DNA of 64,000 nt from assembly GCA_965231005.1 (NCBI GenBank), contig OZ246405.1, positions 674,709-738,708 of the forward strand, given 5' to 3'. Positions 1-64,000 of this stretch are shown piece after piece. The position numbers and the translations under genes were made by a program. The notes beneath the pieces were generated by a model, which was not told the DNA's origin, searched no databases, and saw only the letters and a list, made by a program, of their open reading frames with translations. The DNA is from an uncultured Gammaproteobacteria bacterium. GTDB taxonomy: Bacteria; Patescibacteriota; Patescibacteriia; Magasanikbacterales; UBA922. Within the stretch, counting starts at the first letter, position 1. The number at the start of each line of letters is the position of its first letter.

Positions 1-1
1 T

Positions 2-583
2 GATTCTGATGAATTTTTAAACGTTGGTCTGTCAGATGAGGTAAGAAATGTTTTGAATAGTCCTAGACTTGATCCTATGAGTATTTATCATGTTGAAAAA
101 AAATATTCAATCAATGAAAAAAGAATTGATTTTTCATTTAACTATCCAAATTATTATCCCAGACTTCACAATCGTAAAAGTGGTGCGGGGTTTAAAAAAG
201 GAAAAATAGTTCATGAGCAAATATATATTCCTCCAAATCTTAAGCAGTATTTCATGAAGAATTGGGTATACAGTGAAGTCTCTCCGACCTATAGGGCCTG
301 TGTAGAAAAAGATGTATTTCAGTTATCATTAATGAAAAAGAGTACGTTTAGCGAAGGATCTTTTAAGAATCGTCCACATAGTCTTAAAATTAGTATGTTA
401 TATTTTCTTAGGTCAATAAATATTTTGTATAAATCATTAAAGGTTTATCTAAAACATGGGTATAAACGTTCTCTTCCAATTGGACAGGTGTTACGTCACG
501 TTCGAGTTCATTTTATCATGAGTTGGTGGAGACTGATTCAAGTTTTTTTGGGTAAAAAAAGTAGTATATGGATGCACAAGTAA
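2..583 (+). CDS. hypothetical protein, 5'-truncated by the window edge (frame open back to position 2; listed start at 53 is TTG)
   Basis: No in-frame stop between position 2 and 53. No recognisable motifs. Confidence 0.3.
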   Translation, partial: DSDEFLNVGLSDEVRNVLNSPRLDPMSIYHVEKKYSINEKRIDFSFNYPNYYPRLHNRKSGAGFKKGKIVHEQIYIPPNLKQYFMKNWVYSEVSPTYRACVEKDVFQLSLMKKSTFSEGSFKNRPHSLKISMLYFLRSINILYKSLKVYLKHGYKRSLPIGQVLRHVRVHFIMSWWRLIQVFLGKKSSIWMHK

Positions 584-1191
584 AAAAAGGACACTACAGA
601 TTTGAAAAATATTGTGACCAAGATAGGTTTTCAAGTTATTGGTGTCAAATTAAAGAGACACTGGCTCTTAATCCTAGATCAGTGCTTGAGGTTGGTGTTG
701 GTGATAAAGTTTTTTCCTCTTATTTAAAAAATAATACAAATATATTATACAAAAGTTTTGATCTTGCAGAAGATCTTGCTCCGGACATTGTAGGGAATGT
801 GACAGATATGAAAGTTGACTCCAATAGTTTTGATGTTGTTTGTGCATTTGAAATTTTAGAGCATATTCCTTTTGAAGATTTTTCTAAGGCGATTCGTGAG
901 CTAGAAAGAGTTTCAGAAAAATATGTAGTGTTGAGTCTTCCTCATTGGGGACGTCATTTTTCGTTTAAAATTCGTCTTCCTTTTTTTAAAAAAATTTCAT
1001 TTCAGTATAAGCTTGGTTTTTTGCCGATAAAACATGTATTTTTGGGAGAGCATTATTGGGAAATTGGAAAGAAAGGGTATAGTATTAAAAAGATCCGAAA
1101 GGTGATTGAAAAAAGTGGGTTGAAGATCATAAAGGACTATGTTGCTTTTGAGTCTCCATATCATCATTTTTTTGTTTTGAAGAGTAATTGA
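568..1191 (+). CDS. class I SAM-dependent methyltransferase
   Basis: Motif I 'VLEVGVGDKVFSSYL' (E/DxGxGxG) and post-I acidic 'FDVVCAFEILEHIP' block. Confidence 0.55.
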   Translation: MDAQVKKGHYRFEKYCDQDRFSSYWCQIKETLALNPRSVLEVGVGDKVFSSYLKNNTNILYKSFDLAEDLAPDIVGNVTDMKVDSNSFDVVCAFEILEHIPFEDFSKAIRELERVSEKYVVLSLPHWGRHFSFKIRLPFFKKISFQYKLGFLPIKHVFLGEHYWEIGKKGYSIKKIRKVIEKSGLKIIKDYVAFESPYHHFFVLKSN

Positions 1192-1207
1192 ATAAGGTGT
1201 AAATAAT

Positions 1208-2164
1208 ATGCAAAGAGAAGAAATAAAAAATAATTGGCTTTGTGAGTATAGGGATAGTATAACCTCTCAAAACGGAGAGGACGGAGTTATTAGAAAAATT
1301 TTTGAAGTAATAGGAAAAGAAAATAGTTGGTGTGTAGAATTTGGTGCTGGAAGTGGAAAAAAAGGAAATAATACATGGAGTTTAATAACAGAAAGAAAAT
1401 GGTCAGGAGTTCTTATTGAAGCAGAACGGGCGCTATATAGTGATCTTGTAAAGCGATATGCTGATAAAGATAATGTTGTATGTATAAACAAGGCGGTAGG
1501 CTTTCACGGTTCAAATAGGCTTGATGTTCTTTTAAAGAATACTGATATTCCAAAGAATTTTGATTTTTTGTCTATTGATATAGATGGGTATGACTATCAG
1601 GTATGGGAGGCACTGAAAGACTATAATCCTCGCTGTGTCATGATTGAAATAAATCCAAATATTCCTTTGACAATAGATTTTGTGCAACCAGCAGATATAA
1701 CGGCTTGCGGTGGATCATCTCTTCTTGCTATGGTTCGACTTGGAAAAGAAAAGGGATATGAACTTGTCTATGCATATGCAACAAATGCAGTGTTTGTAAA
1801 GAAAAGTCTATTTGAAAAGTTTGGTATAAAAGATAATTCAATTGAGCAGATGGTGTGTCCTCCTGGGCTCAATAAAGAAAAAGATTCACCTACTTTTTTT
1901 CAGCTGTATGATGGTTCTCTTGTGCTTCTAAATGTAAAAAAAGAAAATATGCTTGGATATAGAAAAAAAATAAGAGAAGTTCCTGTGTGGGTTTTTGAGG
2001 ATGATAATCTATATCCAGTCAGATTTTCATATGACAACAAAATAGCTAGAATGTTTAAGAATGTGATAAAGAAGACTGCACTATACTCAATGTTCTATTT
2101 TTTGGTTAAGGAAGTTTATGGTTGGTTAGATTTGAGGAAGAAAAAAAAGATTAAAAAAATGTAG
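1208..2164 (+). CDS. FkbM-family methyltransferase (putative)
   Basis: 'CVEFGAGSG...GVLIEAER...FLSIDIDGYDYQVW...CVMIEIN' layout matches the FkbM-family block order (DxGAxxG / IEPxP / KIDxEGxE). Confidence 0.4.
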   Translation: MQREEIKNNWLCEYRDSITSQNGEDGVIRKIFEVIGKENSWCVEFGAGSGKKGNNTWSLITERKWSGVLIEAERALYSDLVKRYADKDNVVCINKAVGFHGSNRLDVLLKNTDIPKNFDFLSIDIDGYDYQVWEALKDYNPRCVMIEINPNIPLTIDFVQPADITACGGSSLLAMVRLGKEKGYELVYAYATNAVFVKKSLFEKFGIKDNSIEQMVCPPGLNKEKDSPTFFQLYDGSLVLLNVKKENMLGYRKKIREVPVWVFEDDNLYPVRFSYDNKIARMFKNVIKKTALYSMFYFLVKEVYGWLDLRKKKKIKKM

Positions 2165-2166
2165 GT

Positions 2167-3312
2167 ATGGAGTTATTTTATATTGCAAATGCGCGGATTC
2201 CTACGGAAAAGGCTCATGGGCTACACATTGCAAAAATGTGTGAGGCTTTTGGAAATGCAGGAGCAAAGGTAACATTAGTTTTGCCTAAAAGACACAATGA
2301 TATTGTTGAGGATATATTTTCATACTACAATATTGAAAAAAATTTTGCTGTACGGTATATCCCCGTGATGGATTTAGTAGGAAAAGGTTTTATTGGTTAC
2401 TGGCTTACTCAGTTTTTTTTCTCTTGGAAATTATTTTGGGAGCCATTTAACAAAAATAAATCTTTTGTCATTACTCGTGATGAGTTGTCAGGATTCATCC
2501 TGAGGCTAAAAAATATTTTTGTGTATTATGATATGCATGGTTTCCCAGAAACTTGGGTACTGTTGTGGAGAATAGCTATGAAAAAGATGAATGGAATTAT
2601 TTGTACAAATGAATGGAAAATGAAGCGAGTCCATGAGCAGTTTAATGTCCCAATGAATAAGATGATCCTTGCTCGTAATGCATTTGATCCATCGATATTT
2701 TCAATCGACATGGAAAAAAATGAGATAAGAGAGGAGCTTGGTTTGCCAGTCGATAAAACACTTGCTGTCTACGCGGGTCATTTGTATGATTGGAAAGGAG
2801 CTGGTGTACTTGCTAAAGCTGCAAACTATTTGGATGACGTAGAGGTGATCTTTATAGGTGGGACAAAAAAGGATGTAAAGGATTTTTCAGAAAAATACAG
2901 CGCTGCTCGCAATATTACCATGCTTGGTCATAAAAAACATGACGAGGTGCCAAAGTATTTGAAGGCGGCTGATATATTGGTCCTTCCAAATTCAAAAGAA
3001 TCCAAAAATCCGCGTGCGATTCCTTACTCAATTTTTGATACCTCACCCATTAAATTGTTTGAATATATGGCAAGCGGATCACCGATTGTCGCGAGTGACT
3101 TGCCATCTATTCGTGAGATATTAAATAATGAAACTGCAGTTTTTTTTGAGCCTGATAATCCAAAGGATCTTGCTCGTTCAATTAAGAATATCGTGTCTAA
3201 CAAAGAAGAGGCAAAAAGACGTACACAGCTTGCACTAGAAACATCGCAACAGTTTACCTGGAAAAAACGCGCAGAGAAAATTTTAAGTTTCATGAATTAT
3301 TTTCAAGTATAA
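2167..3312 (+). CDS. glycosyltransferase, GT4 family (GT-B fold)
   Basis: C-terminal EX7E-type block 'PIKLFEYMASGSPIVASDLPSIREIL'. Confidence 0.75.
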   Translation: MELFYIANARIPTEKAHGLHIAKMCEAFGNAGAKVTLVLPKRHNDIVEDIFSYYNIEKNFAVRYIPVMDLVGKGFIGYWLTQFFFSWKLFWEPFNKNKSFVITRDELSGFILRLKNIFVYYDMHGFPETWVLLWRIAMKKMNGIICTNEWKMKRVHEQFNVPMNKMILARNAFDPSIFSIDMEKNEIREELGLPVDKTLAVYAGHLYDWKGAGVLAKAANYLDDVEVIFIGGTKKDVKDFSEKYSAARNITMLGHKKHDEVPKYLKAADILVLPNSKESKNPRAIPYSIFDTSPIKLFEYMASGSPIVASDLPSIREILNNETAVFFEPDNPKDLARSIKNIVSNKEEAKRRTQLALETSQQFTWKKRAEKILSFMNYFQV

Positions 3313-3323
3313 TAAATTTGTAA

Positions 3324-4427
3324 ATGAAAGTTGGTATTGTCACAAGTTATGCAGTAAAGCAGCCAGCAGGCCTGGAGCGTTTTTTGTTAGATTTATTGAG
3401 AGAACTAGATAGTCTGAAAGATAACGAGTATGTGGTTTACACAAAAAAAGGATCAGGTTTTGCATCAGTCCTGGACGATGAAGGTGTTTCAAACATTTCT
3501 GTCATTGAAGTCGGTTTTGGAAAGTTGTGGAAAGATATTGGTCTATTTTTTTCTCCTAAAGTAGACGCCTACTTGTTTAATGGTCCAATTGTTCCTTTTT
3601 TGTTTGCTCCAAAGAATTATTTTTTGATACTACATGATTTTGCATACAAGTCTATAAAGCCAAATACAATTAAAGAAAAAATAAATAGGATTGTAATTGA
3701 TGTATTGACTCGTAAAGCAGTCCAGAGGGCAAAAAAAATTATTACTGTCTCAAATACCACAAAAAAAGAATTATCAGGGTTATACGGTGTAGAAGATAGC
3801 AAGGTTACTACTATTTATCCTGGTTTTAAACATGTATGCAGTGGTGAGAGTCAAACACTGGAAGGAATTGAAATGCCGTATTTTCTTAGCATTGGGACAT
3901 TGAAGGAAAGAAAAAATATTCTTTCAATTATTTCAGCGTTTGCAAAATATGTTGAGATGAAACAAGACTCAAGAAAATTAGTGATTGTAGGAAAGTGTAG
4001 TAAAACAAACCCCTATGTTCAAAAACTTTTTAGTTTAGTAGAGAAAGAAGGTTTACAAGAAAAGGTAATTTTTACAGATCATGTTTCAGATCAACAAGTT
4101 TCATACTTATACAAGCATGCAGATGCACTCATTTTTCCTTCATTGATCGAAGGTTTTGGATTTCCTGCGCTAGAAGCAATGAGTTGTGAGGTCCCTGTAA
4201 TAACATCAAATCATGGTGCCCTCGCAGAAATTAGCCAAGATGCTGCTATACAAGTTCCCTCAAAAGATATCAATGCTTTGGCAAATGCAATGAAACATAT
4301 TACTGAAGATGATGCATTGCGAACATCTCTTATACAGAAAGGTTTGAATCGATCAAAAGATTTTTCTTGGAAAAAAGCTGCACATGCATTTGAAAAGGTT
4401 CTCATCAATAATACGATCACTAAATAA
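3324..4427 (+). CDS. glycosyltransferase, GT4 family (GT-B fold)
   Basis: 'EGFGFPALEAMSCEVPVITSNHGALAEI' EX7E block. Confidence 0.75.
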   Translation: MKVGIVTSYAVKQPAGLERFLLDLLRELDSLKDNEYVVYTKKGSGFASVLDDEGVSNISVIEVGFGKLWKDIGLFFSPKVDAYLFNGPIVPFLFAPKNYFLILHDFAYKSIKPNTIKEKINRIVIDVLTRKAVQRAKKIITVSNTTKKELSGLYGVEDSKVTTIYPGFKHVCSGESQTLEGIEMPYFLSIGTLKERKNILSIISAFAKYVEMKQDSRKLVIVGKCSKTNPYVQKLFSLVEKEGLQEKVIFTDHVSDQQVSYLYKHADALIFPSLIEGFGFPALEAMSCEVPVITSNHGALAEISQDAAIQVPSKDINALANAMKHITEDDALRTSLIQKGLNRSKDFSWKKAAHAFEKVLINNTITK

Positions 4428-4431
4428 TAAT

Positions 4432-5076
4432 ATGGCATATATGAATATTTTTGAAAAAATATACAAAAAGAATAAGTGGAATGTTGGATCTGGAGAAGGA
4501 TCACGAGAGAGATATACTAGAAAATATAGAATATTTTTAGAGAATTTTTTAAAGCAGCATGATATAAAATCTGTTTTGGATTTTGGTTGTGGTGATTGGC
4601 AATTCTCAAAGCATGTTCGTTGGGGAGATATTCAGTATCAGGGTGTGGATGTAGTAAGATCTGTCATTGATCAAAACAAAGATAAGTATGAGAAAGATAA
4701 CATAACTTTTTCATTGATTGATCAAGAACAAAGTTCTGGGCTTCCATCTGCAGATTTGTTCATAGCAAAAGATGTATTGCAGCATTGGAGTACTGAGAGA
4801 ATTAAAAAATTTCTCCCAAAGTTAAAAAATTATAAATACGTCCTCGTTACAAATTGTAGTGATTTACCAAAAACGAGGAATTCTGACATTGAAGATGGGG
4901 GATTTCGTACCTTGGACTTGACAGCTGCCCCATTTTATCTTAACGGGAAGTACATTTTTTCTTTTTCTACAAGAGAACCTTCATTTAAAAATATTATTAA
5001 ATGGATGCTTCCTCATCAATTGAGAGGTTTAGATTACAACAACAAAAAAGTTTTATTTATTGATAATTCAGAATAA
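4432..5076 (+). CDS. class I SAM-dependent methyltransferase
   Basis: 'VLDFGCGDWQF' glycine-rich motif I. Start taken at the ATG at 4432; the track start at 4384 overlaps the upstream gene. Confidence 0.5.
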   Translation: MAYMNIFEKIYKKNKWNVGSGEGSRERYTRKYRIFLENFLKQHDIKSVLDFGCGDWQFSKHVRWGDIQYQGVDVVRSVIDQNKDKYEKDNITFSLIDQEQSSGLPSADLFIAKDVLQHWSTERIKKFLPKLKNYKYVLVTNCSDLPKTRNSDIEDGGFRTLDLTAAPFYLNGKYIFSFSTREPSFKNIIKWMLPHQLRGLDYNNKKVLFIDNSE

Positions 5077-5102
5077 ATAGAGATTTATTTGATATTGAAG
5101 AT

Positions 5103-5477
5103 ATGAACTTAAGTAATGATAATTTCAATGTCGGGGTAGACATTGAAACGATTGCACGTTTCCAAGATTTGGATGCTGTAGAGGATCTTGATTTTTTGAG
5201 GAAAATTTTCACATCAAAAGAAATGAAATTTTGTTTTGCAAAAGAAAATCCAGCACCACATCTTGCAGCAAGATATACTGCAAAAGAAGCCATATTTAAG
5301 GCTTTGAGTTCATTAGTAAAAAAGAGTGTGACATTGAACAAGATTGAGATTTTGAATCAAGAGGGAGGTATGCCAGAAGCATATATTGAATCATTTGAAG
5401 ATACTGTGCATATTAAGTTAAGTATGTCTCATTGTGAGGACAAGGCCATTTCATTTGCTATTGTTTCGAAAGTATGA
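5103..5477 (+). CDS. acpS: holo-ACP synthase / 4'-phosphopantetheinyl transferase (AcpS type)
   Basis: 124 aa. 'GVDIETIARF' and 'KEMKFCF...AARYTAKEAIFKAL' are hallmark AcpS blocks. Confidence 0.7.
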   Translation: MNLSNDNFNVGVDIETIARFQDLDAVEDLDFLRKIFTSKEMKFCFAKENPAPHLAARYTAKEAIFKALSSLVKKSVTLNKIEILNQEGGMPEAYIESFEDTVHIKLSMSHCEDKAISFAIVSKV

Positions 5478-7279
5478 ATATTTTTGAAAAAAATAATATA
5501 CAACAAGTACTCAACACTGCAGATTATTTTAAGTTTTACAAAAGAATAGCAATGATTTCAGATGGAGAGAAAGATAATTTTAAAAAAAAGATCAGGATTG
5601 CGTTTCTCTCAAGTTTTACGTCAAATGGTTTTAAGGAAATTTTGTCTGTAAAATGTTTACAGAACAATATATTTCCAGAATTTTATAATTGCGATTATAA
5701 GCAATATAGTCAGGATATTATAGATGGTGATAGTAATTTTTATGCATTTAATCCTGACATAACTATTCTTTTTATAGATGCAAAGACATTATTGGGTGAA
5801 TATTACTTTAATCCATATGATTTGAATAAAAGTCAGAGGAAAGATTTTGCAAACGAAAAGATCAGTGAGATATGTCGTTTAGTGGAAACAATAAAAGGGC
5901 ATTCGAATACAAAGATATTGTTACATAATATCATGGTACCTTCTTATTCTCCACATGGGATCGTTGAAAATAAACATGAATTTGGTTTTCTTCAATCAGT
6001 AGCACATATAAATCATGAACTTGCCTGCACATATAGGAATGATGAACAAATTTTTGTATTTGATTATGAATCCTTTTGCTCGACTGTTGGAAAAAATAAT
6101 ATAACAGATACTAAAATGTACTATCTTGCGGACATGAAAGTGGATATGCAGATGGTTCCTGCATTATGTAACGAGTATATGTCATATATAAAACCAGCAA
6201 CCTCAAGCACTAAGAAGTGCATTGTCTTGGATTTAGATGACACATTGTGGGGTGGTGTGATTGGCGAAGATGGTCTTGAAGGAATAAAGTTAGGACCGAC
6301 TCCTGAAGGGAGAGCTTTTTGGGAATTTCAAAAATATCTTTTTTCATTATTCAAGAGAGGTGTTATTTTAGCCATTAATAGCAAGAATAATATTGATGAT
6401 GTACTCGAAGTCTTTGAAAAACATCCTCATATGGTCTTAAAGGAAAATCATTTTGCAGCAATGCAGATTAACTGGAATGACAAGGCAACAAATATGAGAT
6501 TGTTGTCAGAAGAATTAAATATTGGGGTTGATAGTTTTGTTTTCTTTGATAATGATAAGTTAAATAGAGAAATTGTTTCAAGTACCTATCCAGAGATTAC
6601 CGTTGTTGATTTGCCGAGTGACTCTTCTTTATATTGTGAAACACTTCAAAAGGTAAATGACTTTAATAGTTTTTATATTACAGATGAAGATATGAAGAAG
6701 GGGCAGATGTATGTGGACCAGAGAAAGAGAAAAGAATTCAAAAGTAAAGTGGTAGATTTGTCCGATTATCTGAAAAGTCTGGAAATGAAAGTTGAAATAC
6801 AAAAGATAAATGATTTTAACAAGCCAAGAATTGCCCAATTGACACAGAAAACAAATCAGTTTAATGTAACTACGCGAAGGTATACAGATATTGATCTAGA
6901 TACATTTTCGAAGAGAGGTGATTTAATTGTTTCTATCCGAGTTGAAGATAAATTTGGAGATAATGGTATTACTGGAGCGGCAATTGTTCAAAAGGAAGAT
7001 GATGTATGGAAGATAGACACTTTTCTTCTAAGCTGCAGAGTTATTGGTAGGAAGGTAGAGGAGGTCCTCTTGGGTCATATAATAGATCAGGCTAAGAATG
7101 ATGGAGTGACTCGAGTTATTGGGGAATTCATTCAGACGAAAAAAAATATTCCTTCTAAAGATTTTTTTGGTTCAAATAAATTTAAACTAGTAAAAGATGA
7201 TGGTGAAAGACAAGTTTGGGAATACGATGTCACAGTTGAGTATAACCATCCAGATTTTATTGATGTAATCATTTTATAG
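5474..7279 (+). CDS. FkbH-like HAD-superfamily (IIIC) acyl-ACP loading enzyme with C-terminal GNAT-like domain
   Basis: HAD motif I in the FkbH-domain context 'CIVLDLDDTLWGGVIGEDGLEGIKLG'. C-terminal 'ITGAAIV...FLLSCRVIGRKVEE' is acyltransferase-like. ATGA overlap with acpS. Confidence 0.7.
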   Translation: MNIFEKNNIQQVLNTADYFKFYKRIAMISDGEKDNFKKKIRIAFLSSFTSNGFKEILSVKCLQNNIFPEFYNCDYKQYSQDIIDGDSNFYAFNPDITILFIDAKTLLGEYYFNPYDLNKSQRKDFANEKISEICRLVETIKGHSNTKILLHNIMVPSYSPHGIVENKHEFGFLQSVAHINHELACTYRNDEQIFVFDYESFCSTVGKNNITDTKMYYLADMKVDMQMVPALCNEYMSYIKPATSSTKKCIVLDLDDTLWGGVIGEDGLEGIKLGPTPEGRAFWEFQKYLFSLFKRGVILAINSKNNIDDVLEVFEKHPHMVLKENHFAAMQINWNDKATNMRLLSEELNIGVDSFVFFDNDKLNREIVSSTYPEITVVDLPSDSSLYCETLQKVNDFNSFYITDEDMKKGQMYVDQRKRKEFKSKVVDLSDYLKSLEMKVEIQKINDFNKPRIAQLTQKTNQFNVTTRRYTDIDLDTFSKRGDLIVSIRVEDKFGDNGITGAAIVQKEDDVWKIDTFLLSCRVIGRKVEEVLLGHIIDQAKNDGVTRVIGEFIQTKKNIPSKDFFGSNKFKLVKDDGERQVWEYDVTVEYNHPDFIDVIIL

Positions 7280-7281
7280 AT

Positions 7282-7518
7282 ATGAAGAGGCTTAGGAAAA
7301 TTTTAGTTAACGTACTAGACATCGGTGAGAATGATATTAACGATGGGACATCTCCTGATACTGTAGAAAGTTGGGATTCATTTAATGGTCTAATGTTGGT
7401 TTCAGAACTTGAAAATGAGTTTGATGTTAAGTTTACAATGGACGAAGTAATTAGTGTAAAATGTGTTGGGGATATTAAGCGTGCACTTCGTAGTCATGGC
7501 GTCCTTTTAGAAGAATAA
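7282..7518 (+). CDS. acyl carrier protein (DltC/ACP-like, 78 aa)
   Basis: Phosphopantetheine-attachment serine context 'ESWDSFNGLMLVSELENEF' (DSL-type). Confidence 0.7.
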   Translation: MKRLRKILVNVLDIGENDINDGTSPDTVESWDSFNGLMLVSELENEFDVKFTMDEVISVKCVGDIKRALRSHGVLLEE

Positions 7519-7523
7519 TTTTT

Positions 7524-7925
7524 ATGGAATACAATGAAATAAAGATTGGCTCTGCCTATTCTTTCAAAACAACGATTACGAGACAACATGTTCTTGAATT
7601 TGCAGAAATGACGGGTGACAAAAATAAAATTCATATTGACGAAGAGTTTGGAAAGACTACAGTGTTTAAAAGAAATATAGCTCATGGGATGTTAGTAGGG
7701 AGTTTTTTTTCAACGTTGGTTGGTATGCACTGTCCTGGGGAAAATAGTTTATACTTAAGTCAGACGCTTAATTTCAAAAAACCAATCTTTTTTGATGATG
7801 CTATTGTTGTTAGGGGAACAGTTTTGGAAAAAAATGATAGTATTCAGATAATAACTTTGAAAACAGAAATTTTAAAAGAGGGAATAGTTTGTATTAGTGG
7901 GGATGCAAAAGTTAAAGTACTATAA
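7524..7925 (+). CDS. MaoC-like (hotdog-fold) dehydratase
   Basis: 'GDKNKIHIDEEF...IAHGMLVGSFFSTLVG' is a MaoC dehydratase signature. Confidence 0.65.
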   Translation: MEYNEIKIGSAYSFKTTITRQHVLEFAEMTGDKNKIHIDEEFGKTTVFKRNIAHGMLVGSFFSTLVGMHCPGENSLYLSQTLNFKKPIFFDDAIVVRGTVLEKNDSIQIITLKTEILKEGIVCISGDAKVKVL

Positions 7926-7926
7926 T

Positions 7927-8664
7927 ATGAAAAAGAATATTGGAGTTGTGTTTGGAGCAACAGGCGGAATCGGTTCTCAAATCGTAAAAAAAATGTTAGA
8001 GAAGGGAATGCATGTTTGTGCAATACACAATAGAGATTCAAAAATTAAAGGATTTAAAGAGGAGTTTTCTCAGAAAGACGTTTCTTTATTCAATATCGAT
8101 CTTATGGATAAAAAATCGATTCAAAAAGGCATGTCTAGTATTATTGAAGCACATGGGGCCATCTCAAGTATTGTATTTTCAGTTTCTCTTCCAATAAAAA
8201 ATAAATCAATATTGCTCTCATCAGAAGAGGATATCGAGGATCATATCAAATTACAAGTTCTTGGAATGTTCCATATCATTAAGAGTCTAAAGGATTTTAT
8301 AAAAAGTGTCGGCGGGATACGGTTCGTCGTTCTTCTTACAGAGGCATGTATAGGAAAGCCACCAGCTGGTATGTCTGCATATGTCACAGCAAAGTATGCA
8401 TTGATGGGGTTTGCAAAATCAATGGCTGTGGAGTTGTCAAAGTATAGTTGCACTGTGAATATGATATCTCCAGGAATGGTTGATACTGAACTCATAGCAG
8501 GATTTCCATCAAAATTAATAGAAATTACAGCAACCAAGAATCCACTTCAACGAATTGCAAAACCAGATGATGTTGCAAATGCTGTTTTATTTCTTATCAG
8601 TGATGAATCTCGCTATCTGAATGGTACAAATATAACAGTCAACGGTGGGGGAATCATGGTGTAG
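7927..8664 (+). CDS. short-chain dehydrogenase/reductase (3-oxoacyl-ACP reductase-like)
   Basis: 'VFGATGGIGSQIV' (TGxxxGIG) and 'YVTAKYAL' (YxxxK). ATG at 7927 immediately follows the upstream stop. Confidence 0.75.
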   Translation: MKKNIGVVFGATGGIGSQIVKKMLEKGMHVCAIHNRDSKIKGFKEEFSQKDVSLFNIDLMDKKSIQKGMSSIIEAHGAISSIVFSVSLPIKNKSILLSSEEDIEDHIKLQVLGMFHIIKSLKDFIKSVGGIRFVVLLTEACIGKPPAGMSAYVTAKYALMGFAKSMAVELSKYSCTVNMISPGMVDTELIAGFPSKLIEITATKNPLQRIAKPDDVANAVLFLISDESRYLNGTNITVNGGGIMV

Positions 8665-8685
8665 TTGAATTGAGAGCAGTTTTTT

Positions 8686-10146
8686 ATGTTATTTAATTCC
8701 ATACATTTTCTTATATTTTTTCCAGTGGTAATAGCACTGTATTTTTTAATTAGTCACAAATACAGATGGATTCTCTTATTGATTGCTAGCTACTACTTTT
8801 ACATGAGTTGGAAGCCTGAATATGTTGTTTTGATAGTGCTTTCTACATTGGTAGATTATGTCATGGCACTTGCAATGGAAAAGACTGAGAATAAGAGAAA
8901 AAGAAAATTATATTTATCCATTAGTCTATTGACCAATCTTGGTTTACTTTTTGCGTTTAAATATTTTAATTTTGTAAGTAATTCAATTGCTGATGTATTA
9001 GATATTTTTAGCATTCAATTTTCTCAACCAACATTAAATGTTCTACTTCCTGTTGGTATTTCATTTTATACATTCCAAACACTAAGTTATACAATAGATG
9101 TGTATAAAAGAAAGATCACAGCAGAAAGACATTTTGGTATTTTTGCAGTGTATGTTTCCTTTTTTCCACAGTTAGTGGCAGGACCAATTGAAAGGGCAAA
9201 AAATTTACTTCCCCAATTTTTTGTAAAGCAATCATTTAATTATGAAAGAGTAGTGAGTGGATTGAGATTGATGTTGTGGGGCTTTTTTAAAAAAATTGTT
9301 ATTGCAGATGGATTAGCGGTTTTTGTAGATAGGATATTTGGAAATGTTACGAGTTATTCTGGCATTTCGTTGATTCTTGCAACAGTGTTCTTTTCATTTC
9401 AAATCTATTGTGATTTTTCTGGATATTCAGACATTGCTATTGGAGCAGCAAGAGTAATGGGCTTTAAACTTATGGATAATTTTAAGGCTCCCTATTTGGC
9501 AAAATCTATTGCAGATTTTTGGCGCCGCTGGCACATATCTTTGTCTACCTGGTTTCAGGATTATTTATTTACACCACTTTATTTTAAAGCTTCTAAAATC
9601 AAAAGGCTCAAAAATTTTTCAACAAAAAAGCGGCATCTTATTGCCTTTGCTATTTCTATGATAATAGGTGAGGCCTTATTGGGGCTGTGGCATGGTGCAA
9701 ACTGGACGTTCCTCTTTTTTGGTTTGTGGCATGGATTATTTATTATTATATATTATATTGTTCGAAAAACATGGGACAGACTATATACGTCAATACAAAT
9801 CCTACTCACGTTTTCCATTTCTACTTTTGGTTGGATTTTTTTCAGATCAAATAGTATAGCTGATGCACTTTATATTATTGAACATATGTTTAAAAATTCA
9901 CAGTTTGGTTTTTTTCATGACCTGAAAGGTTTTTTTCTTCACAATGAATATGAGTTTGCTGTCATGATTCTTCCTTTACTTATTGTATTTTTTGCTCACT
10001 TTATACAGAAAAGATATCATGACTTTGTTCAATTTTTAGAGACACGAAGCACAACACTCCGGTGGTCGCTATATTATTTTTTGATTATGGCAATTCTATT
10101 GTTTGGAACCTTTGGGTCCCGTGAATTTATTTATTTTAACTTTTAA
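8686..10146 (+). CDS. MBOAT-family membrane O-acyltransferase (DltB/AlgI-like)
   Basis: 'FFPQLVAGPIERAKN' and the catalytic-His block 'FWRRWHISLSTWFQDYLFTPLY'. Multi-pass hydrophobic protein. Confidence 0.85.
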   Translation: MLFNSIHFLIFFPVVIALYFLISHKYRWILLLIASYYFYMSWKPEYVVLIVLSTLVDYVMALAMEKTENKRKRKLYLSISLLTNLGLLFAFKYFNFVSNSIADVLDIFSIQFSQPTLNVLLPVGISFYTFQTLSYTIDVYKRKITAERHFGIFAVYVSFFPQLVAGPIERAKNLLPQFFVKQSFNYERVVSGLRLMLWGFFKKIVIADGLAVFVDRIFGNVTSYSGISLILATVFFSFQIYCDFSGYSDIAIGAARVMGFKLMDNFKAPYLAKSIADFWRRWHISLSTWFQDYLFTPLYFKASKIKRLKNFSTKKRHLIAFAISMIIGEALLGLWHGANWTFLFFGLWHGLFIIIYYIVRKTWDRLYTSIQILLTFSISTFGWIFFRSNSIADALYIIEHMFKNSQFGFFHDLKGFFLHNEYEFAVMILPLLIVFFAHFIQKRYHDFVQFLETRSTTLRWSLYYFLIMAILLFGTFGSREFIYFNF

Positions 10147-10157
10147 AGAAACGTTAA

Positions 10158-11237
10158 ATGAAGAAGTTGTTGTTAAAGGGGTTATTATTGGTTACTATTA
10201 CAGTCGTTCCTCTGCTTGTTGTGAACTATATTATTGATCCTTTACAGTGTTTTAGAACTGCAACATGGTACACCCCGTTATACGATCCAAATGAAAGGGT
10301 TCAAAGTCCTTGTCTCGTTAGGACTCATGATTTTGATACAATAATTGTAGGAGCCTCACATGTAGAGAACTTTGATCCAGTTTATGTGGACAATGCTTTG
10401 GACGCAGCAACATTAAAAACTGCTATTGCAGCATCTACCTTGTATGAACAGAATAAGCTTATGAATTTAGCAGTTGATTCAGGGAAACTTAAACATGTTG
10501 TTTGGGGACTTGATACGAACATTCTTTTTGATGAACCTGACAGAGTAAGAGATGATATTGTTCCATTTCCTTTTCATATATACGAACCAGCTATGTACAA
10601 CAATATTCTTTTTCTTTTAGATCCATACATATATAAGCACTATGTAAAGATGGTTATCCATCATTTCACAGGCATCTATGATGATTTTACTCAATTGCGT
10701 TATTTAAATTATTGGGAAGATAAGTTTACGTTTTCAAGAGAGAGGATGCTTGAATTTTATGACATGGTTCAAAAAGAAGATGTCCGTGCAATTGAGAACA
10801 CAAACAACGATTTAATTGCGGCTGCTCCTGAAGATGCATCAACAGAAAATATTGATAATAATGTTGTTCGTTTAGTAGAGCAAAATCCAGATGTTACATT
10901 TAACATTTTTTTCCCACCATATAGCATTCTTCGTTTTGTAGATCTCTATGAAAAGGACCGAAATTTGTTTGAAATTGAGCTCAAGCTTAAGCAGCATCTA
11001 ATTGATAGACTACTCACTTTTGAGCATGTGCATCTGTATGATTTTCAGCATGAAGATAAAATTACCTTTGATTTGAATAATTACAAGGATTTATCTCATT
11101 TTTCAAGCAATATAAATCAGCACATTATTGATGCATTAAAGAAAAAAGAATCTGTTTTACAGAAAGAGCAGTCTTCGTCAACAATTTCTTCACTGAGGAG
11201 GCAAGTTGAGAATTTTGATTTTTCACAAACATTTTGA
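10158..11237 (+). CDS. membrane-anchored DltD-like / SGNH-fold accessory protein (putative)
   Basis: N-terminal TM anchor. Position directly after the MBOAT, as for DltD or AlgJ. Weak block 'IIVGASHVENF'. Confidence 0.3.
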   Translation: MKKLLLKGLLLVTITVVPLLVVNYIIDPLQCFRTATWYTPLYDPNERVQSPCLVRTHDFDTIIVGASHVENFDPVYVDNALDAATLKTAIAASTLYEQNKLMNLAVDSGKLKHVVWGLDTNILFDEPDRVRDDIVPFPFHIYEPAMYNNILFLLDPYIYKHYVKMVIHHFTGIYDDFTQLRYLNYWEDKFTFSRERMLEFYDMVQKEDVRAIENTNNDLIAAAPEDASTENIDNNVVRLVEQNPDVTFNIFFPPYSILRFVDLYEKDRNLFEIELKLKQHLIDRLLTFEHVHLYDFQHEDKITFDLNNYKDLSHFSSNINQHIIDALKKKESVLQKEQSSSTISSLRRQVENFDFSQTF

Positions 11238-11302
11238 TTGTTGTGAAACGGATTGAATATGAATTTTCTTTGTGTTACCATTAAGTTAGTAATTTTATTA
11301 TA

Positions 11303-12475
11303 ATGAAACAGATAAATCGAGAAAAAGTAGTTTCGATGCTTATTAAAGCATTTCTTTTTGTTTTTAGTATTACTGTGTCCCTTATTTTTTTGGAAATAGG
11401 AGTGAGGTATTTTATGAAACAGGGGAATACAACGACTATAGAGGATCCTCATATTGTTTGGAGGTATAAGCCAAATATAAATACTATTATTGAAGCAGAA
11501 GGTGGAGGGTCTGTGCGAATGGAGACAAATAGCCATGGATTTATTGGTGAAGATTTTAAAAAAAATAAAAAAGATGGTGTATACAGAATTGCAAATTTAG
11601 GTGATTCATTTACAGCAGCACTTGCTGTCCCTTATAAAGAAAATTATGTTCATCAGGTTGGCGTCCTTCTTTCAGACAAACTAGATAAAGATGTTCAGAG
11701 TATAAATTTTGGAGTTAGTGGTCAAGGAAGTGGAGAGGCAAAGGATACATATTATCATTATGCCCGCGAGTTCAGTCCAGATCTTGTTATTATTTGGTTT
11801 TATCTTGGGAATGATTTTGAGGATAATTTAGTGTATGAAGAAAGGATACGTCAAGAAAGTAGTACATCTTTTTTCCACAAAATAAAACGAATGGCAAGAA
11901 AATCAGAGCTAGCTTATCTTGTTGTAAATCGGCTAGCGCAAGTTCCTTTTTTTGCAGATATGATGAACAAAACCGTACTCACGAGGGTGGGGGAGGATGA
12001 GCTTAGTAATGAAAATAATCTACCGCTGAGTCTTCGTTTGATGTTTACAAAAGATAAAGAAAATGAATCTGCAAAAAATAGAACAAAAAAATATCTAGAG
12101 TCTTTGAGGCATCTGACAAGTGAAGATGGCACTAAGCTCTTCGTGGCTATGGTCCCTGCCCATTTTCAGGTTGAAGAGGACAAAAGGTTACGATTAATTG
12201 AACAATATCCACAACTTTCCGAGGTTGAGTTTAATGATGAAAGTCCAAATGATGCACTCTCAAGCATACTTGAAGAACTTTCCATTCCATATCTTGATAT
12301 GACCCATTCCTTTAAAGAGCAATGCAGAGATATTTGCTCACTTTATGTTTGCCCGTATTGTCATCTTTCGTCTTCTGGACATATTGCTGCTTCTACAATT
12401 GTGACGGAAAAGATCATTGAAGATATATTTTTAATCAAAGAAGGTAAGGAAGATAGCGTCTCAGAGAAGGAATAA
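11303..12475 (+). CDS. SGNH/GDSL-fold hydrolase or acyltransferase, N-terminal TM anchor (AlgX/AlgJ-like)
   Basis: Block I 'IANLGDSFTAA', block III 'IIWFYLGNDFEDN', C-terminal 'CPYCHLSSSGHIA'. Confidence 0.55.
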   Translation: MKQINREKVVSMLIKAFLFVFSITVSLIFLEIGVRYFMKQGNTTTIEDPHIVWRYKPNINTIIEAEGGGSVRMETNSHGFIGEDFKKNKKDGVYRIANLGDSFTAALAVPYKENYVHQVGVLLSDKLDKDVQSINFGVSGQGSGEAKDTYYHYAREFSPDLVIIWFYLGNDFEDNLVYEERIRQESSTSFFHKIKRMARKSELAYLVVNRLAQVPFFADMMNKTVLTRVGEDELSNENNLPLSLRLMFTKDKENESAKNRTKKYLESLRHLTSEDGTKLFVAMVPAHFQVEEDKRLRLIEQYPQLSEVEFNDESPNDALSSILEELSIPYLDMTHSFKEQCRDICSLYVCPYCHLSSSGHIAASTIVTEKIIEDIFLIKEGKEDSVSEKE

Positions 12476-12486
12476 TACATAAACAG

Positions 12487-13632
12487 ATGAAGGATTTTTT
12501 TATAAAACTATTAGTCGTATTTATAAGCATTTTTCTTGTCATTATATTTTTGGAATTTTCACTGGCATTCATTCCAGAAAAAGGAGAGAAAAGTATAGCA
12601 GAATCTGATCCACATATTCGGAGCATATACAAGAAAAACTTTGATGGAAATGTCGCAGGGGAGGTGCTTGGCACAGAAGTAAGATTTAAAACAAATAGTC
12701 ATGGTTTTGTGGGTGATGAATGGGGGAGTGAAAAACCATTTTTACGAATTGCAAATTTTGGTGATTCCTTTACTGCAGGCTCAGGAGTATCATATGAAAA
12801 AAATTATGTGTCACTGCTTGGAAGTAGTTTGACAAATCTTCTCAGCAAAAATGTAGAAAGTTTGAATTTTGGTGTTGCAGGCCACAGCACTGCTGATGCA
12901 TATAACACGTACATACAATACGGCAGACAATCAAGTTCGGATGTTGTCATATTGTGGTTTTATCTTGGGAATGATTTTAGTGATAATCTTTCTCTATATG
13001 AGTCTGATTTGGCAATTGATAAGGCAGTATCATCATATGAAGAAAAAGACATTGAGAAAAAAACTGTCAAAGATATTATTAAAAAATCTAACTTGTACAA
13101 CATCATAAGTCAGGCAGCAATAAAGTCAAATTTTTTGCGTTCAGTTGCTTCGAGCATTCCTGGTCTAAAGACTTTTTTCTATAGTTTTTCTCTCCACGAG
13201 TTGCCAACTCAGCTAGCCATCTTATTTACAGAAGATAGTAGGAATGATTCTTCTCTACAAATAACAGAAGAATATATAAAAAAGTTTCATGATCAGATTG
13301 TAGAGGATGGCAAAGAGTTTTTTGTTGTACTTATACCACCTCATTTTCAGGTTGATCAAAAGGCAAGGGATAAACTGCTTGAACAGTATCCAAAGCTTGA
13401 TGGCTTAGGTTTTGATCCAGAGAGACCAAGGCAGAGGATTGTTCAACTTTTGGACCAGTTGGAAATCACACATTTTGGAGCATTTGAAGAATTACGTACT
13501 GCAAGTAAAAATGGTAAAATGCTTTACAATTGTTCTTTTTGCCATTTTTCTCCAGAAGGACATGCTATCGTTGCAAATGCAGTTGCGCAGAGTTTGTCAG
13601 AGCCTCTTAGGGAGTTAAAGTATGATTTATAG
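12487..13632 (+). CDS. SGNH/GDSL-fold hydrolase or acyltransferase (tandem paralogue of 11303..12475)
   Basis: 'IANFGDSFTAG', 'VILWFYLGNDFSDN', 'CSFCHFSPEGHAI'. Same architecture as its neighbour. Confidence 0.55.
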   Translation: MKDFFIKLLVVFISIFLVIIFLEFSLAFIPEKGEKSIAESDPHIRSIYKKNFDGNVAGEVLGTEVRFKTNSHGFVGDEWGSEKPFLRIANFGDSFTAGSGVSYEKNYVSLLGSSLTNLLSKNVESLNFGVAGHSTADAYNTYIQYGRQSSSDVVILWFYLGNDFSDNLSLYESDLAIDKAVSSYEEKDIEKKTVKDIIKKSNLYNIISQAAIKSNFLRSVASSIPGLKTFFYSFSLHELPTQLAILFTEDSRNDSSLQITEEYIKKFHDQIVEDGKEFFVVLIPPHFQVDQKARDKLLEQYPKLDGLGFDPERPRQRIVQLLDQLEITHFGAFEELRTASKNGKMLYNCSFCHFSPEGHAIVANAVAQSLSEPLRELKYDL

Positions 13633-13740
13633 ATTTTGGATTTTTTGAGTTGAATTGGTAAACATACTCACATGGTTATAGTTGAAAAAATTGCTTAAAT
13701 AAGGAATTTTTTTTAGATATTTTATTAATTTTGCATCTAT

Positions 13741-13769
13741 TTGACACAATTTGACACTTTTAGTATACT
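13741..13769 (+). promoter_or_regulatory. sigma70-like promoter TTGACA-N17-TATACT upstream of the HTH gene
   Basis: TTGACA at 13741-13746, 17-nt spacer, TATACT at 13764-13769. Lies in a 165-bp intergenic gap. Confidence 0.45.
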
Positions 13770-13797
13770 TGTATCAAGTACAATTATTAGCTAAAAT

Positions 13798-14046
13798 ATG
13801 GCAAAAGAAATAAAGGAAAATGCAGTATATACAACAAAAGAAGCGCAAGCTCTACTCAAAGTCAGTGAAAGCACAATCAAGCGTCTTTTGAAAAAGGGGA
13901 TATTAAAGGCAAATAAGGTCGGAGGTCAATATAGGATTATGGGTAAGGAGATTTTAAGACTCATTTCTCCAGATATGGAGAAAAAGGCTGAAAAAGCCTA
14001 TATGAAGGTAAAGAAAAAGGCTGTTGATGTTATAAATAAATGGTAA
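13798..14046 (+). CDS. helix-turn-helix DNA-binding protein (excisionase/MerR-like HTH family)
   Basis: 'YTTKEAQALLKVSESTIKRLLKKGILKANKVGGQYRI' matches the excisionase-family HTH domain. Confidence 0.55.
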   Translation: MAKEIKENAVYTTKEAQALLKVSESTIKRLLKKGILKANKVGGQYRIMGKEILRLISPDMEKKAEKAYMKVKKKAVDVINKW

Positions 14047-14080
14047 CGTTTTCAGTCAGAATGAAGATCATTTTTGTGTT

Positions 14081-15061
14081 ATGAAGATACTTATTGCTCA
14101 ACCAATTCCAAAAGTAGGTGTTGAACTGCTTAAGAAGCATTTTAGTGTTGAAGAGGCAGATCATATGTTATCGAAGGAAGAAATGATTAATGCAATTTCA
14201 GATAAAGATGCCTTGGTTTGTGCAATGCATAATGTTGATGCCGAGATTATCAATGCAGGGAAAAATCTTAAAGTTATATCTCAACTAGGATCAGGATTTA
14301 ATAATATTGATATAAAGCTTGCTGGTGAAAAGGGTATAAAAGTTACAAATGCCCCAGGTGTTATGATGCAAACTGTGGCTGAATTTGCTTTTGCACATAT
14401 GCTAGCCCTCACTCGTAAAGTCGCAGAATCTGATCGGTATATTCGTTCAGGAAAATTTAGGACATGGGATTTTTCATTAATGGTTGGAAATGAGTTGAAA
14501 GGAAAGATTCTGGGTGTTATTGGATTTGGAGCAATAGCTAAACATCTCGTCCCAATTGCAAAAGGATTTGGGATGGAGATGTTATACAATAATCAGCAAG
14601 GAGAAGTAGAAGATTACAAGCATGATTCATCTGTGCAGTTTTCTAGCAAAGAAAATTTATTGCAGAATTCAGATTTTGTTCTTCTTCTTGTTCCATTAAA
14701 TGAAACAACAAGACATTTGATGAAGTACGAACAATTTTGCATGATGAAACCGACAGCCTTCTTTGTGAATTTGGCAAGGGGAAAAGTTGTTAAAGAGCAA
14801 GATTTAATCCGAGCGTTGAAGGAGAAAAAAATAGCAGGGGCTGGTTTAGATGTATATGAATTTGAGCCAGAGATTTCCAAGGAATTATTATTATTTTCAA
14901 ATACAGTATTGACTCCACATGTTGGTGGAGCAACAGAAGAGTCAAGAGCAAATCTCTCATTGATTGTTGCTCAAAATGTTATTTCTGTTCTCTCAGGAGA
15001 GACATGTAACAACATTGTAAATACAGAATTTTTGGAGAAAGTTCATAACGAACATATATGA
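14081..15061 (+). CDS. D-isomer-specific 2-hydroxyacid dehydrogenase (glycerate dehydrogenase / hydroxypyruvate reductase family)
   Basis: NAD fold 'GVIGFGAIAKHLV'; 'LARGKVVKEQDLIRALKEKKIAGAGLDVYEFEP'; 'TPHVGGAT'. Confidence 0.8.
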   Translation: MKILIAQPIPKVGVELLKKHFSVEEADHMLSKEEMINAISDKDALVCAMHNVDAEIINAGKNLKVISQLGSGFNNIDIKLAGEKGIKVTNAPGVMMQTVAEFAFAHMLALTRKVAESDRYIRSGKFRTWDFSLMVGNELKGKILGVIGFGAIAKHLVPIAKGFGMEMLYNNQQGEVEDYKHDSSVQFSSKENLLQNSDFVLLLVPLNETTRHLMKYEQFCMMKPTAFFVNLARGKVVKEQDLIRALKEKKIAGAGLDVYEFEPEISKELLLFSNTVLTPHVGGATEESRANLSLIVAQNVISVLSGETCNNIVNTEFLEKVHNEHI

Positions 15062-15816
15062 CGCAACAAGATTCAAAAAAATATACCACACTTATATGTG
15101 CAGCAGGTCAAGGCAAGCGTCTTATGCCAATGACAGCAGATAGACCGAAGACATTGGTAGAAGTCAATAGAAAACCAATAATAGAGTATATGTTAGATAA
15201 TTGTTCTGAAATTGGGCTTACAGATGTTATTATTCTAGTTGGATATAAGGGTGATGCAATAGAAGAAAAGTACGGGGATGTGTATAAGAACTGTAACCTT
15301 CGTTACATATACAATAAAGATTACGAAACAACCGACAATTTTTATTCTATTTTTTTAGCGAAAGAACATGTTCACGAAGGAATGATCTTTATGAATGCGG
15401 ATATTATCTTTCATAAACACGTTCTCGAATCATTGTTATCCAATGATTACCAAAGTGGTCTTGCTGTAGTTGATGTTGACAGTCCAGGGGCAGGGAAAAA
15501 TCCTGTACGAGTAAAGCTTGATGCACAAGGAAAAATAATTGATATTGGTCATAACATTGGCGATGAAAATAAAAAAATGGTCTTTGGAATTTACAAACTT
15601 TCAAAAAATGCTACAGCAAAATATTTTGAAGATGCAGAAAAATACTTTAGGAGTGGTCCTCAAAAAGGTGGTTTTTGGCTTCCTATAAGAAATGTTGTCT
15701 CTAATGAAAATTTTTATTCTATCCCTGTGTCAAATAAAAGTTGGGTTTCAATCAATAACATTGAAGAGCATAAGACTGCTTCGGCATTGGTGGATTCCAT
15801 TTTACATAATATTTAA
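15058..15816 (+). CDS. LicC-family cytidylyltransferase (CTP:phospho-alcohol / phospho-acid nucleotidyltransferase)
   Basis: 'LICAAGQGKRLMPMTADRPKTLVEVNRKPIIEY...NFYSIFLAKE' closely resembles LicC-type (phosphocholine / 2-phosphoglycerol) cytidylyltransferases. ATGA overlap with the upstream gene. Confidence 0.65.
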   Translation: MTQQDSKKYTTLICAAGQGKRLMPMTADRPKTLVEVNRKPIIEYMLDNCSEIGLTDVIILVGYKGDAIEEKYGDVYKNCNLRYIYNKDYETTDNFYSIFLAKEHVHEGMIFMNADIIFHKHVLESLLSNDYQSGLAVVDVDSPGAGKNPVRVKLDAQGKIIDIGHNIGDENKKMVFGIYKLSKNATAKYFEDAEKYFRSGPQKGGFWLPIRNVVSNENFYSIPVSNKSWVSINNIEEHKTASALVDSILHNI

Positions 15817-15825
15817 TTTTCTTAT

Positions 15826-16899
15826 ATGAAGAATATTCAAAAGAATGATTTGCAAGAAATGGTCCAGCGTATTTTTGAATTAGCTGGGTCTTCAACAGAA
15901 GAGGCAAGCGCTATAGCTGAATATTTAGTTGAAGCAAATTTAGTTGGTCATGATTCCCATGGAGTTATTCGCGTTGCTCATTATGTAAATTGGATTAGAG
16001 AAAAACGGGTGTTTGTAAATCAACATGTTGAAGAGGTAATAAAAGGAGATACGTTTGCTGTTTTTGATGGACATTTTGGTTTTGGCCAAGTACTTGGCAG
16101 AGAAGCAGTTCAGGTTGGAATTGATATGGCAAAAGATAGTGGAGTTTCTGTAGTTGGTCTTCGAAATTCAGGTCATTTGGGTCGAATTGGTGATTGGGCC
16201 ATCATGGCAGCCGAAGCTGGACTTGTTTCTATCCATTTTGTAAATGGGAACGGTTTTTCTATGTTAGCAGTTCCATTTGGAGGTTCTGATAAGAGACTTT
16301 CATCAAATCCTATATGTGTAGGCATCCCTCGCGGTGAAACATCTCCAATTATTCTTGATATTGCAACATGCCAAGCTTCTCACGGAAAAATAATGGTTGC
16401 AAAGAACAAGGGTGAGAGATTACCATTAGGAATGATTGTTGACGACAACGGACAACCTTCATGTGATCCTAATGTTATGTTTGGTCAAAAGATGGGTGCA
16501 ATCCTCCCCATGTCTCCTGGGCATAAAGGGTTTGGCCTTGCCCTTATTTGTGAATTATTGGCAGGTGCTCTTACCGGAAGTGATACGAGTCATCCAAACA
16601 GTCCGACTGTTCATCATGTTGGAAATGGAATGTTATCAATCTATATTGACAGGAAGCAGTTTAGAGAAGAGACTGGATATCTGTCTGAAATCGATAAGCT
16701 TGTAGATTGGGTGAAAGGATCACCGTTGTCTACTCCTGATGGTGAAATTCTTCTCCCGGGTGAACCAGAAGAAAGAACAAAAAACGATCGTCTTGAGAAA
16801 GGAATTCCTCTCGATGACGACACAATATCTCAAATTGCAGACACAGCTAAATCTGTAGGTGTGCCTGTTGAGGACATTAATTCATTATTTAAGATTTAG
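15826..16899 (+). CDS. Ldh_2-family (malate / L-lactate / sulfolactate type 2) dehydrogenase
   Basis: 'ANLVGHDSHGVIRVAHY' is a hallmark Ldh_2 motif. Confidence 0.6.
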   Translation: MKNIQKNDLQEMVQRIFELAGSSTEEASAIAEYLVEANLVGHDSHGVIRVAHYVNWIREKRVFVNQHVEEVIKGDTFAVFDGHFGFGQVLGREAVQVGIDMAKDSGVSVVGLRNSGHLGRIGDWAIMAAEAGLVSIHFVNGNGFSMLAVPFGGSDKRLSSNPICVGIPRGETSPIILDIATCQASHGKIMVAKNKGERLPLGMIVDDNGQPSCDPNVMFGQKMGAILPMSPGHKGFGLALICELLAGALTGSDTSHPNSPTVHHVGNGMLSIYIDRKQFREETGYLSEIDKLVDWVKGSPLSTPDGEILLPGEPEERTKNDRLEKGIPLDDDTISQIADTAKSVGVPVEDINSLFKI

Positions 16900-16907
16900 T
16901 CTTTTAT

Positions 16908-17738
16908 ATGTTGAAGAAAAAATTAAAGAAAATTTTACGCAAAAGTAAATTTATTGTGAGTCTATATTATCGTTTGAAACGAATTGTTGTATTTCCACTA
17001 AAATTTACACCTTTAAAACCATTTGCAAATACTACTTTTCCTTTAAAAGAATTATTTAAACCATCAAAATTGGCCTTGCTTATAAAGGTTGCCCCATTTT
17101 CGTTAGATAGCTATGGTGCATTGGGAAATGTCTATGATTTGGCAAAGGATGTTGAAGAAAGAAAAATTAATGGTGCATATGTAGAGTGCGGAACATGGAA
17201 AGGTGGTTGTGCTGCTATTATGGGCGCTATGACAAAGAGGTATGGCAGCGAAAGAACGACTTGGTACTTTGATTCTTTCGAAGGAATGCCTGAGCCAACT
17301 GAAAAGGATGCAAGAGGCAGAGGAAAAAGTGGTACAGTTCAAGATATCATGGGTGATGCACTAAAAGCAGATGTTGCTGATGTTGAAGAGGTTGCATTCA
17401 ATGTTTTACATCTTGAGAGAGACAAAAATATTATTGTAAAAGGATGGTTTGAAGATACATTGCCAGTAAAGAAAAAAGAAATAGGTCCAATAGCGATTCT
17501 CCGTCTCGACGGTGATTGGTATGAATCTACCATGACTACGCTAAATGAATTATATGACCAGGTTGTGCCAGGTGGATACGTTATTATTGATGACTATGGT
17601 TCATGGGAAGGTTGTCGGACTGCTGTTCATGAATTTCAAGAAAAGCGAGGCATAACTATGAATTTAGAATTTATGGGAGCTCACGATCCAGAGGCATTTG
17701 CTATTGTGCCTCCAGCATATTTTAAAAAAATTGACTAA
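16908..17738 (+). CDS. TylF/macrocin-O-methyltransferase-family SAM O-methyltransferase
   Basis: 'YVECGTWKGGCAAIM', 'WYFDSFEGMPEP', 'LRLDGDWYESTMTTLNELYDQVVPGGYVIIDDY'. Confidence 0.7.
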   Translation: MLKKKLKKILRKSKFIVSLYYRLKRIVVFPLKFTPLKPFANTTFPLKELFKPSKLALLIKVAPFSLDSYGALGNVYDLAKDVEERKINGAYVECGTWKGGCAAIMGAMTKRYGSERTTWYFDSFEGMPEPTEKDARGRGKSGTVQDIMGDALKADVADVEEVAFNVLHLERDKNIIVKGWFEDTLPVKKKEIGPIAILRLDGDWYESTMTTLNELYDQVVPGGYVIIDDYGSWEGCRTAVHEFQEKRGITMNLEFMGAHDPEAFAIVPPAYFKKID

Positions 17739-17745
17739 AAGTTTT

Positions 17746-19668
17746 ATGTGTGGAATCATTGGGGTCTTAGGAAAGGATATACCCAAACAACAAGACGTGA
17801 TTGAAGCTCGTGATACCATGAGTTATCGAGGTCCTGATGATGCAGGCATATATTATGATTCAAAAGAGTGTATTGCTTTGGGTCATAGACGTCTTTCAAT
17901 CATTGATCTGTCAGATGCTGGACATCAACCTTTTTTTAGTAATGATGAAAGATTTGTTTTAGTCTTTAATGGTGAAATCTATAATTACCTAGAAATAAAG
18001 GATGAATTAAAAAAATATTACAATTTTAAGACCAAAACAGACAGTGAAGTATTGCTTGCTGCATATATGAAATGGGGAGAAGCATGTCTAGAAAAATTTA
18101 ATGGAATGTTTGCCTTTGCCATTTGGGATAGAAAAGAGAAAAAACTCTTTCTTGCACGAGATCGTTTTGGTATTAAGCCACTTTACTATTACACAGATGA
18201 GAAAAATATTTATTTTTCCTCTGAAATAAAAGGAATAATACATTTTAACGAGGTTCCAAGAATATTAAATATAAAAGGTGTTTCAGATTACCTAAGTTAT
18301 CGCTATGTATTAGGGAAAGATACATTGTTCGAAGGAATTTATTCAGTGCTTCCCGGACATTATGCAGTTGTTGAAGTCGGTTCTCCTGTAAAACAACAGT
18401 GTTATTGGACACTTCCTGTTGTTTCAGAAAAGAAAGACCTAGGTGAGCAAGAAGTCCTTGAAAAAACTACAGCACTTTTAACAGATTCTGTTCGACTTAG
18501 ATTGCGGAGTGATGTTCCTACTGGTGCATATCTTAGTGGTGGGCTAGATTCCAGTGTCCTTGTAGGACTCATGTCATCATTATCTCATAGTCCCATTAAA
18601 ACATTTTCTACTGGTTTTTCTGAGGACGGATTCAATGAATTGGCATATGCAAAAGTAGTATCAGATCATTTTGAGACTGATCATCATGAATTTCTTTTGG
18701 ATGGCAAAGATTATTTTAGTTCTCTCCGTAAAGTGATTATGTTCAAAGATTATCCACTTTTATCACCAAACGAAGTTCCTTGGTACATTCTGTCAACCAA
18801 ATTAAAGAAAGATATTACCGTCGTCCTGTCTGGTGGAGGTGCTGACGAATTATTTGGAGGTTATGGAAGAATATTTCGAAGCGGGTATGATTTAGAACGC
18901 ATGTCTCAGTTGGATCAATTTTCAGAGGAAGAAAAGGAAATTCTTGTTCGAAATTTGAAAAAGAAGTATGGTGTGTCTTCTTTTAAGTCACCAATCGATC
19001 ATTTTTTGAGTCAATATCCATACATGAAACGTCCTCAAAAAGAGAAACTCCTGAATCAGGAAGTTTTTGATTCAGAAGAAGATCTATTGAACAAAAAATA
19101 TTTTGAAGAATTTTTTTCAAAACTCAATATGCTAAGTCCAACAGATCAGTATTTATATGTATTTCAGAATGTCCATCTGCTTGGTACACTGAATCATCTT
19201 GATAATGTAACAATGCCAACATCAGTTGAGGCAAGAGTCCCATTTGTAGATCATCATTTGGTTGAATATGTTTCTTCTCTACCTCTTAAATACAAAATGG
19301 CTTGGAAATCTAACGAAGATAGCCAAAAGGCAGCACTTTTGAACAGTAATGACATAAGTGAAATACACGATATTCCAAAATATATACTACGCAAGATTGG
19401 TTCCCAGTTTCTTCCTGAAGAGATTATACATAGAAAAAAACTTGGTTTTCCTGTGCCGTTAAATTCTTGGTTTGATGGTAAGTTCAAAAAAATTGCGAGA
19501 GATATGTTGCTTTCTCCGGATGCAAAATCGCGAGATCTTTATGACGAGCATGCCCTTTCTGACTTGCTTAACACCAATGATATATCTTTGACAAGAAATT
19601 ATGGGTTGCACATTTGGATGTTGATGAATATGGAGATTTGGCTTCAGGAATATAATGTACATGTGTAG
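17746..19668 (+). CDS. asparagine synthase-like glutamine amidotransferase (AsnB family; glycan amidotransferase)
   Basis: N-terminal nucleophile 'MCGIIGV', 'HRGPDD', PP-loop 'YLSGGLDSS'. Start at the ATG at 17746. Confidence 0.8.
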   Translation: MCGIIGVLGKDIPKQQDVIEARDTMSYRGPDDAGIYYDSKECIALGHRRLSIIDLSDAGHQPFFSNDERFVLVFNGEIYNYLEIKDELKKYYNFKTKTDSEVLLAAYMKWGEACLEKFNGMFAFAIWDRKEKKLFLARDRFGIKPLYYYTDEKNIYFSSEIKGIIHFNEVPRILNIKGVSDYLSYRYVLGKDTLFEGIYSVLPGHYAVVEVGSPVKQQCYWTLPVVSEKKDLGEQEVLEKTTALLTDSVRLRLRSDVPTGAYLSGGLDSSVLVGLMSSLSHSPIKTFSTGFSEDGFNELAYAKVVSDHFETDHHEFLLDGKDYFSSLRKVIMFKDYPLLSPNEVPWYILSTKLKKDITVVLSGGGADELFGGYGRIFRSGYDLERMSQLDQFSEEEKEILVRNLKKKYGVSSFKSPIDHFLSQYPYMKRPQKEKLLNQEVFDSEEDLLNKKYFEEFFSKLNMLSPTDQYLYVFQNVHLLGTLNHLDNVTMPTSVEARVPFVDHHLVEYVSSLPLKYKMAWKSNEDSQKAALLNSNDISEIHDIPKYILRKIGSQFLPEEIIHRKKLGFPVPLNSWFDGKFKKIARDMLLSPDAKSRDLYDEHALSDLLNTNDISLTRNYGLHIWMLMNMEIWLQEYNVHV

Positions 19669-19673
19669 TGTTT

Positions 19674-20543
19674 ATGGTTAGGCTAAAAAGAGTATTGACA
19701 AAGAATAAATTGGCTGTTGGTCTTTATCAACATTTGAAACGGGCTGTGCTTTTTCCAATAAGAAACACAAAATATAGAACAATATTAGATAATCAATTAT
19801 CAGTGAGAGATCTATTTAATTTTAAAAAAGGTATGTTACTTGGTAAGGTCCAACCGTATACAATGTCAGATTATGAGAGATTATCATACACGTACGATTT
19901 AGCACGCAAAGCTCCAGAAGGTGCATTTGTCGAGTGCGGGACATGGAAAGGAGGTAATGCCGCAATTATGGGAGATATTGCACGTGATAGCGACAGAACT
20001 ACATGGTATTTTGATTCCTTTCAAGGAATGCGAGAACCTACCGAAAAAGACATCGCATTTACAAGAAAAGGTAAAATACATGCAAAGGATCATTCGCTCG
20101 GGAACACAGATATGGCAGAAGCCTCAGTAGAAGATGTGGAAGAGATAATTACTATTCTAAACCTTCCAAAAGAAAGAAACATAATTGTCAAAGGCTGGTT
20201 TGAAGATACACTCCCCAAAAAGAAAGAAGCAATAGGAAACATTGCCCTTTTGCGTCTTGATGGTGATTGGTATGAATCCACAAAAACTATTTTGAATGAA
20301 CTTTACGATCAAGTTGTAGACGGAGGATATATCATCATAGATGATTACAAAGGATGGCAAGGATGCAGAAGAGCAGTTCATGATTTTTTACAAGAGCGAA
20401 ATATTATTCCCAATTTTCATTTTATGGGTGAGTTTGATAGAAAAAAAATACCTAAAGTTCCATCTGTCTATTTTGTAAAAGGTGAAAAATGTGAGGATCA
20501 AGGTTTATTCAATGAATTGGAAGAATTAGCTTTACTATCATAA
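19674..20543 (+). CDS. TylF/macrocin-O-methyltransferase-family SAM O-methyltransferase (paralogue of 16908..17738)
   Basis: 'FVECGTWKGGNAAIMG', 'WYFDSFQGMREP', 'LRLDGDWYESTKTILNELYDQVVDGGYIIIDDY'. The track start at 19668 is GTG; first ATG is at 19674. Confidence 0.7.
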   Translation: MVRLKRVLTKNKLAVGLYQHLKRAVLFPIRNTKYRTILDNQLSVRDLFNFKKGMLLGKVQPYTMSDYERLSYTYDLARKAPEGAFVECGTWKGGNAAIMGDIARDSDRTTWYFDSFQGMREPTEKDIAFTRKGKIHAKDHSLGNTDMAEASVEDVEEIITILNLPKERNIIVKGWFEDTLPKKKEAIGNIALLRLDGDWYESTKTILNELYDQVVDGGYIIIDDYKGWQGCRRAVHDFLQERNIIPNFHFMGEFDRKKIPKVPSVYFVKGEKCEDQGLFNELEELALLS

Positions 20544-20561
20544 AAAATAACTTCAAAACAT

Positions 20562-21398
20562 ATGCAAGATAATAAAAAAAATTCTGTACAAATTAATCTA
20601 GAAGGAAAGGTGGCTTTGGTCACTGGTGCAAATAAAGGTCTTGGTTTTTACATTAGTAAGACACTTGCTGAAGCTGGCGCTCACGTGTTCGCTGGTTGTC
20701 GTGATCTTGAACAAGGAAAACACGCTATGCAAGAATGTATTGACAGTGGTTTGTCAATTGAATTAGTCGCACTTGATGTCACTGACCAACAATCTGTGGA
20801 TGTTGCAGTAGACAAAATTTTAGATAAACAAGGGAAGATTGATATATTAGTGAATAATGCTGGCGTACTTGGTGGACAAGGTTGGGAAGAACGTCTAGAA
20901 GAAAATGCAGAAGACTGGGAGATGAATTATGAAGTAAATTTGAGAGGTGTTGCAAGAATGACAGATGCTGTGGTTAAAGGAATGAAGGAAAAACAATATG
21001 GAAAGATAATTAATATTGCGTCAAATGCAGGAAGAGGTGGGAATGGAAAACACATTCCATCATCTTACGGGGCTACAAAAGCCGCAGTCATCAATCTGAC
21101 TCAGACAAACGCACTAAGCTATGCGGCAGATAATATTAATGTAAACTGTGTTTGTCCGGGGATTATATGGACTCCAATGTTGGCAACAATTGGTGAGCGG
21201 TTAGGTAATCTAAATGAAGACACAAAGGGCTTAACTCCTGAAGAAGTGTTTGCGTGGCAAGCAAAAACTCGTGTTCCTCTAAAGAGAGGACAAACAGGTG
21301 AAGACATTGGTTATATGACTGCATTTCTTGCCTCTGAATTATCTAGAAATATTACAGGACAAAGTATTAATGTAAATGGTGGTATTCGAATGAATTAA
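20562..21398 (+). CDS. short-chain dehydrogenase/reductase
   Basis: 'VALVTGANKGLGFYI' and 'YGATKAAV' (YxxxK). Confidence 0.75.
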   Translation: MQDNKKNSVQINLEGKVALVTGANKGLGFYISKTLAEAGAHVFAGCRDLEQGKHAMQECIDSGLSIELVALDVTDQQSVDVAVDKILDKQGKIDILVNNAGVLGGQGWEERLEENAEDWEMNYEVNLRGVARMTDAVVKGMKEKQYGKIINIASNAGRGGNGKHIPSSYGATKAAVINLTQTNALSYAADNINVNCVCPGIIWTPMLATIGERLGNLNEDTKGLTPEEVFAWQAKTRVPLKRGQTGEDIGYMTAFLASELSRNITGQSINVNGGIRMN

Positions 21399-21408
21399 TT
21401 ATTTCTCT

Positions 21409-22743
21409 ATGTTTATTCCAGATTCAAAACAAGCTATCGATCTTCCAGTAAGAAAGAAATTACTTAAGATTTTGAATACTGCAATTCGTTGTGTCCAACC
21501 ACAACAGTTTATTGGAAAGTCTGTCAGGTTTGAACATGAAACACTGTATGTAAAAAATGATAAGTTTTCAACAGAGAACAAGAGGATATTTGTTATTGGT
21601 TCTGGAAAGGCGTCTGCAGAAATGGCTGAAGAGATCGAACGGATTCTTGCACCCGAAAGGATTACAGCAGGAATAATTATTACTCATAGAACTGATGTGA
21701 CCTTGAAAAAAATTCATGTGCGTTCTGCAGGGCATCCCATTCCTTCAGAAGAAGGTTTACTTGCAACAAAAGAGATATTTGATCTTAAAAGTAAATATGG
21801 TATTTCTGCTAATGATATTATTATTGCTCTTGTCTCAGGTGGAGCATCTGCTCTGATGCCATATCCTGTTTTTGGGATTTCTCTTGAAGATAAAAAAATA
21901 TTGTATGACATATTTATAGAACGTGCAATTCCTGGCTTTGAAAGTACAAAAATAAAAGCAAACGTTTCACAAGTGAAAAGTGGAGGACTTGCAAAGCATT
22001 TTTTCCCTACACCAATTATTTCTCTTATTCTTTCCGATGACAATGGAAAATCAGGACATGAAAATACTGGCTCTGGTCCATTTACAAATAATGATTTTAC
22101 ATGCTTGGATGCATTAAAGATTATAGATAAATATGATTTAAAAAATGTAATACCAGATTCAATTTATTCTCACTTGAAAGATGGTGAAGAAAGGAATACA
22201 AGCCAGCTTAATCATGAATCCATTTATCAGTATGTACTTGCGACAAATAAAGACTTAGTAGAGGAAATTGGAAAAATTGCAGAGAATGAAGGAATAGATG
22301 TTTCCACTAAAATTCATGTTGATGGTGAGGCCTCAGAGACTGCTCTGGAATTTTGCAATGAAATTACTAAACGAAAAAAAGATAGTGCAAATATGCTATT
22401 ATATGGCGGTGAAACTACAGTGCATTTGCCAAAAACGCATGGAATTGGTGGAAGAAATCAAGAGTTTGCCGTGGCTTGTTTAAAATATTTAGATAGCATG
22501 GGTTCAAACGATTGGTGTGTTGCAGCAATTGCAACTGATGGTGTTGATTTTATAAAAGAATCGGCCGGTGGAATCATTGATAGTAGTTCACAAGATGTTA
22601 TAAAAGAAAAAAAATATGATATTGATGAATTCCTTGAGAAACATGATTCTCATAATTTGCTTAAGTCTATTGGATCAAATGTAGTCACTGAAAAAGGAAC
22701 TGGTACGAATGTTGGAGATATAATGGTTTATTTACAAATATAA
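21409..22743 (+). CDS. glycerate 2-kinase (MOFRL family, GckA/TtuD-like)
   Basis: 'LLYGGETTVHLPKTHGIGGRNQEFAVA' is the MOFRL-family catalytic block. N-terminal 'FVIGSGKAS...ALVSGGASAL'. Confidence 0.6.
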   Translation: MFIPDSKQAIDLPVRKKLLKILNTAIRCVQPQQFIGKSVRFEHETLYVKNDKFSTENKRIFVIGSGKASAEMAEEIERILAPERITAGIIITHRTDVTLKKIHVRSAGHPIPSEEGLLATKEIFDLKSKYGISANDIIIALVSGGASALMPYPVFGISLEDKKILYDIFIERAIPGFESTKIKANVSQVKSGGLAKHFFPTPIISLILSDDNGKSGHENTGSGPFTNNDFTCLDALKIIDKYDLKNVIPDSIYSHLKDGEERNTSQLNHESIYQYVLATNKDLVEEIGKIAENEGIDVSTKIHVDGEASETALEFCNEITKRKKDSANMLLYGGETTVHLPKTHGIGGRNQEFAVACLKYLDSMGSNDWCVAAIATDGVDFIKESAGGIIDSSSQDVIKEKKYDIDEFLEKHDSHNLLKSIGSNVVTEKGTGTNVGDIMVYLQI

Positions 22744-22759
22744 TTATTAATATATTCAT

Positions 22760-23329
22760 ATGTATACATGGAGCAATGAAAAGCGACTCGACACGCTTAA
22801 TGTCGAAGGTGAAGACAATAAGTTAATTTTTCAAACTGCAGAAGAACGGGCAGAAGTTTTTATTGTTGATGGAGATATCGATAAAGTAATTTTTACTGAA
22901 ACAGGAAAAGATCCTGTTACAATTACAAAAGATGAAAGATCTTACATTGTTGTTGGTGAAGGAAATTGGGAAAGAGATGTATATCATTTTCTTAAACCTG
23001 GTGGTCCAGCGCCTACAATGAGACTTGGAATCACAAGCCATAAGGGGATTGGAACATGGTCAAGTTTGCCACATGACTTTGAATTAAACACTGAAAAGGA
23101 TTTTGAAGAAGTATTTTTTTACATATTAGATGGTGGGCCTCAGCGTGCAATCCAAGTTGGTAAAGGTGTTTGGCACGACAATACACCGGTTGATGATGTG
23201 TGGAAGGTTGAACATAATTCTTTTGGAACAATACCTATGGGATATCATCCTGTTGTAGCTGAACCACATGTACATGTTTCTTATATCTGGGTGTATCTTG
23301 CAAAGAAAAAAGAATGGGAAAAAATATAA
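22760..23329 (+). CDS. hypothetical protein (possible cupin-fold sugar-modifying enzyme)
   Basis: No firm motif. Size and beta-rich composition only. Confidence 0.2.
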   Translation: MYTWSNEKRLDTLNVEGEDNKLIFQTAEERAEVFIVDGDIDKVIFTETGKDPVTITKDERSYIVVGEGNWERDVYHFLKPGGPAPTMRLGITSHKGIGTWSSLPHDFELNTEKDFEEVFFYILDGGPQRAIQVGKGVWHDNTPVDDVWKVEHNSFGTIPMGYHPVVAEPHVHVSYIWVYLAKKKEWEKI

Positions 23330-23343
23330 AAAATATATAACAT

Positions 23344-25392
23344 ATGTCTACGCTTTCAATTTACTCAATTTTTCATTTGAATCTTGCCTACTCTTCTCTT
23401 TCTAAAGAAAGAAGAAAAGATGTTATTGCACGCTGCTATTGGCCTCTTTTGAGATTGGCTGAAGATACTGATGTTGGTATAGGAATTGAAGCAACTGTCT
23501 TTACTCTTGAGAAGATACAAGAAATTGACCCTTTATTTATTGAGAAATTGAAATCACTTATCCAAGAAAAGAAATGTGAATTTATTGGAAGTGGGTGCGC
23601 TCAAGTGATAGGGCCTATTGTTCCTGTAGAAGTCAATGAACATAATCTTGGTATTGGAAATGATTTATATGAATCCATGTTAGGAATACGACCGCGCATT
23701 GCATATCTAAACGAACTTACATATTCCAAGAGTCTTGTTCAACTTTACATTGACGCAGGTTATGAAGCTATTTATATGGAATCAAATAATCCTGTAAAGT
23801 TTCATCCTGAATGGAATTTTGAAATTCAATATAATCCACAAGTCGCAGTTGATGACAAAGGGAGAAAAATAAAATTACTTTGGAATAATTCGGTAGGGTT
23901 TCAAAAATTTCAACGATATGCTTCTGCTGAGATCGACATGAATGAATATATGGAGTATTTGTTGTCACATGTTGGTGAACATCCTCGTTTTTTTTCTTAT
24001 TATGGTTCTGATGCTGAAATATTTGATTTTAGAACCGTGCGTTATGATGAAGAAGCTCCAATTGTTGATTCGGGTGAATGGCAGAGAATACGTGATCTAC
24101 TGACACATATGAAAGAGAATCCAAATCTTTCATTTATGTCTCCAAGCAGAGCCTTAGGATTAGCAAATGGACAATATTCATTTAATGAAATTCGTTTGGA
24201 ATCAGGCGATCAACCAATCCCCGTGAAGAAGAGAGAAAAATACAATCTTACACGTTGGTCGCTTACTGGACGTGACGATATTGGGATAAATACTATGTGT
24301 TATCAGATTTATAGCAATTTAATGCAATATCAGAATGAAAAAAAAGTAAGTGCAGAGACAGATTCAACAGTATATGCATATTGGAAAGATCTATGTTATT
24401 TGTGGGGGAGTGATTTTAGAACGCATATTGTAGAAGATAGATTTATTGAGCATGGGAAGAAAATACGTCAGCTACTAGATGATACAAATAAATTGTTGGA
24501 AGAAGAGAAAGGTAATTTTGTTGGCAACATTTCTATTCAAGAAAAAGATAAAACAGGTGTTGTCCCAGTAGTAAAGAAAGAAGGGAGAAAAGTTATAGTT
24601 GAAACAGCTTGTGTAAGTATAGAGCTGAATGTGCAGAAGGGTCTTGCAATCGAATCGTTAGTTTATAAAGATATTTCAGAAAAGTCATTAATTGGAACAT
24701 TACAGAATGGGTATTATAATGATGTGTCATTTGCAGAAGATTTTTTTAGCGGTCACACAGCAATAGCAATACCAATGAGACAAAAAATAACGGATTTAGA
24801 GCATGTTGACATCCTTATTTCTGAAGTTTCACCAGACAGCGAATATGTAGATCTTGAATGTGATGTCAGACTAAAATCAGGAGTTATCAAGAAAAAAATA
24901 CGGATATACAACTACGCAAACAGAATTGACATTGAGTATGATTTCAGACTCAAAGATATATTTCCATCATCGTTTCGAACATGTGTGTTAACATATAATC
25001 CTAATGCATTTGAAAAGAAAAGTTTATACTATGGATGTCACAATGGTGGTGAAGATAAGGAATATTTTGATTTGAAAAAAGATTTAAGATGTGGGCAGTT
25101 GTTATTTCATCTTATTTCCGCACAATCAGTGCTAGGAAATACAAAAGGAAGTTTTGAAATCGGTGATAAAGATAAAACTATTGAGATAGTAACTGATATG
25201 ACGAAAGTTGCGGCTCTTCCTATGATTGATTTTATAGGCATGAAAGAAGATAATTATTTTCTCAGAACATTTTATTCACTTGGTGAATTTGATGAGACTA
25301 GTTTATTGAGCAATAAAATGAGAGATGCAGAAATTACATTTTCAGCAACAATTTTTGGAAAAAGAAATTGTAGACCTGAAATACTTTCTTAA
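23344..25392 (+). CDS. large hypothetical protein, possibly GH57-like (beta/alpha)7-barrel carbohydrate-processing enzyme
   Basis: N-terminal 'FHLNLAY...CYWPLLRL...FIGSGCAQVIGPIVP' loosely resembles GH57-family N-terminal blocks. Weak. Confidence 0.25.
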   Translation: MSTLSIYSIFHLNLAYSSLSKERRKDVIARCYWPLLRLAEDTDVGIGIEATVFTLEKIQEIDPLFIEKLKSLIQEKKCEFIGSGCAQVIGPIVPVEVNEHNLGIGNDLYESMLGIRPRIAYLNELTYSKSLVQLYIDAGYEAIYMESNNPVKFHPEWNFEIQYNPQVAVDDKGRKIKLLWNNSVGFQKFQRYASAEIDMNEYMEYLLSHVGEHPRFFSYYGSDAEIFDFRTVRYDEEAPIVDSGEWQRIRDLLTHMKENPNLSFMSPSRALGLANGQYSFNEIRLESGDQPIPVKKREKYNLTRWSLTGRDDIGINTMCYQIYSNLMQYQNEKKVSAETDSTVYAYWKDLCYLWGSDFRTHIVEDRFIEHGKKIRQLLDDTNKLLEEEKGNFVGNISIQEKDKTGVVPVVKKEGRKVIVETACVSIELNVQKGLAIESLVYKDISEKSLIGTLQNGYYNDVSFAEDFFSGHTAIAIPMRQKITDLEHVDILISEVSPDSEYVDLECDVRLKSGVIKKKIRIYNYANRIDIEYDFRLKDIFPSSFRTCVLTYNPNAFEKKSLYYGCHNGGEDKEYFDLKKDLRCGQLLFHLISAQSVLGNTKGSFEIGDKDKTIEIVTDMTKVAALPMIDFIGMKEDNYFLRTFYSLGEFDETSLLSNKMRDAEITFSATIFGKRNCRPEILS

Positions 25393-25400
25393 TATTATTT

Positions 25401-26183
25401 ATGAAATACACATATAAATACATTGTAGAAAACAGATACGATCCAAATGCACACAAGGCAAGAAAGATCGGTGACAAGTATGTCCTTATGACTGCAATAT
25501 CAAAAGCACTTTCACCAGTTCCAGTGTATATCTTCCTTAATCTAGGTATTCATCCAGACACGATTACACTGATTAGCCTTCTTTTTATTCTTATTGGATC
25601 TGGAGCATTTGTTGTTGGCCTACCTCTTTTAGGAATTCTATTTTATCTTCTTTTTGCTTTGTTTGATTCAGTAGATGGAGATATGGCTCGATGCGCTGGT
25701 CCAACATCTTATGGGAGTGTTCTAGATTCATTTGGTGCCGACTTGTTTTATGCCTGTTCTCCCATTGCAGTAAGTTTTTATTTGTTTTCAAAAGAAATAG
25801 CAATCCTAAATATGGAATCTTCTTTTCTTTTACTTGTTGGGGCATTCATTTCAGCAACATTTATGGTTTATAGACTTATTAATGCAAAGGTATATAAGTT
25901 TATGAGTAATGCAAGTAATGGATCGTCAGACTATACGCAAGGAGCAAAAAAGAAGATACGCAGCGGAGTCTTAAAAAGCATTGTAAAAGTGTATAGGCAT
26001 GTGTTAGTAAGAGGTAATTTTTTTGCAGAACCAGGAATGCTATTTTGGTTTTCAATTCTTACCATATTTAAGGCCCATGAAGTGCTGGCTTGGTATTTAC
26101 TTGGAATTCTCATATACAATATCGGGTATTTATCTATGAATTTTTTTGGAACATATATATTTTTTAAAACACTAAGAAAATGA
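25401..26183 (+). CDS. CDP-alcohol phosphatidyltransferase-family membrane phosphotransferase
   Basis: 'DSVDGDMARCAGPTSYGSVLDSFGADLF' approximates DGxxAR...G...D...D. Multiple TM segments. Confidence 0.5.
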   Translation: MKYTYKYIVENRYDPNAHKARKIGDKYVLMTAISKALSPVPVYIFLNLGIHPDTITLISLLFILIGSGAFVVGLPLLGILFYLLFALFDSVDGDMARCAGPTSYGSVLDSFGADLFYACSPIAVSFYLFSKEIAILNMESSFLLLVGAFISATFMVYRLINAKVYKFMSNASNGSSDYTQGAKKKIRSGVLKSIVKVYRHVLVRGNFFAEPGMLFWFSILTIFKAHEVLAWYLLGILIYNIGYLSMNFFGTYIFFKTLRK

Positions 26184-27553
26184 AGACAATATTTGTAACA
26201 ATGAGCAAAGGTGGGTTGATAAGAAATTTTCTTCATACTGGGGTAATTGAAAAGATACTTCAAGAAGGATGTCGTGTTGTATTACTTACACCACAATATC
26301 AAGATAAAGAAATTTTTAAGCCCTTTATGCATGAAAATCTTGTGCTAGAGCCCTTACATAGATCAAAAATTCGTTTTGGAACGCTTATAGGGGAATTTTC
26401 AAAAGGTGCTGTCTTTAATAGAACAGTGAATTATCTATGGAGATTTCGTTTGCTTGGTGTTGCTCCAAGTAGACTATATTATCTTCCACGTATATTATTT
26501 TTGTCATGGTTAAGATGGATTCCTGGGTTCAAGACATGCATCCGTTGGATTGATATGATAATTAATCCACAAAAAGAACATGACTATCTATTTGAAAAAT
26601 ATAAACCCGATCTTATTTTTTCTACATCATGTAATGGATATGTTGATAGCGGTGTTATTAAAGGCGCAAAACGATTTGGTGTTAAAACAGTCGGGATGTT
26701 GCAAAGTTGGGATAATGTTTCGAAAATATTAACCAATACAAAGATGGATTATCTTTTTGTATGGAGTCCATTTATGAAACATCAAGCAATGACGCTTCAA
26801 GGATTCAAAGAATCAGAAATTGTTGTGACTGGTGTTCCGCAGTTTGATCATTACCACAAAAAAGAGAAGCTTTTAAGTAGAGAAGATTTCTGCAAAAAAT
26901 TTAATTTTGATCCACAGAAAAAAATTGTACTTTATGGATCAAGTGGTGGTGGGCCAGATCTTGAGCAAGAGTCAGATTATCCTGAAATCATCCATGGGTT
27001 TTTAGAACAAGGTCTTTTGCGTGATGTTCAAGTCATAGCAAGACCACATATCGGATACAAAAATGATGCAGACAAGTTTGACTGTTTGGCAACATATGAT
27101 GGTTTTGCAGTAGATAGGACAGACACACAAAGTCCAAAGTTTACTGATCATTGGGATCCAAGTGTGGAACATTTAAACCACTTGTACAATTCCCTTTATC
27201 ATGCAGATGTGTGTATCAATATTGCTTCAACACTCACACTTGATGCGGCTGTTTGTGGTACTCCTGTTATTAACATACGCTTTGATCGCAATGAGGTTGA
27301 TAATTATAATGATTCTTTGCGTAGACTTCATGATACAGGCTATATTCGTGCAGTTATGGCTATTGGAGCAACATGGATTGTAAATAGTAAAGATGAGTTT
27401 CTTGTTGCACTTAAGGCGGTTCTTGAAAAAAACATGCAAAAGGATTTGAATAGACTTATTAATGAATTTATATATAAAAATGATGGAAGATCTGCCGAGC
27501 GTATTGCAGATGCATTAGTAAAGATTGTCTCTAATGAGAAAATAACATCCTAA
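26180..27553 (+). CDS. GT-B-fold transferase, TagB/TagF (CDP-glycerol glycerophosphotransferase)-like or KpsC/KpsS-like; paralogue 1 of 4
   Basis: 'KKIVLYGSSGG', 'RPHIGY', C-terminal 'YHADVCINIASTLTLDAAVCGTPVI' shared with 33288..34709. ATGA overlap with the upstream gene. Confidence 0.4.
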   Translation: MKTIFVTMSKGGLIRNFLHTGVIEKILQEGCRVVLLTPQYQDKEIFKPFMHENLVLEPLHRSKIRFGTLIGEFSKGAVFNRTVNYLWRFRLLGVAPSRLYYLPRILFLSWLRWIPGFKTCIRWIDMIINPQKEHDYLFEKYKPDLIFSTSCNGYVDSGVIKGAKRFGVKTVGMLQSWDNVSKILTNTKMDYLFVWSPFMKHQAMTLQGFKESEIVVTGVPQFDHYHKKEKLLSREDFCKKFNFDPQKKIVLYGSSGGGPDLEQESDYPEIIHGFLEQGLLRDVQVIARPHIGYKNDADKFDCLATYDGFAVDRTDTQSPKFTDHWDPSVEHLNHLYNSLYHADVCINIASTLTLDAAVCGTPVINIRFDRNEVDNYNDSLRRLHDTGYIRAVMAIGATWIVNSKDEFLVALKAVLEKNMQKDLNRLINEFIYKNDGRSAERIADALVKIVSNEKITS

Positions 27554-27555
27554 GT

Positions 27556-29319
27556 ATGTGTGGAATCATTGGTGTTGCAGGAAACATTCCTGAGAAAAAA
27601 ATAATAGAGGAAGCGCGTGACTCCATACGTCATCGCGGTCCTGATGATGCTGGAATATATTATGCTCCAGAAGAAGGTGTTTCATTTGGACATCGTCGTC
27701 TTTCAATTATTGATTTGACTTCTGCTGGACATCAGCCATTTCATAGTAATAATGATCAATATATAGTTACATTTAATGGGGAGATATATAATTATTTAGA
27801 GTTGAAACAAGAATTAAAAGACGTCTATGAATTCAAGACTAATACAGACACAGAAGTTCTTTTAGCCGCATACCAACATTGGGGAGAAGCATGTTTAAAT
27901 AAATTTAACGGAATGTTTTCATTTGCCATCTGGGACAGAGAAAAAAAGAAATTATTTTGTGCACGAGATCGAGTAGGAATCAAACCATTTTATTATACTT
28001 ACAACAATGATACAATAGCCTTTGCATCAGAAATAAAAGCTCTCATTGCAATGGGCGTTGAGAAAAAAATCAATGAGGGAATTTTGTTTGACTATTTGCG
28101 ATATGGTTTATATGACCATACAGATGAAACTTTTTTTGAAGGTGTGCGCGTATTACCACCTGGACATTATCTAATTTTTAGTGGTGGTAAATTAGAAATA
28201 AAAAAATATTGGGATTTAGCAGATGTTAAAATTCAAAAAGATATATCAGAGGAAGAGGTCGAAAAGACATTCCGTGAACTTCTTCAAAATGCTATTGAAC
28301 TGCGTTTTCGTAGCGATGTAAAGGTAGGATTAAATTTGTCTAGTGGGCTTGATTCAAACAGTCTTTATCACTATGCACTTGCAGTGACAAATGAGGATCT
28401 TCATACATTTTCTATGTGTCTGCAGAGTGAGGAATATAATGAGTGCTCTCTTATTGACGAAACACTTTCAGAAGACAAAAAGAAGTTTTGGCACACATGT
28501 TTTCTTAGTCGCGATAGTGTATTGGCTGGTGCAGAGGATATGAATGAGATACAGGATCAGCCGTTTGGCGGAATTCCTACTATTTCATATAAATTTTTGA
28601 TCGAATTAGCACGTGATAATGGTGTAACTGTTCTACTAGAGGGACAAGGAGTGGATGAAATTCTTGCTGGTTATCCATATTATGCAATGGAACATAAAAA
28701 AGATCTCTTGAATGATACAAAAAGTGGTGGGAGTGTTGGTTTAGGACAAGATGGCACTCGTCTTATTAATGAAGAAATATTGTCAGAAGATTTTGTAAAT
28801 CGTAATGCAGGACGCACATTATCATTTTTTAAACCATTTACATCTCATCTTTTGAATGCACAGTACAGAGATATTCGGTATACAAAATTGCCACGTGTCT
28901 TGCGTTTTAATGATCATGTCACAATGCATCTTGGTAGGGAACTGCGTGTACCATTTTTAGATCATAGACTTATAGAATTTTGTTTTTCTCTTTCTGAGAA
29001 ATACAAAATCCATAATGGAACACATAAGGTTTTGCTTCGCAATATTATGGACAGTGTAATTCCAAAAAAAATTCAGAAAAAAAAGAAAAAAGTATTTGGT
29101 GCGATTCAGACAGAGTGGTTTAAAGGTTCAATGAAAGAAAAAATATATGCATTATTAGATTCATCATCTTTTAAAAGAAGAGATTATTGGAATCATGATC
29201 AATTAAAGAAAGAAGTAGACAAGTTTTTTGCTGGTGAACGTAATAATTCATTTTTTATCTGGCAATGCTTAAATTTGGAAATGTGGTTACAAAAATATAT
29301 CGACAAAGCAGAAATATGA
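27556..29319 (+). CDS. asparagine synthase-like glutamine amidotransferase (AsnB family), second copy
   Basis: 'MCGIIGVAGN', 'HRGPDDAGIYY', 'HRRLSIIDL', 'GLNLSSGLDS'. Confidence 0.8.
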   Translation: MCGIIGVAGNIPEKKIIEEARDSIRHRGPDDAGIYYAPEEGVSFGHRRLSIIDLTSAGHQPFHSNNDQYIVTFNGEIYNYLELKQELKDVYEFKTNTDTEVLLAAYQHWGEACLNKFNGMFSFAIWDREKKKLFCARDRVGIKPFYYTYNNDTIAFASEIKALIAMGVEKKINEGILFDYLRYGLYDHTDETFFEGVRVLPPGHYLIFSGGKLEIKKYWDLADVKIQKDISEEEVEKTFRELLQNAIELRFRSDVKVGLNLSSGLDSNSLYHYALAVTNEDLHTFSMCLQSEEYNECSLIDETLSEDKKKFWHTCFLSRDSVLAGAEDMNEIQDQPFGGIPTISYKFLIELARDNGVTVLLEGQGVDEILAGYPYYAMEHKKDLLNDTKSGGSVGLGQDGTRLINEEILSEDFVNRNAGRTLSFFKPFTSHLLNAQYRDIRYTKLPRVLRFNDHVTMHLGRELRVPFLDHRLIEFCFSLSEKYKIHNGTHKVLLRNIMDSVIPKKIQKKKKKVFGAIQTEWFKGSMKEKIYALLDSSSFKRRDYWNHDQLKKEVDKFFAGERNNSFFIWQCLNLEMWLQKYIDKAEI

Positions 29320-30443
29320 TTCAAATAGATCACAATACAATTTGGGAAAAAATGACGACTGGAGTTTTTGTTATTGCCGAGGCAGGGAAAGCATTTATTC
29401 AGACAAAAGAACGTCAGCCAGTCAAAGTTTATCTTGAGAATGCAAAGCAGCTTGTTGATAAAGCAGTTTGGGCAGGTGCTGATGCAATAAAATGGCAGAC
29501 TCATTTTGCAGAAGATGAACAGTTGCAAAGGGAAATTGAATCTCCACATTTTGTCGGTGCAGACAGGTATCAGTGGATTTTAAGAAATGAGCAGGATACT
29601 CCATACGAAACATTTTGGAAACCATTGAAAGAATATTCTGATTCCAAAAATATTGTGTTTATGACAACTCCTATGAGCAGAGGTGCAGCATTACGCGTCA
29701 AAGATTTGAAACCAAGTCTTTGGAAGATTGGCTCTGGTGATATTTTAGATTTTGTTTGTATGGATTTTTTACGTGACACAGGTGTACCTATTATTATGTC
29801 ATCTGGAATGAGTTCGCTTGAAGAGGTCAAGGCTGGAATTGAGTTTCTCTTGGAAAAAAATGATCGTGTTATGCTCATGCATGCACTTAGTAAATATCCA
29901 GGAGAGGCAGAAGAAGCAAACCTTGCGACAATACAATTATATAGAGAAATATTTCCAGAGGTTCCAATAGGATTTTCTGAAAATTCTGTAGGAATTGATC
30001 CAACATGTATAGCAGTTGCACTTGGTGTTACAGCTGTTGAAAAGCATTTTACCATTAGTCGAGATGTTTGGGGGGCAGATCACAAAGTGTCTTCCACACC
30101 AGAAGAGTTTAAAGAAATGGTTGAGACGATTAAAAAGATTACATCAGATCCATCTGAAAGAGAAAAGTGGTTAACACATCCCAAATTTGAAGATATCGTG
30201 GGTGTCAAGGAAAAAATAGTGCAAGAAGATGAAAAAGTATTTCGTCCGTTGTTTAGGAAATCACTTATGGCAGGCGATGATATCCCTGTTGGGACAGTTA
30301 TAACTGAAGAAATGATTTATGCTATGCGCCCACAACAGTTTGCAGGAGGTTTACCATCTGAAGCATATCCAAATATTCTTGGAAAAAGAGTCATTAAGAA
30401 ATTAAAAAAATTTGATCCAATTACCAATGATGTAATTGAATAA
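29316..30443 (+). CDS. NeuB-family nonulosonic acid synthase (PEP-condensing) with C-terminal SAF domain
   Basis: 'VFVIAEAGKAF...AGADAIKWQTH'. C-terminal SAF-like 'GDDIPVGTVITEEMIYAMRP'. ATGA overlap with asnB-like. Confidence 0.8.
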   Translation: MIQIDHNTIWEKMTTGVFVIAEAGKAFIQTKERQPVKVYLENAKQLVDKAVWAGADAIKWQTHFAEDEQLQREIESPHFVGADRYQWILRNEQDTPYETFWKPLKEYSDSKNIVFMTTPMSRGAALRVKDLKPSLWKIGSGDILDFVCMDFLRDTGVPIIMSSGMSSLEEVKAGIEFLLEKNDRVMLMHALSKYPGEAEEANLATIQLYREIFPEVPIGFSENSVGIDPTCIAVALGVTAVEKHFTISRDVWGADHKVSSTPEEFKEMVETIKKITSDPSEREKWLTHPKFEDIVGVKEKIVQEDEKVFRPLFRKSLMAGDDIPVGTVITEEMIYAMRPQQFAGGLPSEAYPNILGKRVIKKLKKFDPITNDVIE

Positions 30444-30453
30444 AAAGAGCATT

Positions 30454-31617
30454 ATGAATACTGAACGAAAAAGAAAAATTTGTTTTGTCATCACCTCCAA
30501 GATTCATTATGGAAGAAGTAAATTAATCCTAGAGGAATTGAGAAGAAGAGAAGATATTGAGTTACAGATTGTTGTCGGTGCATCAGCAATTCTTCCAAAC
30601 TATGGAGATGTCTTAAGTCTTTTGGAGCAGGATGGTTTTTCATGTGATGCAAAGATAACGATGACGGTTGAGGGTGGTACTTCTGTTTCAATGGCAAAAA
30701 CTGCAGGCCTAGGTATTGTTGAATTTGCAACTGCATTTGATAATTTACAGCCAGATATTGTGGTTCTTCGTGCTGATAGATATGAAGTACTTGCTGCTGC
30801 AATTGCTGCTGCATATCTCAATATAACAGTTGCACATATCGAGGGTGGAGATATATCAGGGACAATTGATGAAAGTGTGAGACATGCTATTACAAAGATT
30901 TCCCATATACATTTTCCTACAAATGAAGCGGCATTAAATCGCATTATCAAGATGGGGGAGAACCCGGCATATGTACATAATTTTGGTTGTCCAGGTGTGG
31001 AATTTGCAGTAGAAAATATGAATAATATTTCTAGTGACATAATTAATGCCATGGGAGTTGGTGATATTGTTGATATAGAAAAGCCATTCTTAGTTGTTAT
31101 GCAGCATCCTGTGACCACAGAAATACAAAATAATAGGAAAAATACAAGAGAAACCCTTAAAGCAATTCAGTATGTAGATATCCCTACAATTTGGTTTTGG
31201 CCAAACGTAGATGCAGGGACAGATGAGGTAAGTAAAGCGATTCGTGTGTTTAGAGAAATTGAAAATCCAAAAAATATTAGATTTCTTAAATACATCCGTG
31301 CTGAGGATTTCAATGCACTCATTGACAAATCTGTATGTCTTATCGGAAATTCGTCTGCTGGAATTAAAGAAGCTTCATATCTCGGAACTCCAGTAGTAAA
31401 TGTCGGTACAAGACAAAATGGGCGAATGCGTGGACACAATGTACTGGATGTTAACTATGATCAAGATGAAATAAAAAAAGCCATTGACATCCAAATTAAA
31501 CATGGTAAATTTTCATCAAGCGACATGTATTACAAGCCAGGTACGAGTAAAAACATTGTTGATATGCTAGCATCAGCACAGTTATATACGCAAAAGTTTT
31601 TCTTTGAAAAAGAATAA
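30454..31617 (+). CDS. UDP-N-acetylglucosamine 2-epimerase (hydrolysing), NeuC/LegG type
   Basis: 'HIEGGDISGTIDESVRHAITKISHIHFPT'. Track start at 30436 is TTG; first ATG is at 30454. Confidence 0.8.
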   Translation: MNTERKRKICFVITSKIHYGRSKLILEELRRREDIELQIVVGASAILPNYGDVLSLLEQDGFSCDAKITMTVEGGTSVSMAKTAGLGIVEFATAFDNLQPDIVVLRADRYEVLAAAIAAAYLNITVAHIEGGDISGTIDESVRHAITKISHIHFPTNEAALNRIIKMGENPAYVHNFGCPGVEFAVENMNNISSDIINAMGVGDIVDIEKPFLVVMQHPVTTEIQNNRKNTRETLKAIQYVDIPTIWFWPNVDAGTDEVSKAIRVFREIENPKNIRFLKYIRAEDFNALIDKSVCLIGNSSAGIKEASYLGTPVVNVGTRQNGRMRGHNVLDVNYDQDEIKKAIDIQIKHGKFSSSDMYYKPGTSKNIVDMLASAQLYTQKFFFEKE

Positions 31618-31627
31618 GTATTATTTT

Positions 31628-32332
31628 ATGTATAAAAATAAAAAAATTCTAGGTATTATAACTGCTCGTGGTGGTTCAAAAGGTATCCCAAAAAAGAATA
31701 TCAAGTTGTTGGCAGGGAAACCTCTTGTTGCATACACAATTAAAGCAGCAGCAAAGAGTGAGTATTTGACACGAACAATTGTTTCAACTGACAATCAGGA
31801 AATTGCTGATATTGCGGCCGAATATGACGCCGATGTACCATTTATGCGTCCTGCGGAATACGCAACAGATAACGCAACTTCACTTGATGTGGTAAAGCAT
31901 GCAGTATCTACACTAGAAAAAAAAGGCGAAAATTATGATTATGTTATGATTCTGCAACCAACATCTCCACTGCGTACACCACGTGATATAGATTCATGTA
32001 TTGAAAAAATTGTTGATACAAATGCAGACTCAGTAATGAGTATGATGGAGCTGCAGGATTTTTCCATAAAAAAATTGAAAAAAATCAAAGATGATCAAAT
32101 ATTTCCTTTTTTAGAAGAAGAAGGCGCTCAATCTAGTATGCGACAAGATTTGCCAAAAGTATTCAAAAGAAATTGTGCAATTTATTTGTCAAAAGTATCC
32201 AATGTTAAAAATAATGATTTATTTGGAAATGTCTCTCGACCATATATGATGCCTTATGAAAGATCTATTGACATAAACGAACAAATCGATTTTGATTTGG
32301 CTGAATTTTTTATTATCAAGAATGGTTTATGA
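31628..32332 (+). CDS. acylneuraminate cytidylyltransferase family (CMP-ulosonic acid synthetase, NeuA-like)
   Basis: 'ILGIITARGGSKGIPKKNIKLLAGKPLVAYTI'. ATG at 31628; the track start is TTG. Confidence 0.8.
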   Translation: MYKNKKILGIITARGGSKGIPKKNIKLLAGKPLVAYTIKAAAKSEYLTRTIVSTDNQEIADIAAEYDADVPFMRPAEYATDNATSLDVVKHAVSTLEKKGENYDYVMILQPTSPLRTPRDIDSCIEKIVDTNADSVMSMMELQDFSIKKLKKIKDDQIFPFLEEEGAQSSMRQDLPKVFKRNCAIYLSKVSNVKNNDLFGNVSRPYMMPYERSIDINEQIDFDLAEFFIIKNGL

Positions 32333-33291
32333 ATTACAAAATATTAAATACAATTGGAAACACATTTACCTTTGAGGCAAAAGAAATTCTTGAGCGTATT
32401 GGGAGTATTGAATATTGCAATATAGAACAAGAACAATTGAAGGAAAAAATTGTAGATGTTGATATAGCAGTAATTGGTCTTGGACTAACTTTTGATAAAG
32501 AAGTCTTAGCGTTAGCTAATAATTTGAAAGTAATAGCTACAGCGACAACAGGGCTTGATCATATTGATTGTGAGTATGCAGAAGAGAAGGGTATTCAAGT
32601 ATTAAGTCTTCGGGATGAAACGTCATTTTTAAACACTATAACTGGTACTGCTGAACTTACTTTCGGTCTTATGATTGATCTAATGAGAGGAATTTCTTCT
32701 AGCTTTGAATCTGTGAAAGAATATCATTGGGATAGAGAACAATTTCGAGGTTTTGAGGCAAAAGGAAAGAATCTTGGTATTGTTGGTTTTGGAAGACTTG
32801 GCAAAATGATGGCCCAGTATGGGAAAGCATTTGGAATGAATGTGCTAGTATCTGATCCAAATATAGATTTATCCGAATCTGAACAGGCAAGAGTGTCCGT
32901 TGTGTCCTTTGACGATTTGGTGGAAAAAAGCGATGTTATTTCAATTCATGTGCATTTTAATGAAGATACTAAAGATATGTTTCATTCAGATGTGTTTAAA
33001 AAAATGAAAAGATCAGCCTATATAATAAATACGTCGAGAGGAAAAATTGTAAATGAATCTGACCTACTTTTTGCTCTCCAAGAAAAGGAAATTGCTGGGT
33101 ATGGTTCAGATGTTCTTGCAGATGAACTTGAATTTTCGTCAGGGTTTTCAAATCATCCATTAGTTGAATATGCTAAGATAAATACAAATTGCATTATCCT
33201 TCCTCATATAGGTGGTATGACTGAAGAGTCAAGAGCAGCAACAGATATATTTATTGCTAAAAAATTGAAGAAATTTATCCTTTCATCATGA
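32329..33291 (+). CDS. D-isomer-specific 2-hydroxyacid dehydrogenase, second copy, embedded in an ulosonic-acid module
   Basis: 'GIVGFGRLGKMMAQYG', 'NTSRGKIVNESDLLFALQEKEIAGYGSDV', 'LPHIGGMT'. ATGA overlaps at both ends. Confidence 0.75.
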   Translation: MNYKILNTIGNTFTFEAKEILERIGSIEYCNIEQEQLKEKIVDVDIAVIGLGLTFDKEVLALANNLKVIATATTGLDHIDCEYAEEKGIQVLSLRDETSFLNTITGTAELTFGLMIDLMRGISSSFESVKEYHWDREQFRGFEAKGKNLGIVGFGRLGKMMAQYGKAFGMNVLVSDPNIDLSESEQARVSVVSFDDLVEKSDVISIHVHFNEDTKDMFHSDVFKKMKRSAYIINTSRGKIVNESDLLFALQEKEIAGYGSDVLADELEFSSGFSNHPLVEYAKINTNCIILPHIGGMTEESRAATDIFIAKKLKKFILSS

Positions 33292-34709
33292 ATATGACTA
33301 AATCAAAAGATAAAAAAACAATCTTTATCGTAGTCGGTCGAAGTTTTATTATTCGCAATGTTTTGCGTAGCGGTGTATTGACTGAATTGAAAAATGCAGG
33401 TCATAAGATAGTGATATTTCTTTCATTGAAAAAAGGAAAAGATATTCCTGAATACCTTATAAAAGAATTTTGTGATGAACAAGTATCTATTGAATCAGCT
33501 GCCCCTCCTTTGAAAAAAACATTCTATAGCAGGCTTTATAACTTTTTTGGAAGAAAGGCATCTCTACTTGTGTACACTGATGCAACCTGGTCATATAGTC
33601 AAGCAGGTAATATACATAATAGACAGAGAATGTTTCTGTGGAAGTATGTGGAGAAATATATTTTTTCAGTTCTTACACACATTCACGTTCTTAAATCAAT
33701 TGTTCGTTTTTTGGAAAAAAGTCTTTTCAAGACAGATGTATACGCAACATATTTTGATAAACATAATCCAGACATTGTATTTACAACATCTGTCATAGGG
33801 ACTGTTGATATCGCCTTTATGAAAGAAGCTGCAGATAGAGGAATAAAAACTATAAGCATGACTAAGGGGTGGGATCATGCGGCAAGAGTTCTGTATAAAT
33901 TTGTCCCAGATAAGATTATTGTTCAAAATACTACAATGATTGATCATCTAGTCAAATACCAAAGAATAGACCGTGATCGTATTGTTGCATCTGGATTTCC
34001 ACAATTTGATTGGTATGCCCATAATGATTTACTCATGAGCAGACAGGAATATTTAACCTCACTCGGGCTTGATCCAAATAAAAAACTTGTCTTTTTTGGA
34101 TCAGAAGGAGCCTGGGCACCAAAAGATGATGTTATTGCCGAGATGTTGTCTAAATACATTAACAATGGTTCATTAGTAACACCTTGTTCACTAGTAATAC
34201 GTCCACATTTCTCAGATATACAAGGGGGTCGATTTAACAGATTTAAACAAGAGAATAATGTTCATGTCGACACAATGGTTACATATACAGATGCTTTTTA
34301 TTGTAGTTGGGATCCTGGATATGATGAAATAAAACATTTTGTCAATTTAATGTATCACAGCGATGTTGTTGTAAATATTGCCTCAACCCTTACATTGGAT
34401 GCCTGTTGCTTTAATAAGCCGATCGTTTGTGTAGCATTTGGTGTGTTGCATAATTTGAGGAATCACAAAGATGTTACTAAGATTTATTATGAAATGAATC
34501 ACTATCTAGATGTTTTGGAAACGGATGCAATTGATCTTGTAAAAAATGAAGATGAATTATTAAAGAGTATAAATAACTATTTGGAATATCCAGAACATAA
34601 GAATGAACAAAGGAAAGTTTTACTAGATACATTGTGTTATAAAGTTGACGGAAATTCTTCAAGAAGAATTGCAAATGAAATTTTATCCATGATGGATTCT
34701 AAAAAATAA
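33288..34709 (+). CDS. GT-B-fold TagB/TagF- or KpsC/KpsS-like transferase; paralogue 2 of 4
   Basis: 'KKLVFFGSEGAWAP', 'VIRPHFSD', 'YHSDVVVNIASTLTLDACCFNKPIV'. Confidence 0.4.
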   Translation: MNMTKSKDKKTIFIVVGRSFIIRNVLRSGVLTELKNAGHKIVIFLSLKKGKDIPEYLIKEFCDEQVSIESAAPPLKKTFYSRLYNFFGRKASLLVYTDATWSYSQAGNIHNRQRMFLWKYVEKYIFSVLTHIHVLKSIVRFLEKSLFKTDVYATYFDKHNPDIVFTTSVIGTVDIAFMKEAADRGIKTISMTKGWDHAARVLYKFVPDKIIVQNTTMIDHLVKYQRIDRDRIVASGFPQFDWYAHNDLLMSRQEYLTSLGLDPNKKLVFFGSEGAWAPKDDVIAEMLSKYINNGSLVTPCSLVIRPHFSDIQGGRFNRFKQENNVHVDTMVTYTDAFYCSWDPGYDEIKHFVNLMYHSDVVVNIASTLTLDACCFNKPIVCVAFGVLHNLRNHKDVTKIYYEMNHYLDVLETDAIDLVKNEDELLKSINNYLEYPEHKNEQRKVLLDTLCYKVDGNSSRRIANEILSMMDSKK

Positions 34710-34718
34710 CCTAAATAA

Positions 34719-35447
34719 ATGTATATGACTGCACACAAGGTATTAGCCTATATTCCTGCCCGAGCAGGTTCAAAACGACTTCCTGGAAAAAACATAAAAG
34801 ATTTTATGGGAAAGCCGTTGATTGCGTATGCAATTGAGCAAGCACTTGCAATGCCTTTTATTGATCGTGTTATTGTTGATACTGAGTCAGAAGAAATTGC
34901 AGCGATTGCAAAGCAATATGGTGCAGATGTTCCTTTTTTGCGACCAAATGAGCTTGCACAAGATGATTCAAATGTGATTGATACGATTATCTATACACTT
35001 GATCGTTTGAAAGAGGATGAAGGATATGTTCCAACACATTTACTCATTTTGCAGACAACATCACCACTACGAGAACCAGAGGACATTGAACGTTCTTGGA
35101 AAAAAATATTAGAGACAGATGCAACAGCAGTCATAACGGTATGCCAAATACATCCAAAATTGTATAATGTGGACGATGAAGATACGTTGCATTTGGTAAA
35201 TAATTCAGACAATACGTCAACAAATGCACAGGCATGGGATGATGGATTTATTCCAAATGGTGGAGTCTTCATTACAGCAGTTCCAGAACTGTACAGTGAA
35301 CGGACAGTAATGACAAAAAACACAAAGGCAGTTGTATGTCCAAATTGGCGCTCAGTTGATGTTGATATTCCAGAAGAATGGGCAATGGCAGAGGTACTGT
35401 ATAAACATAGAGATGACATTAAAAAACATATTCTAGAATTAGATTAA
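34719..35447 (+). CDS. acylneuraminate cytidylyltransferase family (CMP-ulosonic acid synthetase), copy 2
   Basis: '[31 protein letters not shown]'. Confidence 0.8.
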
Positions 35448-36493
35448 TGCATATGAGAAATACTATTGAAATAGCTGGAAGAAAAATTGGATCTGAGTTT
35501 CCACCTTTTGTGATAGCTGATATTGGGATTAATCATGAAGGGAATTTACAAACAGCGTTTGAAATTGTTGATGCTGCTCACAGTGCAGGAGCAGAAGTGA
35601 TTAAACATCAAACTCATGTGATTGAAGATGAAATGACACAGGAAGCAAAAAAAGTTATTCCTGGAAATTCTGATGATTCAATATACGACATTATGGAACG
35701 ATGTGCGCTTTCTGAAGAAGATGAAATCGCATTACAAAGATATGTTGAAACAAAGGGAATGATATTTATTAGTACACCGTTTTCAAGAGCTGCCGCAGAT
35801 AGATTAGAAAGAATGAATGTCCCAGCTTATAAAATTGGCTCTGGAGAATGTAATAATTATCCATTGATTGATCATATTGCCTCTTTTGGAAAGCCAATGA
35901 TTATAAGTACAGGCATGAATACTATTGAAAGTGTAAGAAAAGCTGTTGAAATTGTTAAAAGACATAAGACTCCATTTGCACTATTGCATACAACAAATTT
36001 ATATCCTACACCTTCTCATCTTGTAAGACTCGGTGGCATGCAGGCACTCCAAACTGAATTTCCAGATGCTGTTATTGGTCTTTCAGATCATACAATTTCA
36101 AACTTGGCATGTTTTGCAGCCACCGCGCTTGGTGCAGATATTCTTGAACGACATTTTACTGATTCAATGGATAGACCTGGGCCAGATATTGTCAATTCAA
36201 TGGATCCTGATGCATTAAAAGAATTAATGCATGGATCAAAAGAAATAGCAAAAATGCGTGGTGGGAAAAAAGAAGCAGCACAAGAAGAACAGGTTACTAT
36301 TGATTTTGCATTTGCTACGGTTGTTACTGTAAAAGAAATAAAAAAAGGAGAATTATTTTCCAAAGACAATATTTGGGTAAAGCGACCTGGTACAGGAGAA
36401 ATTTTAGCAGAAGAGTATGAGCAAATCATTGGTAAAGTTGCTGCTGATGATATTGAATTTGATGTTCATCTTAAAAGAATTCATATTAGTTAG
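35447..36493 (+). CDS. NeuB-family nonulosonic acid synthase with SAF domain, copy 2
   Basis: '[37 protein letters not shown]'. C-terminal SAF region. TAATG overlap. Confidence 0.8.
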
Positions 36494-36498
36494 ATTGT

Positions 36499-37650
36499 AT
36501 GCAAAAACGCAAAATATTATTTGTTACAGAACGTCGTGCTGATTATAGCAGACTCAAACCAATTATGAAGGCCGTACAAGAAAGTCCGTTGCTTGAGCTT
36601 CAGCTACTAATAACAGGGGCACATTTATTGAAAAATTTTGGAGAAACTGAACAAGTAGTAAAAAGAGATGGTTTTTCTGTGGATGCCACTCTTCCAATTT
36701 TCAATGAAGATGATGCAGACGATGGCGTATCAATGGTAAAAGCGATGGGACGTGCACTCGATGGTATGGCTGATATGTTTCCAAAATTAAGTCCAGATAT
36801 TGTTTTTTGTGGTTTTGACCTTGGTGCCCATCTTGCGGCCGCTATCACAGGGATGCATTTAAATATGCATGTTGCTCATATTCAAGGAGGAGAGGTAAGT
36901 GGTACTATCGATGAAATTTTGCGTCATGCATGTACGAAATTTGCTCACCTTCATTTTGTTGCGACAGAAGAAAGTAGAGAGCGAGTTATCAAACTTGGTG
37001 AAAATCCAGAATATGTTTTCCTCGTTGGAAGCCCAAGTCTTGATACTATTAAACACATTGATTATCCTGATAAAGAAATCATGTGTGAAAAATTTAATTT
37101 AGATTCAAACAAAAAACTATTAATTTTTCTTCAGCATCCTGTAACGACAGAGGTTGATGACGTTGAAGGACAGATTGCTGCCAGTATTCAGGCAATTAAA
37201 ACAGTGAAAGAAAAACATGATACAGAAGTTCTCGCAATATACTCAAATCATGATGCAGGAGGAAGACGCATTGTTGAAGCACTTACTGAAGCAAACATGC
37301 ATGTTGTTCCGCATATTGTATACGAAGATTTCTTACGTTTACTATCTGTTGCCGATGTTTTAGTAGGTAACTCAAGTACAGGAATTCACGAGGCTCCTTC
37401 GTTTGGATTGCCAACTGTAAATATTGGTACACGACAACAGCATCGTGAACGTGGAGTTAATGTTATTGATGTTGAAAATAACACACAAGATATTGTTTCT
37501 GCAATAGAAAAGTCATTAACTGATGTTGAATTTATTGAAACAGTAAAGACCGGAGAAAATCCTTATGAAAATGGTGATACAGCAAAGCAGGTAGTACATA
37601 TTCTTGAAACGGTTAATCTCCCTCCTATTCAAAAAGTAATTAACTATTAA
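36499..37650 (+). CDS. UDP-sugar 2-epimerase (hydrolysing), NeuC/LegG type, copy 2
   Basis: 'HIQGGEVSGTIDEILRHACTKFAHLHFVATEE'. Confidence 0.8.
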   Translation: MQKRKILFVTERRADYSRLKPIMKAVQESPLLELQLLITGAHLLKNFGETEQVVKRDGFSVDATLPIFNEDDADDGVSMVKAMGRALDGMADMFPKLSPDIVFCGFDLGAHLAAAITGMHLNMHVAHIQGGEVSGTIDEILRHACTKFAHLHFVATEESRERVIKLGENPEYVFLVGSPSLDTIKHIDYPDKEIMCEKFNLDSNKKLLIFLQHPVTTEVDDVEGQIAASIQAIKTVKEKHDTEVLAIYSNHDAGGRRIVEALTEANMHVVPHIVYEDFLRLLSVADVLVGNSSTGIHEAPSFGLPTVNIGTRQQHRERGVNVIDVENNTQDIVSAIEKSLTDVEFIETVKTGENPYENGDTAKQVVHILETVNLPPIQKVINY

Positions 37651-37651
37651 T

Positions 37652-38509
37652 ATGAAGATTCTTGTAATTGGTGGCACAGGTTTTGTTGGAGAGCATGTAT
37701 GTAACCAGCTTGTTAAGGCTGGTGATAGTGTTATTGCAATTCACAATTCTGGACTTACTAATAGAATTTTAGGAGTTGAATACAAACAAATAAATCTTGA
37801 TCAAGATACACAAGGATTCGAACAAATACTAAACGAAATTGAGGTTGTTGTATTTTCAATACAACCAGATATAGAGAGAATGAAGAAGATGATAGATGTT
37901 TTGTCTAGACAACATCATTTGAAAAAAATTGTCTATCTTTCATCTGTATTGGTGTATGGTGACTCAGATGATAAGCAGGATGAAGAAGCAATACCGCAGC
38001 CATCTACAGAATATGAGCAGAAAAAATTTGAAGAAGAGCAACTCCTTAGCCATGCTTTACAAAATCGGGAAGATGTGGTACTCTCTATTGTTCGTCTGGG
38101 CAATGTATATGGTGACGTAAAAAACAAAGGAATTATGCATTACATCATCAAATCACTTATAATTGACGGAATATTTACAATCAATGGAGATGGAAGTGCT
38201 GTTCGTGATTATGTTTTTGTAGATGATGTAGGCGCTTCTGTTAAAGATATTGTCCATATGAAACAAGAAAAACAAACAGAAATTGTAAATATATGTACTG
38301 GTGTTGGAACAACAATCCTTGAATTGATTGCATATGCAGAACATGCAGCAGACAAAAAATTGGATTTTAAAAAAGGATCGCCAGTTGATGAAAAACATTC
38401 AGTAATTGGAGATAATCAAAAATTGAAAATGATGGTTGGTCGTGGCCCAGAGATTCAAATACAAGAAGGAATTAATAAAATGTATCAGAGATATATTGAT
38501 AAAAAATAA
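37652..38509 (+). CDS. NAD(P)-dependent epimerase/dehydratase (extended SDR)
   Basis: 'MKILVIGGTGFVGEHV' Rossmann start. Catalytic motifs not confidently located. Confidence 0.55.
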   Translation: MKILVIGGTGFVGEHVCNQLVKAGDSVIAIHNSGLTNRILGVEYKQINLDQDTQGFEQILNEIEVVVFSIQPDIERMKKMIDVLSRQHHLKKIVYLSSVLVYGDSDDKQDEEAIPQPSTEYEQKKFEEEQLLSHALQNREDVVLSIVRLGNVYGDVKNKGIMHYIIKSLIIDGIFTINGDGSAVRDYVFVDDVGASVKDIVHMKQEKQTEIVNICTGVGTTILELIAYAEHAADKKLDFKKGSPVDEKHSVIGDNQKLKMMVGRGPEIQIQEGINKMYQRYIDKK

Positions 38510-38519
38510 AATAAGTAAT

Positions 38520-39560
38520 ATGGAAAATCAGTTTAAAGATAAAGTAGTGCTTGTCACAGGAGGAACCGGTTCAATCGGATCTGTTATTGTTTCAGAGCTA
38601 TTAAAATTGGATGTAAAACATGTCCGCGTTTTTAGTCGTGATGAAAGCAAGCAATTTGAATTGGGTCATAGATTAAAAGGTGACAAGCGTCTCCGCTTTT
38701 TAATTGGAAATGTTCGAGATAAAGAACGACTTATGATGGCAATGGAAAATGTTGACATTGTATTTCATGCTGCAGCACTTAAACATGTTGTTTCTTGCGA
38801 ACAAAATCCATTCGAAGCAGTACGGACAAATGTTGCAGGAACACAAAATATTATTTCTTGCGCATTTACAAACAATGTTGAAAAAGTCATTAGTGTTTCA
38901 ACCGATAAAGCAGCGGATCCTACCAATGTTATGGGGTGTACAAAATTACTTGCAGAGCGCCTTATTCTTTCTTCTTTCTTTTATAGAGGAAATAAAAGAA
39001 CAAAGTTTTGCTCTGTTCGTTTTGGAAATGTACTAGGTTCACGAGGTTCTGTCATCCCATTATTTATAAAACAATTTAAACAAGGTGGCCCACTCACTGT
39101 GACAGATCCAGATATGACAAGATTTTTCATGTCAACACAGGAAGCCGTTCAATTGATGCTTGAAGCAAGTAAGTTGATGAGAGGAGAAGAAATTTTTGTT
39201 TTGAAAATGCCAGTTGCCAGTATTGGTGATCTTGCACGTGGAGTCATAGAAATCATGAAAGAAAGAAATAACATCACAGAAGATGTCGCTATCAACATTA
39301 TAGGAAAGCGACCAGGTGAAAGGCAACATGAAAAATTGTTAACATTAGATGAATCAGCAGGTGCGCTTGAGCGTGATGACATGTTTATTATTCGACCGAA
39401 TGTTGGCTTTGAAATGTTCCATAACTTTACTCCAGAGACATATCCTAATTCAAAACCAGCAGAAATAAAAGCATTTTCATCTGAACAGGAAACATTGATG
39501 ACACTCGATCGAGTAAAGGAAATGATTTTATCTATTCCAGAATTAGATTTTAATATGTAA
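38520..39560 (+). CDS. UDP-GlcNAc 4,6-dehydratase (PseB/FlaA1/CapD-like)
   Basis: 'KVVLVTGGTGSIGS', 'RVFSRDESKQ', 'FHAAALKHVVSCEQNPFEAVRTNVAGTQNI' match the PseB/FlaA1 pattern. ATG at 38520. Confidence 0.7.
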   Translation: MENQFKDKVVLVTGGTGSIGSVIVSELLKLDVKHVRVFSRDESKQFELGHRLKGDKRLRFLIGNVRDKERLMMAMENVDIVFHAAALKHVVSCEQNPFEAVRTNVAGTQNIISCAFTNNVEKVISVSTDKAADPTNVMGCTKLLAERLILSSFFYRGNKRTKFCSVRFGNVLGSRGSVIPLFIKQFKQGGPLTVTDPDMTRFFMSTQEAVQLMLEASKLMRGEEIFVLKMPVASIGDLARGVIEIMKERNNITEDVAINIIGKRPGERQHEKLLTLDESAGALERDDMFIIRPNVGFEMFHNFTPETYPNSKPAEIKAFSSEQETLMTLDRVKEMILSIPELDFNM

Positions 39561-39566
39561 GCTCTT

Positions 39567-41357
39567 ATGAGTGAAGGTATCATAAAAAATTTGTCAAAGC
39601 TCTTGGGTATTTTTAAAGGAGCATACAAAAATTATAAAAAGGGCTTGGTAACCTTAACGTTTTTAGGGATTTTAGAATCTCTTCTGGAGGCTGTTGGAGT
39701 CACAATGCTTATTCCAATTTTCGCCTTAATAACTGATAGTGATACAACTGAAAATGATTTTATATCCAAGGCTATTCAAGATTTTTTTTCTGCTTTCAAT
39801 TTTAATTTTACTATTGAAAATTTATTGCTTCTTGTTTTATTTTTATTCATAGTAAAATTTATCATTATTTCTTTTGCTCATTATGCAAAGGCAGATGTGA
39901 TGACAAAATATCAAGAAAACACCATGAAAGAACTATTCAATCGAATGGCAGATGCATCATGGTACTATTTAGTCAAACAAAGGATTGGTCATCTCGAAAA
40001 TGCGTTGTTTGTCGAAGTTGAATATGGTAGAAAAATTCTTATAATTGTTAGTAGCTCAGTTGTATTTGCAACTAGTGTACTTATATATGCAATCGTTGCG
40101 TTTACGATTTCTCCTGCAATAACAATTTCAACTCTATTGTTTGGATTGGTTGTTCTTCTTCTGTTTAAACGTTCAGTATTTAAAATAAAAAAGGATTCAT
40201 CCGAGGTCAATGCTTACAACAAAAAAGTTGCCCACTATGTAACAGAACGAATTATTGGTATGAAAACGATAAAAGCAATTGATGTTGCCGAAAAAATAAA
40301 GAAGGATGCTGGATTATTTTTTCATAAATTACGTATTTTTAGAAAGAGAGTAATCTTTAGAAAAAAATTTACTGGTGCTATATATGAACCACTTTCTGTC
40401 CTTTATATACTTATTGTTTTTTATATCTTTCAATTACAACCGGATTTTAATATCGCGTCATTTGCGGTTATTATATTCTTGATTCAAAGAATTTTTCAAT
40501 ATACAAGACAGGTTCAAGGAATGATTTACAATATTGGAGAATCAGTTCCATTTTTAAAAAACATGCTTAGCCAGATTAATAATGCAATTGAGCATAAAGA
40601 AGCTAACCTTGGTAAAGAAGAATTTTCATTTCAGAGAGAATTACGTTTTGACCAGGTATCTTTTTCATATACCCCAGAAAAAATTGCGTTGGAAGATATT
40701 AATTTTACTGTCTCAAAGGGGAGTATGTTGGGAATCATAGGTCCGTCAGGAGCTGGGAAGACATCGGTGACCGATCTCATACTTCGTCTCTTGTCGCCAA
40801 CATCAGGAAGCATAACCATTGATGGTGAGGATATAAACAACATTAATTTGAGAGATTGGAGAAAGAATGTCGGATATGTTTCTCAAGATATTTTTTTAAT
40901 CGATGGTACATTTGCTGAAAACATTCGCTTTTATGACAAAAATATAACTGATGAAGAAGTAGAGGAGGCAGCAAAGATGGCTAATATTTATCAGTTTATC
41001 TCTGAAAAAAAGGATGGTTTTGCAAGTCATGTTGGTGAAAGAGGTCTTGCACTTTCTGTTGGTCAAAGGCAACGCATAGCAATTGCTCGAGTATTAGCCA
41101 GAAAGCCGCAACTACTTGTTATGGATGAAGCAACTAGTGCACTTGACAACGAATCTGCAGAAAGCATACGAACTGTCATAAAAAATTTAAAGGGAAAAGT
41201 TACTATTATTTCAATCGCTCATAAGTTATCTAGTATTATTGATTGTGACGTTATTCTTGCTCTTCAGGATGGTAAAGTTTTAGAGGTAGATAAGCCAGAG
41301 AATCTTATGAAAGAGCAAGATTCTTATTTCAGTAGACTTCAAAGTTTGGAAGGATAA
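39567..41357 (+). CDS. ABC exporter, fused permease plus ATPase (MsbA/PglK-like)
   Basis: About 6 N-terminal TM helices. Walker A 'GPSGAGKTS', signature 'LSVGQRQRIAIAR', Walker B 'LLVMDEATSALD'. Confidence 0.85.
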   Translation: MSEGIIKNLSKLLGIFKGAYKNYKKGLVTLTFLGILESLLEAVGVTMLIPIFALITDSDTTENDFISKAIQDFFSAFNFNFTIENLLLLVLFLFIVKFIIISFAHYAKADVMTKYQENTMKELFNRMADASWYYLVKQRIGHLENALFVEVEYGRKILIIVSSSVVFATSVLIYAIVAFTISPAITISTLLFGLVVLLLFKRSVFKIKKDSSEVNAYNKKVAHYVTERIIGMKTIKAIDVAEKIKKDAGLFFHKLRIFRKRVIFRKKFTGAIYEPLSVLYILIVFYIFQLQPDFNIASFAVIIFLIQRIFQYTRQVQGMIYNIGESVPFLKNMLSQINNAIEHKEANLGKEEFSFQRELRFDQVSFSYTPEKIALEDINFTVSKGSMLGIIGPSGAGKTSVTDLILRLLSPTSGSITIDGEDINNINLRDWRKNVGYVSQDIFLIDGTFAENIRFYDKNITDEEVEEAAKMANIYQFISEKKDGFASHVGERGLALSVGQRQRIAIARVLARKPQLLVMDEATSALDNESAESIRTVIKNLKGKVTIISIAHKLSSIIDCDVILALQDGKVLEVDKPENLMKEQDSYFSRLQSLEG

Positions 41358-41395
41358 AACATTATTTTTATGATTATAAATGGTAGCATATTAAG

Positions 41396-41424
41396 TTGAC
41401 GAACAGGCAATCATGCGGTACAAT
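41396..41424 (+). promoter_or_regulatory. sigma70-like promoter TTGACG-N17-TACAAT
   Basis: TTGACG at 41396-41401, 17-nt spacer, TACAAT at 41419-41424. Lies in a 113-bp gap before 41471. Confidence 0.4.
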
Positions 41425-41470
41425 ATTTTGGTATTTATCGCTTAATAGAGCTATTTTAACTCAATGAAAC

Positions 41471-42997
41471 ATGAAAGTACTCGTCAGTGGTTTTTCATCT
41501 CCAAAGCATTGTGAAATAATTCTCGGTTTAACTGAGAGATCTTTTGATGTAATATATTGGGTTGCAAAGAAAAGGGTGAAAAAATTTATAGATGAACACG
41601 ATAATATATTTAAAAAGACACTCTTCCATGATTATACTGATGCCCTGGCTGCAATCCCGCCAGAAGGTCTGGACGTATCGGATTTTGATCCGGTTGGTAC
41701 TGATATTATTGAGGCACTTGTCAAACATGAGCCACAGGTGCTCTCTCTTATGACACGGATAGACTTTGGTGACATACCATTTTTAGAAAAGCATCATCGG
41801 TATTATCAGTATGTTTCATATTGGTATGGTGTATTGTCAAAAATGAAGCCCGACGTGGTTGTGTTTCATGACATACCACATATTGTATTTGATACGGTGC
41901 TATACCATGTAGCTAAATTTCTTGGTATTAAAACAGTAATTAAGAGATCGCTTACATCTATGAGAGATTATGTTGCATTTTTTGGTGACATGTATGACTA
42001 TAAAGAAGTAAGAGAAGAATATGCACGATTAAAAGAAACAGTCTCCTCTGTAGATCAGATTGAAACAGGTGTTCAAGAATTGTATGATGGATTGAGTAAG
42101 ATGAGTAAAAAAAATCTTCCCAAATTCTACAAAGCATACTTTGGTGAAAGTGGAAAAGAAAAAGAAGTTGAAGTTATTCCAGCGTTTTCAAGAATTATTC
42201 ATAACATTAAAAAATTTCGTTTTACAAAAACAGCAATTGAATATATTAAGTTGCTTTTCAAGCGCCGTCAAATGTGCAGCATTACAAAACGATCAGAACT
42301 CGGAATTGTCACTAGATGGCACAATATTCGATACAAAAAAATGCGCAAACAGTTTAAGGAAGAATATGTGTCACTTCAGAATGAAGAGCCAGATTTTTCT
42401 ATCCCGTACGTCTATTTTCCACTTCATGCACAACCCGAAGCAACCACAAATCCAATGGGTGGTATTTATACCGATCAAATATTGGCTACAGACTTGCTCG
42501 CAAAGGCTTTACCCGAAGGCTGGAAGCTCTACATAAAAGAGCATAAAGATCAGTGGGTATTGCCTAGAGTACACACTGGCAGATATCCAGGATATTATAA
42601 AACAATGAGTCGACACAAAAATGTTGAGCTTGTGAGCGCTGAAATATCTGGTTTTGATATGATCAATAATGCAAAGGCTGTGGCAACAATTGCTGGTTCA
42701 ACTGCAATAGAAGCTGTTGCTCGTGGAAAGAATGCATTTATCTTTGGGTACCCTATGTATGTTGAATGTGATGGCATGTTTCATATTACAACTTTTGATT
42801 CGTGTAAAGCAGCAGTACAAAAAGTCCAAGAAGGGTATGTTCCAACTTCTTTGAATGTACTTCGTTTTTTTCAAGCACTAAAAAATTGTTCGGTTGGTGC
42901 ATATATCCATAGGCGTCATGGTATAGGTTCAAAATATTCTCGTGAAGAAAGTATTAAAAATATGATGGAAGGGCTATATACTGCCTGTATGAAATAA
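41471..42997 (+). CDS. GT-B-fold transferase, KpsC/KpsS (Capsule_synth) or TagF-like; paralogue 3 of 4
   Basis: 'PYVYFPLHAQPEATTNP' resembles the KpsC/KpsS 'fPLQvxxD' block. C-terminal GT-B-like layout. Confidence 0.35.
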   Translation: MKVLVSGFSSPKHCEIILGLTERSFDVIYWVAKKRVKKFIDEHDNIFKKTLFHDYTDALAAIPPEGLDVSDFDPVGTDIIEALVKHEPQVLSLMTRIDFGDIPFLEKHHRYYQYVSYWYGVLSKMKPDVVVFHDIPHIVFDTVLYHVAKFLGIKTVIKRSLTSMRDYVAFFGDMYDYKEVREEYARLKETVSSVDQIETGVQELYDGLSKMSKKNLPKFYKAYFGESGKEKEVEVIPAFSRIIHNIKKFRFTKTAIEYIKLLFKRRQMCSITKRSELGIVTRWHNIRYKKMRKQFKEEYVSLQNEEPDFSIPYVYFPLHAQPEATTNPMGGIYTDQILATDLLAKALPEGWKLYIKEHKDQWVLPRVHTGRYPGYYKTMSRHKNVELVSAEISGFDMINNAKAVATIAGSTAIEAVARGKNAFIFGYPMYVECDGMFHITTFDSCKAAVQKVQEGYVPTSLNVLRFFQALKNCSVGAYIHRRHGIGSKYSREESIKNMMEGLYTACMK

Positions 42998-43001
42998 CTA
43001 T

Positions 43002-43730
43002 ATGTATACTATAAAATATATACGCAAGGCGATCGTCAGAAGGATTCGAGGATTACTAGAATTATTGGCTAAGAGGAAGATCAAAAAAAATGTTCGATTG
43101 TGGACTGAAATAGATTCTTATATAAAGAAGAGTACTTCCACAAGGTGTTCTTATAGTGATTATTTAGAACTTTATTTATATATAAAGAAAAATAAGCCTG
43201 TTGAAGTTTTAGAATGCTCAACGGGAGTATCTACTATTGTCATGGCATATGCAATGATGGAGAATGAAAAAGAATCTGGTATAGTTGGTAGAATTACCTC
43301 AATGGAAGAATCTCCTAAATACTATGATATTGCTTGTCAACTTTTACCTCCTTACTTGGAAAAGTATATTGAAATAATAAGGAGTCAAAAAGTAGATGCT
43401 TACTATTATTTTTTTAGGGGGGTGAAATATGAGAATATTCCAGAAAGAGAGTATAGCTTTGTCTTTATTGATGGTCCTACTACGCGATCAATTTCTGATA
43501 ATCAAAAAACATTTGATTTTGATTTTATTGAGGTAGTTTCAAGGTCTGTGAAACCGATTGATGCTATTATAGATTTTAGATTAAGTACATGTTATGTATT
43601 ACGCAAAGTTTTTGGTAAAGAAAAATTTAAATTTGATAAATACAGAAGCTTGGGTTTTTTGTATTCATGTAGTAAGAATGATTTGAAGGTAACAAATGAA
43701 ATTGTCGGCTCATATCATGATTTAATATAG
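43002..43730 (+). CDS. hypothetical protein (possible methyltransferase-like fold)
   Basis: 'VLECSTGVSTIVMAYAM' is weakly motif-I-like only. Confidence 0.2.
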   Translation: MYTIKYIRKAIVRRIRGLLELLAKRKIKKNVRLWTEIDSYIKKSTSTRCSYSDYLELYLYIKKNKPVEVLECSTGVSTIVMAYAMMENEKESGIVGRITSMEESPKYYDIACQLLPPYLEKYIEIIRSQKVDAYYYFFRGVKYENIPEREYSFVFIDGPTTRSISDNQKTFDFDFIEVVSRSVKPIDAIIDFRLSTCYVLRKVFGKEKFKFDKYRSLGFLYSCSKNDLKVTNEIVGSYHDLI

Positions 43731-43768
43731 CAGATCTGTTATTATAAGTGGTTAATACAGTTAATATT

Positions 43769-44449
43769 ATGAATATTATTGCAATCATCCCTGCTCGTGG
43801 GGGATCAAAGCGGATTGAATCAAAAAATCTTATTGTTGTTGGTGGAAAACCTCTTATTGCGCATAGTATTGAACATGGGATTCAGTCTGCGTTTGTTGAT
43901 AGAGTAATTGTCTCTACAGAAGATGCAGAAATTGCTCGTGTGTCAAAAGAGTATGGTGCAGACGTTATTGATCGTCCTATTGAATTAGCAAATGACATGG
44001 CAAGCAGTGAATCAGCATTAGTTCATGTTCTTGATGAAATTGAAAAACGTGGTGAGCAAATGCCAGATCTTGTTGTATTTATGCAATGTACATCACCAGT
44101 AAGAAAGGCAGATGACATAGACAATGCAGTAAAAACTCTTATAGACGAAGATGCAGACTCTCTTTTATCAGCAGCGAGAAATTTTGGTCTTATTTGGTCA
44201 AAAGGTGAACAAGGGGTACGATCATTAACCTATGACCATAAGACTCGCAAACGCGAGCAAGATATGGATGAACAATATAGAGAAAATGGATCAATTTATG
44301 TTTTCAAACCAGAAATACTTCGTGAACACAATAATCGACTTGGAAAAAAGATTGCAATATATGAAATGGATATGTGGTCTTCTTTTCAAGTAGATGCTCC
44401 AGAAGATGTAGTATTGATTAATTGGATTTTAAAAAATAAAGAAATATAA
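43769..44449 (+). CDS. acylneuraminate cytidylyltransferase family (CMP-ulosonic acid synthetase), copy 3
   Basis: 'IIAIIPARGGSKRIESKNLIVVGGKPLIAHSI'. ATG at 43769; the track start is GTG. Confidence 0.75.
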   Translation: MNIIAIIPARGGSKRIESKNLIVVGGKPLIAHSIEHGIQSAFVDRVIVSTEDAEIARVSKEYGADVIDRPIELANDMASSESALVHVLDEIEKRGEQMPDLVVFMQCTSPVRKADDIDNAVKTLIDEDADSLLSAARNFGLIWSKGEQGVRSLTYDHKTRKREQDMDEQYRENGSIYVFKPEILREHNNRLGKKIAIYEMDMWSSFQVDAPEDVVLINWILKNKEI

Positions 44450-44451
44450 CT

Positions 44452-45285
44452 ATGTCTGCATTAGATACTATTTTTAATATAAAAGGGAAAACAATCTTGA
44501 TTACAGGTGCTACTGGTTTTTTTGGTAAATACATGACCAAGACGTATTTAGATGTTGGTGCAGATGTGATTCTTATGGGGCGTAAAGAAGCACTTGCTGA
44601 GCAAGTCGCATCATACAATAGCGAGTATGGATCTGATCGTGCCTTTGGATATGTTGTTGATTTTTATGATAAAGATATACTTGAAAAAACATTAGAAGAA
44701 ATTGTTTCTAAGCATGATATTGATGTTGTGGTAAACAATGCATATGATTTGAGTGAAAAAACAGGATTTAATACTACAGAGGGAACACTTGAAAAGACAT
44801 CATATGAAATGTGGTCTCATGCATTTGAGTCAGGTATTTATTGGGCAGTTCTCATAACACAAATTGTTGGTGAACATTTTAGAAAAAAGGGAAGTGGAAA
44901 TATTATCAATTTGAGTTCAATGTATGGAATTGTTTCACCACATCCAAATTTATACGAAGGAAAGAAATTTTTTAATCCGCCAACTTATAGCGTGCAAAAA
45001 GCTGGTATAGGTGCGTTAACAAAATACACAGCATCATTTTGGGGGAAACATGGTATTCGATGTAATGCAATCGCTCCTGGTCCTTTTTCCAATACTGAAA
45101 CACAAACAAGTAATAGTGTTGATAAGAATGATCCATTTTTAGATCGATTAAAACAAAAAACAGTTTTACAAAAATTAGGTCATCCAAATGATCTTTCAGG
45201 TGCACTCATCTATCTTGCAAGTGATGCATCAAGCTATGTCACAGGACATACGCTTGTCATAGATGGAGGTTGGACCATAACATAA
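44452..45285 (+). CDS. short-chain dehydrogenase/reductase
   Basis: 'KTILITGATGFFGKYM'; 'YSVQKAGIGALTKY' (YxxxK). Confidence 0.7.
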   Translation: MSALDTIFNIKGKTILITGATGFFGKYMTKTYLDVGADVILMGRKEALAEQVASYNSEYGSDRAFGYVVDFYDKDILEKTLEEIVSKHDIDVVVNNAYDLSEKTGFNTTEGTLEKTSYEMWSHAFESGIYWAVLITQIVGEHFRKKGSGNIINLSSMYGIVSPHPNLYEGKKFFNPPTYSVQKAGIGALTKYTASFWGKHGIRCNAIAPGPFSNTETQTSNSVDKNDPFLDRLKQKTVLQKLGHPNDLSGALIYLASDASSYVTGHTLVIDGGWTIT

Positions 45286-45290
45286 TTACT

Positions 45291-46115
45291 ATGATAGGAA
45301 TTATACAAGGAAGACTAACACAGCCTATTGATGGAAAAATTCAATGTTTTCCATGGGGATTTTGGGAAAAAGAATTTGAAACAGCAAAGGAAATTGGAAT
45401 AGATGCAATTGGCTGGATTTTTGAAGAAGATCGCTGGCAGGAAAATCCACTTTGGACAGAAGATGGAAGGAAAAAATTAAAAGAAATTATAGATCAGACT
45501 GGAGTTATTATTGAATATCTTTGCGCTGATTATTTTATGGAACATCCATTTATTCGTGTAAGTGAAGAAGAATATAAGACCACATGTACAATGCTTTCAG
45601 ATGTTATCGAACGAGCTGCTGATTTGGGTATAAAAGGAATTGAACTTCCAATGGTGGATAATTCAAAGATTGATAATGAACAAGAAAAAGAAAAAGTGAT
45701 TGAAACACTGAGAACATACATTCCACTTATGGAAAAGTACAATATGGAAATAAGTATTGAATCTTCTTTGCCACCACACGATCTTAAAGATTTATTAGAA
45801 CGCTTAGATCATCCATTGTTCTGCATTACATATGATTCAGGAAACAGTTCTTCAATGGGATATGACACAACAGAAGAAATTGAAGCGTTTGGAACATGGA
45901 TCCACAATGTACACATAAAAGATAGATTGTTACATGGAACAACTGTTCAACTTGGAACAGGAGATGCAGATTTTGACAAAACATTTTCAGCACTACAAGC
46001 GATTGGGTATAAAGGTTCATTTACTTTGCAAGCTGCCCGAGATGGTGAAGCAGTAGAAAATACAAAAAATCAATTAGCATTTTTACACAAATACATAGAA
46101 AAGTATATTCAATAG
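45291..46115 (+). CDS. sugar-phosphate isomerase/epimerase (xylose-isomerase-like TIM barrel), putative
   Basis: Composition and size. Acidic metal-site-like residues 'IELPMVD...ISIESS...HNVHIKD'. Weak. Confidence 0.35.
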   Translation: MIGIIQGRLTQPIDGKIQCFPWGFWEKEFETAKEIGIDAIGWIFEEDRWQENPLWTEDGRKKLKEIIDQTGVIIEYLCADYFMEHPFIRVSEEEYKTTCTMLSDVIERAADLGIKGIELPMVDNSKIDNEQEKEKVIETLRTYIPLMEKYNMEISIESSLPPHDLKDLLERLDHPLFCITYDSGNSSSMGYDTTEEIEAFGTWIHNVHIKDRLLHGTTVQLGTGDADFDKTFSALQAIGYKGSFTLQAARDGEAVENTKNQLAFLHKYIEKYIQ

Positions 46116-46116
46116 T

Positions 46117-46890
46117 ATGGAATTAGGTTTGCAAGACAAAGTAGCATTAATAAGTGGTTCTTCACGAGGTATTGGATATGCTGTTGCTACATCAATGTTA
46201 GAACATGGTGCACGGGTTATTATTAATGGGAGAAATAAAGAACAGCTTGATACAGCATATGACGCATTAGTGGCAGCACATGGAAGTGACAATGTTTTTT
46301 CTTTTCTTGGTGACCTTACAAAAGAAGATGATATCAACCGCTGTGTGCAGTTCATTCAGCAGCAGTGTTCAGGACTTGATATCCTTGTTTCCAATATTGG
46401 TTCTGGAAAATCACAGCCTGGTGCTGAAGTAGCATTGGAAGAATGGAAACGGATGTTTGATGTTAATTTTTTTGGTAGTGTTTCTCTTATTCAGGCAATG
46501 ATTTCTATGATGAAAGAAAAGGCGCAAGGATCGATTGTTTGCATTAGTTCAATTGCAGGTCTTGAAACAATTGGAGCACCACTTCCATATGAGGCAGCAA
46601 AAGCAGCACTCATTTCATATGTTCAAGCACTTGCAAAACAGCTCGCGCCAAATATTAGAGTAAATAGTGTTGCCCCTGGAAATATTTTCTTTGCTGGAGG
46701 AAGATGGGAAGAGTTAGTCAACCAAGATTCGTCTGGTGTTCAAAACATGTTAGACAGCAAGGTTCCTATGAAACGATTTGGAACACCAGAAGAAATTGCA
46801 TCAGTTGTTTCGTTTCTTTCATCTCAGCAAGCATCATTTGTAACAGGTGCTACCTGGGTTGCTGATGGGGGACAAACCATAAGTAGATAA
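46117..46890 (+). CDS. short-chain dehydrogenase/reductase
   Basis: 'VALISGSSRGIGYAVA'; 'YEAAKAAL'. Confidence 0.75.
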   Translation: MELGLQDKVALISGSSRGIGYAVATSMLEHGARVIINGRNKEQLDTAYDALVAAHGSDNVFSFLGDLTKEDDINRCVQFIQQQCSGLDILVSNIGSGKSQPGAEVALEEWKRMFDVNFFGSVSLIQAMISMMKEKAQGSIVCISSIAGLETIGAPLPYEAAKAALISYVQALAKQLAPNIRVNSVAPGNIFFAGGRWEELVNQDSSGVQNMLDSKVPMKRFGTPEEIASVVSFLSSQQASFVTGATWVADGGQTISR

Positions 46891-46900
46891 TATAAATACT

Positions 46901-47734
46901 ATGAAACAAGTTCATGATATGTTCAATCTCTCAGGTAAAGTTGCTGTTATTACAGGAGGTGCAGGACTGTTAGGAGTGAAACATGCAGAAGCAATTGCAG
47001 AATATGGTGGAATACCAGTGCTCTTTGACATCAATGAAACACAAGCAAAAGAACGAGCAAAAGAAATTGCTGAGAAATATCAAGTCCAAGCAATTGGTAT
47101 TGGTGGTGACATCACAGATAAACAAGATATTGAACGAGTACGTGATGAATTATTAAAAGAGTTTTCTCACATTGATATTCTCATCAATAATGCAGCAAAT
47201 GATCCAAAAGTAAAAGAAGAAGAAAACCAAATGCCTTGGTCACGATTTGAACAGTTTTCACGAGATGTATGGGATGGTGATATTGCCGTTGGATTGACTG
47301 GAGCATTTCTCTGTGCACAGATCTTTGGAAATGAAATGGCAAAACAGAAAAAGGGTGTGATTCTAAATATTGCCTCTGATTTAGGTGTGATAGCGCCAGA
47401 CCAACGAATTTACAGAAAAGAAAATACTGCTGATGATATGCAACCAGTAAAGCCAGTCACATACTCAGTTGTAAAACATGGACTTATTGGTTTAACAAAA
47501 TATTTAGCAACATATTGGGCAGACAATGGAATTCGGGTAAATGCTATTTCACCCGGGGGAGTGTATAATGGACAACCAGATGCATTTGTTGAAAAATTGG
47601 CACAATTGATCCCACTTGGGAGGATGGCAGATAAGGATGAGTATAAAGCAGCCATTATTTTCCTTGTTTCTGATGCATCAAGCTATATGACAGGTGCAAA
47701 TTTGAATATTGATGGAGGGCGCACTTGTTGGTAA
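46901..47734 (+). CDS. short-chain dehydrogenase/reductase
   Basis: 'VAVITGGAGLLGVKHA'; 'YSVVKHGLIGLTKY'. Confidence 0.75.
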   Translation: MKQVHDMFNLSGKVAVITGGAGLLGVKHAEAIAEYGGIPVLFDINETQAKERAKEIAEKYQVQAIGIGGDITDKQDIERVRDELLKEFSHIDILINNAANDPKVKEEENQMPWSRFEQFSRDVWDGDIAVGLTGAFLCAQIFGNEMAKQKKGVILNIASDLGVIAPDQRIYRKENTADDMQPVKPVTYSVVKHGLIGLTKYLATYWADNGIRVNAISPGGVYNGQPDAFVEKLAQLIPLGRMADKDEYKAAIIFLVSDASSYMTGANLNIDGGRTCW

Positions 47735-47766
47735 TATTAATTATATTTGAACCTTTTTGATACTTA

Positions 47767-47795
47767 TTGACACCTTTTGTAGTGGATGATACTAT
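47767..47795 (+). promoter_or_regulatory. sigma70-like promoter TTGACA-N17-TACTAT
   Basis: TTGACA at 47767-47772, 17-nt spacer, TACTAT at 47790-47795. Lies in a 100-bp gap before 47835. Confidence 0.4.
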
Positions 47796-47834
47796 ATTAA
47801 TTAGTAAATAAACTATCACAGAATATTAGATTTT

Positions 47835-48494
47835 ATGAGCAAAATTCACCCAATTCACGAGCATCTTTTAGACCGATACCCACATCTTGATCGATGTAAA
47901 GATGATATTTTAAATGCATTTCACCTTATCCTTGATTGCTTCAACAACGGAGGAAAACTTTTGGTAATGGGAAATGGTGGATCAAGTGCAGATGCAGAAC
48001 ACATTTGTGCTGAATTAACAAAAGGATGTGTGTTGCAAAGACAACTAAAAGAGAGTGAGCGAGATTTATTTGGAGGTGACGTCGGTATTCTTCCTCAAAT
48101 GTTGCAAAATGGTTTACCAGCATTTTCGCTTGGAGTGTCTCATTCACTCATTAGCGCGTTTATGAATGACGTCCACCCTGAATTTATTTTTGCACAACAG
48201 ATTTGGGTGCATGCAAAAGAAAACGATGTTGTATTGGCATTGTCTACCTCAGGAAATTCACGAAACGTTGTTGCAGGAATTCATACTGCAAAAGCAAGAA
48301 ATATTAAATCAATTGTACTTACTGGTGGAAATCAAAATAATAGATCATCACAATTAGCAGATGTTAGCATTTGTGTTCCAGAATATGAGGTGCATAAAAT
48401 TCAAGAGCTACATCTTCCAGTTTATCATTATTTATGTATGGCAATTGAACATGAGTTTTTTCATGAACATAAAGGATCACATTATCAACAATAA
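47835..48494 (+). CDS. SIS-domain sugar-phosphate isomerase (GmhA-like)
   Basis: 'LLVMGNGGSSADAEHICAEL' and 'VVLALSTSGNSRNVV'. Confidence 0.7.
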   Translation: MSKIHPIHEHLLDRYPHLDRCKDDILNAFHLILDCFNNGGKLLVMGNGGSSADAEHICAELTKGCVLQRQLKESERDLFGGDVGILPQMLQNGLPAFSLGVSHSLISAFMNDVHPEFIFAQQIWVHAKENDVVLALSTSGNSRNVVAGIHTAKARNIKSIVLTGGNQNNRSSQLADVSICVPEYEVHKIQELHLPVYHYLCMAIEHEFFHEHKGSHYQQ

Positions 48495-48519
48495 TTTTTT
48501 TATATTTTAATAAAAACAT

Positions 48520-49359
48520 ATGTCAGCATTTATCATCGCGGAAATAGGAATCAATCATAATGGAAGTTTAGATATTGCAAAGCAGCTTATTGATGGAGCA
48601 AAGCTTGCAGGTTGTGATGCAGTAAAGTTTCAAAAACGAACATTGGAAACAGTATATTCAAAAGAAGATTTAGATAGAGAAAGACAATCACCTTGGGGAA
48701 CAACAAATCGCGAGCAAAAACAAGGATTAGAATTTTCAATTGAGGATTACAAAGAAATTGATAAATACTGTAAAGAAAAAAAGATTGAATGGTTTTTTTC
48801 AGCTTGGGATGTACAAAGTCAAAAAGACATGAGAGTGTTTGATCTAAAATACAATAAAGTTGCATCTCCAATGTTAGGACATACTGAACTTCTTAAAGAA
48901 ATTGCTTCAGAAGGAAAACACACATTTATATCAACAGGCATGTCTTCGCTCGAGGAAATAGATAAGGCAGTTGAAATCTTCAAAAATGCAAACTGTCCAT
49001 TTGAACTTATGCATTGCAACAGTACATATCCTATGAAGAATGAAGATGCAAATCTTCGTGTGATGGACGTTTTGAAGGAACGGTATGGTTGCGATGTTGG
49101 GTATAGTGGTCATGAAGGTGGAAGGATTGTTTCTTTCATGGCATGCGTACTTGGTGCAACATCTCTTGAAAGACATATTACATTAAACAAAGCAATGTAT
49201 GGTTCAGATCAAGCAGCATCTATTTTGATTTACGATTTGTGTAAGTTGGTAAATGATGTTCGTGGTATTGATGCTATTATGGGTGACGGAAAAAAAGAGA
49301 TTCTTGAATCTGAAATGCCGGCAAGAAAAAAACTTCGTTATTACGAACAACAATCATAA
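48520..49359 (+). CDS. NeuB-family ulosonic acid (phosphate) synthase, short form without SAF domain
   Basis: 'FIIAEIGINHNGSLDIAKQLIDGAKLAGCDAVKFQKRT'. Only 279 aa (TIM barrel only). Confidence 0.7.
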   Translation: MSAFIIAEIGINHNGSLDIAKQLIDGAKLAGCDAVKFQKRTLETVYSKEDLDRERQSPWGTTNREQKQGLEFSIEDYKEIDKYCKEKKIEWFFSAWDVQSQKDMRVFDLKYNKVASPMLGHTELLKEIASEGKHTFISTGMSSLEEIDKAVEIFKNANCPFELMHCNSTYPMKNEDANLRVMDVLKERYGCDVGYSGHEGGRIVSFMACVLGATSLERHITLNKAMYGSDQAASILIYDLCKLVNDVRGIDAIMGDGKKEILESEMPARKKLRYYEQQS

Positions 49360-49367
49360 GTAGATAT

Positions 49368-49886
49368 ATGTCTCAAAAAGATATTGTAGAAAAATTAAAA
49401 TTGGTTCAGCTACTTGTTTTAGATTTTGATGGTGTTTTTACAGATGGCTGTGTGTATGTAAATCAAGATGGTGTTGAATCAGTAAAATGTAGCCGAAAGG
49501 ATGGTCTTGGTATTAATCTTTTACACAAGCATGGCCTTGAAGCATTCGTTATCTCAAAAGAAATAAATCCAGTTGTTGCAGCACGTTGCAAAAAATTAGG
49601 GATTCCATGTGTTCAGGGAGTCCACGATAGTGATGGTAAACTAGAAATATTAAAACGAATATTAGATGAAAAGGGTCTTTCTTCAGATCAAATTGCGTAT
49701 ATGGGTGACGATATTAATGACTATGCGTGCATTGAATATGCTGGAGTAGGAATCACAACAAAGGATGGACATGAGTCGCTGCGAGAAATTGCATTATATA
49801 CTACAAATGCGTGTGGAGGAGATCATGCAGTGCGCGAAGTTTGTGAGAAAATATTAAAAGCCAAGGGTATCGTATTGGAATTTTAA
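49368..49886 (+). CDS. HAD-family ulosonate-phosphate phosphatase (KdsC/YrbI-like)
   Basis: 'LLVLDFDGVFTDGCVYV', 'YMGDDINDYAC', 'GGDHAVREVCEKIL' are KdsC-type blocks. Confidence 0.75.
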   Translation: MSQKDIVEKLKLVQLLVLDFDGVFTDGCVYVNQDGVESVKCSRKDGLGINLLHKHGLEAFVISKEINPVVAARCKKLGIPCVQGVHDSDGKLEILKRILDEKGLSSDQIAYMGDDINDYACIEYAGVGITTKDGHESLREIALYTTNACGGDHAVREVCEKILKAKGIVLEF

Positions 49887-49958
49887 TTTTCGTTCTGCGG
49901 TGTAAATAATGCTGCTCATTTTCTTAGATGGAGGATAGGAGGACTGATTGTAATCTTT

Positions 49959-51203
49959 ATGAAGAAGCAAAAGATTTTCTTTATTCCAACATATATAGGT
50001 CCGATTAAACACTACGAGCGTTTGATTCCTTATCTTCAAGATACATATGATGTTGAATTTTTGATTGTACGTCCAGAGAGTTCTCAACGGAAGGAATCCG
50101 TGGAATATTGCAAAGAAAAAAAATACACATACCATATTATTGACAAAGGAATTACAAGAGATATTGGTATTCGAATCCCCTTTTTCACACCGATTAAAAA
50201 GAGATACGAACATGCTATAGCTTGTCGTAATTTTTTAAAAACACATGAGGCCGCAAAAATTATTTCCCACAAGTCATCATCTCCATATGACTCTCTTTTT
50301 AGAGAGGCAAATAGACTTGGAATAGAAACGATTGTGCTTCAATGGTCATCGGCTGCGAGTATAATAGAACAAGACAAGCGTGTAAATTCTTTCGTTCAGA
50401 AGACGTACTTGTTCTTTTTAAAGGTAATTTTTGCTTTACTGGATCTTTTTTACAAAGAATCTCGTTTTGGATATAAAACAGCCATTCCTAAAAAAATTGG
50501 GGTTTTCGACAAAATAAAAAAAGAGTATTATATCGGAGAAGGGTTTGATCCCAAAATCATAGATATTGTTGGGTCTATTGATTTTCAATTATTGTATGAA
50601 TTAAGAAAAAGAATAGACACAGATTCACGTTTGAGAGAGTCATTGCTCGAAAAATATGGACTTTCTAAAAATAAGATTAATATTGTCGTCATTCTGTATC
50701 GTTTTTATATGGCGCCAGACAAAAAATACAAGATGACAATTGATGAGCATGTCTCACATTATTATGATTTGTTTAAGAGTATCCGAGAAGTTTTTTCGGA
50801 GGAGGAAGCAAACGTTTTGCTGAAGATGCATCCAACAGAAAATAGAATGCCCGAGCTGTATCATTCGTATAAAGAGCTTGGTGTACAATTATTTTATGGT
50901 GATGCAAAAACAGATGAGCTTGTATGTTTGTCTGATCTCTATATTTCTGAGCCTGCATCAAGTGTAAACTATATGGTACTCGGAAGTAATACACCATCAA
51001 TTTTTGTTAATCTTTCCGAATTTGAATTTCTCAATAATCGAGCACAATATTTTAACATTACCCATATAGCAACTAGTCGAGAAGGATTTATCAGAAAATT
51101 AAAAGAGTTTAAGAATGGAACACTTGAAAGACAATACAACACAGACGATATTGAACTAAGATCCATTGATAAGACAGTATCTTTTATCAAAAAGAATATA
51201 TGA
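49959..51203 (+). CDS. GT-B-fold TagF/KpsC-like transferase; paralogue 4 of 4 (putative)
   Basis: 'NIVVILYRFYMAPDKK' resembles the TagF 'ILYAPT' block. Similar size and context. Confidence 0.3.
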   Translation: MKKQKIFFIPTYIGPIKHYERLIPYLQDTYDVEFLIVRPESSQRKESVEYCKEKKYTYHIIDKGITRDIGIRIPFFTPIKKRYEHAIACRNFLKTHEAAKIISHKSSSPYDSLFREANRLGIETIVLQWSSAASIIEQDKRVNSFVQKTYLFFLKVIFALLDLFYKESRFGYKTAIPKKIGVFDKIKKEYYIGEGFDPKIIDIVGSIDFQLLYELRKRIDTDSRLRESLLEKYGLSKNKINIVVILYRFYMAPDKKYKMTIDEHVSHYYDLFKSIREVFSEEEANVLLKMHPTENRMPELYHSYKELGVQLFYGDAKTDELVCLSDLYISEPASSVNYMVLGSNTPSIFVNLSEFEFLNNRAQYFNITHIATSREGFIRKLKEFKNGTLERQYNTDDIELRSIDKTVSFIKKNI

Positions 51204-51892
51204 ATATCATGGCAGTTATTCCCGCAAGGAGTGGTTCAAAGGGAGTAAAGGACAAAAATATAAGAAAAATTCTTGGAAAAGAATTGCTTGGATATGCAAT
51301 TGATTTTGCAAAAAAACTCGAGGTTGATTCTATCTTTTGTTCAACTGATTCGCCTGTGTATGCAGATATAGCAAAGAGTCATGGTGCAGATGTACCTTTT
51401 TTGCGTTCAAAAGAAGCTGCAAGAGACACAGCAATGGAACAAGATATTCTTGAAGATTTATATAACAAATTTGATGAACACAGTATTGCGTATCCAGATT
51501 TATTTGTTTGGCTCCGTCCTACATTTTTGTTTAGAGATATTGCTGCAGTAAAGGAGTGTATCAAAAAAATGGTTGATGATCCTTCTTTAACAGCATGCAG
51601 AGTTGTTACAGAGACAGAATCTCGTTTATATACTGGTGATAATGGAATGCTCAAACCAGATTTTAATGATAATGGAGCATCGATGGCAAGACGACAAGAT
51701 GTTCCGACAAAGTATAAGGTGTATAACACAGATGTATTTCGGGGGAATCCAAAAAATTGTGGTCCAAATTTTTTAGGAAATGCTGTCGGATATGTTGTCG
51801 CAGGGAAATTATCTGGGATTGATATTGATGATGAAACTGATTTTTTAATTGCATCTCATTTATTAAAAGGATTAGGTCATGAGTATTTGTAA
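51200..51892 (+). CDS. acylneuraminate cytidylyltransferase family (CMP-ulosonic acid synthetase), copy 4
   Basis: 'MAVIPARSGSKGVKDKNIRKILGKELLGYAI'. ATGA overlap. Confidence 0.75.
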   Translation: MNIMAVIPARSGSKGVKDKNIRKILGKELLGYAIDFAKKLEVDSIFCSTDSPVYADIAKSHGADVPFLRSKEAARDTAMEQDILEDLYNKFDEHSIAYPDLFVWLRPTFLFRDIAAVKECIKKMVDDPSLTACRVVTETESRLYTGDNGMLKPDFNDNGASMARRQDVPTKYKVYNTDVFRGNPKNCGPNFLGNAVGYVVAGKLSGIDIDDETDFLIASHLLKGLGHEYL

Positions 51893-52553
51893 AGATATAC
51901 AACAAAAGATAGAAGCCCAGTTGGAAAATATTTTGTCACTTCGCGCAGATAGAGATCTTAAAGATGACAAAAGTTTTGTAACAAAAGGTGACTTACTGTG
52001 CCAAGATATTATTGTTGAACATATACAGTCTCTTGAAACACCTTTTGAAATAATTTCTGAAGAGATTGATCTTGGGACATTTGCATACGACAAAGAAAAA
52101 AACTATGTTATAGTAGATCCTATTGATGGAACAGAGAATTTCACTTCTGGATTGCGAGAGTGGGGGATTTCAATAGCTATTTATGAAAAAGGAACACATG
52201 TAGAATCAATGCTTGGTTTACCAGAGCTTAATGTATGGCTTCATACTGGTGATACTATTCAAAAGTACGAATCTCGGATTTTAGGACTTTCTTCGTCTCT
52301 TTCAAAAGACGATATGAATAATATCCCAAGGGGGCCAGAGTACAGAATAATTGGCTGTTGCGTTTATAACGTGTATAATGCTATAACCGGTTCTTTTGCC
52401 TCATTTGAGAATGTAAAAGGGGCGAATACATGGGATATTCTTGCAGGGTGTAATCTTGCTCTGGAGCATGGGAGAAAGGTGACTGTAGATGGAAAACCCT
52501 ATGCAGGAGAATTTCTTTCACCAAACAAAAAATATTTATTTAAGATAGGATAA
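51879..52553 (+). CDS. inositol-monophosphatase-family (IMPase/SuhB/CysQ) sugar-phosphate phosphatase
   Basis: 'IISEEID', 'VIVDPIDGTENF', 'TWDILAGCNLALEHG' (WDxAAG). Confidence 0.65.
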   Translation: MSICKDIQQKIEAQLENILSLRADRDLKDDKSFVTKGDLLCQDIIVEHIQSLETPFEIISEEIDLGTFAYDKEKNYVIVDPIDGTENFTSGLREWGISIAIYEKGTHVESMLGLPELNVWLHTGDTIQKYESRILGLSSSLSKDDMNNIPRGPEYRIIGCCVYNVYNAITGSFASFENVKGANTWDILAGCNLALEHGRKVTVDGKPYAGEFLSPNKKYLFKIG

Positions 52554-52561
52554 TAACCAAT

Positions 52562-53413
52562 ATGGAAGATAAAGTTATTATTGTTGCAGAGATAACAACA
52601 AATCATTTGGGGGACATAGAGAGACTCAAAAAAATGGTTCGTCTTTCAAAAGAAGCAGGCGCAGATTTGGTAAAAATACAAAGACGAACTGTTGAAACAT
52701 TTTATCCACCAGGACAGTTGGATAAGCCATATGATTCTCCATTTGGAAGTACGTATAGAGATTTTAGACATGGACTAGAACTTTCTATGGAAGATATGCA
52801 TGCGTTTGACCAAGAATGCAAACGGTTAGATATTGATTGGTTTTCTACGATTTTAGATTTTGAATCTTATGAATTGTTAGAACCATTTCAAAAACGCATA
52901 TTAAAAATTCCATCAACCATTTCTAAACATACAGCATTTCATAAAAAGATTGCTGAAAAACACAAAGGTCCTATTGTTGTTTCTACTGGATTTACTGATC
53001 AAGCATATGAAGATTATGTCATGGAAACATTTAAAGATAATGAAAAGATTTATCTACTTCAGACTACATCAGCATATCCAACTCCACCAGAAGATTGTCT
53101 TATTTCAGTGATAAGACATTATAGTAAGCTTAGTGAAAAGAATCCAAAAATTGTTCCAGGATATTCGGGTCATGATATCGGATCACTTGGATTTATGCTT
53201 GCTGTTGCAGCTGGTGCAAAAATGATTGAAAAGCATGTAAAGCTTGGTGATACTGAATGGATGCATTTCCAAGATGTTGCTGTTGATTTGGAAAATGGAG
53301 ATTTTGCAAAGTTTGTTCAAGACGTGCGTAAAGCTGAAAAAATGTGTGGAAGCGAAAAAAAGGAAATCAAATCTACAGAACATCATAAGTATGATTATAT
53401 TCCAGAAGTTTAA
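52562..53413 (+). CDS. NeuB-family ulosonic acid (phosphate) synthase, short form without SAF domain, copy 4
   Basis: 'IIVAEITTNHLGDIERLKKMVRLSKEAGADLVKIQRRT'. Only 283 aa. Confidence 0.65.
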   Translation: MEDKVIIVAEITTNHLGDIERLKKMVRLSKEAGADLVKIQRRTVETFYPPGQLDKPYDSPFGSTYRDFRHGLELSMEDMHAFDQECKRLDIDWFSTILDFESYELLEPFQKRILKIPSTISKHTAFHKKIAEKHKGPIVVSTGFTDQAYEDYVMETFKDNEKIYLLQTTSAYPTPPEDCLISVIRHYSKLSEKNPKIVPGYSGHDIGSLGFMLAVAAGAKMIEKHVKLGDTEWMHFQDVAVDLENGDFAKFVQDVRKAEKMCGSEKKEIKSTEHHKYDYIPEV

Positions 53414-53431
53414 TGTTGCTTGACAAAAATA

Positions 53432-53459
53432 AAATCCAGCATATGCTGGGTTTTTTGTT
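53432..53459 (+). terminator. rho-independent terminator ending the 53-kb + strand array
   Basis: AAAAUCCAGCAU/AUGCUGGGUUUUUU: palindrome CCAGCATATGCTGG followed by T6. Lies 19 nt after the stop at 53413. Confidence 0.55.
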
Positions 53460-53471
53460 TATATAGGTTGT

Positions 53472-53510
53472 GGACCAGCTCGCTTCGACAATGTCGGGCG
53501 AGCTGGTCCT
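53472..53510. repeat. GC-rich perfect 12-bp-stem hairpin at the low-GC/high-GC junction
   Basis: GGACCAGCTCGC-N15-GCGAGCTGGTCC. The loop contains CGACA.TGTCG. Sits 10 nt 3' of the minus-strand stop at 53520. No flanking U-tract on either strand. Confidence 0.5.
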
Positions 53511-53519
53511 GGTTGCTGA

Positions 53520-54458
53520 TTAGAGCAGGGTTTTCTTGGTCTTGTTTTGGTTTGCCATCTTCACTACGCCTTCCCACGTGGACTGGTCCGTGAGTGTGAA
53601 CGCGATCAAGAATCCTGGGAGTGAGAGAACTTTTCCGATTGTGAGCGGTTCGTTGTAGATGATTACACCGAGCATTGTTGCAGCACCGATGTACACGCTC
53701 CACATCACCAGTTTTTTTGCCGCAATTGAACTACCGTCTTTGTAGCTAAGGAGCTTGAACGGAATCATCACGACCACAACAAGGCTAATCAGGATGGCCG
53801 CTGTCCAAAAGCCTGTTGACAGTGAGCCAACGTATGCCCAGCCTCCGAGGACGCTGAGGGACAGTACGCAGCAGAGTATTGTTGAAGATCCGACCCAAAA
53901 GTTATTCACAAAAGGATCGGCCTTTCTAATCTTGCGCGTAATTGCCTCGTTGAGTACTGCGAAGAAGGGGAGACTGATTGCCAGCCAAACCCAGGTTGAG
54001 AGGTTCAGAAATTCTGCGAGCGATGGAAAGTTCAGTATTGCATATCCTGCAATCAGGAAGACTGCAATCCCACACCACTGACGGATTCTCAATTTGTCTC
54101 CAAAGAAAATCCAGTCAACAAAAGCGCCAGGAATAATGGACATCCCACCGATGAATGTGACAACACCGATGTCTGCCCCTTCGTACGTGAATGTCATGAA
54201 GCTGATGACTGTCATGATTGTGGCAACAGCACCAAAGGCCATTGAGCCAGCAATCTGAGTCGCCGGAGCGCGAAGCTGCTTTTTTCTGACAGAAGAACCA
54301 ACAACGCCGCTGAGCATCTGTATGATTCCAATGACAAGTGTTGCTAAAAATGTACCAGGAAGGTTTTTTGAAGCTACTCCAATTATCTTGATGAGCAACT
54401 TGCTGATGGTCTTGGAAATACCTTCGCCAACTGCCCACTTGATCCACGAGTTGTTCAT
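53520..54458 (-). CDS. multi-pass membrane protein (possible DMT/EamA-like transporter), in GC-rich island
   Basis: 312 aa with about 10 hydrophobic segments. GC-rich codon usage unlike the rest of the window. Confidence 0.45.
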   Translation of the reverse strand: MNNSWIKWAVGEGISKTISKLLIKIIGVASKNLPGTFLATLVIGIIQMLSGVVGSSVRKKQLRAPATQIAGSMAFGAVATIMTVISFMTFTYEGADIGVVTFIGGMSIIPGAFVDWIFFGDKLRIRQWCGIAVFLIAGYAILNFPSLAEFLNLSTWVWLAISLPFFAVLNEAITRKIRKADPFVNNFWVGSSTILCCVLSLSVLGGWAYVGSLSTGFWTAAILISLVVVVMIPFKLLSYKDGSSIAAKKLVMWSVYIGAATMLGVIIYNEPLTIGKVLSLPGFLIAFTLTDQSTWEGVVKMANQNKTKKTLL

Positions 54459-54602
54459 AGGATCCTCCGTGCTTTAGCATCCAAAATGGAAATGCTCTTC
54501 ATAATTTTCCATGGTTGAAAAACTATGAAGACAAGGCTACCGGCAGCACACAAGTGTGTACCGGTAGCCTGTTGCTGCAAGCAGCAGTCCTCCTTGGGGC
54601 CG

Positions 54603-55610
54603 TCAGTCAGCCTTCATCTCCTCGAGCAGTCGGCGGGCCACGGCCATGGGAGCGCCACCATCGCGGCCGTCCCAGTCGCGCACCTGCTCCAGGCACTTGA
54701 TCGCCTTGGCGCGCATACCCTTCTGGTCGAGGGCGCCGGCCTTCAGCAGCAGGCAGGTGAGAAGGGTGTTGGCGATCGAGCTCGACTTGGTGTCACCGAA
54801 CTCGGCAAGACCAGCGTCGGCCTGTTCGATCACACCGTTCCAGTCGTCGGCCTTCATAAGCGGGATGAGTTTGCCAACGCTCGACCAGTGGTTGTCCACG
54901 TGGAGCATGTAGGCCTCGTCCACATCCTTGCCGTCGTAGTCATCTCCGCCGGCGAGCATGTTGGCCCACAGGTTGTGCAGCGAGGCATTGCCCTTCATCC
55001 AGCCGGTGTAGCCGCCGTGCAGCGCTTGGATCTGCCGGCAGACGCCGAGCTGGTGTTCGAAGGCAGCCAGGATCTGGTCGTGGTCGTCCGTCACCAGCGC
55101 AGCAGTCGTACGTTCGACAGCAGCGATGTACATGGCAGTCATCACCTTCTCGGCAGCACCACCTGCCTGCGTCGCGTACAGCGCACTCATCTCCTGCGCA
55201 TGCGCAGCACCCAGGTAGTTGCGCTGACCGCGCCGGATCAGGCCGATGTTGTACCAGACCAGGCTGATGGCCAGGAGCTGCTTGGGCGTGACATCGAGCT
55301 CGTCGTGCATGCGGCTCAGGAGGCCGCTGAGGTCTTCCATTGCCTGCGTCAGATCGATGTCCGGATCGCGGCGCGCTGCACTGATCTGCTTTTCGATGCA
55401 GACCAGCTCGAGCGCAGTGTTGCCAGCGAGGCCGAACTGCACGCGCGCGTAGGCGTAGCTCTTCGCGACCTTGTCCGGATCCTTCATGAGCAGATCGTAG
55501 AGGCCAGAGGTTCGCTCGTCCAGGAAGTCAGGCTGCTCTGTGCCCATGGTGAAAAGCTGCTGACCGAGATCTTCTGCGGTCTGCGTGGTATCAAGTTGCG
55601 GCGTCGTCAT
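54603..55610 (-). CDS. hypothetical cytoplasmic protein in GC-rich island
   Basis: Balanced, protein-like composition. The overlapping + strand ORF is V/L/R/H-rich antisense. Strong RBS GGGGGT 5 nt before the ATG at 55610; the track start at 55700 is GTG in AT-rich DNA. Confidence 0.45.
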   Translation of the reverse strand: MTTPQLDTTQTAEDLGQQLFTMGTEQPDFLDERTSGLYDLLMKDPDKVAKSYAYARVQFGLAGNTALELVCIEKQISAARRDPDIDLTQAMEDLSGLLSRMHDELDVTPKQLLAISLVWYNIGLIRRGQRNYLGAAHAQEMSALYATQAGGAAEKVMTAMYIAAVERTTAALVTDDHDQILAAFEHQLGVCRQIQALHGGYTGWMKGNASLHNLWANMLAGGDDYDGKDVDEAYMLHVDNHWSSVGKLIPLMKADDWNGVIEQADAGLAEFGDTKSSSIANTLLTCLLLKAGALDQKGMRAKAIKCLEQVRDWDGRDGGAPMAVARRLLEEMKAD

Positions 55611-55897
55611 GACTACCCCCTTGTTTTTTTGCTGAGGCATACCCGTATACAGCCTTTTTTGAAATGAACAGACAGCATGCGGGAATCTGTCTCCTGACAC
55701 TAATTCGTCAGTTGGGTATACTACAATACTTTTTTCCTTTTGTCAATATTACTATTTTGTGTATTTTTAGCCAAAAAAATGGCTTTTTTACCCTTTTTTT
55801 CAGAATATCAGCCAAATAGGAGATTTTTATTAATTTTTCCTCATATTCTTTTTTTGAAATAAGATGTTTTTTTGTTCATTTTTACTTTAAATTTACC

Positions 55898-55926
55898 TTG
55901 CAAAAATATGGAAAATAGTCTAAAAT
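55898..55926 (+). promoter_or_regulatory. sigma70-like promoter TTGCAA-N17-TAAAAT
   Basis: TTGCAA at 55898-55903, 17-nt spacer, TAAAAT at 55921-55926. Lies 28 nt before the ATG at 55954. Confidence 0.4.
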
Positions 55927-55953
55927 AAGCCATGACTTTTAAAAAAATTAGCT

Positions 55954-57336
55954 ATGAATATTCTCTATATTGGAGGGGGATTTGTTGGAGCATGCTCAGC
56001 TGCAGTTTCTGCAAACAGTGGTCATAAGACCCTTGTTTTTGATATTGATGAAAATAAGGTTAGGATGCTTGGTTCAGAAGATAGAGATACTATTGAATCT
56101 TGTTTATTTGAAAAAGGACTCGGGGACTTACTTGTACGGCATAAAGAGCATGTTCGTTTTACACATGATTACAAAGAGGTCATAGCATTTCTCGAAGAGT
56201 GTGATGCCGTGTTCATGTGTTTACCAACTCCAGAAATTGATGAAACAGGAGAGAGCGATCTTTCATATTACACAAGTGCAGCCGAGCAATTAGCAGAAGC
56301 GTTAGTCAAAAGAAACAATAGTGCACAAGAAAAGTATGTTGTTATTGTAAATAAGAGTACTGTCCCAATTGAAATGGTTGATCAAACAAAACACATTATG
56401 GACAACGTTGGTGTGGAAAATTATGGTGTTGTCTCAAATCCAGAATTTCTTGTTGAAGGAAAAGCTGTTGAAGGGTCACTAAAACCAGATCGTATTGTTG
56501 TTGGTGCAGAATCAGAAAAAGATTTCGAAGTTATGCGTCGTGTGTATCAACGTTTTTATGAAGCACCAGATGTAAAATATCTTGAAGTATCTCAACGAGA
56601 AGCAGCAGCTGGAAAATTACTTGCAAATTTTTATCTGTTCAATAAATTAATGATTTGTTTTGATATTATTGGAAGAACATGTGAGGCATTTGATGATATT
56701 AAGTTTGAACAAGTCAGAAATATTCTTGTATCAGACAAAAGAATTGGAAAGTGGGGATTTTATGATTCTATCTATGCTGGTGGAAGTTGTCTCATCAAAG
56801 ATGCGCGTTCACTTTCACATCAATTACAGACAGCAGGACAGAGTGCAAATTTAGTGAATGAAGTATATCTTGCAAATAAAAGACAACTAGAATTATTTAT
56901 GAGTCGTGCAGAAACACAGGCCGCGTTTGATTGGTCTGAAAAAAAAGTTGCACTTCTTGGAACTGCATTTAAGCGAGATACAAATGATATCCGAAATACT
57001 CCAAGTATTCACATTGTAGATTTCTTACTTGAAAAACAAGTCTCTGAAATTCGTGCATATGATCCGGCAGCTCTGCCTTGGTTTAAAAAACACTTTTCTG
57101 CTGTTGATATCATTCAATATCCTGTCAACGAAGTAGAGGCTGTTGAAAATGCTGATGTCGTGATTATTGCAACAGACTGGCCTCAGTTTAGAGGAATTGC
57201 AGATATTCTTATTGAAAAAGATAGAGACGTTCTTATTTTAGATGGACGTCGCATGTTACAACATCGATATGATGATTTGCAAAAGAATGGATTTAGTATC
57301 ATCGCTGTCGGGAGTCCATTTTTAAAAGGAAAATAA
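55954..57336 (+). CDS. nucleotide-sugar 6-dehydrogenase (UDP-glucose/GDP-mannose dehydrogenase family)
   Basis: 'MNILYIGGGFVGACSA', catalytic 'IYAGGSCLIKDARSL', 'LGTAFKRDTNDIRNTPSI'. Confidence 0.8.
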   Translation: MNILYIGGGFVGACSAAVSANSGHKTLVFDIDENKVRMLGSEDRDTIESCLFEKGLGDLLVRHKEHVRFTHDYKEVIAFLEECDAVFMCLPTPEIDETGESDLSYYTSAAEQLAEALVKRNNSAQEKYVVIVNKSTVPIEMVDQTKHIMDNVGVENYGVVSNPEFLVEGKAVEGSLKPDRIVVGAESEKDFEVMRRVYQRFYEAPDVKYLEVSQREAAAGKLLANFYLFNKLMICFDIIGRTCEAFDDIKFEQVRNILVSDKRIGKWGFYDSIYAGGSCLIKDARSLSHQLQTAGQSANLVNEVYLANKRQLELFMSRAETQAAFDWSEKKVALLGTAFKRDTNDIRNTPSIHIVDFLLEKQVSEIRAYDPAALPWFKKHFSAVDIIQYPVNEVEAVENADVVIIATDWPQFRGIADILIEKDRDVLILDGRRMLQHRYDDLQKNGFSIIAVGSPFLKGK

Positions 57337-57337
57337 T

Positions 57338-58639
57338 ATGCAGGAAAATGATCAGCAAAAAGAAAAAATCGTTGTTGTTGGGCTTGGATATGTTGGTCTT
57401 CCGCTTGCTGTTCTTCTTGCTAAGCATTTTTCACTTGTAGGTTTTGATATCAATGAAAAGCGCATCAAAGAATTGCAGTCTGGAATTGATCACACCAGAG
57501 AGGTAAGTTCAGAAGAATTAAAAAGCTCAAGTATTAATTTTTCTTCCAACCCAGAAGTTATCAAAGATGCTTCATTTGTGATTGTTGCTGTACCAACACC
57601 AGTGGACTCAAACAGAGTCCCAGATTTAACGATTCTCGAAAAAGCTACAGAGACTGTCGGAAATCATATTTCAAAAGGTGCTGTTGTTGTGTATGAGTCG
57701 ACTGTGTATCCCGGCGCAACAGAAGAGGTCTGCATTCCCATTTTAGAGCAAACATCTGGACTTTCTGCGGGAATAGATTTTAAAGTTGGATATTCTCCTG
57801 AGCGAGTAAATCCAGGCGATAAAAAACATACAATTGATAAAGTAACAAAAGTTGTTTCTGGAATGGATGGCGAGTCTTTAGAACGCATCGACAATGTCTA
57901 TGGTTCAATTACAAATACATATAGAGCCACTTCAATTAAAGTTGCTGAGGCTGCTAAAGTTATTGAGAATACACAACGCGATTTAAATATTGCACTTATG
58001 AATGAATTAGCAATTCTTTTTCATAAGATTGGCATAAGTGTGTATGATGTTCTAGATGCTGCAGGAACAAAGTGGAATTTTCTTCCATTTAAGCCAGGAC
58101 TTGTTGGTGGGCATTGTATTGGAGTAGATCCATATTATCTTACATATAAAGCACAATCAGTTGGTCATAATCCAGAAGTTATTTTGGCAGGAAGAGGAAT
58201 CAATGATAGTATGCATAAGTTCCTTGCTCATCAAGTAGTGAAGGAAGTAAATCAATTATATAAAGAAAAAGAATTGAGTGAACTTCAAGTTGTAATATTA
58301 GGACTAACATTTAAAGAAAATATTTCAGATATTCGAAATTCAAAAGTTGCAGGATTATATAAAGAGTTAAAAGATTTTGGTTTATCACCAGTAGTATATG
58401 ATCCAATGGCTGACCATGAGGAAGTACAGAAGGAATATGATATTGTATTGACGAAAAAAGAAGAACTTCCAAAGGCAGATGTTCTTATTGTTGCAGTAGC
58501 CCATGATGAATTTGTCCGTTTGTCAGCAGATCAAATCAAGAATATGATGAACGGACAGCGTCTGCTATTGTTTGATATCAAGCATTTATACGATAGACAA
58601 AAAATTGAAGAAAAGGGTATACTGTATTGGACACTATAG
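57338..58639 (+). CDS. nucleotide-sugar dehydrogenase (UDP-ManNAc/UDP-GlcNAc 6-dehydrogenase-like, WecC/TviB-type)
   Basis: 'KIVVVGLGYVGLPLAV', catalytic 'GGHCIGVDPYYL', 'LGLTFKENISDIRNSKV'. Confidence 0.8.
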   Translation: MQENDQQKEKIVVVGLGYVGLPLAVLLAKHFSLVGFDINEKRIKELQSGIDHTREVSSEELKSSSINFSSNPEVIKDASFVIVAVPTPVDSNRVPDLTILEKATETVGNHISKGAVVVYESTVYPGATEEVCIPILEQTSGLSAGIDFKVGYSPERVNPGDKKHTIDKVTKVVSGMDGESLERIDNVYGSITNTYRATSIKVAEAAKVIENTQRDLNIALMNELAILFHKIGISVYDVLDAAGTKWNFLPFKPGLVGGHCIGVDPYYLTYKAQSVGHNPEVILAGRGINDSMHKFLAHQVVKEVNQLYKEKELSELQVVILGLTFKENISDIRNSKVAGLYKELKDFGLSPVVYDPMADHEEVQKEYDIVLTKKEELPKADVLIVAVAHDEFVRLSADQIKNMMNGQRLLLFDIKHLYDRQKIEEKGILYWTL

Positions 58640-58656
58640 AAAAAGCTAAAAAGCCT

Positions 58657-58690
58657 TAAAGGCTAAAAAGGCTGAGTTTGGCAGCCTTTT
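58657..58690 (+). terminator. intrinsic terminator embedded in a GCCTT/AAGGC palindrome-rich spacer
   Basis: Stem GGCTG (58670-74), loop AGTTTGG, stem CAGCC (58682-86), then TTTT. Flanked by AGCCTTAAAGGCT and GCCTTTAAGGC palindromes. Confidence 0.45.
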
Positions 58691-58756
58691 GGGCCTTTAC
58701 GGCGTTTAAAGCCTATTAAGCCTTTAAGGCATTTATAGCATTTTAAGCTTTTTATT

Positions 58757-59668
58757 ATGTCACATTATCTCGTTACTGGTGGAGCAGGATTCATCGGCAC
58801 AAATATTATCAAACAATTACTTGAGCAAGGACATCAAGTGCGTGTTATTGATAATTATAGTGGGGGGAAAAAGGAAGAAAGGATGCAGCCAGGTGTTGAA
58901 TATCTTGAGGGAGATATTCGAAATATGGATGATTTAAAAAAAGCAATGGAGGGTATTGACGGTGTGTTTCATACTGCTGCAATTCCTCGCATGCCATACT
59001 CAGTAGAACATCCTCAAGAAACAAATGAAAACAATGCAACAGGAACGTTGAATGTCCTTGTTGCTGCACGTGATGCAGGTGTAAAGCGACTTGTATATAG
59101 TGCTTCATCATCAGCCTATGGGGATCAACCTGTTATGCCTCTTGTAGAAACCATGAAAACACAACCACTTAGTCCATATGGTTTGCAAAAGTACATTGGT
59201 GAAGAATATTGTCGACTATTTTCAGAATTATACAATTTTGAAACAGTTTCTCTGCGTTACTTCAATGTGTATGGTCCATATATGGATCCAGAAGGAGCAT
59301 ATGCCTTGGTGATTGGAAAATTTTTGAAGCAAAAAAAAGCTGGAGAACCAATGACTGTCTGTGGTGACGGAGAATATTACAGAGATTATACAAACGTGTT
59401 TGATATTGCTCGTGCAAATCTTTTAGCAATGACATCTGAAAAGGCGGGGAATGGTGAAGTGATAAATGTAGGAAATGGTTCACCACATTCAGTAAATCAA
59501 CTTGTAGAACTAATTGGCGGTGATTTTATAAATATCGATGCCAGAGCAGGGGATCCACGACGTACTGAAGCTGATAATAGAAAAGCGAAAGAATTTCTTG
59601 GGTGGGAACCGACTATTTCATTGAAAGAAGGAATTGATATGTTGAAAAAAGAGTGGGGAGTGGATTAG
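58757..59668 (+). CDS. NAD-dependent nucleotide-sugar epimerase/dehydratase (GalE/WbpP/TviC-like)
   Basis: 'YLVTGGAGFIGTNII'. The 'YxxxK' equivalent sits in 'PYGLQKYIGEEY'. Confidence 0.75.
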   Translation: MSHYLVTGGAGFIGTNIIKQLLEQGHQVRVIDNYSGGKKEERMQPGVEYLEGDIRNMDDLKKAMEGIDGVFHTAAIPRMPYSVEHPQETNENNATGTLNVLVAARDAGVKRLVYSASSSAYGDQPVMPLVETMKTQPLSPYGLQKYIGEEYCRLFSELYNFETVSLRYFNVYGPYMDPEGAYALVIGKFLKQKKAGEPMTVCGDGEYYRDYTNVFDIARANLLAMTSEKAGNGEVINVGNGSPHSVNQLVELIGGDFINIDARAGDPRRTEADNRKAKEFLGWEPTISLKEGIDMLKKEWGVD

Positions 59669-59684
59669 TCTACATTATTTAAAT

Positions 59685-59712
59685 ATAAAAAAAATGCCCG
59701 TAGGGCATTTTT
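59685..59712. terminator. bidirectional rho-independent terminator between convergent genes
   Basis: AAAAAATGCCC-GTA-GGGCATTTTTT: a 6-bp GC-containing stem with A-run and T-run flanks. Confidence 0.55.
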
Positions 59713-59734
59713 TCTTTGAATGATGAAAGTACCT

Positions 59735-61126
59735 TTACTGACCTTTCAATCGTATCACAACATTAACTGTTCTAAGCAATATTGATATGTCTAACAAAAG
59801 TGATTTATTTTTTATATAAAACAAGTCATATTGCAGTTTTTGTAATGATGTTTCAAGCGTATCAGTATAATGTTGGTTTACTACTGCCCATCCAGTGAGT
59901 CCTGGTTTGATAATATGTCGGAGTCCGTAATATGGCATTTTTGCTTCAAGCTGCTCAACAATTTCAGGACGTTCAGGTCGTGGACCAACCAATGTTACAT
60001 CTCCTTTGATGAGATTAATGGCTTGAGGAAGTTCATCAAGTCGAGTTTTGCGAAGAATTTTTCCTATTTTTGTGATTCTCTTATCATTTTTTTTTGCGAA
60101 TTGTACACCATCAATTTCAGCACTTCCGTCTGGTGAAAGCGAATACATTGATCTAAATTTAAACAATGTGAATGGTTTTCCATTTTTTCCTATTCTTTTT
60201 TGTTTAATAAATATTGGCCCTGGAGAGGTGAGTTTGATGAGTCCTGCAATGAATGGTAGTACAGCTAGAAAAATGATATTTAGGACAATACTGCTAAGAT
60301 AGTCAACAAGGGCTTTTGTAGCTGAATAAACTGGTTGTTGTTTGTTTTTCAAATGATCCAAAAACCATCCTTCTGAAAATGTTGATGGAGGGATCCTTCC
60401 AGTAATAATTTGATAAAAAGAAGAAAGATCAGTAATTTGGATTTTCCAAAATAGAAGTTCATATAGTTCTCTTAGTGCTTCTGGATTTTGTCGAAGGTGA
60501 GGAGCAATAACAGCGAGTCTTGCTTTATGTGTTGAAATAGCAGGACGGATTGTTTTAATACTGTGGTACACTTCTACTCCATCAATATCTTTTGAAAGAA
60601 TATGTTTTTCCGGGTCAATGATTGCAACACAACTATAGCTCTTTTCTGGATGATGTTTCATCATATCAACCAGTTCTTTTGTTTCTTTGGTATATCCAAT
60701 AAAAAGAATTTTTGTTTGCAGGGCATTTTTTCCAATGGTGTGTATATAAATCAGTCTCCAGCATAATCCAATTCCATATCCGATGAGCACGGTGAGAATA
60801 AGAACAGTTTTTGGTGTAATATCAGTAGTAGGTACTACATAGAAGAAAATAACACCAATCATAAATGATACCACTGTAGTCTCTCCAAATAGTCGGTAAG
60901 AATGGAGTGTTGCTGTGACTTTTTCTAAATCATATAGACCGCTGATAAAATTTGTTATGATCCATATGAAAAATAATGCCGAAAAAATTGGCATGTGTGC
61001 TGTAAACACGTCGTGTTCTGGAATTGCAAAATTTCGAATTGCTAGTGCAGCCCAAAGACCGACATACATTCCCAAGAGATCACCGGTTAAAAGAATCAGT
61101 TGTCTTGTTCTATAAATAAGTCGCAT
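59735..61126 (-). CDS. polyprenyl-phosphate sugar-1-phosphate transferase (WbaP/PglC-type priming phosphoglycosyltransferase, long form)
   Basis: C-terminal Bac_transf block 'LDELPQAINLIKGDVTLVGPRPERPE' and 'KPGLTGWAVVNQ'. Four or five N-terminal TM helices. Confidence 0.85.
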   Translation of the reverse strand: MRLIYRTRQLILLTGDLLGMYVGLWAALAIRNFAIPEHDVFTAHMPIFSALFFIWIITNFISGLYDLEKVTATLHSYRLFGETTVVSFMIGVIFFYVVPTTDITPKTVLILTVLIGYGIGLCWRLIYIHTIGKNALQTKILFIGYTKETKELVDMMKHHPEKSYSCVAIIDPEKHILSKDIDGVEVYHSIKTIRPAISTHKARLAVIAPHLRQNPEALRELYELLFWKIQITDLSSFYQIITGRIPPSTFSEGWFLDHLKNKQQPVYSATKALVDYLSSIVLNIIFLAVLPFIAGLIKLTSPGPIFIKQKRIGKNGKPFTLFKFRSMYSLSPDGSAEIDGVQFAKKNDKRITKIGKILRKTRLDELPQAINLIKGDVTLVGPRPERPEIVEQLEAKMPYYGLRHIIKPGLTGWAVVNQHYTDTLETSLQKLQYDLFYIKNKSLLLDISILLRTVNVVIRLKGQ

Positions 61127-61184
61127 GATTGCCCGTAAATATGTAATATAGTATACTATACATTGAATAGTTTATAGCATAGCT

Positions 61185-62588
61185 ATGAGAAAAAATCAAC
61201 TTTTGTTTGTCTCTGTCTTGAGCCTGTGTTTGCTTACGGGATTCTTTTTCTTTGGAAAACATATTGGTGCAGCAGAAGATGTTTGGATTACAATTAACAA
61301 AAATAGCACCAAAACACAGCATAGAAAAGTAAAGCTTTACATAAAAGGAATCCCAGATGCACAAGAAATGATGATTTCAAATGATTCAGGGTTCAAAGGG
61401 GCAAATTGGGAAAAATATGCTGAGACAAAAGACTGGCATTTAACATATGGAAATGGTGTAAAGCATGTATATGTAAAGTTTCTTAATAAACATGGAAATG
61501 CAACAAAGCGGTATTCAGATCAAATCCAATTAGATGTTCCTGCAAGCATGGATGTAGGTGTTAAGGTTAATAATGACACATCAGATACACAATCGCGCTA
61601 TGTAACATTGAATTTGTCGTATTCAACCGGTGTTGAGCTTATGGCAATAAGTAATGATGAAGACTTGTATGGAGTTGAATACAAACCAGTGCAGGATAAA
61701 ATTCAATGGGTCCTTAGTCCAGGTTCTGGAGAAAAAACCGTTTATGTGGAGTTCAAGGATGGAAAAGGTGCCACCAAAATTGTATATGATGCAATAAAAT
61801 TCGAAGAACAAGATCAGCATATATCAGAAGGTAGTCTTGTTCGTTCAGATAGAACGGCGATATATTATTTGGGCTATGATGGAAAATTACACCCATTCTT
61901 AAATACAGCGACCTATCATTCTTGGTTTGATGGCTTTGCAGATGTTACGACCATAAGTCCAACAGTATTGCAACAGTTTCAAATCGGTACGCCAATTTGC
62001 GTGCGACCTGCTTCGTGGCTATTGCGTTTTAGTGGTTCAGATCGCGTATATGCAGTAGAACCTGCATGTCAGCTTCGTCCACTTAGATCAGATGTTGAGG
62101 CCCAAGTGTTATATGGAAAAGATTGGTCAAATAGAGTACTTGATTTAGATTTTTTTGAAAGTAATTTTTATACAGTACATGGACTCAGTGTTGCGGATTC
62201 TGCAAATGATGTTATTGACAGTGATCATGATGGGGTACCTTGGAAAACTGAAAAAGCACAAGGTTCATCAGACGCAACACAGGATTCAGATGGTGATACG
62301 CTTTCTGATTATGAAGAAATATATTACTGGTTGAGTAATCCAAATAATCCTGACACAGATGGTGATACCTATCGAGATGGCGATGAAGTAAAAGGAGGAT
62401 ACTCACCAGTTGGAACAGGAGATTTAACAATAAGAAGTAATACATACAAGTATCCTGCAGGATCAGGATATCTTTTAGAACTTTTTGGCATTCAAGGACC
62501 ATATAGTCTTCCAATTGATTCTTCATATGATCCATATGACTCTAAAGTACCAAATACTCTTTTGAATGGAAAAATAATACGACTTTGA
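61185..62588 (+). CDS. secreted protein with C-terminal thrombospondin-type-3-like Ca-binding repeats
   Basis: Signal peptide 'MRKNQLLFVSVLSLCLLTGFFFFG'. 'DSDHDG', 'DSDGDTLSDYEE' and 'DTDGDTYRDGDE' are DxDxDG repeats. Confidence 0.45.
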   Translation: MRKNQLLFVSVLSLCLLTGFFFFGKHIGAAEDVWITINKNSTKTQHRKVKLYIKGIPDAQEMMISNDSGFKGANWEKYAETKDWHLTYGNGVKHVYVKFLNKHGNATKRYSDQIQLDVPASMDVGVKVNNDTSDTQSRYVTLNLSYSTGVELMAISNDEDLYGVEYKPVQDKIQWVLSPGSGEKTVYVEFKDGKGATKIVYDAIKFEEQDQHISEGSLVRSDRTAIYYLGYDGKLHPFLNTATYHSWFDGFADVTTISPTVLQQFQIGTPICVRPASWLLRFSGSDRVYAVEPACQLRPLRSDVEAQVLYGKDWSNRVLDLDFFESNFYTVHGLSVADSANDVIDSDHDGVPWKTEKAQGSSDATQDSDGDTLSDYEEIYYWLSNPNNPDTDGDTYRDGDEVKGGYSPVGTGDLTIRSNTYKYPAGSGYLLELFGIQGPYSLPIDSSYDPYDSKVPNTLLNGKIIRL

Positions 62589-62591
62589 TTA

Positions 62592-64000
62592 TGAAAAAAT
62601 ATATTATTGTACTCCTTATTTTTTTTGTCCCTACGATCACGTTTGGGAAAATTCCAGACGATCCACATGTTCAGCAATGGGCCTATGAGGATATTGGATT
62701 GTATGATGCATGGGATCTTGCAACTGGCTCTCACGATGTTATTGTTGCAGTTATAGACAATGGTTTTGATACATTTCATCCAGATTTTTCTGATAATATT
62801 TGGATCAACGAAGATGAAATTCGAGATAATGGAATTGATGATGACAATAATGGATATATTGATGATGTTTGGGGTTGGAATTTTATTCCCACTGACACAA
62901 ATAATGACGGAACTTTGAGTGAACAAGAATTAAAAGGAAATAATGATCCAAGACCAAATGTTGACAATTTGAGTGATGCACTAAGAAAAAATAATATTGT
63001 TCATCATGGAACCTCTGTTGCTGGTATTATTGGCGCTCGCGGTGGAAATGGATTAGATGGGGCAGGGGTAAATTGGAATGTTCGACTCATGAACCTAAAG
63101 ATTATTGAGAACGCTGGTGTTGGTAGTACGTTATATCTTGGTCCAGCAATTCGTTATGCAGTAGACAATGGTGCTGATGTTATTAATATTAGTTTAGTTG
63201 GACCAAGAACAAGGTCAGCAATTATTGATGCAATAAATTATGCATATGAACATGATGTCATGATTGTGTCTGCAGCAGGAAATGAAATGGTAAATTTGAA
63301 TCTTTCACCACGATATCCAATTTGTTCAGATATAGGACAAGAGGAAAAAGTGCTTGGTGTGAGTGCGATAGATCAAAAACATACAAGCGCAATATTTTCC
63401 AATGTTGGTTCGAATTGTGTAAATATTACTGCTCCAGGAGTAGACCTTTCAAGCACAGCACGATTTTCACCAACAAATGGATTAACAAAGCGTTTTATAA
63501 ATGGATTGTCAGGAACATCGGTTGCAACACCGCTTGTGAGCGGAGCAGCAGCACTTATTAAAAGCATTCAACCCACATGGGGACCTTCTGAAATATATTC
63601 CGCAATATTAAGTACTGTTCACAAAACGCCGCCAAAGGATGAAATACTTTATACAAATTATTTTGGCTCTGGATTGATTCAAATTGATAAAGCTGTGGCG
63701 TATGCATTGTCTCAGGCACCCAAAATAAATATTCTAAGTCGAATGACAGTGATCAATCCAGCAGATGGCTCAACCGAAACAAATACTATTAGAGAGCATT
63801 CATCTCCATTGCCATCTTCAGATGTATTAGCATCAATAGATGATATTTCTTCATTTATTCATGAAGGAAAAAGAAAGTATGTTTCTGTAAAGAAGATATC
63901 ACGGCGTACTTCACGAGTTGAACTATATGATAGTAGTTGGACAAAGGAACACGGATGGGATATTTCATCATCTGGCAAATTGCGTGTCGTTGCAGGAGAT
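62592..64000 (+). CDS. subtilisin-like serine protease (peptidase S8), 3'-truncated by the window edge
   Basis: Signal peptide 'MKKYIIVLLIFFVPTITFG'. Catalytic Asp 'VIVAVIDNG', His 'HGTSVAGIIG', Ser 'LSGTSVATPLVSGAAALI'. No stop before position 64000. Confidence 0.75.

Follow-up and report, generated by a model that had tools for sequence, protein, structure and literature searches.

Four predicted CMP-ulosonic acid modules in a surface-glycan locus of a Candidatus Magasanikbacterium

Gene content of the locus

The window is a 64,000-nucleotide stretch of DNA, and its open reading frames (ORFs) were assigned to families using Pfam (gathering scores) and NCBIfam (equivalog and subfamily cut-offs). 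The start coordinates of several ORFs vary with the start codon chosen. The region between positions 26180 and 53413 encodes four synthases of the NeuB family, four CTP_transf_3 cytidylyltransferases, and two hydrolysing 2-epimerases of the NeuC type, all on the + strand, which confirms the inventory given in the initial annotation. The features described below are all on this strand. Pfam detects NeuB (PF03102) in the ORFs at 29265/29316–30443, 35447–36493, 48520–49359, and 52562–53413 (NeuB1 to NeuB4), and CTP_transf_3 in those at 31604–32332, 34719–35447, 43748–44449, and 51200–51892 (NeuA1 to NeuA4). The SAF domain is present in NeuB1 and NeuB2 and absent from NeuB3 and NeuB4, matching the earlier division into two SAF-bearing and two TIM-barrel-only synthases. 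The PseB-like dehydratase, the extended SDR, and the three SDRs with a TIM barrel that had been listed were also all found by Pfam. The gene set further includes a SIS protein, a HAD protein, and an IMPase-like protein. Both of the AsnB-like genes listed exist, but only that at 27556–29319 lies in the region to which they had been assigned; the other is upstream at 17698–19668.

The pairwise identities are 25–35% for the four NeuBs and 27–35% for the four NeuAs. These values identify old paralogues, and the possibility of recent duplication raised with the initial annotation was thus discarded. None of the eight proteins reaches an NCBIfam equivalog cut-off, and the specificities given below are therefore drawn from context.

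The glycan locus extends over at least 70 kb of a 1.23 Mb contig. The DnaB encoded on the same contig is 72–79% identical to Magasanikbacteria proteins, and the host is assigned from sequence to Candidatus Magasanikbacteria (Patescibacteria/CPR), with a tiny genome. An independent assembly from a second sample is 100% identical over positions 42890–49553 and 55319–64000. A terminator-like hairpin (10-bp stem plus T-run) appears at 53431–53454, 18 nt past the NeuB4 stop. It may close the + strand gene run; the evidence is weak because such sites are no commoner in the region than in shuffled sequences.

SAF-bearing modules 1 and 2

Module 1 includes an AsnB-like glutamine amidotransferase (27556–29319; Pfam Asn_synthase and GATase_7) that scores 433.8 bits against NCBIfam asn_synth_AEB (cut-off 267.1). 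It is a candidate amidation or acetamidino-forming enzyme, with a presumed role in sugar modification. NeuB1 (29316–30443; Pfam NeuB and SAF) is followed by NeuC1, a hydrolysing UDP-HexNAc 2-epimerase (30436–31617; Epimerase_2; NCBIfam NeuC_NnaA 369.5 bits, cut-off 235.9), and by NeuA1, a CMP-ulosonate synthetase (31604–32332, probable start 31628; Pfam CTP_transf_3) in which the PARxGSK, QxTSPxR, RxQD, and DxD motifs are conserved. The module also has an accessory D-2-hydroxyacid dehydrogenase of the glycerate/hydroxypyruvate type (32329–33291; Pfam 2-Hacid_dh_C). The best NCBIfam matches for this protein are PGDH and glyoxylate reductase, all under cut-off.

NeuB1 belongs to a rare subfamily, with about 20 cluster representatives above 190 bits among 1.84 billion. 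Alignment to 1XUZ reveals an altered metal site, in which His215 is replaced by Asn, Asn29 by Ala, and His30 by Phe; Arg314 and all of the other PEP and sugar residues are retained. The metal is coordinated by two histidines, His215 and His236 (PMC11339185). Loss of the His215 ligand makes the activity of NeuB1 doubtful, and the enzyme may be inactive. The same H215N change occurs in the three closest cluster representatives (P0251, P0255, and P0269), whereas of 110 NeuBs that are more distant, 107 retain His215. The initial annotation had named pseudo-enzyme status of the short NeuB forms as an outcome that would refute it; the doubtful active site is instead that of SAF-bearing NeuB1.

Module 2 looks like an ordinary sialic acid set, comprising a CMP-Neu5Ac synthetase-like NeuA2 (34719–35447; Pfam CTP_transf_3, motifs conserved), a Neu5Ac synthase-type NeuB2 (35447–36493; Pfam NeuB and SAF), and NeuC2, a hydrolysing UDP-GlcNAc 2-epimerase (36499–37650; Epimerase_2; NCBIfam NeuC_NnaA 386.6 bits, cut-off 235.9). 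NeuB2 is 64% identical to the NeuB of N. meningitidis over 345 aa (497 bits), and its NCBIfam NeuB_NnaB score of 391.2 bits is just under the cut-off of 399.65. In the alignment to 1XUZ it retains Asn74, Arg314, His215, and His236, of which Asn74 is the Neu5Ac-synthase-specific contact to the C6-OH of ManNAc (PMC11339185). The product of this canonical Neu5Ac set is most probably CMP-Neu5Ac.

Two further genes adjoin module 2. An extended SDR of 285 aa (37652–38509; Pfam Epimerase and RmlD_sub_bind) reaches no NCBIfam equivalog and is the probable 4-keto reductase or epimerase partner of a PseB/FnlA-like UDP-HexNAc 4,6-dehydratase (38436/38520–39560; Pfam Polysacc_synt_2 349.6 bits). The NCBIfam scores of the dehydratase, read from 38520, are 320.9 bits for PseB (cut-off 407.75) and 272 bits for FnlA (cut-off 730).

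In known Leg/Pse clusters, aminotransferase and acetyltransferase genes are normally adjacent. A PLP aminotransferase was not found among the + strand ORFs of at least 150 aa from positions 53 to 62588, in the two minus-strand island genes or the Bac_transf gene, or among the genes called within 10 kb on either side on the contig. The earlier report that the window has none thus holds for the 62.6 kb scanned and extends to 10 kb on each side. A hexapeptide or GNAT N-acetyltransferase was likewise not detected in the same 62.6 kb or 10 kb either side. The Leg and Pse products that had been proposed are unsupported, because these stretches contain neither a C4 aminotransferase nor an N-acetyltransferase, the PseB match is under its cut-off, and no PseI equivalog was obtained. 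The rest of the genome may hold aminotransferases that alter the products of modules 1 and 2.

SAF-less modules 3 and 4

Module 3 has NeuA3 (43748/43769–44449; Pfam CTP_transf_3 93 bits), for which the nearest PDB matches are CMP-Neu5Ac synthetases and the motifs are conserved. Three SDRs (44452–45285, 46117–46890, and 46901–47734; Pfam adh_short_C2) surround a UlaE-like TIM barrel of the sugar-phosphate 3-epimerase type (45291–46115; Pfam AP_endonuc_2) that scores 71.9 bits, under cut-off, against the NCBIfam L-ribulose-5-P 3-epimerase subfamily. The "Ptm-like" context formerly ascribed to these genes was rejected, since the SDRs score 113–118 bits versus a PtmA cut-off of 350. Lachnospiraceae, marine, and Magasanikbacteria loci share the conserved cassette at 44452–47734, whose enzymes could tailor the module 3 sugar before or after condensation. 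A GmhA-like SIS ketose-phosphate/aldose-phosphate isomerase follows (47835–48494). Its best PDB and NCBIfam matches are phosphoheptose isomerases (94 bits, and 125.8 bits with a cut-off of 209, respectively); the GNGGSxxDAxH, STSGNS, and IQExH motifs are retained and a 28-aa insertion is present. NeuB3 (48520–49359; Pfam NeuB 222.5 bits), for which the nearest solved structure is 6NCS, a 290-aa Leptospira protein, is a proposed PEP plus aldose-phosphate synthase. It is followed by a KdsC-family HAD phosphatase (49368–49886) with DxDGxxTD and GDDxND motifs and a score of 110.3 bits for the NCBIfam TIGR01670 KdsC-phosphatase subfamily (cut-off 106.95). In Lachnospiraceae, the corresponding cassette has the HAD protein fused to the SIS domain.

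Between modules 3 and 4 lies w49959 (49959–51203), a CPR-restricted protein with a GT-B fold that could be a NeuC-like epimerase/hydrolase or a CMP/CDP-dependent transferase. Module 3, w49959, and w41471 (described below) are syntenic in another Magasanikbacterium at 54–74% identity. Module 4 comprises the divergent NeuA4 (51200/51209–51892; Pfam CTP_transf_3 63.7 bits), an IMPase-family phosphatase (51879–52553; Pfam Inositol_P 66.6 bits) whose DPIDGT and WDxxAG metal motifs are intact, and NeuB4 (52562–53413; Pfam NeuB 157.1 bits), which represents a second SAF-less family of proposed PEP plus aldose-phosphate synthases. The IMPase-like protein accompanies NeuB4 in 13 of the 16 loci compared, which come from at least six phyla; the pair lies inside polysaccharide loci that also bear Bac_transf, Wzx-like, and GT4 genes. 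NeuA4 is conserved with both in at least seven loci.

The relatives of NeuB3 (at least 120 members, 66–79% identity) and of NeuB4 (16 homologues across phyla, 39–68% identity) were compared at the active site. Glu25, Lys53, Gln55, Lys129, Ser132, Tyr186, Ser213, His215, Glu234, and His236 are kept in 120/120 and 16/16 relatives, with a single Glu25 to Asp change in the NeuB3 family as the sole departure. Asp247 is invariant in the NeuB3 family only. Because these metal and PEP residues are kept, the short NeuBs are read as intact enzymes and not as pseudo-enzymes. Both lack the SAF domain, Arg314, and Glu134. In the Neisseria enzyme, the first two of these bind the N-acetyl group (PMC11339185) and Glu134 is regarded as potentially catalytic (PMC8208679). 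Position 134 is instead a family-specific hydrophobic residue, Met or Leu in the NeuB3 family (with Phe112 to Trp) and Ile or Val in the NeuB4 family (with Phe112 to Leu). Modules 3 and 4 probably begin from sugar phosphates and are best read as modules of Kdo/Kdn logic with one dedicated phosphatase apiece; their synthase, phosphatase, and cytidylyltransferase follow the same order of logic as in Kdo and Kdn synthesis. The two phosphatases are candidate ulosonate-phosphate phosphatases.

Transferases, export, and the proposed glycan

Tag1 (26180–27553) and Tag2 (33288–34709) are GT-B proteins of the TagB/BFO_1060 type that share 28% identity. They score 41.9 and 38.6 bits, respectively, for Pfam Glyphos_transf (gathering score 22.1) and 65 and 62.7 bits for the NCBIfam BFO_1060 glycosyltransferase domain (cut-off 200). 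The BFO_1060 orthologues of Tannerella are genetically proven to be required for Pse/Leg transfer (PMC5420450), and Tag1 and Tag2 are candidate transferases of CMP-nonulosonate and nonulosonate, respectively. A half-size HepA/MsbA/PglK-like ABC exporter (39567–41357; Pfam ABC_tran, weak ABC_membrane match) scores 304 bits for HepA_fam, 270 for MsbA, and 224 for PglK, all under the NCBIfam cut-offs, and is a candidate flippase/exporter of a lipid-linked glycan. Homologues of the transferases and the exporter cluster in one Parcubacteria locus, where a Tag2 homologue (48% identical) adjoins the ABC exporter. The KpsC/KpsS-like w41471 (41471–42997) matches KpsC in the PDB (6MGB, E = 4.4e-5), and 3/3 family members match Pfam Capsule_synth (best E = 9e-5, under the gathering score). 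It is a candidate CMP-ulosonate (Kdo-type) transferase and is syntenic in a related Magasanikbacterium (66% identity). The KpsC and BFO_1060 matches are both under curated cut-offs. A possible methyltransferase at 43002–43730 is a weak match (Pfam Methyltransf_24, E = 5e-4, under the gathering score). The transferases and exporter together point to a surface glycopolymer, and ulosonic-acid wall polymers such as the Kdn teichulosonic acid of monoderm bacteria provide a precedent (PMC11481543).

The region is considered, with somewhat better than even confidence, to be the ulosonic-acid section of this locus, with four CMP-ulosonic acid routes of two logics served by the transferases and ABC export. 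We infer the substrates, products, and final polymer from gene content, family membership, and the conservation of residues and cassettes. Each route would end in a CMP-activated 3-deoxy-2-ulosonic acid. Under the free-sugar logic, modules 1 and 2 would use a NeuC-type enzyme to hydrolyse and 2-epimerise a UDP-HexNAc and a SAF-bearing NeuB to condense the free manno-sugar with PEP, after which NeuA would attach CMP. Module 1 would yield a modified 5-acylamino nonulosonate, given its amidotransferase, 2-hydroxyacid dehydrogenase, and rare NeuB subtype, possibly from a 6-deoxy-HexNAc supplied by the neighbouring dehydratase and reductase, provided that the Asn215 metal site of NeuB1 still functions. 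Under the sugar-phosphate logic, modules 3 and 4 would use their SAF-less NeuBs to condense an aldose phosphate with PEP; a dedicated phosphatase (KdsC-like HAD and IMPase-like, respectively) would then remove the terminal phosphate, and the cytidylyltransferase would activate the product. In module 3, the UlaE-like 3-epimerase, together with the SDRs and the GmhA-like isomerase, would produce the aldose phosphate from a ketose phosphate. The CMP-sugars would be transferred to a lipid-linked acceptor by the TagB/BFO_1060-like and KpsC-like enzymes, and the glycosylated acceptor would be exported by the PglK/MsbA-like transporter to give a teichulosonic-acid-like or capsule-like polymer.

Fewer than four of these pathways may work. 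Module 1 could be a decaying or non-catalytic copy, as the changed His215 and Asn29–His30 motif of NeuB1 would suggest, leaving at most three ulosonic acids. This is a serious though minority possibility, since the NeuB1 ORF is unbroken and shows translational coupling to the adjoining genes, its remaining PEP and sugar residues are retained, NeuC1 and NeuA1 appear intact, the recurrence of H215N in close relatives suggests that the change is tolerated, and Mn2+ or Mg2+ ligation by Asn is possible. The sugars could also decorate pilins, S-layer, or other surface proteins by O-glycosylation rather than form a wall or capsule polymer. CPR cells depend on pili and surface proteins to attach to hosts. 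Among functional precedents for the Tag1/Tag2 family, the nearest is the capping of protein O-glycans in Tannerella (PMC5420450), and a PglK-like flippase is compatible with lipid-linked oligosaccharide export. However, a Maf-type transferase or oligosaccharyltransferase was not seen in the window, and the KpsC-like/TagF-like enzymes, CDP-alcohol phosphatidyltransferase, and MBOAT/GDSL acylation system point more typically to polymers; protein glycosylation is accordingly judged rather unlikely.

A classical Neu, Leg, Pse, and Kdn-like set for one surface structure, with the missing aminotransferase and acetyltransferase encoded elsewhere, appears less likely still. The PseB-like dehydratase, the two NeuC/LegG-type epimerases, and the kinship of the BFO_1060-like proteins with Tannerella Pse/Leg transferases are consistent with such a set; acetamidino-modified Pse/Leg typically involves AsnB-like amidotransferases, and the gene search covered 62.6 kb of the window and 10 kb on either side in a genome of 1.23 Mb. 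The negative searches, the PseB and PseI scores, the Neu5Ac-type NeuB2 with its Asn74, and the loss of the N-acetyl-binding elements from the short NeuBs argue against it. Those losses, together with that of Glu134, could also indicate that the SAF-less proteins are not glycan enzymes but serve central or secondary metabolism as enzymes of the aldolase type (DAHP-like or KDPG-like synthesis, for example), and biochemical data for their families were not found in a literature search. This is very improbable, because the NeuB3 and NeuB4 homologues whose context was checked mostly adjoin a CTP_transf_3 cytidylyltransferase, across phyla, and the wider contexts examined are polysaccharide loci with glycosyltransferases, flippases, and priming transferases.

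The preferred reading of four ulosonic acid routes retains the earlier proposal of several different CMP-activated ulosonic acids, which is backed by the four divergent synthase/cytidylyltransferase pairs and their differing accessory genes. The module 3 and 4 cassettes recur in polysaccharide loci of several phyla and are mobile units common to other phyla, and they appear, like their widespread synthase families, to be uncharacterised. A tiny-genome CPR bacterium would carry gene sets for four distinct CMP-sialic-acid-like sugars in one operon-like stretch.

Organization of the Locus and Its Genomic Setting

Every gene between positions 26180 and 53413 is encoded on the + strand, and the intergenic gaps do not exceed ~115 nt. 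The four NeuB synthases and four NeuA cytidylyltransferases proposed for this region in the initial annotation were confirmed with Pfam as four NeuB-domain and four CTP_transf_3 proteins. The NeuB proteins with a SAF domain are encoded at 29265/29316-30443 (NeuB1) and 35447-36493 (NeuB2), and those without one at 48520-49359 (NeuB3) and 52562-53413 (NeuB4). The CTP_transf_3 proteins NeuA1 to NeuA4 are encoded at 31604-32332, 34719-35447, 43748-44449, and 51200-51892, respectively. Both of the proposed hydrolysing epimerases of the NeuC type are Epimerase_2 proteins that score above the NCBIfam NeuC cut-off, and the PseB-like dehydratase, the extended SDR, and the three SDRs with a TIM barrel were all found. 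One of the two AsnB-like genes assigned to the region lies within it; the second was located outside, at 17698-19668. The pairwise identities are 25-35% among the NeuBs and 27-35% among the NeuAs, and therefore recent duplication, against which the annotation had cautioned, was rejected.

The source sample is a metagenome (PRJEB17505), and a 1.23 Mb NCBI contig likewise encodes the window proteins. This contig carries a DnaB gene 10 kb downstream of the window, with nearest named relatives (72-79% identity) that are almost all from Candidatus Magasanikbacteria (Patescibacteria/CPR); the taxonomic placement is based on these relatives. The segments 42890-49553 and 55319-64000 were assembled from a second sample with 100% identity. 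This rules out an assembly chimera at module 3, the NeuB3 gene set, and at the right junction of a high-GC island; there is thus no assembly artefact where the assembly can be checked.

Glycan-related genes occupy the whole window and the 10 kb upstream of it. They encode GT4 and GT2 glycosyltransferases, a carbamoyltransferase, methyltransferases, an FkbH/ACP/MBOAT/GDSL acylation set, glycerate-related enzymes, a CDP-alcohol phosphatidyltransferase, UDP-sugar dehydrogenases, and a Bac_transf priming enzyme. The locus is therefore at least 70 kb in length, or ~6% of the contig. A flagellin glycosylation island was ruled out, since no Maf or flagellar genes are present in the window or its flanks. 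In a scan for terminators and promoters the site counts were not above those of shuffled sequences, and a hairpin 3' of NeuB4 is weak evidence of a terminator.

The run of genes at 5103-13632 encodes a phosphopantetheinyl transferase, an FkbH-like loader (5474-7279), a 78-aa carrier protein (7282-7518), a MaoC dehydratase (7524-7925), an SDR, an MBOAT protein (8686-10146), a 359-aa protein, and two GDSL/SGNH proteins. By analogy, it resembles a Dlt/Alg-like carrier-protein and MBOAT system in which an acyl group derived from glycerate would be used to O-acylate a surface polymer. The only gene in a 450-nt gap midway through the locus (13798-14046) encodes an 82-aa HTH_17 (excisionase/MerR-like) DNA-binding protein, which may be a local regulator or the remnant of a mobile element. 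The genes at 14081-26183 encode a 2-hydroxyacid dehydrogenase, a nucleotidyltransferase, an Ldh_2 protein, two TylF O-methyltransferases, the second AsnB-like protein, an SDR, a DUF4147/MOFRL glycerate-kinase-like protein, a KduI-like protein, a GH57-like protein, and the CDP-alcohol phosphatidyltransferase.

Synthase Residues and the Probable Products of Modules 1 and 2

All four synthases matched the PF03102 NeuB domain above the gathering score of 22.1, with 189.9, 237.1, 222.5, and 157.1 bits for NeuB1 to NeuB4, respectively. The PEP-binding residues Lys53, Lys129, Ser132, Ser154, and Ser213 (numbered as in N. meningitidis NeuB) are present in all four proteins. Neither family of short, SAF-less NeuBs varies at Lys53, Lys129, Ser132, or Ser213; position 154 is Ser in 111 of the 120 best NeuB3 relatives (of at least 8000) and in 16/16 NeuB4 relatives. 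The metal-binding histidines His215 and His236 are kept in NeuB2, NeuB3, and NeuB4 and in all of their relatives, and His215 is replaced by Asn in NeuB1. The SAF domain and Arg314 are found in NeuB1 and NeuB2, and NeuB3 and NeuB4 stop ~20 residues past the barrel. Asn74 is present only in NeuB2. Against the NCBIfam NeuB_NnaB model (cut-off 399.65), 391.2 bits were obtained for NeuB2 and 143-235 bits for the other three.

Module 2 (34719-37650, + strand) consists of NeuA2, NeuB2, and NeuC2. NeuB2 is 64% identical to the NeuB of N. meningitidis over 345 residues (497 bits) and keeps His215, His236, Asn74, and, in its SAF domain, Arg314; Glu25 is replaced by Asp. In the description of PMC11339185, Asn74 is a residue particular to Neu5Ac synthases that touches the ManNAc hydroxyl at C6. 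The two epimerases, NeuC1 and NeuC2, scored 369.5 and 386.6 bits, respectively, against the NCBIfam model for hydrolysing NeuC (cut-off 235.9). Judged by sequence, NeuA2, NeuB2, and NeuC2 are the canonical three-enzyme set for CMP-Neu5Ac. The NeuC-NeuB-NeuA route to CMP-Neu5Ac is known from Neisseria meningitidis (SiaA/SiaC/SiaB) and E. coli K1. Module 2 shares with these systems all three enzymes and a synthase close to that of Neisseria; it differs from them in its host, a CPR bacterium with a ~1.2 Mb genome, in the replacement of Glu25, and in its neighbours, which are TagB/BFO_1060-like proteins. Because NeuB2 falls 8 bits under the NCBIfam cut-off and carries Asp at position 25, Neu5Ac is the most probable product of module 2 and not a proven one. 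No GT38-type polysialyltransferase was seen in the locus, and no GT42, GT52, or GT80 sialyltransferase was recognised there.

Module 1 (26180-34709, + strand) encodes Tag1 (26180-27553), an AsnB-like amidotransferase, NeuB1, NeuC1, NeuA1, a 2-hydroxyacid dehydrogenase, and Tag2 (33288-34709). NeuB1 belongs to a rare subfamily; only ~20 of 1.84 billion cluster representatives exceed 190 bits, and the best of these is 50% identical. The subfamily signature comprises Asn29-Phe30, Met112, Asp134, and 9 residues inserted behind the first strand. The replacement of the metal ligand His215 by Asn is shared by NeuB1 and its three closest representatives, and NeuB1 additionally has Ala in place of Asn29. 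The annotation had feared that the short NeuBs might be pseudo-enzymes. This concern must be redirected, since the short forms keep their metal and PEP residues and the compromised metal site sits in the SAF-bearing NeuB1. NeuB1 retains Arg314 and every other contact to PEP and the sugar, NeuC1 clearly qualifies as a NeuC equivalog, and the NeuA1 motifs are intact. Module 1 probably works despite its changed metal site; an inactive module 1 is considered somewhat unlikely. The presence of an amidotransferase and of a 2-hydroxyacid dehydrogenase points to a possible modification, amidated or of the glyceroyl type.

Leg and Pse products had also been suggested for the locus. The scan covered every + strand ORF of 150 aa or more at 53-62588, three minus-strand genes, and 10 kb of flank on each side. 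No PLP-dependent C4 aminotransferase (PseC/LegC) or N-acetyltransferase (PseH/LegH) was found among these ORFs, and the earlier observation that the window lacks a PLP aminotransferase holds for the same range. The synthesis of Leg or Pse is therefore not supported by the visible genes. The NCBIfam equivalog cut-offs for PseI (at most 230 vs 340.25 bits) and PseF (at most 171 vs 205.7) were likewise not reached. The PseB/FnlA-like dehydratase adjoining module 2 scored 320.9 bits against the PseB cut-off of 407.75; together with a 285-aa extended SDR, it could make a UDP-6-deoxy-HexNAc. The proposed Ptm-like context was not borne out, with 113.6 and 118.2 bits for SDRs against the PtmA cut-off of 350. 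The labels PtmA, PseB, PseI, PseF, KdsB, GmhA, and Kdn-9-P phosphatase, each below its equivalog cut-off, are not claimed.

The SAF-less NeuB Cassettes of Modules 3 and 4

Module 3 (43748-51203, + strand) encodes NeuA3, three SDRs, a TIM barrel resembling the UlaE-type ketose-phosphate 3-epimerases, a SIS protein (47835-48494), NeuB3, a HAD protein (49368-49886), and the GT-B-fold protein w49959 (49959-51203). NeuB3 contains 279 aa and is composed of the barrel only. At least 8000 candidate homologues were obtained at E <= 0.001, and residues were counted in the best 120, which are 66-79% identical. The named sources among these 120 are Patescibacteria, Lachnospiraceae, Spirochaetes, and Tara ocean samples. 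The NeuB3 family is large and tightly conserved. Lys53, Gln55, Lys129, Ser132, Tyr186, Ser213, His215, Glu234, His236, and Asp247 are kept in all 120 of these best relatives, and Glu25 in 119, with Asp in the remaining one. Phe112 is replaced by Trp, and Glu134 by Met or Leu, in 120/120. The top PDB and NCBIfam matches of the SIS protein are phosphoheptose isomerases; its catalytic motifs are kept, and it has a 28-aa insertion. The HAD protein scored 110.3 bits against TIGR01670 (KdsC family, cut-off 106.95), and its DxD motifs are intact.

The same cassette is found in a Lachnospiraceae polysaccharide locus, where the HAD and SIS proteins are fused and an aminotransferase is added, and a reduced version occurs on marine contigs. 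In another Magasanikbacterium, module 3 is syntenic at 54-74% identity, with w49959 and the KpsC/KpsS-like protein w41471 included and the middle SDR (46117-46890) missing. The added aminotransferase is an Aminotran_4 protein in the Lachnospiraceae locus (L004, 9003-9974) and an Aminotran_3 protein in a marine one (L006, 11546-12811); the CPR version is without either. These additions suggest amino-substituted variants of the module 3 sugar.

Module 4 (51200-53413, + strand) encodes NeuA4, an IMPase-like protein (51879-52553), and NeuB4. NeuB4 (283 aa) represents a second SAF-less family with 16 genomic homologues at 39-68% identity, from Paceibacterota, Verrucomicrobiae, several Bacteroidota, Thiothrix, Hydrogenophilus, Actinomycetota, Pelagibacteraceae, and an anammox bacterium. 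In all 16 the metal and PEP residues are kept, position 134 is Ile or Val, and position 112 is Leu; Asp247 is variable. An IMPase-family protein, 43-56% identical to the window copy, adjoins the synthase in 13/16 of these loci, and a NeuA4-type cytidylyltransferase is present in at least 7 of the 16. The DPIDGT and WDxxAG motifs are intact in the window copy. The two loci inspected in detail, from Arsenicibacter (Bac_transf, Wzx-like) and Paceibacterota (GT4 genes, methyltransferase), are polysaccharide loci. The combination of synthase, phosphatase, and cytidylyltransferase suggests a phosphorylated route. Many Bacteroidota loci have ~680 nt between the IMPase-like gene and the NeuB domain. 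In Arsenicibacter rosenii (L013, 9260-10855) this stretch can be read as a ~240-aa N-terminal extension of the NeuB4 homologue with no Pfam match; the CPR copies are without it.

The Kdo pathway proceeds through KdsD, KdsA, KdsC, and KdsB, and the Kdn pathway of Bacteroides thetaiotaomicron comprises a Kdn-9-P synthase, a Kdn-9-P phosphatase, and a CMP-Kdn synthetase. Module 3 has the same order of SIS isomerase, PEP-dependent synthase, KdsC-family HAD, and CMP transferase, and module 4 has a synthase, a phosphatase, and a CMP transferase. Unlike the Kdo pathway, both modules have a synthase of the NeuB fold rather than KdsA, and the module 3 isomerase is GmhA-like rather than KdsD. Both pathways differ further from the modules in that the module 4 phosphatase is IMPase-like and not a HAD, module 3 adds three SDRs and the UlaE-like epimerase, and the equivalog cut-offs for KdsB, KdsC, and Kdn-9-P phosphatase were not reached. 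Like the Leptospira protein 6NCS (290 aa), which is the best solved match for NeuB3 (132 bits), NeuB3 and NeuB4 are TIM barrels only; they are 27-34% identical to it, and its Asp at position 134 is Met in NeuB3 and Ile in NeuB4. In a survey of UniProt, which also includes "environmental" NeuBs of this SAF-less kind, 30% of the NulO synthases are without a SAF domain, and no function is given for them (PMC8208679).

The SAF domain and Arg314 of the Neisseria NeuB hold the N-acetyl group (PMC11339185), and the loss of both from NeuB3 therefore fits a non-acetamido, phosphorylated substrate. From this absence and from the adjoining isomerase and phosphatases, it is inferred that the short NeuB synthase would accept an aldose phosphate. 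In module 3 the SIS protein would make the aldose phosphate, NeuB3 would use it in a PEP-dependent reaction, and the KdsC-type phosphatase and the cytidylyltransferase would complete a pathway with the logic of Kdo and Kdn. The substrate may be a hexose-6-P (for a Kdn-like C9 acid), a heptose-7-P (for a C10 acid), or another sugar phosphate. A reading in which one or both of the SAF-less cassettes make a previously undescribed ulosonic acid is judged unlikely. On this reading, and in view of its GmhA-like (phosphoheptose) isomerase, module 3 would condense PEP with a heptose 7-phosphate to a 3-deoxy-ulosonic acid of ten carbons, through a "phosphorylated" route of the NeuB type. No biochemical characterisation was found for cassettes of the NeuB3 or NeuB4 type.

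The syntenic slot of a related Magasanikbacterium has no module 4 and contains instead a CTP_transf_3-SDR fusion, an HpcH aldolase, and a DHQ-synthase-like gene. The slot is thus an exchange hot spot for ulosonic acid cassettes. In Magasanikbacteria loci (L028, 11265-14441; L029, 11265-14625), an HpcH/HpaI aldolase gene by CTP_transf_3 genes replaces the short NeuB; with an aldolase, a CMP-activated 2-keto-3-deoxy acid may be made by an alternative route. In a Parcubacteria locus (L030, 18673-20843), a homologue of NeuA4 with 63% identity adjoins an HpcH/HpaI pyruvate aldolase and not a NeuB, which hints that a similar 2-keto-3-deoxy acid may be reachable in two ways.

A high-GC island (53470-55700, in a 34% GC genome) occupies the same variable slot as the different ulosonic acid cassette of the related Magasanikbacterium. 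Its two genes lie on the - strand. One (53520-54458, 48% GC) encodes a multi-pass membrane protein of 312 aa without a Pfam match, and the other (54603-55640, 62% GC) a protein of 345 aa with weak TPR matches only. Its right junction was confirmed in the second sample. An RNA gene at 53.5-55.7 kb was ruled out, as the Rfam and tRNA scans of the window were empty. The island appears to have been gained recently from an organism of high GC content, possibly the host.

Proposed Polymer Assembly and Significance

The GT-B proteins Tag1 and Tag2 scored 41.9 and 38.6 bits, respectively, against PF04464 Glyphos_transf (TagB/TagF; 22.1) and 65 and 62.7 bits against the BFO_1060 family domain (cut-off 200). 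Tannerella members of this family are needed to add Pse/Leg derivatives onto the S-layer O-glycan (PMC5420450). Tag1 and Tag2 resemble Tanf_01245/TFUB4_00887/BFO_1060 of Tannerella forsythia in matching the family domain and the TagB/Glyphos_transf fold, and they adjoin nonulosonate synthesis genes. Unlike the Tannerella transferases, they remain far under the cut-off (63-65 bits), and the donor sugars differ.

The KpsC/KpsS-like protein w41471 (41471-42997) scored 14.5 bits against Capsule_synth (PF05159, GT107; gathering score 20); all three members of its family match, with a best E=9e-5. It aligned to KpsC in the PDB (6MGB) with E=4.4e-5 over 82 residues. A single-sequence AlphaFold model of w41471 had a pLDDT of 37.7 and was discarded. 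The family profile of w49959 gave no significant match to PDB sequences, and its hhalign alignments to Tag1, Tag2, and w41471 were weak (E=0.006-0.024). A role for w49959 as a fourth transferase was therefore downgraded to a GT-B fold, either an epimerase or a transferase. A half-size ABC transporter of the locus is HepA/MsbA/PglK-like. Homologues of Tag2, w41471, w49959, and this transporter are clustered in the Parcubacteria genome, beside homologues (41-61% identity) of the DUF4147/MOFRL, KduI-like, GH57-like, and CDP-alcohol phosphatidyltransferase genes. By their clustering, Tag2, w41471, w49959, and the ABC transporter look like a conserved assembly core.

Monoderm bacteria build Kdn wall polymers, the teichulosonic acids of Actinobacteria, as in Streptomyces (cluster SCO4873-SCO4882) (PMC11481543, PMC13011467). 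By analogy in the kind of product, a teichulosonic acid would be the nearest model for the end product of the locus, a proposed anionic ulosonic acid wall polymer in the absence of an outer membrane. Unlike the Streptomyces cluster, the locus is predicted to encode four different acids. It is possible that the sugars end up on a protein-linked glycan rather than on such a wall polymer.

Ulosonic acid clusters and sets of NeuC/NeuB/NeuA have been described before, and so have NeuBs without a SAF domain. What is new is the presence of four diverged synthase/activator pairs within one operon-like run, the genome-reduced CPR host of such a locus, and two conserved cross-phylum cassettes that combine a SAF-less NeuB with a phosphatase and predict a NeuB-type sugar-phosphate route. 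The gene-level findings are solid, and the chemistry is inferred. A full-text literature search returned no paper naming both nonulosonic acids and Patescibacteria, a broader search returned general CPR papers only, and no papers were found that combine NeuB with KdsC.

One orphan cassette consists of a short NeuB, a KdsC-like HAD, a GmhA-like SIS protein, a UlaE-like TIM barrel, and SDRs, and the other of a short NeuB, an IMPase-like phosphatase, and a cytidylyltransferase. Solving both would provide a function for several thousand database proteins labelled "N-acetylneuraminate synthase family". CMP-activated C10 ulosonic acids without assigned genes were detected by mass spectrometry in Magnetospirillum (2026 SugarBase preprint). 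Cassettes of the module 3 type are obvious candidates for the synthesis of these compounds; if the C10 route is correct, it would supply the gene set for them.

The unlikely reading with an undescribed acid would, if correct, also imply that ultra-small CPR bacteria are coated with a heteropolymer of up to four different ulosonic acids, host-like Neu5Ac included. CPR bacteria have minimal biosynthetic capacity. The glycan locus takes up ~6% of the 1.23 Mb contig, and 27 kb of it is devoted to the four ulosonic acid routes. Since so large a share of a reduced genome is given to this locus, the cell surface is probably central to the likely episymbiotic lifestyle of the organism.

Follow-up and report, generated by a model that had tools for sequence, protein, structure and literature searches.

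The window, meaning the whole stretch of 64,000 nucleotides that was analysed, is almost wholly occupied by one conserved cell-surface glycan locus of ~60 kb, from a bacterium of the Patescibacteria (CPR) type with a small genome. As originally predicted, it carries on the + strand four ORFs that are called here A (26180-27553, 457 aa), B (33288-34709, 473 aa), C (41471-42997, 508 aa) and D (49959-51203, 414 aa). Since full-length homologues are present in public data (198 matches for A, 32 for C and 23 for D), these ORFs are considered real, conserved genes. The original prediction read them as four paralogous transferases, each dedicated to one of four CMP-activated ulosonic acids; the functions of all four proteins are predicted, and this reading is partly supported by our results.

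Genes for ulosonate synthesis are interspersed with these ORFs, with four NeuB genes (at 29265, 35447, 48520 and 52562) and four CTP_transf_3 genes (at 31604, 34719, 43748 and 51200) in the window, and the predicted position of each of A-D beside a NeuB/NeuA pair holds within the window. The synthesis genes are arranged in four modules on the + strand. Module 1 (29265..33291) consists of NeuB (29265-30443), Epimerase_2 (30436-31617), CTP_transf_3 (31604-32332) and 2-Hacid_dh (32329-33291), with overlapping stop and start codons that continue into B, and the order CTP_transf_3, 2-Hacid_dh, A/B-like gene is seen again in other phyla. B is then followed directly by the CTP_transf_3 and NeuB genes of module 2 (34719..39560), which also contains Epimerase_2, NAD-epimerase and Polysacc_synt_2 dehydratase genes, and whose NeuB scores 391 bits against a NeuB_NnaB model cut-off of 399.65. 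Module 3 (43002..49886) comprises a methyltransferase-like gene, CTP_transf_3 (43748, two genes from C), an SDR, AP_endonuc_2, two SDRs, SIS (47835), a NeuB without the SAF domain (48520) and a HAD phosphatase (49368); this order, with D last, is near-identical in the Magasanikbacteria locus L080. D is thus flanked by the NeuB-HAD pair and by the CTP_transf_3 gene (51200) of module 4 (51200..53413), where an IMPase-family phosphatase (51879) and another NeuB without the SAF domain (52562) follow. The micro-synteny SIS-NeuB-HAD-D-CTP_transf_3 is common to the window and L080, and the order D-CTP_transf_3-IMPase-NeuB is kept in the window, L085 and L093.

A belongs to a different gene set (14081..29319, + strand), which domain searches resolved into 2-Hacid_dh (14081), NTP_transferase (15058), Ldh_2, two TylF methyltransferases (16908 and 19668), an AsnB-like gene (17698), an SDR, a DUF4147/MOFRL glycerate kinase (21409), KduI, a GH57-like gene, CDP-OH_P_transf (25401, with a 4-bp overlap with A), A itself and a second AsnB-like gene (27556). 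The CDP-OH_P_transf of the window retains the CDP-alcohol motif in essence, apart from a single additional residue that precedes the final Asp. Additionally, a fused TMD-NBD ABC exporter (ABC_tran, 39567..41357, + strand), with four hydrophobic stretches covering several predicted TM helices, is encoded immediately 5' of C, and a Bac_transf initiating phosphoglycosyl transferase acting on a polyprenyl-phosphate primer (PF02397, 195.7 bits) lies at 59735..61126 on the - strand; a Bac_transf gene is also found at the end of L080.

All four proteins are, as anticipated, soluble GT-B proteins of the cytidine-nucleotide-using branch, but they form three families rather than one set of paralogues. 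By BLASTP only A and B are linked, as true paralogues (27.7% identity over the full length, E 5e-59), and neither C nor D gives a significant match to A, B or one another. Judging from the sequences, the resemblance of C and D to A/B exists at the profile level only: hhalign relates the A/B family to the D family (probability 93%, E 2.7e-7, 255 columns) and, through the C-terminal 110 columns only, to the C family (96%, E 1.1e-8), and it finds no relation between the C and D families (2.4%). The C-terminal block attributed to all four proteins is present in A (LYHADVCINIASTLTLDA) and B (MYHSDVVVNIASTLTLDA) and absent from C and D, which instead carry an analogous nucleotide-binding stretch ('ATIAGSTAIEA' and 'SEPASSVNYM', respectively); the 'FPLHAQPE' motif was located in C. 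In agreement with the original prediction, the classical sialyltransferase domains GT29/38/42/52/80 are absent from every window ORF of at least 150 aa, and so are Maf domains.

The best curated match of A and B is the BFO_1060 family (NCBIfam NF046086, BFO_1060_trans), with 65 bits for A (E 7e-18) and 62.7 bits for B (E 3e-17), against 22 and 28 bits, respectively, for TarF. These scores are below the model cut-off (35-65 bits for A/B-like proteins versus 200), and the match of A and B is confined to its N-terminal half, so that both proteins are better described as a sister group of the BFO_1060 family than as members; this model is, nonetheless, usually the sole NCBIfam match of A/B-like proteins from other phyla. 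In Tannerella forsythia, knock-outs of Tanf_01245/TFUB4_00887 (= BFO_1060) lack the terminal nonulosonate, which identifies BFO_1060 as the transferase of a Leg derivative and gives genetic support to TagB-like GT-B enzymes acting on legionaminic or pseudaminic acid (PMC5420450). Like the A/B type, the Tannerella transferases are soluble GT-B proteins (~445 aa) with a TagB-superfamily signature, and they are encoded beside CMP-Pse or CMP-Leg genes, a setting comparable to that of this locus; the conserved neighbourhood of the A clade, however, differs from theirs. A, with an AF2 model of GT-B fold (pLDDT 93.9), is therefore a soluble GT-B protein of the TagF superfamily, BFO_1060-like and a member of this A clade, and B is a candidate CMP-nonulosonate transferase.

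Genomic context was surveyed in about 90 related loci; for B-like, C and D genes the counts were taken over non-redundant loci in which each flank extends at least 3 kb, genes being sought in the available flank. CTP_transf_3 and NeuB genes lie at most 10 kb from B-like genes (in 21 and 15 of 23 loci, respectively), from C (5 and 5 of 5) and from D (10 and 7 of 11), and D is usually followed directly by CTP_transf_3 (adjacent in 7 loci). Orthologues of B (43-49% identity) occur in the order B-ABC-C or adjoin D and NeuB/CTP_transf_3 modules. Even among the loci of the most distant relatives (L040-L076, mostly from other phyla, such as Planctomycetota, Acidobacteriota, Bacteroidota, Pelagibacteraceae and archaea, with a few distant Patescibacteria), A/B-like genes are near NeuB or CTP_transf_3 in 17 of 37, the chance of such proximity having a rough upper bound, estimated and not computed, of 2% per locus. 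The expected co-variation with NeuA/NeuB thus holds across many genomes and phyla for B-like, C and D genes, but not for true orthologues of A. Co-localisation within a large glycan island is, in any case, a weak pointer to a specific donor.

It may be asked whether A, B, C and D are all CMP-ulosonate glycosyltransferases, each dedicated to one of the four CMP-activated acids. This agrees with the presence of four NeuB genes, four CTP_transf_3 genes and four GT-B candidates in the window and with the BFO_1060 nonulosonate-transferase family being closest to both A and B; moreover, we assume that the AsnB-like protein beside A could be a PseA-like amidotransferase making an acetamidino group on a nonulosonate. 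However, of the eight loci that are fully flanked and whose A orthologue is at least 42% identical, seven have neither NeuB nor CTP_transf_3 within 10 kb (NeuB in one, CTP_transf_3 in none), while NTP_transferase is found in six, glycerate kinase in five and AsnB just downstream in five. The true orthologues of A, originally proposed as a NeuA/NeuB partner, co-vary instead with CDP-OH_P_transf, AsnB, NTP_transferase and glycerate kinase genes: in L001, L003, L015, L016 and L019 they are surrounded by the same gene set as in the window, and the orthologues P0040, P0112 and P0113 are fused to CDP-OH_P_transf. Additionally, transferase, NeuB and CTP_transf_3 genes are not in a 1:1:1 ratio in related loci such as L004, L005 and L079, and the idea of one family member per donor is not borne out: the CTP_transf_3 adjoining D does not belong to a single orthologous type in all loci and is a different, divergent type in most of them, which also weighs against our preferred explanation. 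By contrast, A-like proteins of at most 37% identity directly adjoin CTP_transf_3 and NeuB in L021, L025, L031 and L035, so that a role as nonulosonate transferase may still apply to the A clade. On balance, four dedicated transferases seem doubtful.

A and B might alternatively be teichoic-acid-like phosphotransferases that take an alditol- or acid-phosphate (e.g., phosphoglycerate) from a CDP donor, leaving the CMP-ulosonates to C and perhaps D. Both proteins do exceed the gathering score of Pfam Glyphos_transf (PF04464; 41.9 bits for A and 38.6 for B versus 22.1), the GT-B family of TagF, TarL, TarF and TagB, which matches neither C nor D. An 88-sequence A/B-like profile also aligns with TagF and TarL (hhalign probability 94.9%, E 4.5e-8), and nucleotide-binding residues are kept: in the C-domain, TagF 'KKVIMYAPT' corresponds to 'KKIVLYGS' of A/B, R582-M-H584 to R288-P-H290, and 'TDYSS..D' to 'NIAST..D', with S350-T351 falling on 'YSS'. 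Furthermore, a CDP-alcohol phosphotransferase gene is present in the locus, along with what is probably a pathway to CDP-glycerate. Against this, the A/B family has no conserved counterpart of the catalytic His444 of TagF and carries an invariant W177-D178 instead, BFO_1060_trans outscores TarF for both proteins, and B and most B-like proteins sit inside NeuB/CTP_transf_3 modules (CTP_transf_3 in 21/23 loci, as above). As there are no TagD/TarI/TarJ-type genes for CDP-glycerol or CDP-ribitol synthesis in the window, and the A/B profile retrieves no TagF or TarL chain from the PDB even at E<=10, the four proteins are not ordinary CDP-glycerol teichoic-acid polymerases, and the phosphotransferase role for A and B is, in our opinion, improbable.

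The assignment of C to the KpsC/KpsS relatives was borne out, as its family profile matches the KpsC structures 8fuw, 6mgc and 6mgb (about E 5e-11) and, less strongly, WbbB 5fa0 (3.5e-5). KpsC, KpsS (GT107) and WbbB (GT99) are retaining beta-Kdo transferases that use CMP-Kdo (PMC12887879), and the KpsS homologue KpsS1 (GT118) is given there as a characterised pseudaminyltransferase, a result attributed to Walklett et al. 2024. The C family has in common with them the nucleotide-binding motif 'G(S/T)xxxEA' and a family-consensus 'KEHP', most homologues of C carry Capsule_synth (PF05159), and C is likewise tied to an ABC exporter and CMP-ulosonate synthesis genes; its N-terminal 300 residues, by contrast, have no detectable match. 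The adjacency ABC-C or B-ABC-C is kept in L004, L005, L021 and L077, the last being an unrelated 4.7-Mb genome in which the order ABC-C-CTP_transf_3-NeuB is also found. We take this exporter to be of the fused MsbA/PglK type and not of the KpsMT type, and the invariant Q321-P322-E323 of the C family presumably occupies the place of the KpsC/KpsS 'PLQVxxD' motif. The window protein itself scores only 14.5 bits for Capsule_synth against a threshold of 20 and has H-K in place of the family-consensus H-P, two points that tell against our preferred reading of it. C is, then, a divergent KpsC/KpsS-type GT-B protein and a candidate CMP-ulosonate transferase.

D has no Pfam or NCBIfam match, its family profile finds nothing relevant by sequence in the PDB, and only 94 relatives at E<=1e-30 were found among 1.84 billion representatives. 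Its AF2 model (pLDDT 90.2) adopts a GT-B fold, and the highest-ranking glycosyltransferase that Foldseek retrieves with it is the GT38 polysialyltransferase of Mannheimia haemolytica (5wcn/5wc6, with CDP bound in 5wcn; E 8.5e-12, TM 0.60), also GT-B, with which it shares 14% identity and no PF07388 match. The nearly invariant H291 and invariant P292 of the D family resemble the sialyltransferase HP motif. The best structural matches are, however, UDP-GlcNAc or UDP-sugar 2-epimerases (the top 13, E about 1e-12) and not transferases, an observation unfavourable to a transferase. That D is a GT-B-fold 2-epimerase-like or hydrolase-like enzyme of ulosonate precursor synthesis, a notion to which weak Epimerase_2 matches in distant relatives and the lack of an Epimerase_2 gene in the adjoining modules 3 and 4 would also lend themselves, is very unlikely, since the model of A yields the same epimerase-dominated list, so that the ranking reflects the generic GT-B fold, and, in addition, D itself has no Epimerase_2 match, the profile of its family matches that of the TagF/BFO_1060-like A/B family, distant relatives of D score above the Glyphos_transf threshold (one with weak A-2_8-polyST and Capsule_synth matches), and modules 3 and 4 run on SIS isomerase and phosphatase chemistry, for which a 2-epimerase is unneeded.

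Our preferred explanation, in which we place about even confidence, is a single glycan locus with B, C and D as ulosonate transferases and A as part of a separate module. The Bac_transf enzyme would start the glycan on polyprenyl phosphate, and extension would take place in the cytoplasm before export by the fused ABC transporter. From gene content, the four NeuB-type synthases and four CTP_transf_3 proteins would supply four CMP-activated ulosonic acids, two of them through a UDP-GlcNAc/NeuC-type route and two, probably Kdn/Kdo-like, through a sugar-phosphate route with a phosphatase removing the phosphate; it is most likely B, C and D that transfer them onto the growing glycan.

Regarding A, CDP-glycerate is a demonstrated metabolite, made in Caulobacter crescentus from CTP and 2- or 3-phosphoglycerate by CpgD, an enzyme of the NTP_transferase family (PMC12275187). 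A product of the CpgD type is implied here by the fusion of NTP_transferase and glycerate 2-kinase in related loci (e.g., L003, where the N-domain of the fusion is 40% identical to the window protein), so that these two activities probably make CDP-glycerate; the acceptor, ceramide phosphate in Caulobacter, would here be a glycan or lipid primer. The consumer could be A or CDP-OH_P_transf. The CDP-alcohol phosphotransferase alone might suffice, as L079 has NTP_transferase, glycerate kinase and CDP-OH_P_transf genes with no A within 10 kb. A lies one gene from a NeuB, and counting it brings transferases, NeuB and CTP_transf_3 to 4:4:4, which speaks against our preferred explanation. Given the separately conserved CDP-alcohol/AsnB/NTP-transferase/glycerate kinase module and the predicted CDP-glycerate, A less probably serves a particular NeuA/NeuB pair; it would more probably install a phosphoglycerate-type unit or work on what the CDP-alcohol phosphotransferase produces.

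In sum, A is part of a separate module with an apparent link to CDP-glycerate. Published work already provides a precedent for nonulosonate transferases that are TagB-like, and the most novel component of the locus is D, a member of a small unannotated GT-B family and a candidate CMP-ulosonate transferase.

The window has a GC content of ~34% and carries nearly all of its genes on the + strand. Pfam scans of all its ORFs of at least 150 aa revealed four NeuB ulosonate synthase genes (29265, 35447, 48520 and 52562) and four genes for NeuA-type cytidylyltransferases of the CTP_transf_3 family (31604, 34719, 43748 and 51200), together with two Epimerase_2 genes, one Polysacc_synt_2 dehydratase, GT4 transferases, UDP-sugar dehydrogenases and, on the − strand, a Bac_transf initiating enzyme (59735). 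Two of the synthases (48520-49359 and 52562-53413) are missing the C-terminal SAF domain, and beside them lie genes for a SIS isomerase (47835), a HAD phosphatase (49368) and an IMPase-family phosphatase (51879), which suggests that their ulosonates are made from sugar phosphates, in a Kdn- or Kdo-like way, and not by the ManNAc-type route. In line with the original remark that no motif of a classical sialyltransferase family was recognised, no GT38, GT42, GT52 or GT80 domain was detected by Pfam in the four putative transferases (A–D) or in the other window ORFs of at least 150 aa, and the same was true of Maf domains. Rfam gave no RNA family anywhere in the window.

Some other features of the window lie outside the ulosonate modules. 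Between the last NeuB gene and the UDP-sugar dehydrogenases, two − strand genes (53520-55610) of 52-60% GC sit inside a locus that is otherwise of 34% GC and on the + strand, and look like a foreign insertion; one encodes a hydrophobic protein of 312 aa, probably a membrane protein, with no Pfam match, and the other a protein of ~335 aa for which a weak TPR match is the sole Pfam result. The gene set at 5103-13632 resembles O-acylation systems of the Dlt/AlgI type, except that its loader is of the FkbH (glyceryl-ACP) kind. Its Pfam content comprises an FkbH-like protein (5474), an SDR, an MBOAT (8686) and two GDSL proteins, and the small ORFs at 5103, 7282 and 7524 read, from their first 60 residues only, as phosphopantetheinyl-transferase-like, ACP-like and MaoC-like, respectively. 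An 82-aa ORF (13798-14046), which lies in the 450-bp gap midway through the glycan locus, has the look of an excisionase/MerR-type HTH protein, again from its first 60 residues only.

The four putative transferases are all encoded on the + strand: A (26180-27553, 457 aa), B (33288-34709, 473 aa), C (41471-42997, 508 aa) and D (49959-51203, 414 aa). Full-length homologues of each were found in public data, the named matches coming mostly from Patescibacteria/Parcubacteria or Magasanikbacteria MAGs, and the exact proteins occur on two contigs, one of 1,232,850 bp and one, from an ENA metagenome, of 128,873 bp. No transmembrane segments were predicted in any of the four. AF2 models of A and D (pLDDT 93.9 and 90.2, respectively) have two Rossmann-like domains with the nucleotide site in the C-terminal one, that is, the GT-B arrangement; Foldseek searches of the PDB gave 353 matches for A and 307 for D at E<=1e-3, and the best 50 listed for each were all GT-B.

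The proposal that A–D are four paralogues did not hold. BLASTP aligned A with B along their whole length at 27.7% identity (E 5e-59), while C and D matched no other member of the set, the remaining links being distant and visible by profile comparison. The A/B profile was related to that of D (probability 93%, E 2.7e-7, 255 columns) and, through the C-terminal domain, to that of C (probability 96%, E 1.1e-8, 110 columns); the profiles of C and D were unrelated to each other (probability 2.4%, E 0.019, 266 columns). Likewise, the C-terminal block ‘YH[AS]DVxxNIASTLTLDA’, thought to be common to all four, is common to A and B but does not occur in C or D. On sequence grounds, A–D are three families within one GT-B sub-branch, not a four-member paralogue family.

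Their genomic context was computed from ~90 related loci, taken with as much as 10 kb on either side, whose ORFs were scored with HMMs made from the window proteins; only non-redundant members (<=90% identity) with at least 3 kb on each flank were counted. Among 28 loci with A-like proteins, CTP_transf_3 was present in 20 and NeuB in 17, and the figures for the 23 B-like loci were 21 and 15. All five C loci contained both genes, with an ABC exporter adjacent to C in three, as in the window, where a fused ABC exporter (39567) lies directly upstream of C. For D, CTP_transf_3 was found in 10 of 11 loci (directly adjacent in seven) and NeuB in seven. The original claim that each protein stands beside a NeuB/NeuA pair is correct in the window; across loci, the association is conserved for B-like proteins, C and D, but not for true A orthologues. 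The association extends beyond Patescibacteria to Pirellulaceae, Acidobacteriota, Bacteroidota, Pelagibacteraceae, Nanoarchaeota, Woesearchaeota and Thaumarchaeota, and among the most distant relatives (L040-L076, a few of them still Patescibacteria) NeuB or CTP_transf_3 lay within 10 kb in 17 of 37 loci.

Several gene orders are conserved as well. For instance, NeuB - Epimerase_2 - CTP_transf_3 - 2-Hacid_dh - A/B-like is a recurring arrangement; C - CTP_transf_3 - SDRs - SIS - NeuB - HAD - D - CTP_transf_3 is found in the window and in a Magasanikbacteria locus (L080); D - CTP_transf_3 - IMPase - NeuB in the window, L085 and L093; ABC - C - CTP_transf_3 - NeuB in L077, which comes from an unrelated genome of 4.7 Mb; and B - ABC - C in L004, L005 and L021. 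The whole locus type, which combines A–D with the ABC exporter, a CDP-OH_P_transf gene and several CTP_transf_3/NeuB modules, is syntenic across a number of Parcubacteria and Magasanikbacteria MAGs (L004, L005, L079, L080 and the window). In some of these MAGs, HpcH/HpaI aldolase and ILVD/EDD dehydratase genes adjoin extra CTP_transf_3 genes, which hints at further CMP-activated 2-keto-3-deoxy acids.

A and B score above the gathering threshold (22.1 bits) of Pfam Glyphos_transf (PF04464), with 41.9 and 38.6 bits, respectively; the Pfam scan gave no such match in C or D. Their best NCBIfam match is NF046086, the ‘BFO_1060 family glycosyltransferase’ (65 bits, E 7e-18, for A and 62.7 bits, E 3e-17, for B), at scores under the model cut-off of 200 bits. 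The TarF model gave 22 and 28 bits, well under the BFO_1060 values. Ten A/B-like proteins of further loci and phyla were tested in the same way: eight had the BFO_1060 family as their best NCBIfam match (35-61 bits), five of them as their sole match, and two had no NCBIfam match at all. BFO_1060 is a protein of Tannerella forsythia FDC 92A2 identical to TFUB4_00887, and the knock-out of TFUB4_00887 or Tanf_01245 causes the O-glycan to lose its terminal legionaminic or pseudaminic acid derivative; these Tannerella transferases were termed TagB-superfamily/GT-B by the authors (PMC5420450). B, B-like and distant A-like proteins share with this family the presence of CMP-nonulosonate genes beside them.

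A further reading considered for A and B was that they are ordinary CDP-glycerol poly(glycerol phosphate) polymerases. A search of PDB sequences with an A/B profile of 33 family members returned no matches even at E<=10. By hhalign, an 88-sequence A/B-like profile aligned with TagF (3l7i, residues 435-677 only) and TarL (8va1), both recovered via a probe, with a probability of 94.9% and E 4.5e-8; R288-P-H290 of A falls on R582-M-H584 of TagF, and the family motif ‘NIAST..D’ on ‘TDYSS..D’. The conserved catalytic histidines of S. epidermidis TagF are H444 and H584. The position of A H290 is His in 65 of the 88 A/B-like sequences and the flanking R288 is kept in 87, but no conserved His of the N-terminal domain matches H444 across these 88 sequences. 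The nearest look-alike of TagF W443-H444 is the invariant W177-D178, and hhalign, run with different settings, set H444 against either T149 of A or unaligned sequence, the exact partner being uncertain with a TagF fragment of residues 435-677. Other near-invariant residues are G218-x-P-Q-F-D223, S350-T351 and D/E355. Additionally, Pfam identified no TagD, TarD, TarI or TarJ in window ORFs of at least 150 aa, nor did the first 60 residues of five stand-alone ORFs of 78-133 aa suggest any. The polymerase reading was rejected on three grounds: the absence of TagD-type genes from these ORFs, the higher scores with BFO_1060 than with TarF, and the lack of conservation at the first catalytic His.

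Among the A/B-like proteins, true A orthologues (42-56% identity, other A/B-like proteins being at most 37% identical) differ in their neighbors. In eight fully flanked loci, NeuB occurred only in L011, 7.6 kb away, and CTP_transf_3 in none. Instead, NTP_transferase was found in six of the eight, a DUF4147/MOFRL glycerate kinase in five and an AsnB-like gene just downstream in five, and several also had KduI, GH57-like and CDP-OH_P_transf genes. The same set is present in the window (14081-29319), where the NTP_transferase (15058-15816) and glycerate kinase (21409-22743) are separate genes and stand in place of supply genes for CDP-glycerol or CDP-ribitol. In a Parcubacteria locus (L003, 13939-16056) the two are fused in a 705-aa protein, whose N-domain is 40% identical to the window NTP_transferase; the fusion implies an NDP-glycerate (CDP-glycerate-like) product. 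CDP-glycerate synthesis by an NTP_transferase-type enzyme has been established for Caulobacter CpgD (PMC12275187). The window CDP-OH_P_transf gene (25401) shares its last 4 bp with the start of A, and its product, which has at least five TM segments, retains the catalytic motif, though with an additional residue ahead of the last Asp; A orthologues fused to this domain were found in P0040, P0112 and P0113. Members of the A family in other metagenomes are fused to CDP-OH_P_transf, a TylF-type methyltransferase, a GT2 domain or an AAA_18 kinase-like domain (P0040, P0112, P0113, P0096, P0052 and P0034). The orthologue neighborhoods and the two kinds of gene fusion set the module of A apart from the NeuA/NeuB modules, and the NeuB gene at 29265 that lies close to A here is not a conserved neighbor.

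C belongs with the KpsC/KpsS-type proteins. The window protein scores 14.5 bits with Capsule_synth (PF05159), under the gathering score of 20 bits, and a precomputed PF05159 match exists for 21 of the 31 other C homologues listed. The C family profile matched KpsC structures in the PDB (8fuw, 8fux and 6mgc, ~E 5e-11; 6mgb, 2.3e-9) and WbbB (5fa0, E 3.5e-5), with only ~70 C-domain residues aligning. CMP-Kdo is the donor for KpsC, KpsS and WbbB, which are retaining transferases of GT107/GT99 (PMC12887879), and the KpsS homologue KpsS1 is cited there as a pseudaminyltransferase (GT118). Window C has H358-K359 (42542-42547) where the family consensus reads ‘KEHP’; its closest relatives have HG, HA or HR, and the proline has been lost only in this subclade. 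Q321-P322-E323 is invariant in the family. C may work by KpsC-type double displacement, with E323 as a candidate acidic residue.

D has neither a Pfam nor an NCBIfam match. Among 1.84 billion representative proteins, a profile search found only 198 relatives at E<=1e-3, of which 94 reached E<=1e-30; the most distant ones score above the Glyphos_transf threshold, with additional weak matches to A-2_8-polyST and Capsule_synth in one of them. The D profile retrieved only noise from PDB sequences and was not significantly related to the TagF fragment (probability 0.9%, hhalign). Matches of the AF2 model are led by UDP-sugar 2-epimerases, the first glycosyltransferase being the polysialyltransferase 5wcn/5wc6 (E 8.5e-12, TM 0.60), and this structural match to GT38 is D's only link to classical sialyltransferases. 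P292 is invariant and H291 nearly invariant in the family. The cytidylyltransferase beside D is of a different, divergent type in most loci, and the idea of one transferase per CMP-synthetase type was rejected because the adjoining genes are not orthologous across loci.

Fold, family relations and gene neighborhoods are computed results; the functions that we assign to A–D are predictions. The glycan would start on polyprenyl phosphate, be built up in the cytoplasm and be exported by the ABC transporter. Four CMP-ulosonates would be made, two by a UDP-GlcNAc/NeuC-type route and, by analogy with Kdn or Kdo synthesis, two by a sugar-phosphate and phosphatase route; B, C and D would transfer the ulosonic acids. 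In A and B, the C-domain R-P-H and S-T motifs may bind the cytidine phosphate as the aligned TagF residues do, with D178 or D223 as the likely base. A would use, or follow, a CDP-activated phosphoglycerate-type donor, and its AsnB partners may amidate the carboxylate. A far more specific scenario can be outlined, which we consider improbable as a whole: D would found a new, largely Patescibacteria-confined GT family transferring a Kdn/Kdo-like CMP-ulosonate supplied by SAF-less NeuB and a phosphatase, and the A clade would represent TagF-superfamily enzymes with Asp in place of the catalytic His, using CDP-glycerate with later AsnB amidation to form a phosphoglycerate/phosphoglyceramide teichoic-acid-like polymer; together they would make an ultra-small episymbiont's surface glycan with up to four ulosonic acids.

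To our knowledge, few transferases have been described for nonulosonic acids other than sialic acid, namely Maf, the Tannerella TagB-like enzymes, KpsS1 (GT118) and FlmG. Ulosonate transferases are still founding new CAZy families (GT118, GT140). That TagB-like or KpsS-like GT-B proteins act as nonulosonate transferases is already published (PMC5420450; GT118 as cited in PMC12887879). Four points are new: how widely the BFO_1060-related family is distributed and associated with NeuA/NeuB across phyla, SAR11, Planctomycetota, Acidobacteriota and DPANN archaea among them; a clade of divergent KpsC/KpsS-type proteins tied to a fused, MsbA-type ABC exporter; the unannotated D family, almost always beside a CMP-synthetase gene; and the A module, whose putative chemistry points to CDP-glycerate use beyond Caulobacter sphingolipids. 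In the literature library that was searched, no paper ties Patescibacteria to nonulosonic acids. A 1.2-Mb genome apparently devotes ~5% of its length to a glycan with four ulosonic acids, and episymbiotic Patescibacteria presumably meet their host at the cell surface. The genes for A–D are concrete candidates for expression and assay.

What the first reader, a model, noticed from the sequence alone, without database searches (positions are those of the whole stretch)
47835..53413. Phosphorylated-intermediate ulosonate routes using SAF-less NeuB homologues and two different phosphatase families
One unit is a GmhA-like SIS isomerase, a short 279-aa NeuB homologue and a KdsC/YrbI-type HAD phosphatase (47835..49886). 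The other is a NeuA-like CMP-transferase, an IMPase-family phosphatase and a second short 283-aa NeuB homologue (51200..53413). Aldose-phosphate + PEP to ulosonate-phosphate to ulosonate is the logic of KDN-9-P/Neu5Ac-9-P synthase pathways. Here the aldose-P would come from a SIS isomerase; if it is truly GmhA-like, the product could be a heptose-7-P-derived deca-ulosonic acid, which would be unusual. Using an IMPase-family enzyme as the dedicated phosphatase in the second unit is also unusual. Both synthases lack the C-terminal SAF domain present in characterised NeuB/PseI/LegI.
Basis: inference. Interest (0 to 1): 0.65.

Follow-up and report, generated by a model that had tools for sequence, protein, structure and literature searches.

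The report
Two phosphate-route ulosonic acid sugar modules
Inside a giant cell-surface sugar gene cluster sit two small gene sets that most likely each build an activated sialic-acid-like sugar through a phosphorylated intermediate. One uses the usual KdsC-type phosphatase; the other uses a dedicated phosphatase of the inositol-monophosphatase family, a pairing not described before.

Summary
All seven ORFs lie at the stated coordinates with the stated domains, and both NeuB homologues (279 and 283 aa) end right after the TIM barrel, with no room for a SAF domain.

- SAF-less NeuBs are not rare. About 30% of bacterial NeuBs lack SAF, one such structure is solved (6NCS), and the characterised Prymnesium Kdn-9-P synthetase is SAF-less. 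That enzyme is closer to both short NeuBs than to the two SAF-bearing NeuBs in this window.
- Unit 1 is larger than stated (43748-49886). The order CMP-transferase, SDR, xylose-isomerase-like TIM barrel, two SDRs, GmhA-family SIS, NeuB recurs in Gemmatimonas. These partners recur around NeuBs1 relatives in bacteria, archaea and viral contigs. KdsC~SIS and CMP-transferase~KdsC fusions occur elsewhere.
- Unit 2 is a conserved operon. An IMPase-like gene sits directly upstream of the NeuBs2 homologue in 71 of 80 metagenome loci. Its catalytic motifs are invariant, and a CMP-transferase~IMPase-like fusion exists. It is not SuhB or CysQ.
- The SIS protein keeps all GmhA catalytic residues but scores below the GmhA cut-off. 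A heptose-derived C10 acid remains speculative.

The products are unknown; Kdn-like sugars are the best guess. I rate this a new variant of a known kind.

The parts
43748..44449 (+). CMP-ulosonate synthetase candidate of unit 1 (CTP_transf_3, 233 aa)
   Evidence: Pfam CTP_transf_3 93 bits. 34% identical over 221 aa to the characterised P. parvum CMP-Kdn synthetase, the best of the four cytidylyltransferases in the window. Co-occurs with NeuBs1 homologues.
44452..45285 (+). SDR oxidoreductase (PtmA-like, 277 aa)
   Evidence: Pfam adh_short_C2. NCBIfam PRK09186 149 bits and FlagModPtmA 114 bits, both below cut-off. Found next to NeuBs1 homologues mainly in viral contigs.
45270..46115 (+). Xylose-isomerase-like TIM barrel, closest to L-ribulose-5-phosphate 3-epimerase (called from 45291 in the public contig)
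   Evidence: Pfam AP_endonuc_2 92.8 bits. NCBIfam L-ribulose-5-P 3-epimerase 72 bits, below cut-off. In 24 of 80 genome loci with a NeuBs1 homologue. A NeuB fused to a COG1082 domain is required for Kdn/Neu5Ac capsule in Serratia marcescens (PMC9000132).
46117..46890 (+). SDR oxidoreductase (257 aa)
   Evidence: Pfam adh_short_C2 193 bits. Recurs in 18-19 of 80 genome loci, usually between the TIM-barrel gene and the next SDR.
46901..47734 (+). SDR oxidoreductase (PtmA-like, 277 aa), the most conserved tailoring partner
   Evidence: Pfam adh_short_C2 155 bits. phmmer scores of 270-400 bits against neighbours of NeuBs1 homologues in 25-26 of 80 genome loci and 15 of 80 viral loci.
47767..47795 (+). 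Promoter-like site in the 100-bp gap before the SIS gene
   Evidence: TTGACA-17-TACTAT with an upstream TG, 10 of 12. Weak evidence: the number of such sites in the region is not above the shuffles.
47835..48494 (+). GmhA-family SIS sugar-phosphate isomerase (219 aa) with a 26-aa insertion after helix 2
   Evidence: Pfam SIS_2/SIS. gmhA TIGR00441 125.8 bits against cut-off 209.45; DiaA 80 against 352. Equivalents of E. coli GmhA S55, H61, E65, D94, S119-T120-S121, S124, Q172 and H180 are all present; R69 is Gly. Relatives are fused to KdsC in at least 9 loci.
48520..49359 (+). NeuBs1: SAF-less NeuB-family PEP-condensing synthase (279 aa)
   Evidence: Pfam NeuB 222.5 bits, residues 23-259. 36% identical to the P. 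parvum Kdn-9-P synthetase. Closest solved structure is 6NCS, a 290-aa SAF-less enzyme. More than 8000 homologues, 67-79% identical across phyla.
49368..49886 (+). KdsC/YrbI-type HAD phosphatase (172 aa)
   Evidence: TIGR01670 110.3 bits against cut-off 106.95; KdsC equivalog 119.6 against 208; KDN-9-P phosphatase 93.6 against 180. 32% identical to BT1713. DxDGV and GDDxND motifs are visible in the sequence. Next to NeuBs1 homologues in 47 of 80 genome loci at domain level.
49897..49915 (+). Terminator-like hairpin after the KdsC gene
   Evidence: 7-bp stem followed by a T-rich tail. Weak evidence: counts are not above the shuffles.
49959..51203 (+). 414-aa protein of unknown family between the two units. 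Candidate transferase (inference only).
   Evidence: No Pfam or NCBIfam family. A homologue (398 bits) sits directly upstream of the CTP/IMPase/NeuBs2 trio in metagenome locus L169.
51200..51892 (+). Cytidylyltransferase of unit 2 (CTP_transf_3, 230 aa; only the N-terminal half matches known models)
   Evidence: Pfam CTP_transf_3 63.7 bits, residues 4-96; PseF 82 bits against cut-off 205.7. A cytidylyltransferase lies within 3 kb of NeuBs2 homologues in 64 of 80 loci.
51879..52553 (+). IMPase-family phosphatase (224 aa), the dedicated partner of NeuBs2
   Evidence: Pfam Inositol_P 66.6 bits. SuhB 30 against 332, CysQ 46 against 229, HisN 48 against 275. EE61-62, D80-P-I-D-G-T-E-N-F and W185-D186 are invariant in 57 homologues. 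Directly upstream of the NeuBs2 homologue in 71 of 80 loci. Only 41 clusters at E<=1e-30 among 1.84 billion representatives; one is a cytidylyltransferase fusion.
52562..53413 (+). NeuBs2: second SAF-less NeuB-family synthase (283 aa)
   Evidence: Pfam NeuB 157 bits, residues 25-267. Best relatives on one BLAST scale: NeuBs1 145, P. parvum Kdn-9-P synthetase 111, PseI 70, SAF paralogues 59 and 44 bits. The family is smaller, with 567 hits.
53431..53454 (.). Bidirectional terminator-like hairpin ending the + strand gene string
   Evidence: 10-bp stem with 4 GC pairs and T tracts on both strands, 18 bp after the NeuBs2 stop.

Best explanation
The region holds two separate modules that each make a CMP-activated 3-deoxy-2-ulosonic acid (Kdn-like) through a phosphorylated intermediate. 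The products feed the surface-glycan polymer encoded by the surrounding ~54-kb cluster.

Module 1 (43748-49886):
- A GmhA-family SIS isomerase turns a ketose phosphate into the aldose phosphate.
- NeuBs1 condenses the aldose phosphate with PEP.
- The KdsC-type HAD phosphatase removes the terminal phosphate.
- The cytidylyltransferase at 43748 activates the acid.
- The xylose-isomerase-like barrel (a ketose-phosphate 3-epimerase relative) and three SDRs set or alter the stereochemistry or oxidation state. They act either on the sugar phosphate before condensation or on the acid afterwards.

Module 2 (51200-53413):
- The same three core steps, carried out by NeuBs2, an IMPase-family phosphatase that replaces KdsC, and its own cytidylyltransferase.
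- It takes a sugar phosphate directly from central metabolism.

Shown: the domain content, the absence of SAF, the conserved synteny, the fusions and the intact catalytic motifs. Inferred: the order of the steps, the use of phosphorylated substrates, and the identity of the sugars.
For: (1) Relationship to a characterised enzyme.
- The characterised P. parvum Kdn-9-P synthetase uses Man-6-P and not mannose (PMC6200933). It is SAF-less (312 aa, translated from the paper's supplement).
- It scores 147 bits against NeuBs1 and 111 bits against NeuBs2, but only 86 and 64 bits against the window's SAF-bearing NeuBs.
- All SAF-less sequences aligned share K-x-Q-[KR]-R where the SAF-bearing ones have K-x-Q-T-H.

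(2) Module 1 partners.
- Among 80 genome loci with a NeuBs1 homologue, 47 carry KdsC, 30 SIS, 24 the TIM barrel and 26 the 46901-type SDR.
- Gemmatimonas (L062) has the same gene order as the window.
- KdsC~SIS fusions occur in at least 9 loci and CTP~KdsC fusions in 3.
- The lower-scoring NeuBs1 relatives, about 50% identical (Acidobacteria, Melainabacteria, Muribaculaceae), mostly have KdsC as the only partner detected: 24 of 30 loci have KdsC and 7 have SIS. This resembles the B. thetaiotaomicron BT1713/BT1714 Kdn pair. SIS is commoner among the closer relatives, 23 of 50 loci.

(3) Module 2 partners.
- The IMPase-like ORF ends within 150 nt upstream of the NeuBs2 ORF in 71 of 80 metagenome loci. 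Seven of the nine exceptions have no room on the contig.
- The trio also occurs in Demequina and, alone, in a phage.
- The metal-binding and catalytic motifs are invariant in 57 homologues.
- The subfamily is small and distinct from canonical IMPases.
- P0370 fuses a cytidylyltransferase to the IMPase-like domain. This mirrors the CTP~KdsC fusions and places the phosphatase next to the activation step.

(4) The SIS protein keeps every GmhA catalytic residue.

(5) The genes are tightly packed and co-directional, and the string ends at a hairpin.
Against: - No enzyme of either module has been assayed, and identities to characterised enzymes are low (27-36%).
- The closest solved structures (6NCS; PseI 8H2C) have no known or no phosphorylated substrate.
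- In viral contigs NeuBs1 homologues usually lack KdsC (2 of 80) and SIS (8 of 80). The phosphatase is therefore either dispensable or supplied elsewhere.
- An IMPase-family enzyme could equally dephosphorylate a sugar phosphate before condensation.
- Most NeuBs2 homologues carry an extra N-terminal domain of about 200 aa and unknown function. It is missing here, so the window's version may not be fully equivalent.
- The roles of the TIM barrel and the SDRs are guesses.
Confidence: 0.6

Rival explanations
1. Module 1 makes a ten-carbon acid. The SIS protein is a true sedoheptulose-7-P isomerase. NeuBs1 condenses D-glycero-D-manno-heptose-7-P with PEP to give a 3-deoxy-dec-2-ulosonate 10-phosphate. 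This is then dephosphorylated and CMP-activated.
For: - GmhA is always the best family match for the SIS protein and its NeuB-associated relatives, and all GmhA catalytic residues are kept.
- The NeuBs1 relatives that look like the known Man-6-P/Kdn pair mostly have KdsC as the only detected partner (SIS in 7 of 30 loci, against 23 of 50 among closer relatives). This is what one expects if SIS supplies an aldose phosphate that housekeeping metabolism does not provide.
- CMP-activated ulosonic acids with a C10 backbone have been reported by mass spectrometry in Magnetospirillum (bioRxiv 10.64898/2026.04.20.719630).
Against: - The window SIS scores 126 bits and nine NeuB-associated relatives 131-202 bits (seven of them 161-202), against the gmhA cut-off of 209.45. 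E. coli GmhA scores 280.
- R69 is Gly, and a 26-aa insertion follows the catalytic helix.
- No heptose kinase or GmhB was found in the annotated window.
- By simple stereochemical analogy, a GmhA-like enzyme acting on fructose-6-P would give mannose-6-P, the known Kdn precursor (inference).
- The Magnetospirillum C10 acids are di-N-acylated Leg/Pse-like sugars, a different chemistry.
Confidence: 0.12
2. Phosphatase-first route. The IMPase-like enzyme (and possibly the KdsC-like one) frees an aldose from a sugar phosphate. The short NeuBs then condense the free sugar with PEP, as bacterial NeuB, PseI and LegI do.
For: - The IMPase family includes sugar-1-phosphate phosphatases (own knowledge).
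- The module lacks a NeuC-type enzyme to supply a free aldose, so some other source would be needed.
- NeuBs2's best solved relative is PseI, which uses an unphosphorylated sugar.
Against: - On one scale, NeuBs2 is closer to the Man-6-P-dependent P. parvum enzyme (111 bits) than to PseI (70 bits).
- The phosphatases are fused to the cytidylyltransferase (CTP~KdsC, CTP~IMPase-like). This fits the last two steps of a pathway better than its first and last steps.
- The KdsC family is known for ulosonate-phosphate substrates (BT1713, KdsC).
Confidence: 0.18
3. The adjacency is accidental. The SIS protein is a DiaA-like non-enzyme, the IMPase homologue is housekeeping SuhB/CysQ, and the short NeuBs are decayed copies.
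For: None beyond the weak family scores.
Against: - DiaA 80 bits against 352, SuhB 30 against 332, CysQ 46 against 229.
- Catalytic residues are intact.
- Synteny in 71 of 80 loci, plus fusions.
- The short NeuBs are 67-79% conserved across phyla at the same length.
Confidence: 0.03

Closest known systems
CMP-Kdn pathway of Bacteroides thetaiotaomicron (BT1714 Kdn-9-P synthase, BT1713 Kdn-9-P phosphatase, BT1715 CMP-Kdn synthetase) and of Prymnesium parvum
   Same: - A NeuB-family synthase that takes a phosphorylated aldose plus PEP, a KdsC/YrbI-type HAD phosphatase, and a NeuA-type cytidylyltransferase.
- The P. parvum synthetase is also SAF-less.
- Module 1 has all three parts. Identities are 36% (synthase), 32% (phosphatase) and 34% (cytidylyltransferase).
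   Different: - Module 1 adds a GmhA-family isomerase, a ketose-phosphate-epimerase-like TIM barrel and three SDRs that the Kdn pathway does not need.
- The phosphatase scores below the KDN-9-P phosphatase equivalog cut-off.
- Module 2 replaces the HAD phosphatase with an IMPase-family enzyme.
- The substrate and product are untested.
Kdo pathway (KdsD, KdsA, KdsC, KdsB)
   Same: Identical logic: SIS isomerase, PEP aldol condensation on a sugar phosphate, KdsC phosphatase, CMP activation. The phosphatase belongs to the same YrbI subfamily.
   Different: - The condensing enzyme here is NeuB-family, not KdsA/DAHP-synthase family.
- The isomerase is GmhA-type (SIS_2), not KdsD/KpsF-type. KdsD scores 28 bits against a cut-off of 505.
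Animal Neu5Ac route (NANS, NANP, CMAS)
   Same: A phosphorylated intermediate and a dedicated phosphatase. CMAS carries a KdsC-like C-terminal domain (own knowledge), paralleling the CTP~KdsC and CTP~IMPase-like fusions seen here.
   Different: NANS keeps the antifreeze-like/SAF domain. NANP is a HAD enzyme, not an IMPase-family one.
Serratia marcescens KL1/KL2 capsule NeuB fused to a COG1082 sugar-phosphate isomerase/epimerase domain (PMC9000132)
   Same: It links a NeuB synthase to a xylose-isomerase-like barrel, as in module 1. That locus yields Kdn and Neu5Ac and needs neuB.
   Different: It is a fusion protein, whereas here the genes are separate. I could not retrieve its sequence, so the relationship of its NeuB part to NeuBs1 is untested.
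GmhA (sedoheptulose-7-phosphate isomerase)
   Same: Best family match, same fold family, and all catalytic residues kept.
   Different: It scores below the equivalog cut-off, R69 is Gly, there is a 26-aa insertion, and its genomic partners are NeuB, KdsC and CMP-transferase instead of heptose kinase, GmhB and nucleotidyltransferase.

Membership tests
NeuB / sialic acid synthase family (PF03102) | NeuB TIM-barrel domain above the Pfam gathering score | tested here: met
   222.5 and 157.1 bits against a cut-off of 22.1, covering profile positions 1-241 of 241 in both proteins.
NeuB / sialic acid synthase family (PF03102) | C-terminal SAF (antifreeze-like) domain, as in characterised NeuB, PseI and LegI | tested here: not met
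   No SAF hit. Only 20 and 16 residues follow the barrel. The window's other two NeuBs do hit SAF.
N-acetylneuraminate synthase (TIGR03569) / pseudaminic acid synthase (TIGR03586) equivalogs | Score above the curated equivalog cut-off | tested here: not met
   NeuBs1 scores 235 against 399.65 and 174 against 340.25. NeuBs2 scores 143 against 399.65 and 131 against 340.25.
Kdn-9-phosphate synthase (BT1714 / P. parvum type) | Closer to a characterised Kdn-9-P synthase than to synthases of unphosphorylated sugars | tested here: inconclusive
   - The P. parvum enzyme scores 147 and 111 bits against the short NeuBs, and 86 and 64 bits against the SAF paralogues.
- NeuBs2 scores 111 against the P. 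parvum enzyme and 70 against PseI.
- NeuBs1 is about equally close to Leptospira 6NCS (140 bits), whose substrate is unknown.
- Identities are only 27-36%.
Kdn-9-phosphate synthase (BT1714 / P. parvum type) | Activity on mannose-6-phosphate + PEP and none on free mannose | not testable with these tools
   Needs an enzyme assay.
KdsC/YrbI HAD phosphatase subfamily (TIGR01670) | Score above the subfamily cut-off, with HAD motifs | tested here: met
   110.3 bits against 106.95. DFDGVFTDG and GDDINDY are present in the translation.
KdsC (Kdo-8-P phosphatase) and BT1713-type KDN-9-P phosphatase equivalogs | Score above the equivalog cut-off | tested here: not met
   119.6 against 208 and 93.6 against 180.
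GmhA (sedoheptulose-7-phosphate isomerase) | Catalytic residues E65, Q172 and H180, plus D94 and the phosphate-binding Ser/Thr cluster | tested here: met
   All are present in the window protein and in at least 37 of the 40 sequences aligned against E. coli GmhA (the window SIS plus 39 NeuB-associated relatives), except S119, which is Ser in 31 and Thr in 8. R69 is Gly in the window protein (residue roles from PMC4697000).
GmhA (sedoheptulose-7-phosphate isomerase) | Score above the curated equivalog cut-off | tested here: not met
   125.8 bits against 209.45. NeuB-associated relatives score 131-202. The E. coli GmhA control scores 280.
GmhA (sedoheptulose-7-phosphate isomerase) | Genomic association with the other nucleotide-heptose genes (heptose kinase, GmhB, nucleotidyltransferase) | tested here: not met
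   Pfam annotation of the window's 62 non-nested ORFs of at least 120 aa found no sugar kinase and no GmhB.
DiaA (non-catalytic SIS protein) | Score above the DiaA equivalog cut-off | tested here: not met
   80.1 bits against 352.
Inositol monophosphatase family (PF00459) | Pfam gathering score and the two metal-binding signature motifs | tested here: met
   66.6 bits against 27. EE, DPIDGTENF and WD are invariant in 57 synteny-defined homologues.
SuhB / CysQ / HisN housekeeping IMPase-family enzymes | Score above the respective equivalog cut-offs | tested here: not met
   30.4 against 332, 46.2 against 228.8, and 48.4 against 275.15. Canonical IMPases match only the N-terminal ~100 residues.
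CMP-nonulosonate synthetase (CTP_transf_3) | Pfam domain above the gathering score | tested here: met
   93 bits (43748) and 63.7 bits (51200) against a cut-off of 22.6. The PseF equivalog is not reached: 135 and 82 against 205.7.

The most novel reading that the evidence does not exclude
The widespread SIS + SAF-less NeuB + KdsC module, present here and in many bacteria, archaea and viruses, does not make Kdn. Instead it makes a previously undescribed higher-carbon or stereo-variant ulosonic acid, for example a heptose-7-P-derived 3-deoxy-dec-2-ulosonic acid. The IMPase-linked NeuB trio makes a second undescribed acid.
Probability: 0.12. Interest if true: 0.85.

Novelty: new variant of a known kind. 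Interest (0 to 1): 0.55.

Why it matters
Sialic-acid-like sugars decorate microbial surfaces and shape recognition by hosts, phages and immune systems. The only characterised bacterial route through a phosphorylated intermediate known to me is the Kdn pathway of one Bacteroides species.

The comparative data here point to two things.
- A much larger, uncharacterised family of such modules runs through bacteria, archaea and viruses. It combines a SAF-less NeuB with KdsC, a GmhA-like isomerase, an epimerase-like barrel and SDRs.
- A second NeuB subfamily is almost always paired with its own IMPase-family phosphatase. This looks like a non-orthologous replacement of the pathway phosphatase.

If confirmed, this would give gene-level markers for predicting new ulosonic acids from genomes. 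It would also explain the 'missing' Kdn-9-P phosphatase in some organisms and supply simple three-enzyme cassettes for making CMP-activated acids.

Tried and rejected
- I suspected the SIS protein was a PtmF-like enzyme of the legionaminic acid route. Rejected: PtmF is annotated as an oxidoreductase of 326 aa, not a SIS protein.
- From sequence motifs (GxGPS...GFDF) I guessed that the ~200-aa N-terminal domain of most NeuBs2 homologues was CstII/GT42- or Maf-like.
  - It has no Pfam hit and no PDB sequence hit.
  - A confident AF2 model (pLDDT 87.8) finds nothing in the PDB at E<=0.001, with TM no higher than 0.34.
  - The domain is absent from the window.
- I looked for an IMPase gene in the Streptomyces coelicolor teichulosonic (Kdn) cluster. 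The literature lists only NeuE-like, NeuA and NeuB, and the primary paper is not held.
- I searched for fusions of NeuB with the xylose-isomerase-like barrel, using the barrel as query. None appear in the top 120 hits, so the Serratia fusion is more distant.
- PHROGs has no family for the phage copies of the trio. Only 3 GenBank phage records match either NeuB.
- The two unknown proteins (414 and 508 aa) are not detectably related to each other. The 508-aa one has only a sub-threshold Capsule_synth hint.
- Promoter and terminator scans give plausible sites at the unit borders, but the totals are no higher than in shuffled sequence.
- Literature searches for the combined gene set found no description of either module.

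Full report
**Setting**

The window has about 34% G+C. From its start to 53.4 kb it is one unbroken + strand string of glycan genes. From left to right it encodes:
- methyltransferases, two GT4 glycosyltransferases, a phosphopantetheinyl transferase, an FkbH-like protein, MaoC, an SDR, an MBOAT and two GDSL proteins;
- 2-hydroxyacid dehydrogenases, a nucleotidyltransferase, two TylF methyltransferases, two asparagine-synthase-like amidotransferases, a glycerate-kinase-like protein, a CDP-alcohol phosphatidyltransferase and two TagF-like proteins;
- two classical nonulosonate units, each with a SAF-bearing NeuB, a NeuC-like 2-epimerase and a cytidylyltransferase (29265-32332 and 34719-37650);
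- an ABC exporter (39567), and then the region in question.

The exact proteins also occur on independent metagenome contigs and on a 1.23-Mb contig. The nearest named homologues are from Patescibacteria. A candidate-phyla-radiation genome is therefore likely, but this is an inference.

**Observation**

The two NeuB homologues consist of the NeuB barrel only. Four points show that this is their native form.
- The flanking DNA leaves no space for a SAF domain.
- Homologues of the same length number in the hundreds to thousands.
- In an alignment, the window's own SAF-bearing paralogues extend about 65-75 residues further.
- The KdsC-like protein passes the YrbI subfamily cut-off but neither the KdsC nor the KDN-9-P phosphatase equivalog. 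The IMPase-like protein passes Pfam Inositol_P but is far from SuhB, CysQ and HisN. The SIS protein is GmhA-like but below the cut-off.

**SAF-less NeuBs are not unusual**

A large survey reports that about 30% of 13,941 bacterial NeuB sequences lack SAF and that they cluster among environmental organisms (PMC8208679). The closest solved structure to NeuBs1 is 6NCS, a 290-aa Leptospira enzyme without SAF.

More important is the Prymnesium parvum Kdn-9-P synthetase, which was shown to use Man-6-P and not mannose (PMC6200933). I translated its sequence from the paper's supplement. It is 312 aa and SAF-less. On one BLAST scale:
- it scores 147 bits against NeuBs1 and 111 bits against NeuBs2;
- it scores 86 and 64 bits against the SAF-bearing paralogues;
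- NeuBs2's own ranking is NeuBs1 145, P. parvum 111, PseI 70, 6NCS 65, SAF paralogues 59 and 44.

All SAF-less sequences in the alignment share K-x-Q-[KR]-R where the SAF-bearing ones have K-x-Q-T-H. The meaning of this motif is unknown.

**Module 1 is bigger than stated and widely conserved**

NeuBs1 belongs to a very large family. More than 8000 hits passed the threshold, and 596 genome stretches were recovered. Identity is 67-79% across Patescibacteria, Spirochaetes, Clostridia, Nitrosopumilus, Thermoplasmatales, SAR11, SAR116 and Prochlorococcus. There are also 219 stretches in viral contigs.

I searched the window's proteins against all ORFs of 80 genome loci. Domain-level counts were:

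| Partner of NeuBs1 homologue | Loci out of 80 |
|---|---|
| KdsC | 47 |
| SIS | 30 |
| Xylose-isomerase-like barrel | 24 |
| 46901-type SDR | 26 |
| 46117-type SDR | 19 |
| Cytidylyltransferase | 39 |

Further points on conservation:
- A Gemmatimonas contig has the window's exact order: CTP, SDR, barrel, SDR, SDR, SIS, NeuB.
- KdsC and SIS are fused in one polypeptide in at least 9 loci. Cytidylyltransferase and KdsC are fused in 3.
- Other genomes add a class-III aminotransferase, a methyltransferase and sometimes a radical-SAM enzyme.
- The lower-scoring relatives, about 50% identical (Acidobacteria, Melainabacteria, Muribaculaceae), mostly have KdsC as the only partner detected: 24 of 30 loci have KdsC and 7 have SIS. 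This is the arrangement of the B. thetaiotaomicron Kdn pair. SIS is commoner among the closer relatives, 23 of 50 loci.
- In Serratia marcescens, a NeuB fused to a COG1082 (xylose-isomerase-like) domain is required for a capsule containing Kdn and Neu5Ac (PMC9000132).

The barrel's best named relatives are L-ribulose-5-phosphate 3-epimerases. This suggests it acts on a ketose phosphate.

**The SIS protein**

I aligned it with E. coli GmhA and 39 NeuB-associated relatives. The window protein keeps S55, H61, E65, D94, S119-T120-S121, S124, Q172 and H180. R69 is Gly, and a 26-aa insertion follows helix 2. That insertion is shared with only one relative (residue roles from PMC4697000).

It is therefore very probably an active isomerase and not a DiaA-like protein. 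However, it scores 126 bits on the gmhA model, and nine NeuB-associated relatives score 131-202 bits, seven of them 161-202. The cut-off is 209.45, and the E. coli control scores 280.

The substrate is open. By stereochemical analogy, a GmhA-type reaction on fructose-6-P would give mannose-6-P (inference). The relative scarcity of SIS in the simple NeuB+KdsC loci is the one observation that favours an unusual aldose phosphate.

**Module 2**

NeuBs2 belongs to a smaller family of 567 hits. In 80 metagenome loci:
- An IMPase-like ORF ends within 150 nt upstream of the NeuB ORF, on the same strand, in 71. Seven of the nine exceptions have no room on the contig.
- A cytidylyltransferase lies within 3 kb in 64.

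The trio also occurs in the actinobacterium Demequina oxidasica, beside a GT29-like protein (weak sialyltransferase-family hit) and a second short NeuB. It occurs with no other sugar gene in a phage.

For the IMPase-like proteins:
- 57 near-full-length homologues keep EE, DPxDGTxNF and WD invariant.
- Among 1.84 billion representative proteins, only 41 match at E<=1e-30 and 107 at E<=1e-10. Ordinary IMPases match only the N-terminal third.
- One representative, P0370, is a cytidylyltransferase fused to this IMPase-like domain. This is the same kind of fusion seen between cytidylyltransferase and KdsC.

Together these results show a dedicated pathway phosphatase and exclude a housekeeping role. 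They do not prove that it acts after the condensation, but the fusion to the activating enzyme favours that order.

Most NeuBs2 homologues (59 of 80) carry an extra N-terminal domain of about 200 aa. The window's copy and the phage copy lack it. Its AF2 model is confident, but it has no significant relative in the PDB.

**Mechanism proposed**

Both modules run sugar phosphate + PEP -> ulosonate phosphate -> ulosonate -> CMP-ulosonate.
- Module 1 makes its own aldose phosphate through the SIS enzyme and tailors it with the barrel and SDRs.
- Module 2 draws on a common sugar phosphate. The phage copy shows that three genes are enough in a host background.
- The 414-aa protein (49959) and the 508-aa protein (41471) are candidate transferases, from position only.
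- The string ends at a bidirectional hairpin at 53431-53454. A promoter-like site precedes the SIS gene. The scan totals are not above chance.

**Comparison with what is known**

- The logic matches the Kdo, bacterial/algal Kdn and animal Neu5Ac routes.
- Module 1 is best filed as an elaborated relative of the BT1713-1715 Kdn pathway.
- Module 2 follows the same scheme with a phosphatase from a different superfamily.
- I found no description of either gene set in the searchable literature.

**Verdict**

- The pathway logic is well supported by comparative evidence, but it is biochemically untested.
- The 'unusual' lack of SAF is ordinary.
- The IMPase pairing is the most original element.
- The deca-ulosonic acid idea remains a low-probability speculation.

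Noticed in passing
window 29265-37650 together with 43748-53413: One cluster carries four NeuB paralogues (two with SAF, each beside a NeuC-like 2-epimerase; two without SAF) and four NeuA-type cytidylyltransferases. That is up to four different CMP-ulosonates, in what is probably a ~1.2-Mb Patescibacteria genome.
   Followed up: partly
window 53400-55750, minus strand: This is a compositional island in a 34% GC genome. The 312-aa membrane-protein gene (53520-54458) has 46-51% GC. The 365-aa ORF (54603-55700) has 60-67% GC and no Pfam, NCBIfam or phage match. A 380-aa ORF (54525-55667) overlaps it on the + strand, so the coding strand is uncertain. It looks like a recent foreign insertion just after the glycan operon.
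   Followed up: partly
L085/L086 5946-9525; L087 and L248 (IMGVR_UViG_3300001847_000530): A phage carries the IMPase-like / short NeuB / cytidylyltransferase trio inside its replication and nucleotide-metabolism module. The neighbours are DNA polymerase B, primase, a short ThyA-like protein, dCMP deaminase, a DNA methyltransferase, UvsX, DnaB and ThyX. Having ThyA-like and ThyX together hints at a pyrimidine hydroxymethylase, so a sugar modification of DNA is conceivable. This is pure speculation.
   Followed up: partly
P0143, P0144, P0147, P0193 and 59 of 80 loci L168-L247: Most NeuBs2 homologues have an N-terminal Rossmann-like domain of about 200 aa, with conserved GxG...ND...GFDF motifs. 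It has no Pfam family and no significant PDB fold match. It is absent from the window.
   Followed up: yes
L007, L008, L013, L015, L019, L020, L021, L032, L056 (KdsC~SIS); L031, L070, L074 (CTP~KdsC); P0370 (CTP~IMPase-like): Pathway enzymes are fused in other genomes. These fusions are useful Rosetta-stone links between the isomerase, phosphatase and activation steps.
   Followed up: yes
L034 4209-7011, L040 8923-12149, L015 10609-14610: In other phyla the NeuBs1 module also contains a class-III aminotransferase, a SAM methyltransferase and, in one case, a B12-binding radical-SAM enzyme. This implies amino- and methyl-substituted versions of the same acid.
   Followed up: partly
L088-L167 (viral contigs): NeuBs1 homologues occur in 219 viral-contig stretches. 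They usually sit with a cytidylyltransferase, often with the TIM barrel and SDRs, but almost never with KdsC (2 of 80) and rarely with SIS (8 of 80).
   Followed up: partly
window 5103-13632: The left part of the cluster encodes a phosphopantetheinyl transferase, an FkbH-like glyceryl-loading protein, MaoC, an SDR, an MBOAT and two GDSL proteins. This suggests a carrier-protein-dependent O-acylation system for the polymer.
   Followed up: no
window 21409-27553 and 33288-34709: A glycerate-kinase-like protein (DUF4147/MOFRL), a KduI-like protein, a GH57-like protein, a CDP-alcohol phosphatidyltransferase and three TagF-like glycerophosphotransferase homologues suggest a teichoic- or teichulosonic-acid-like polymer.
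   Followed up: no
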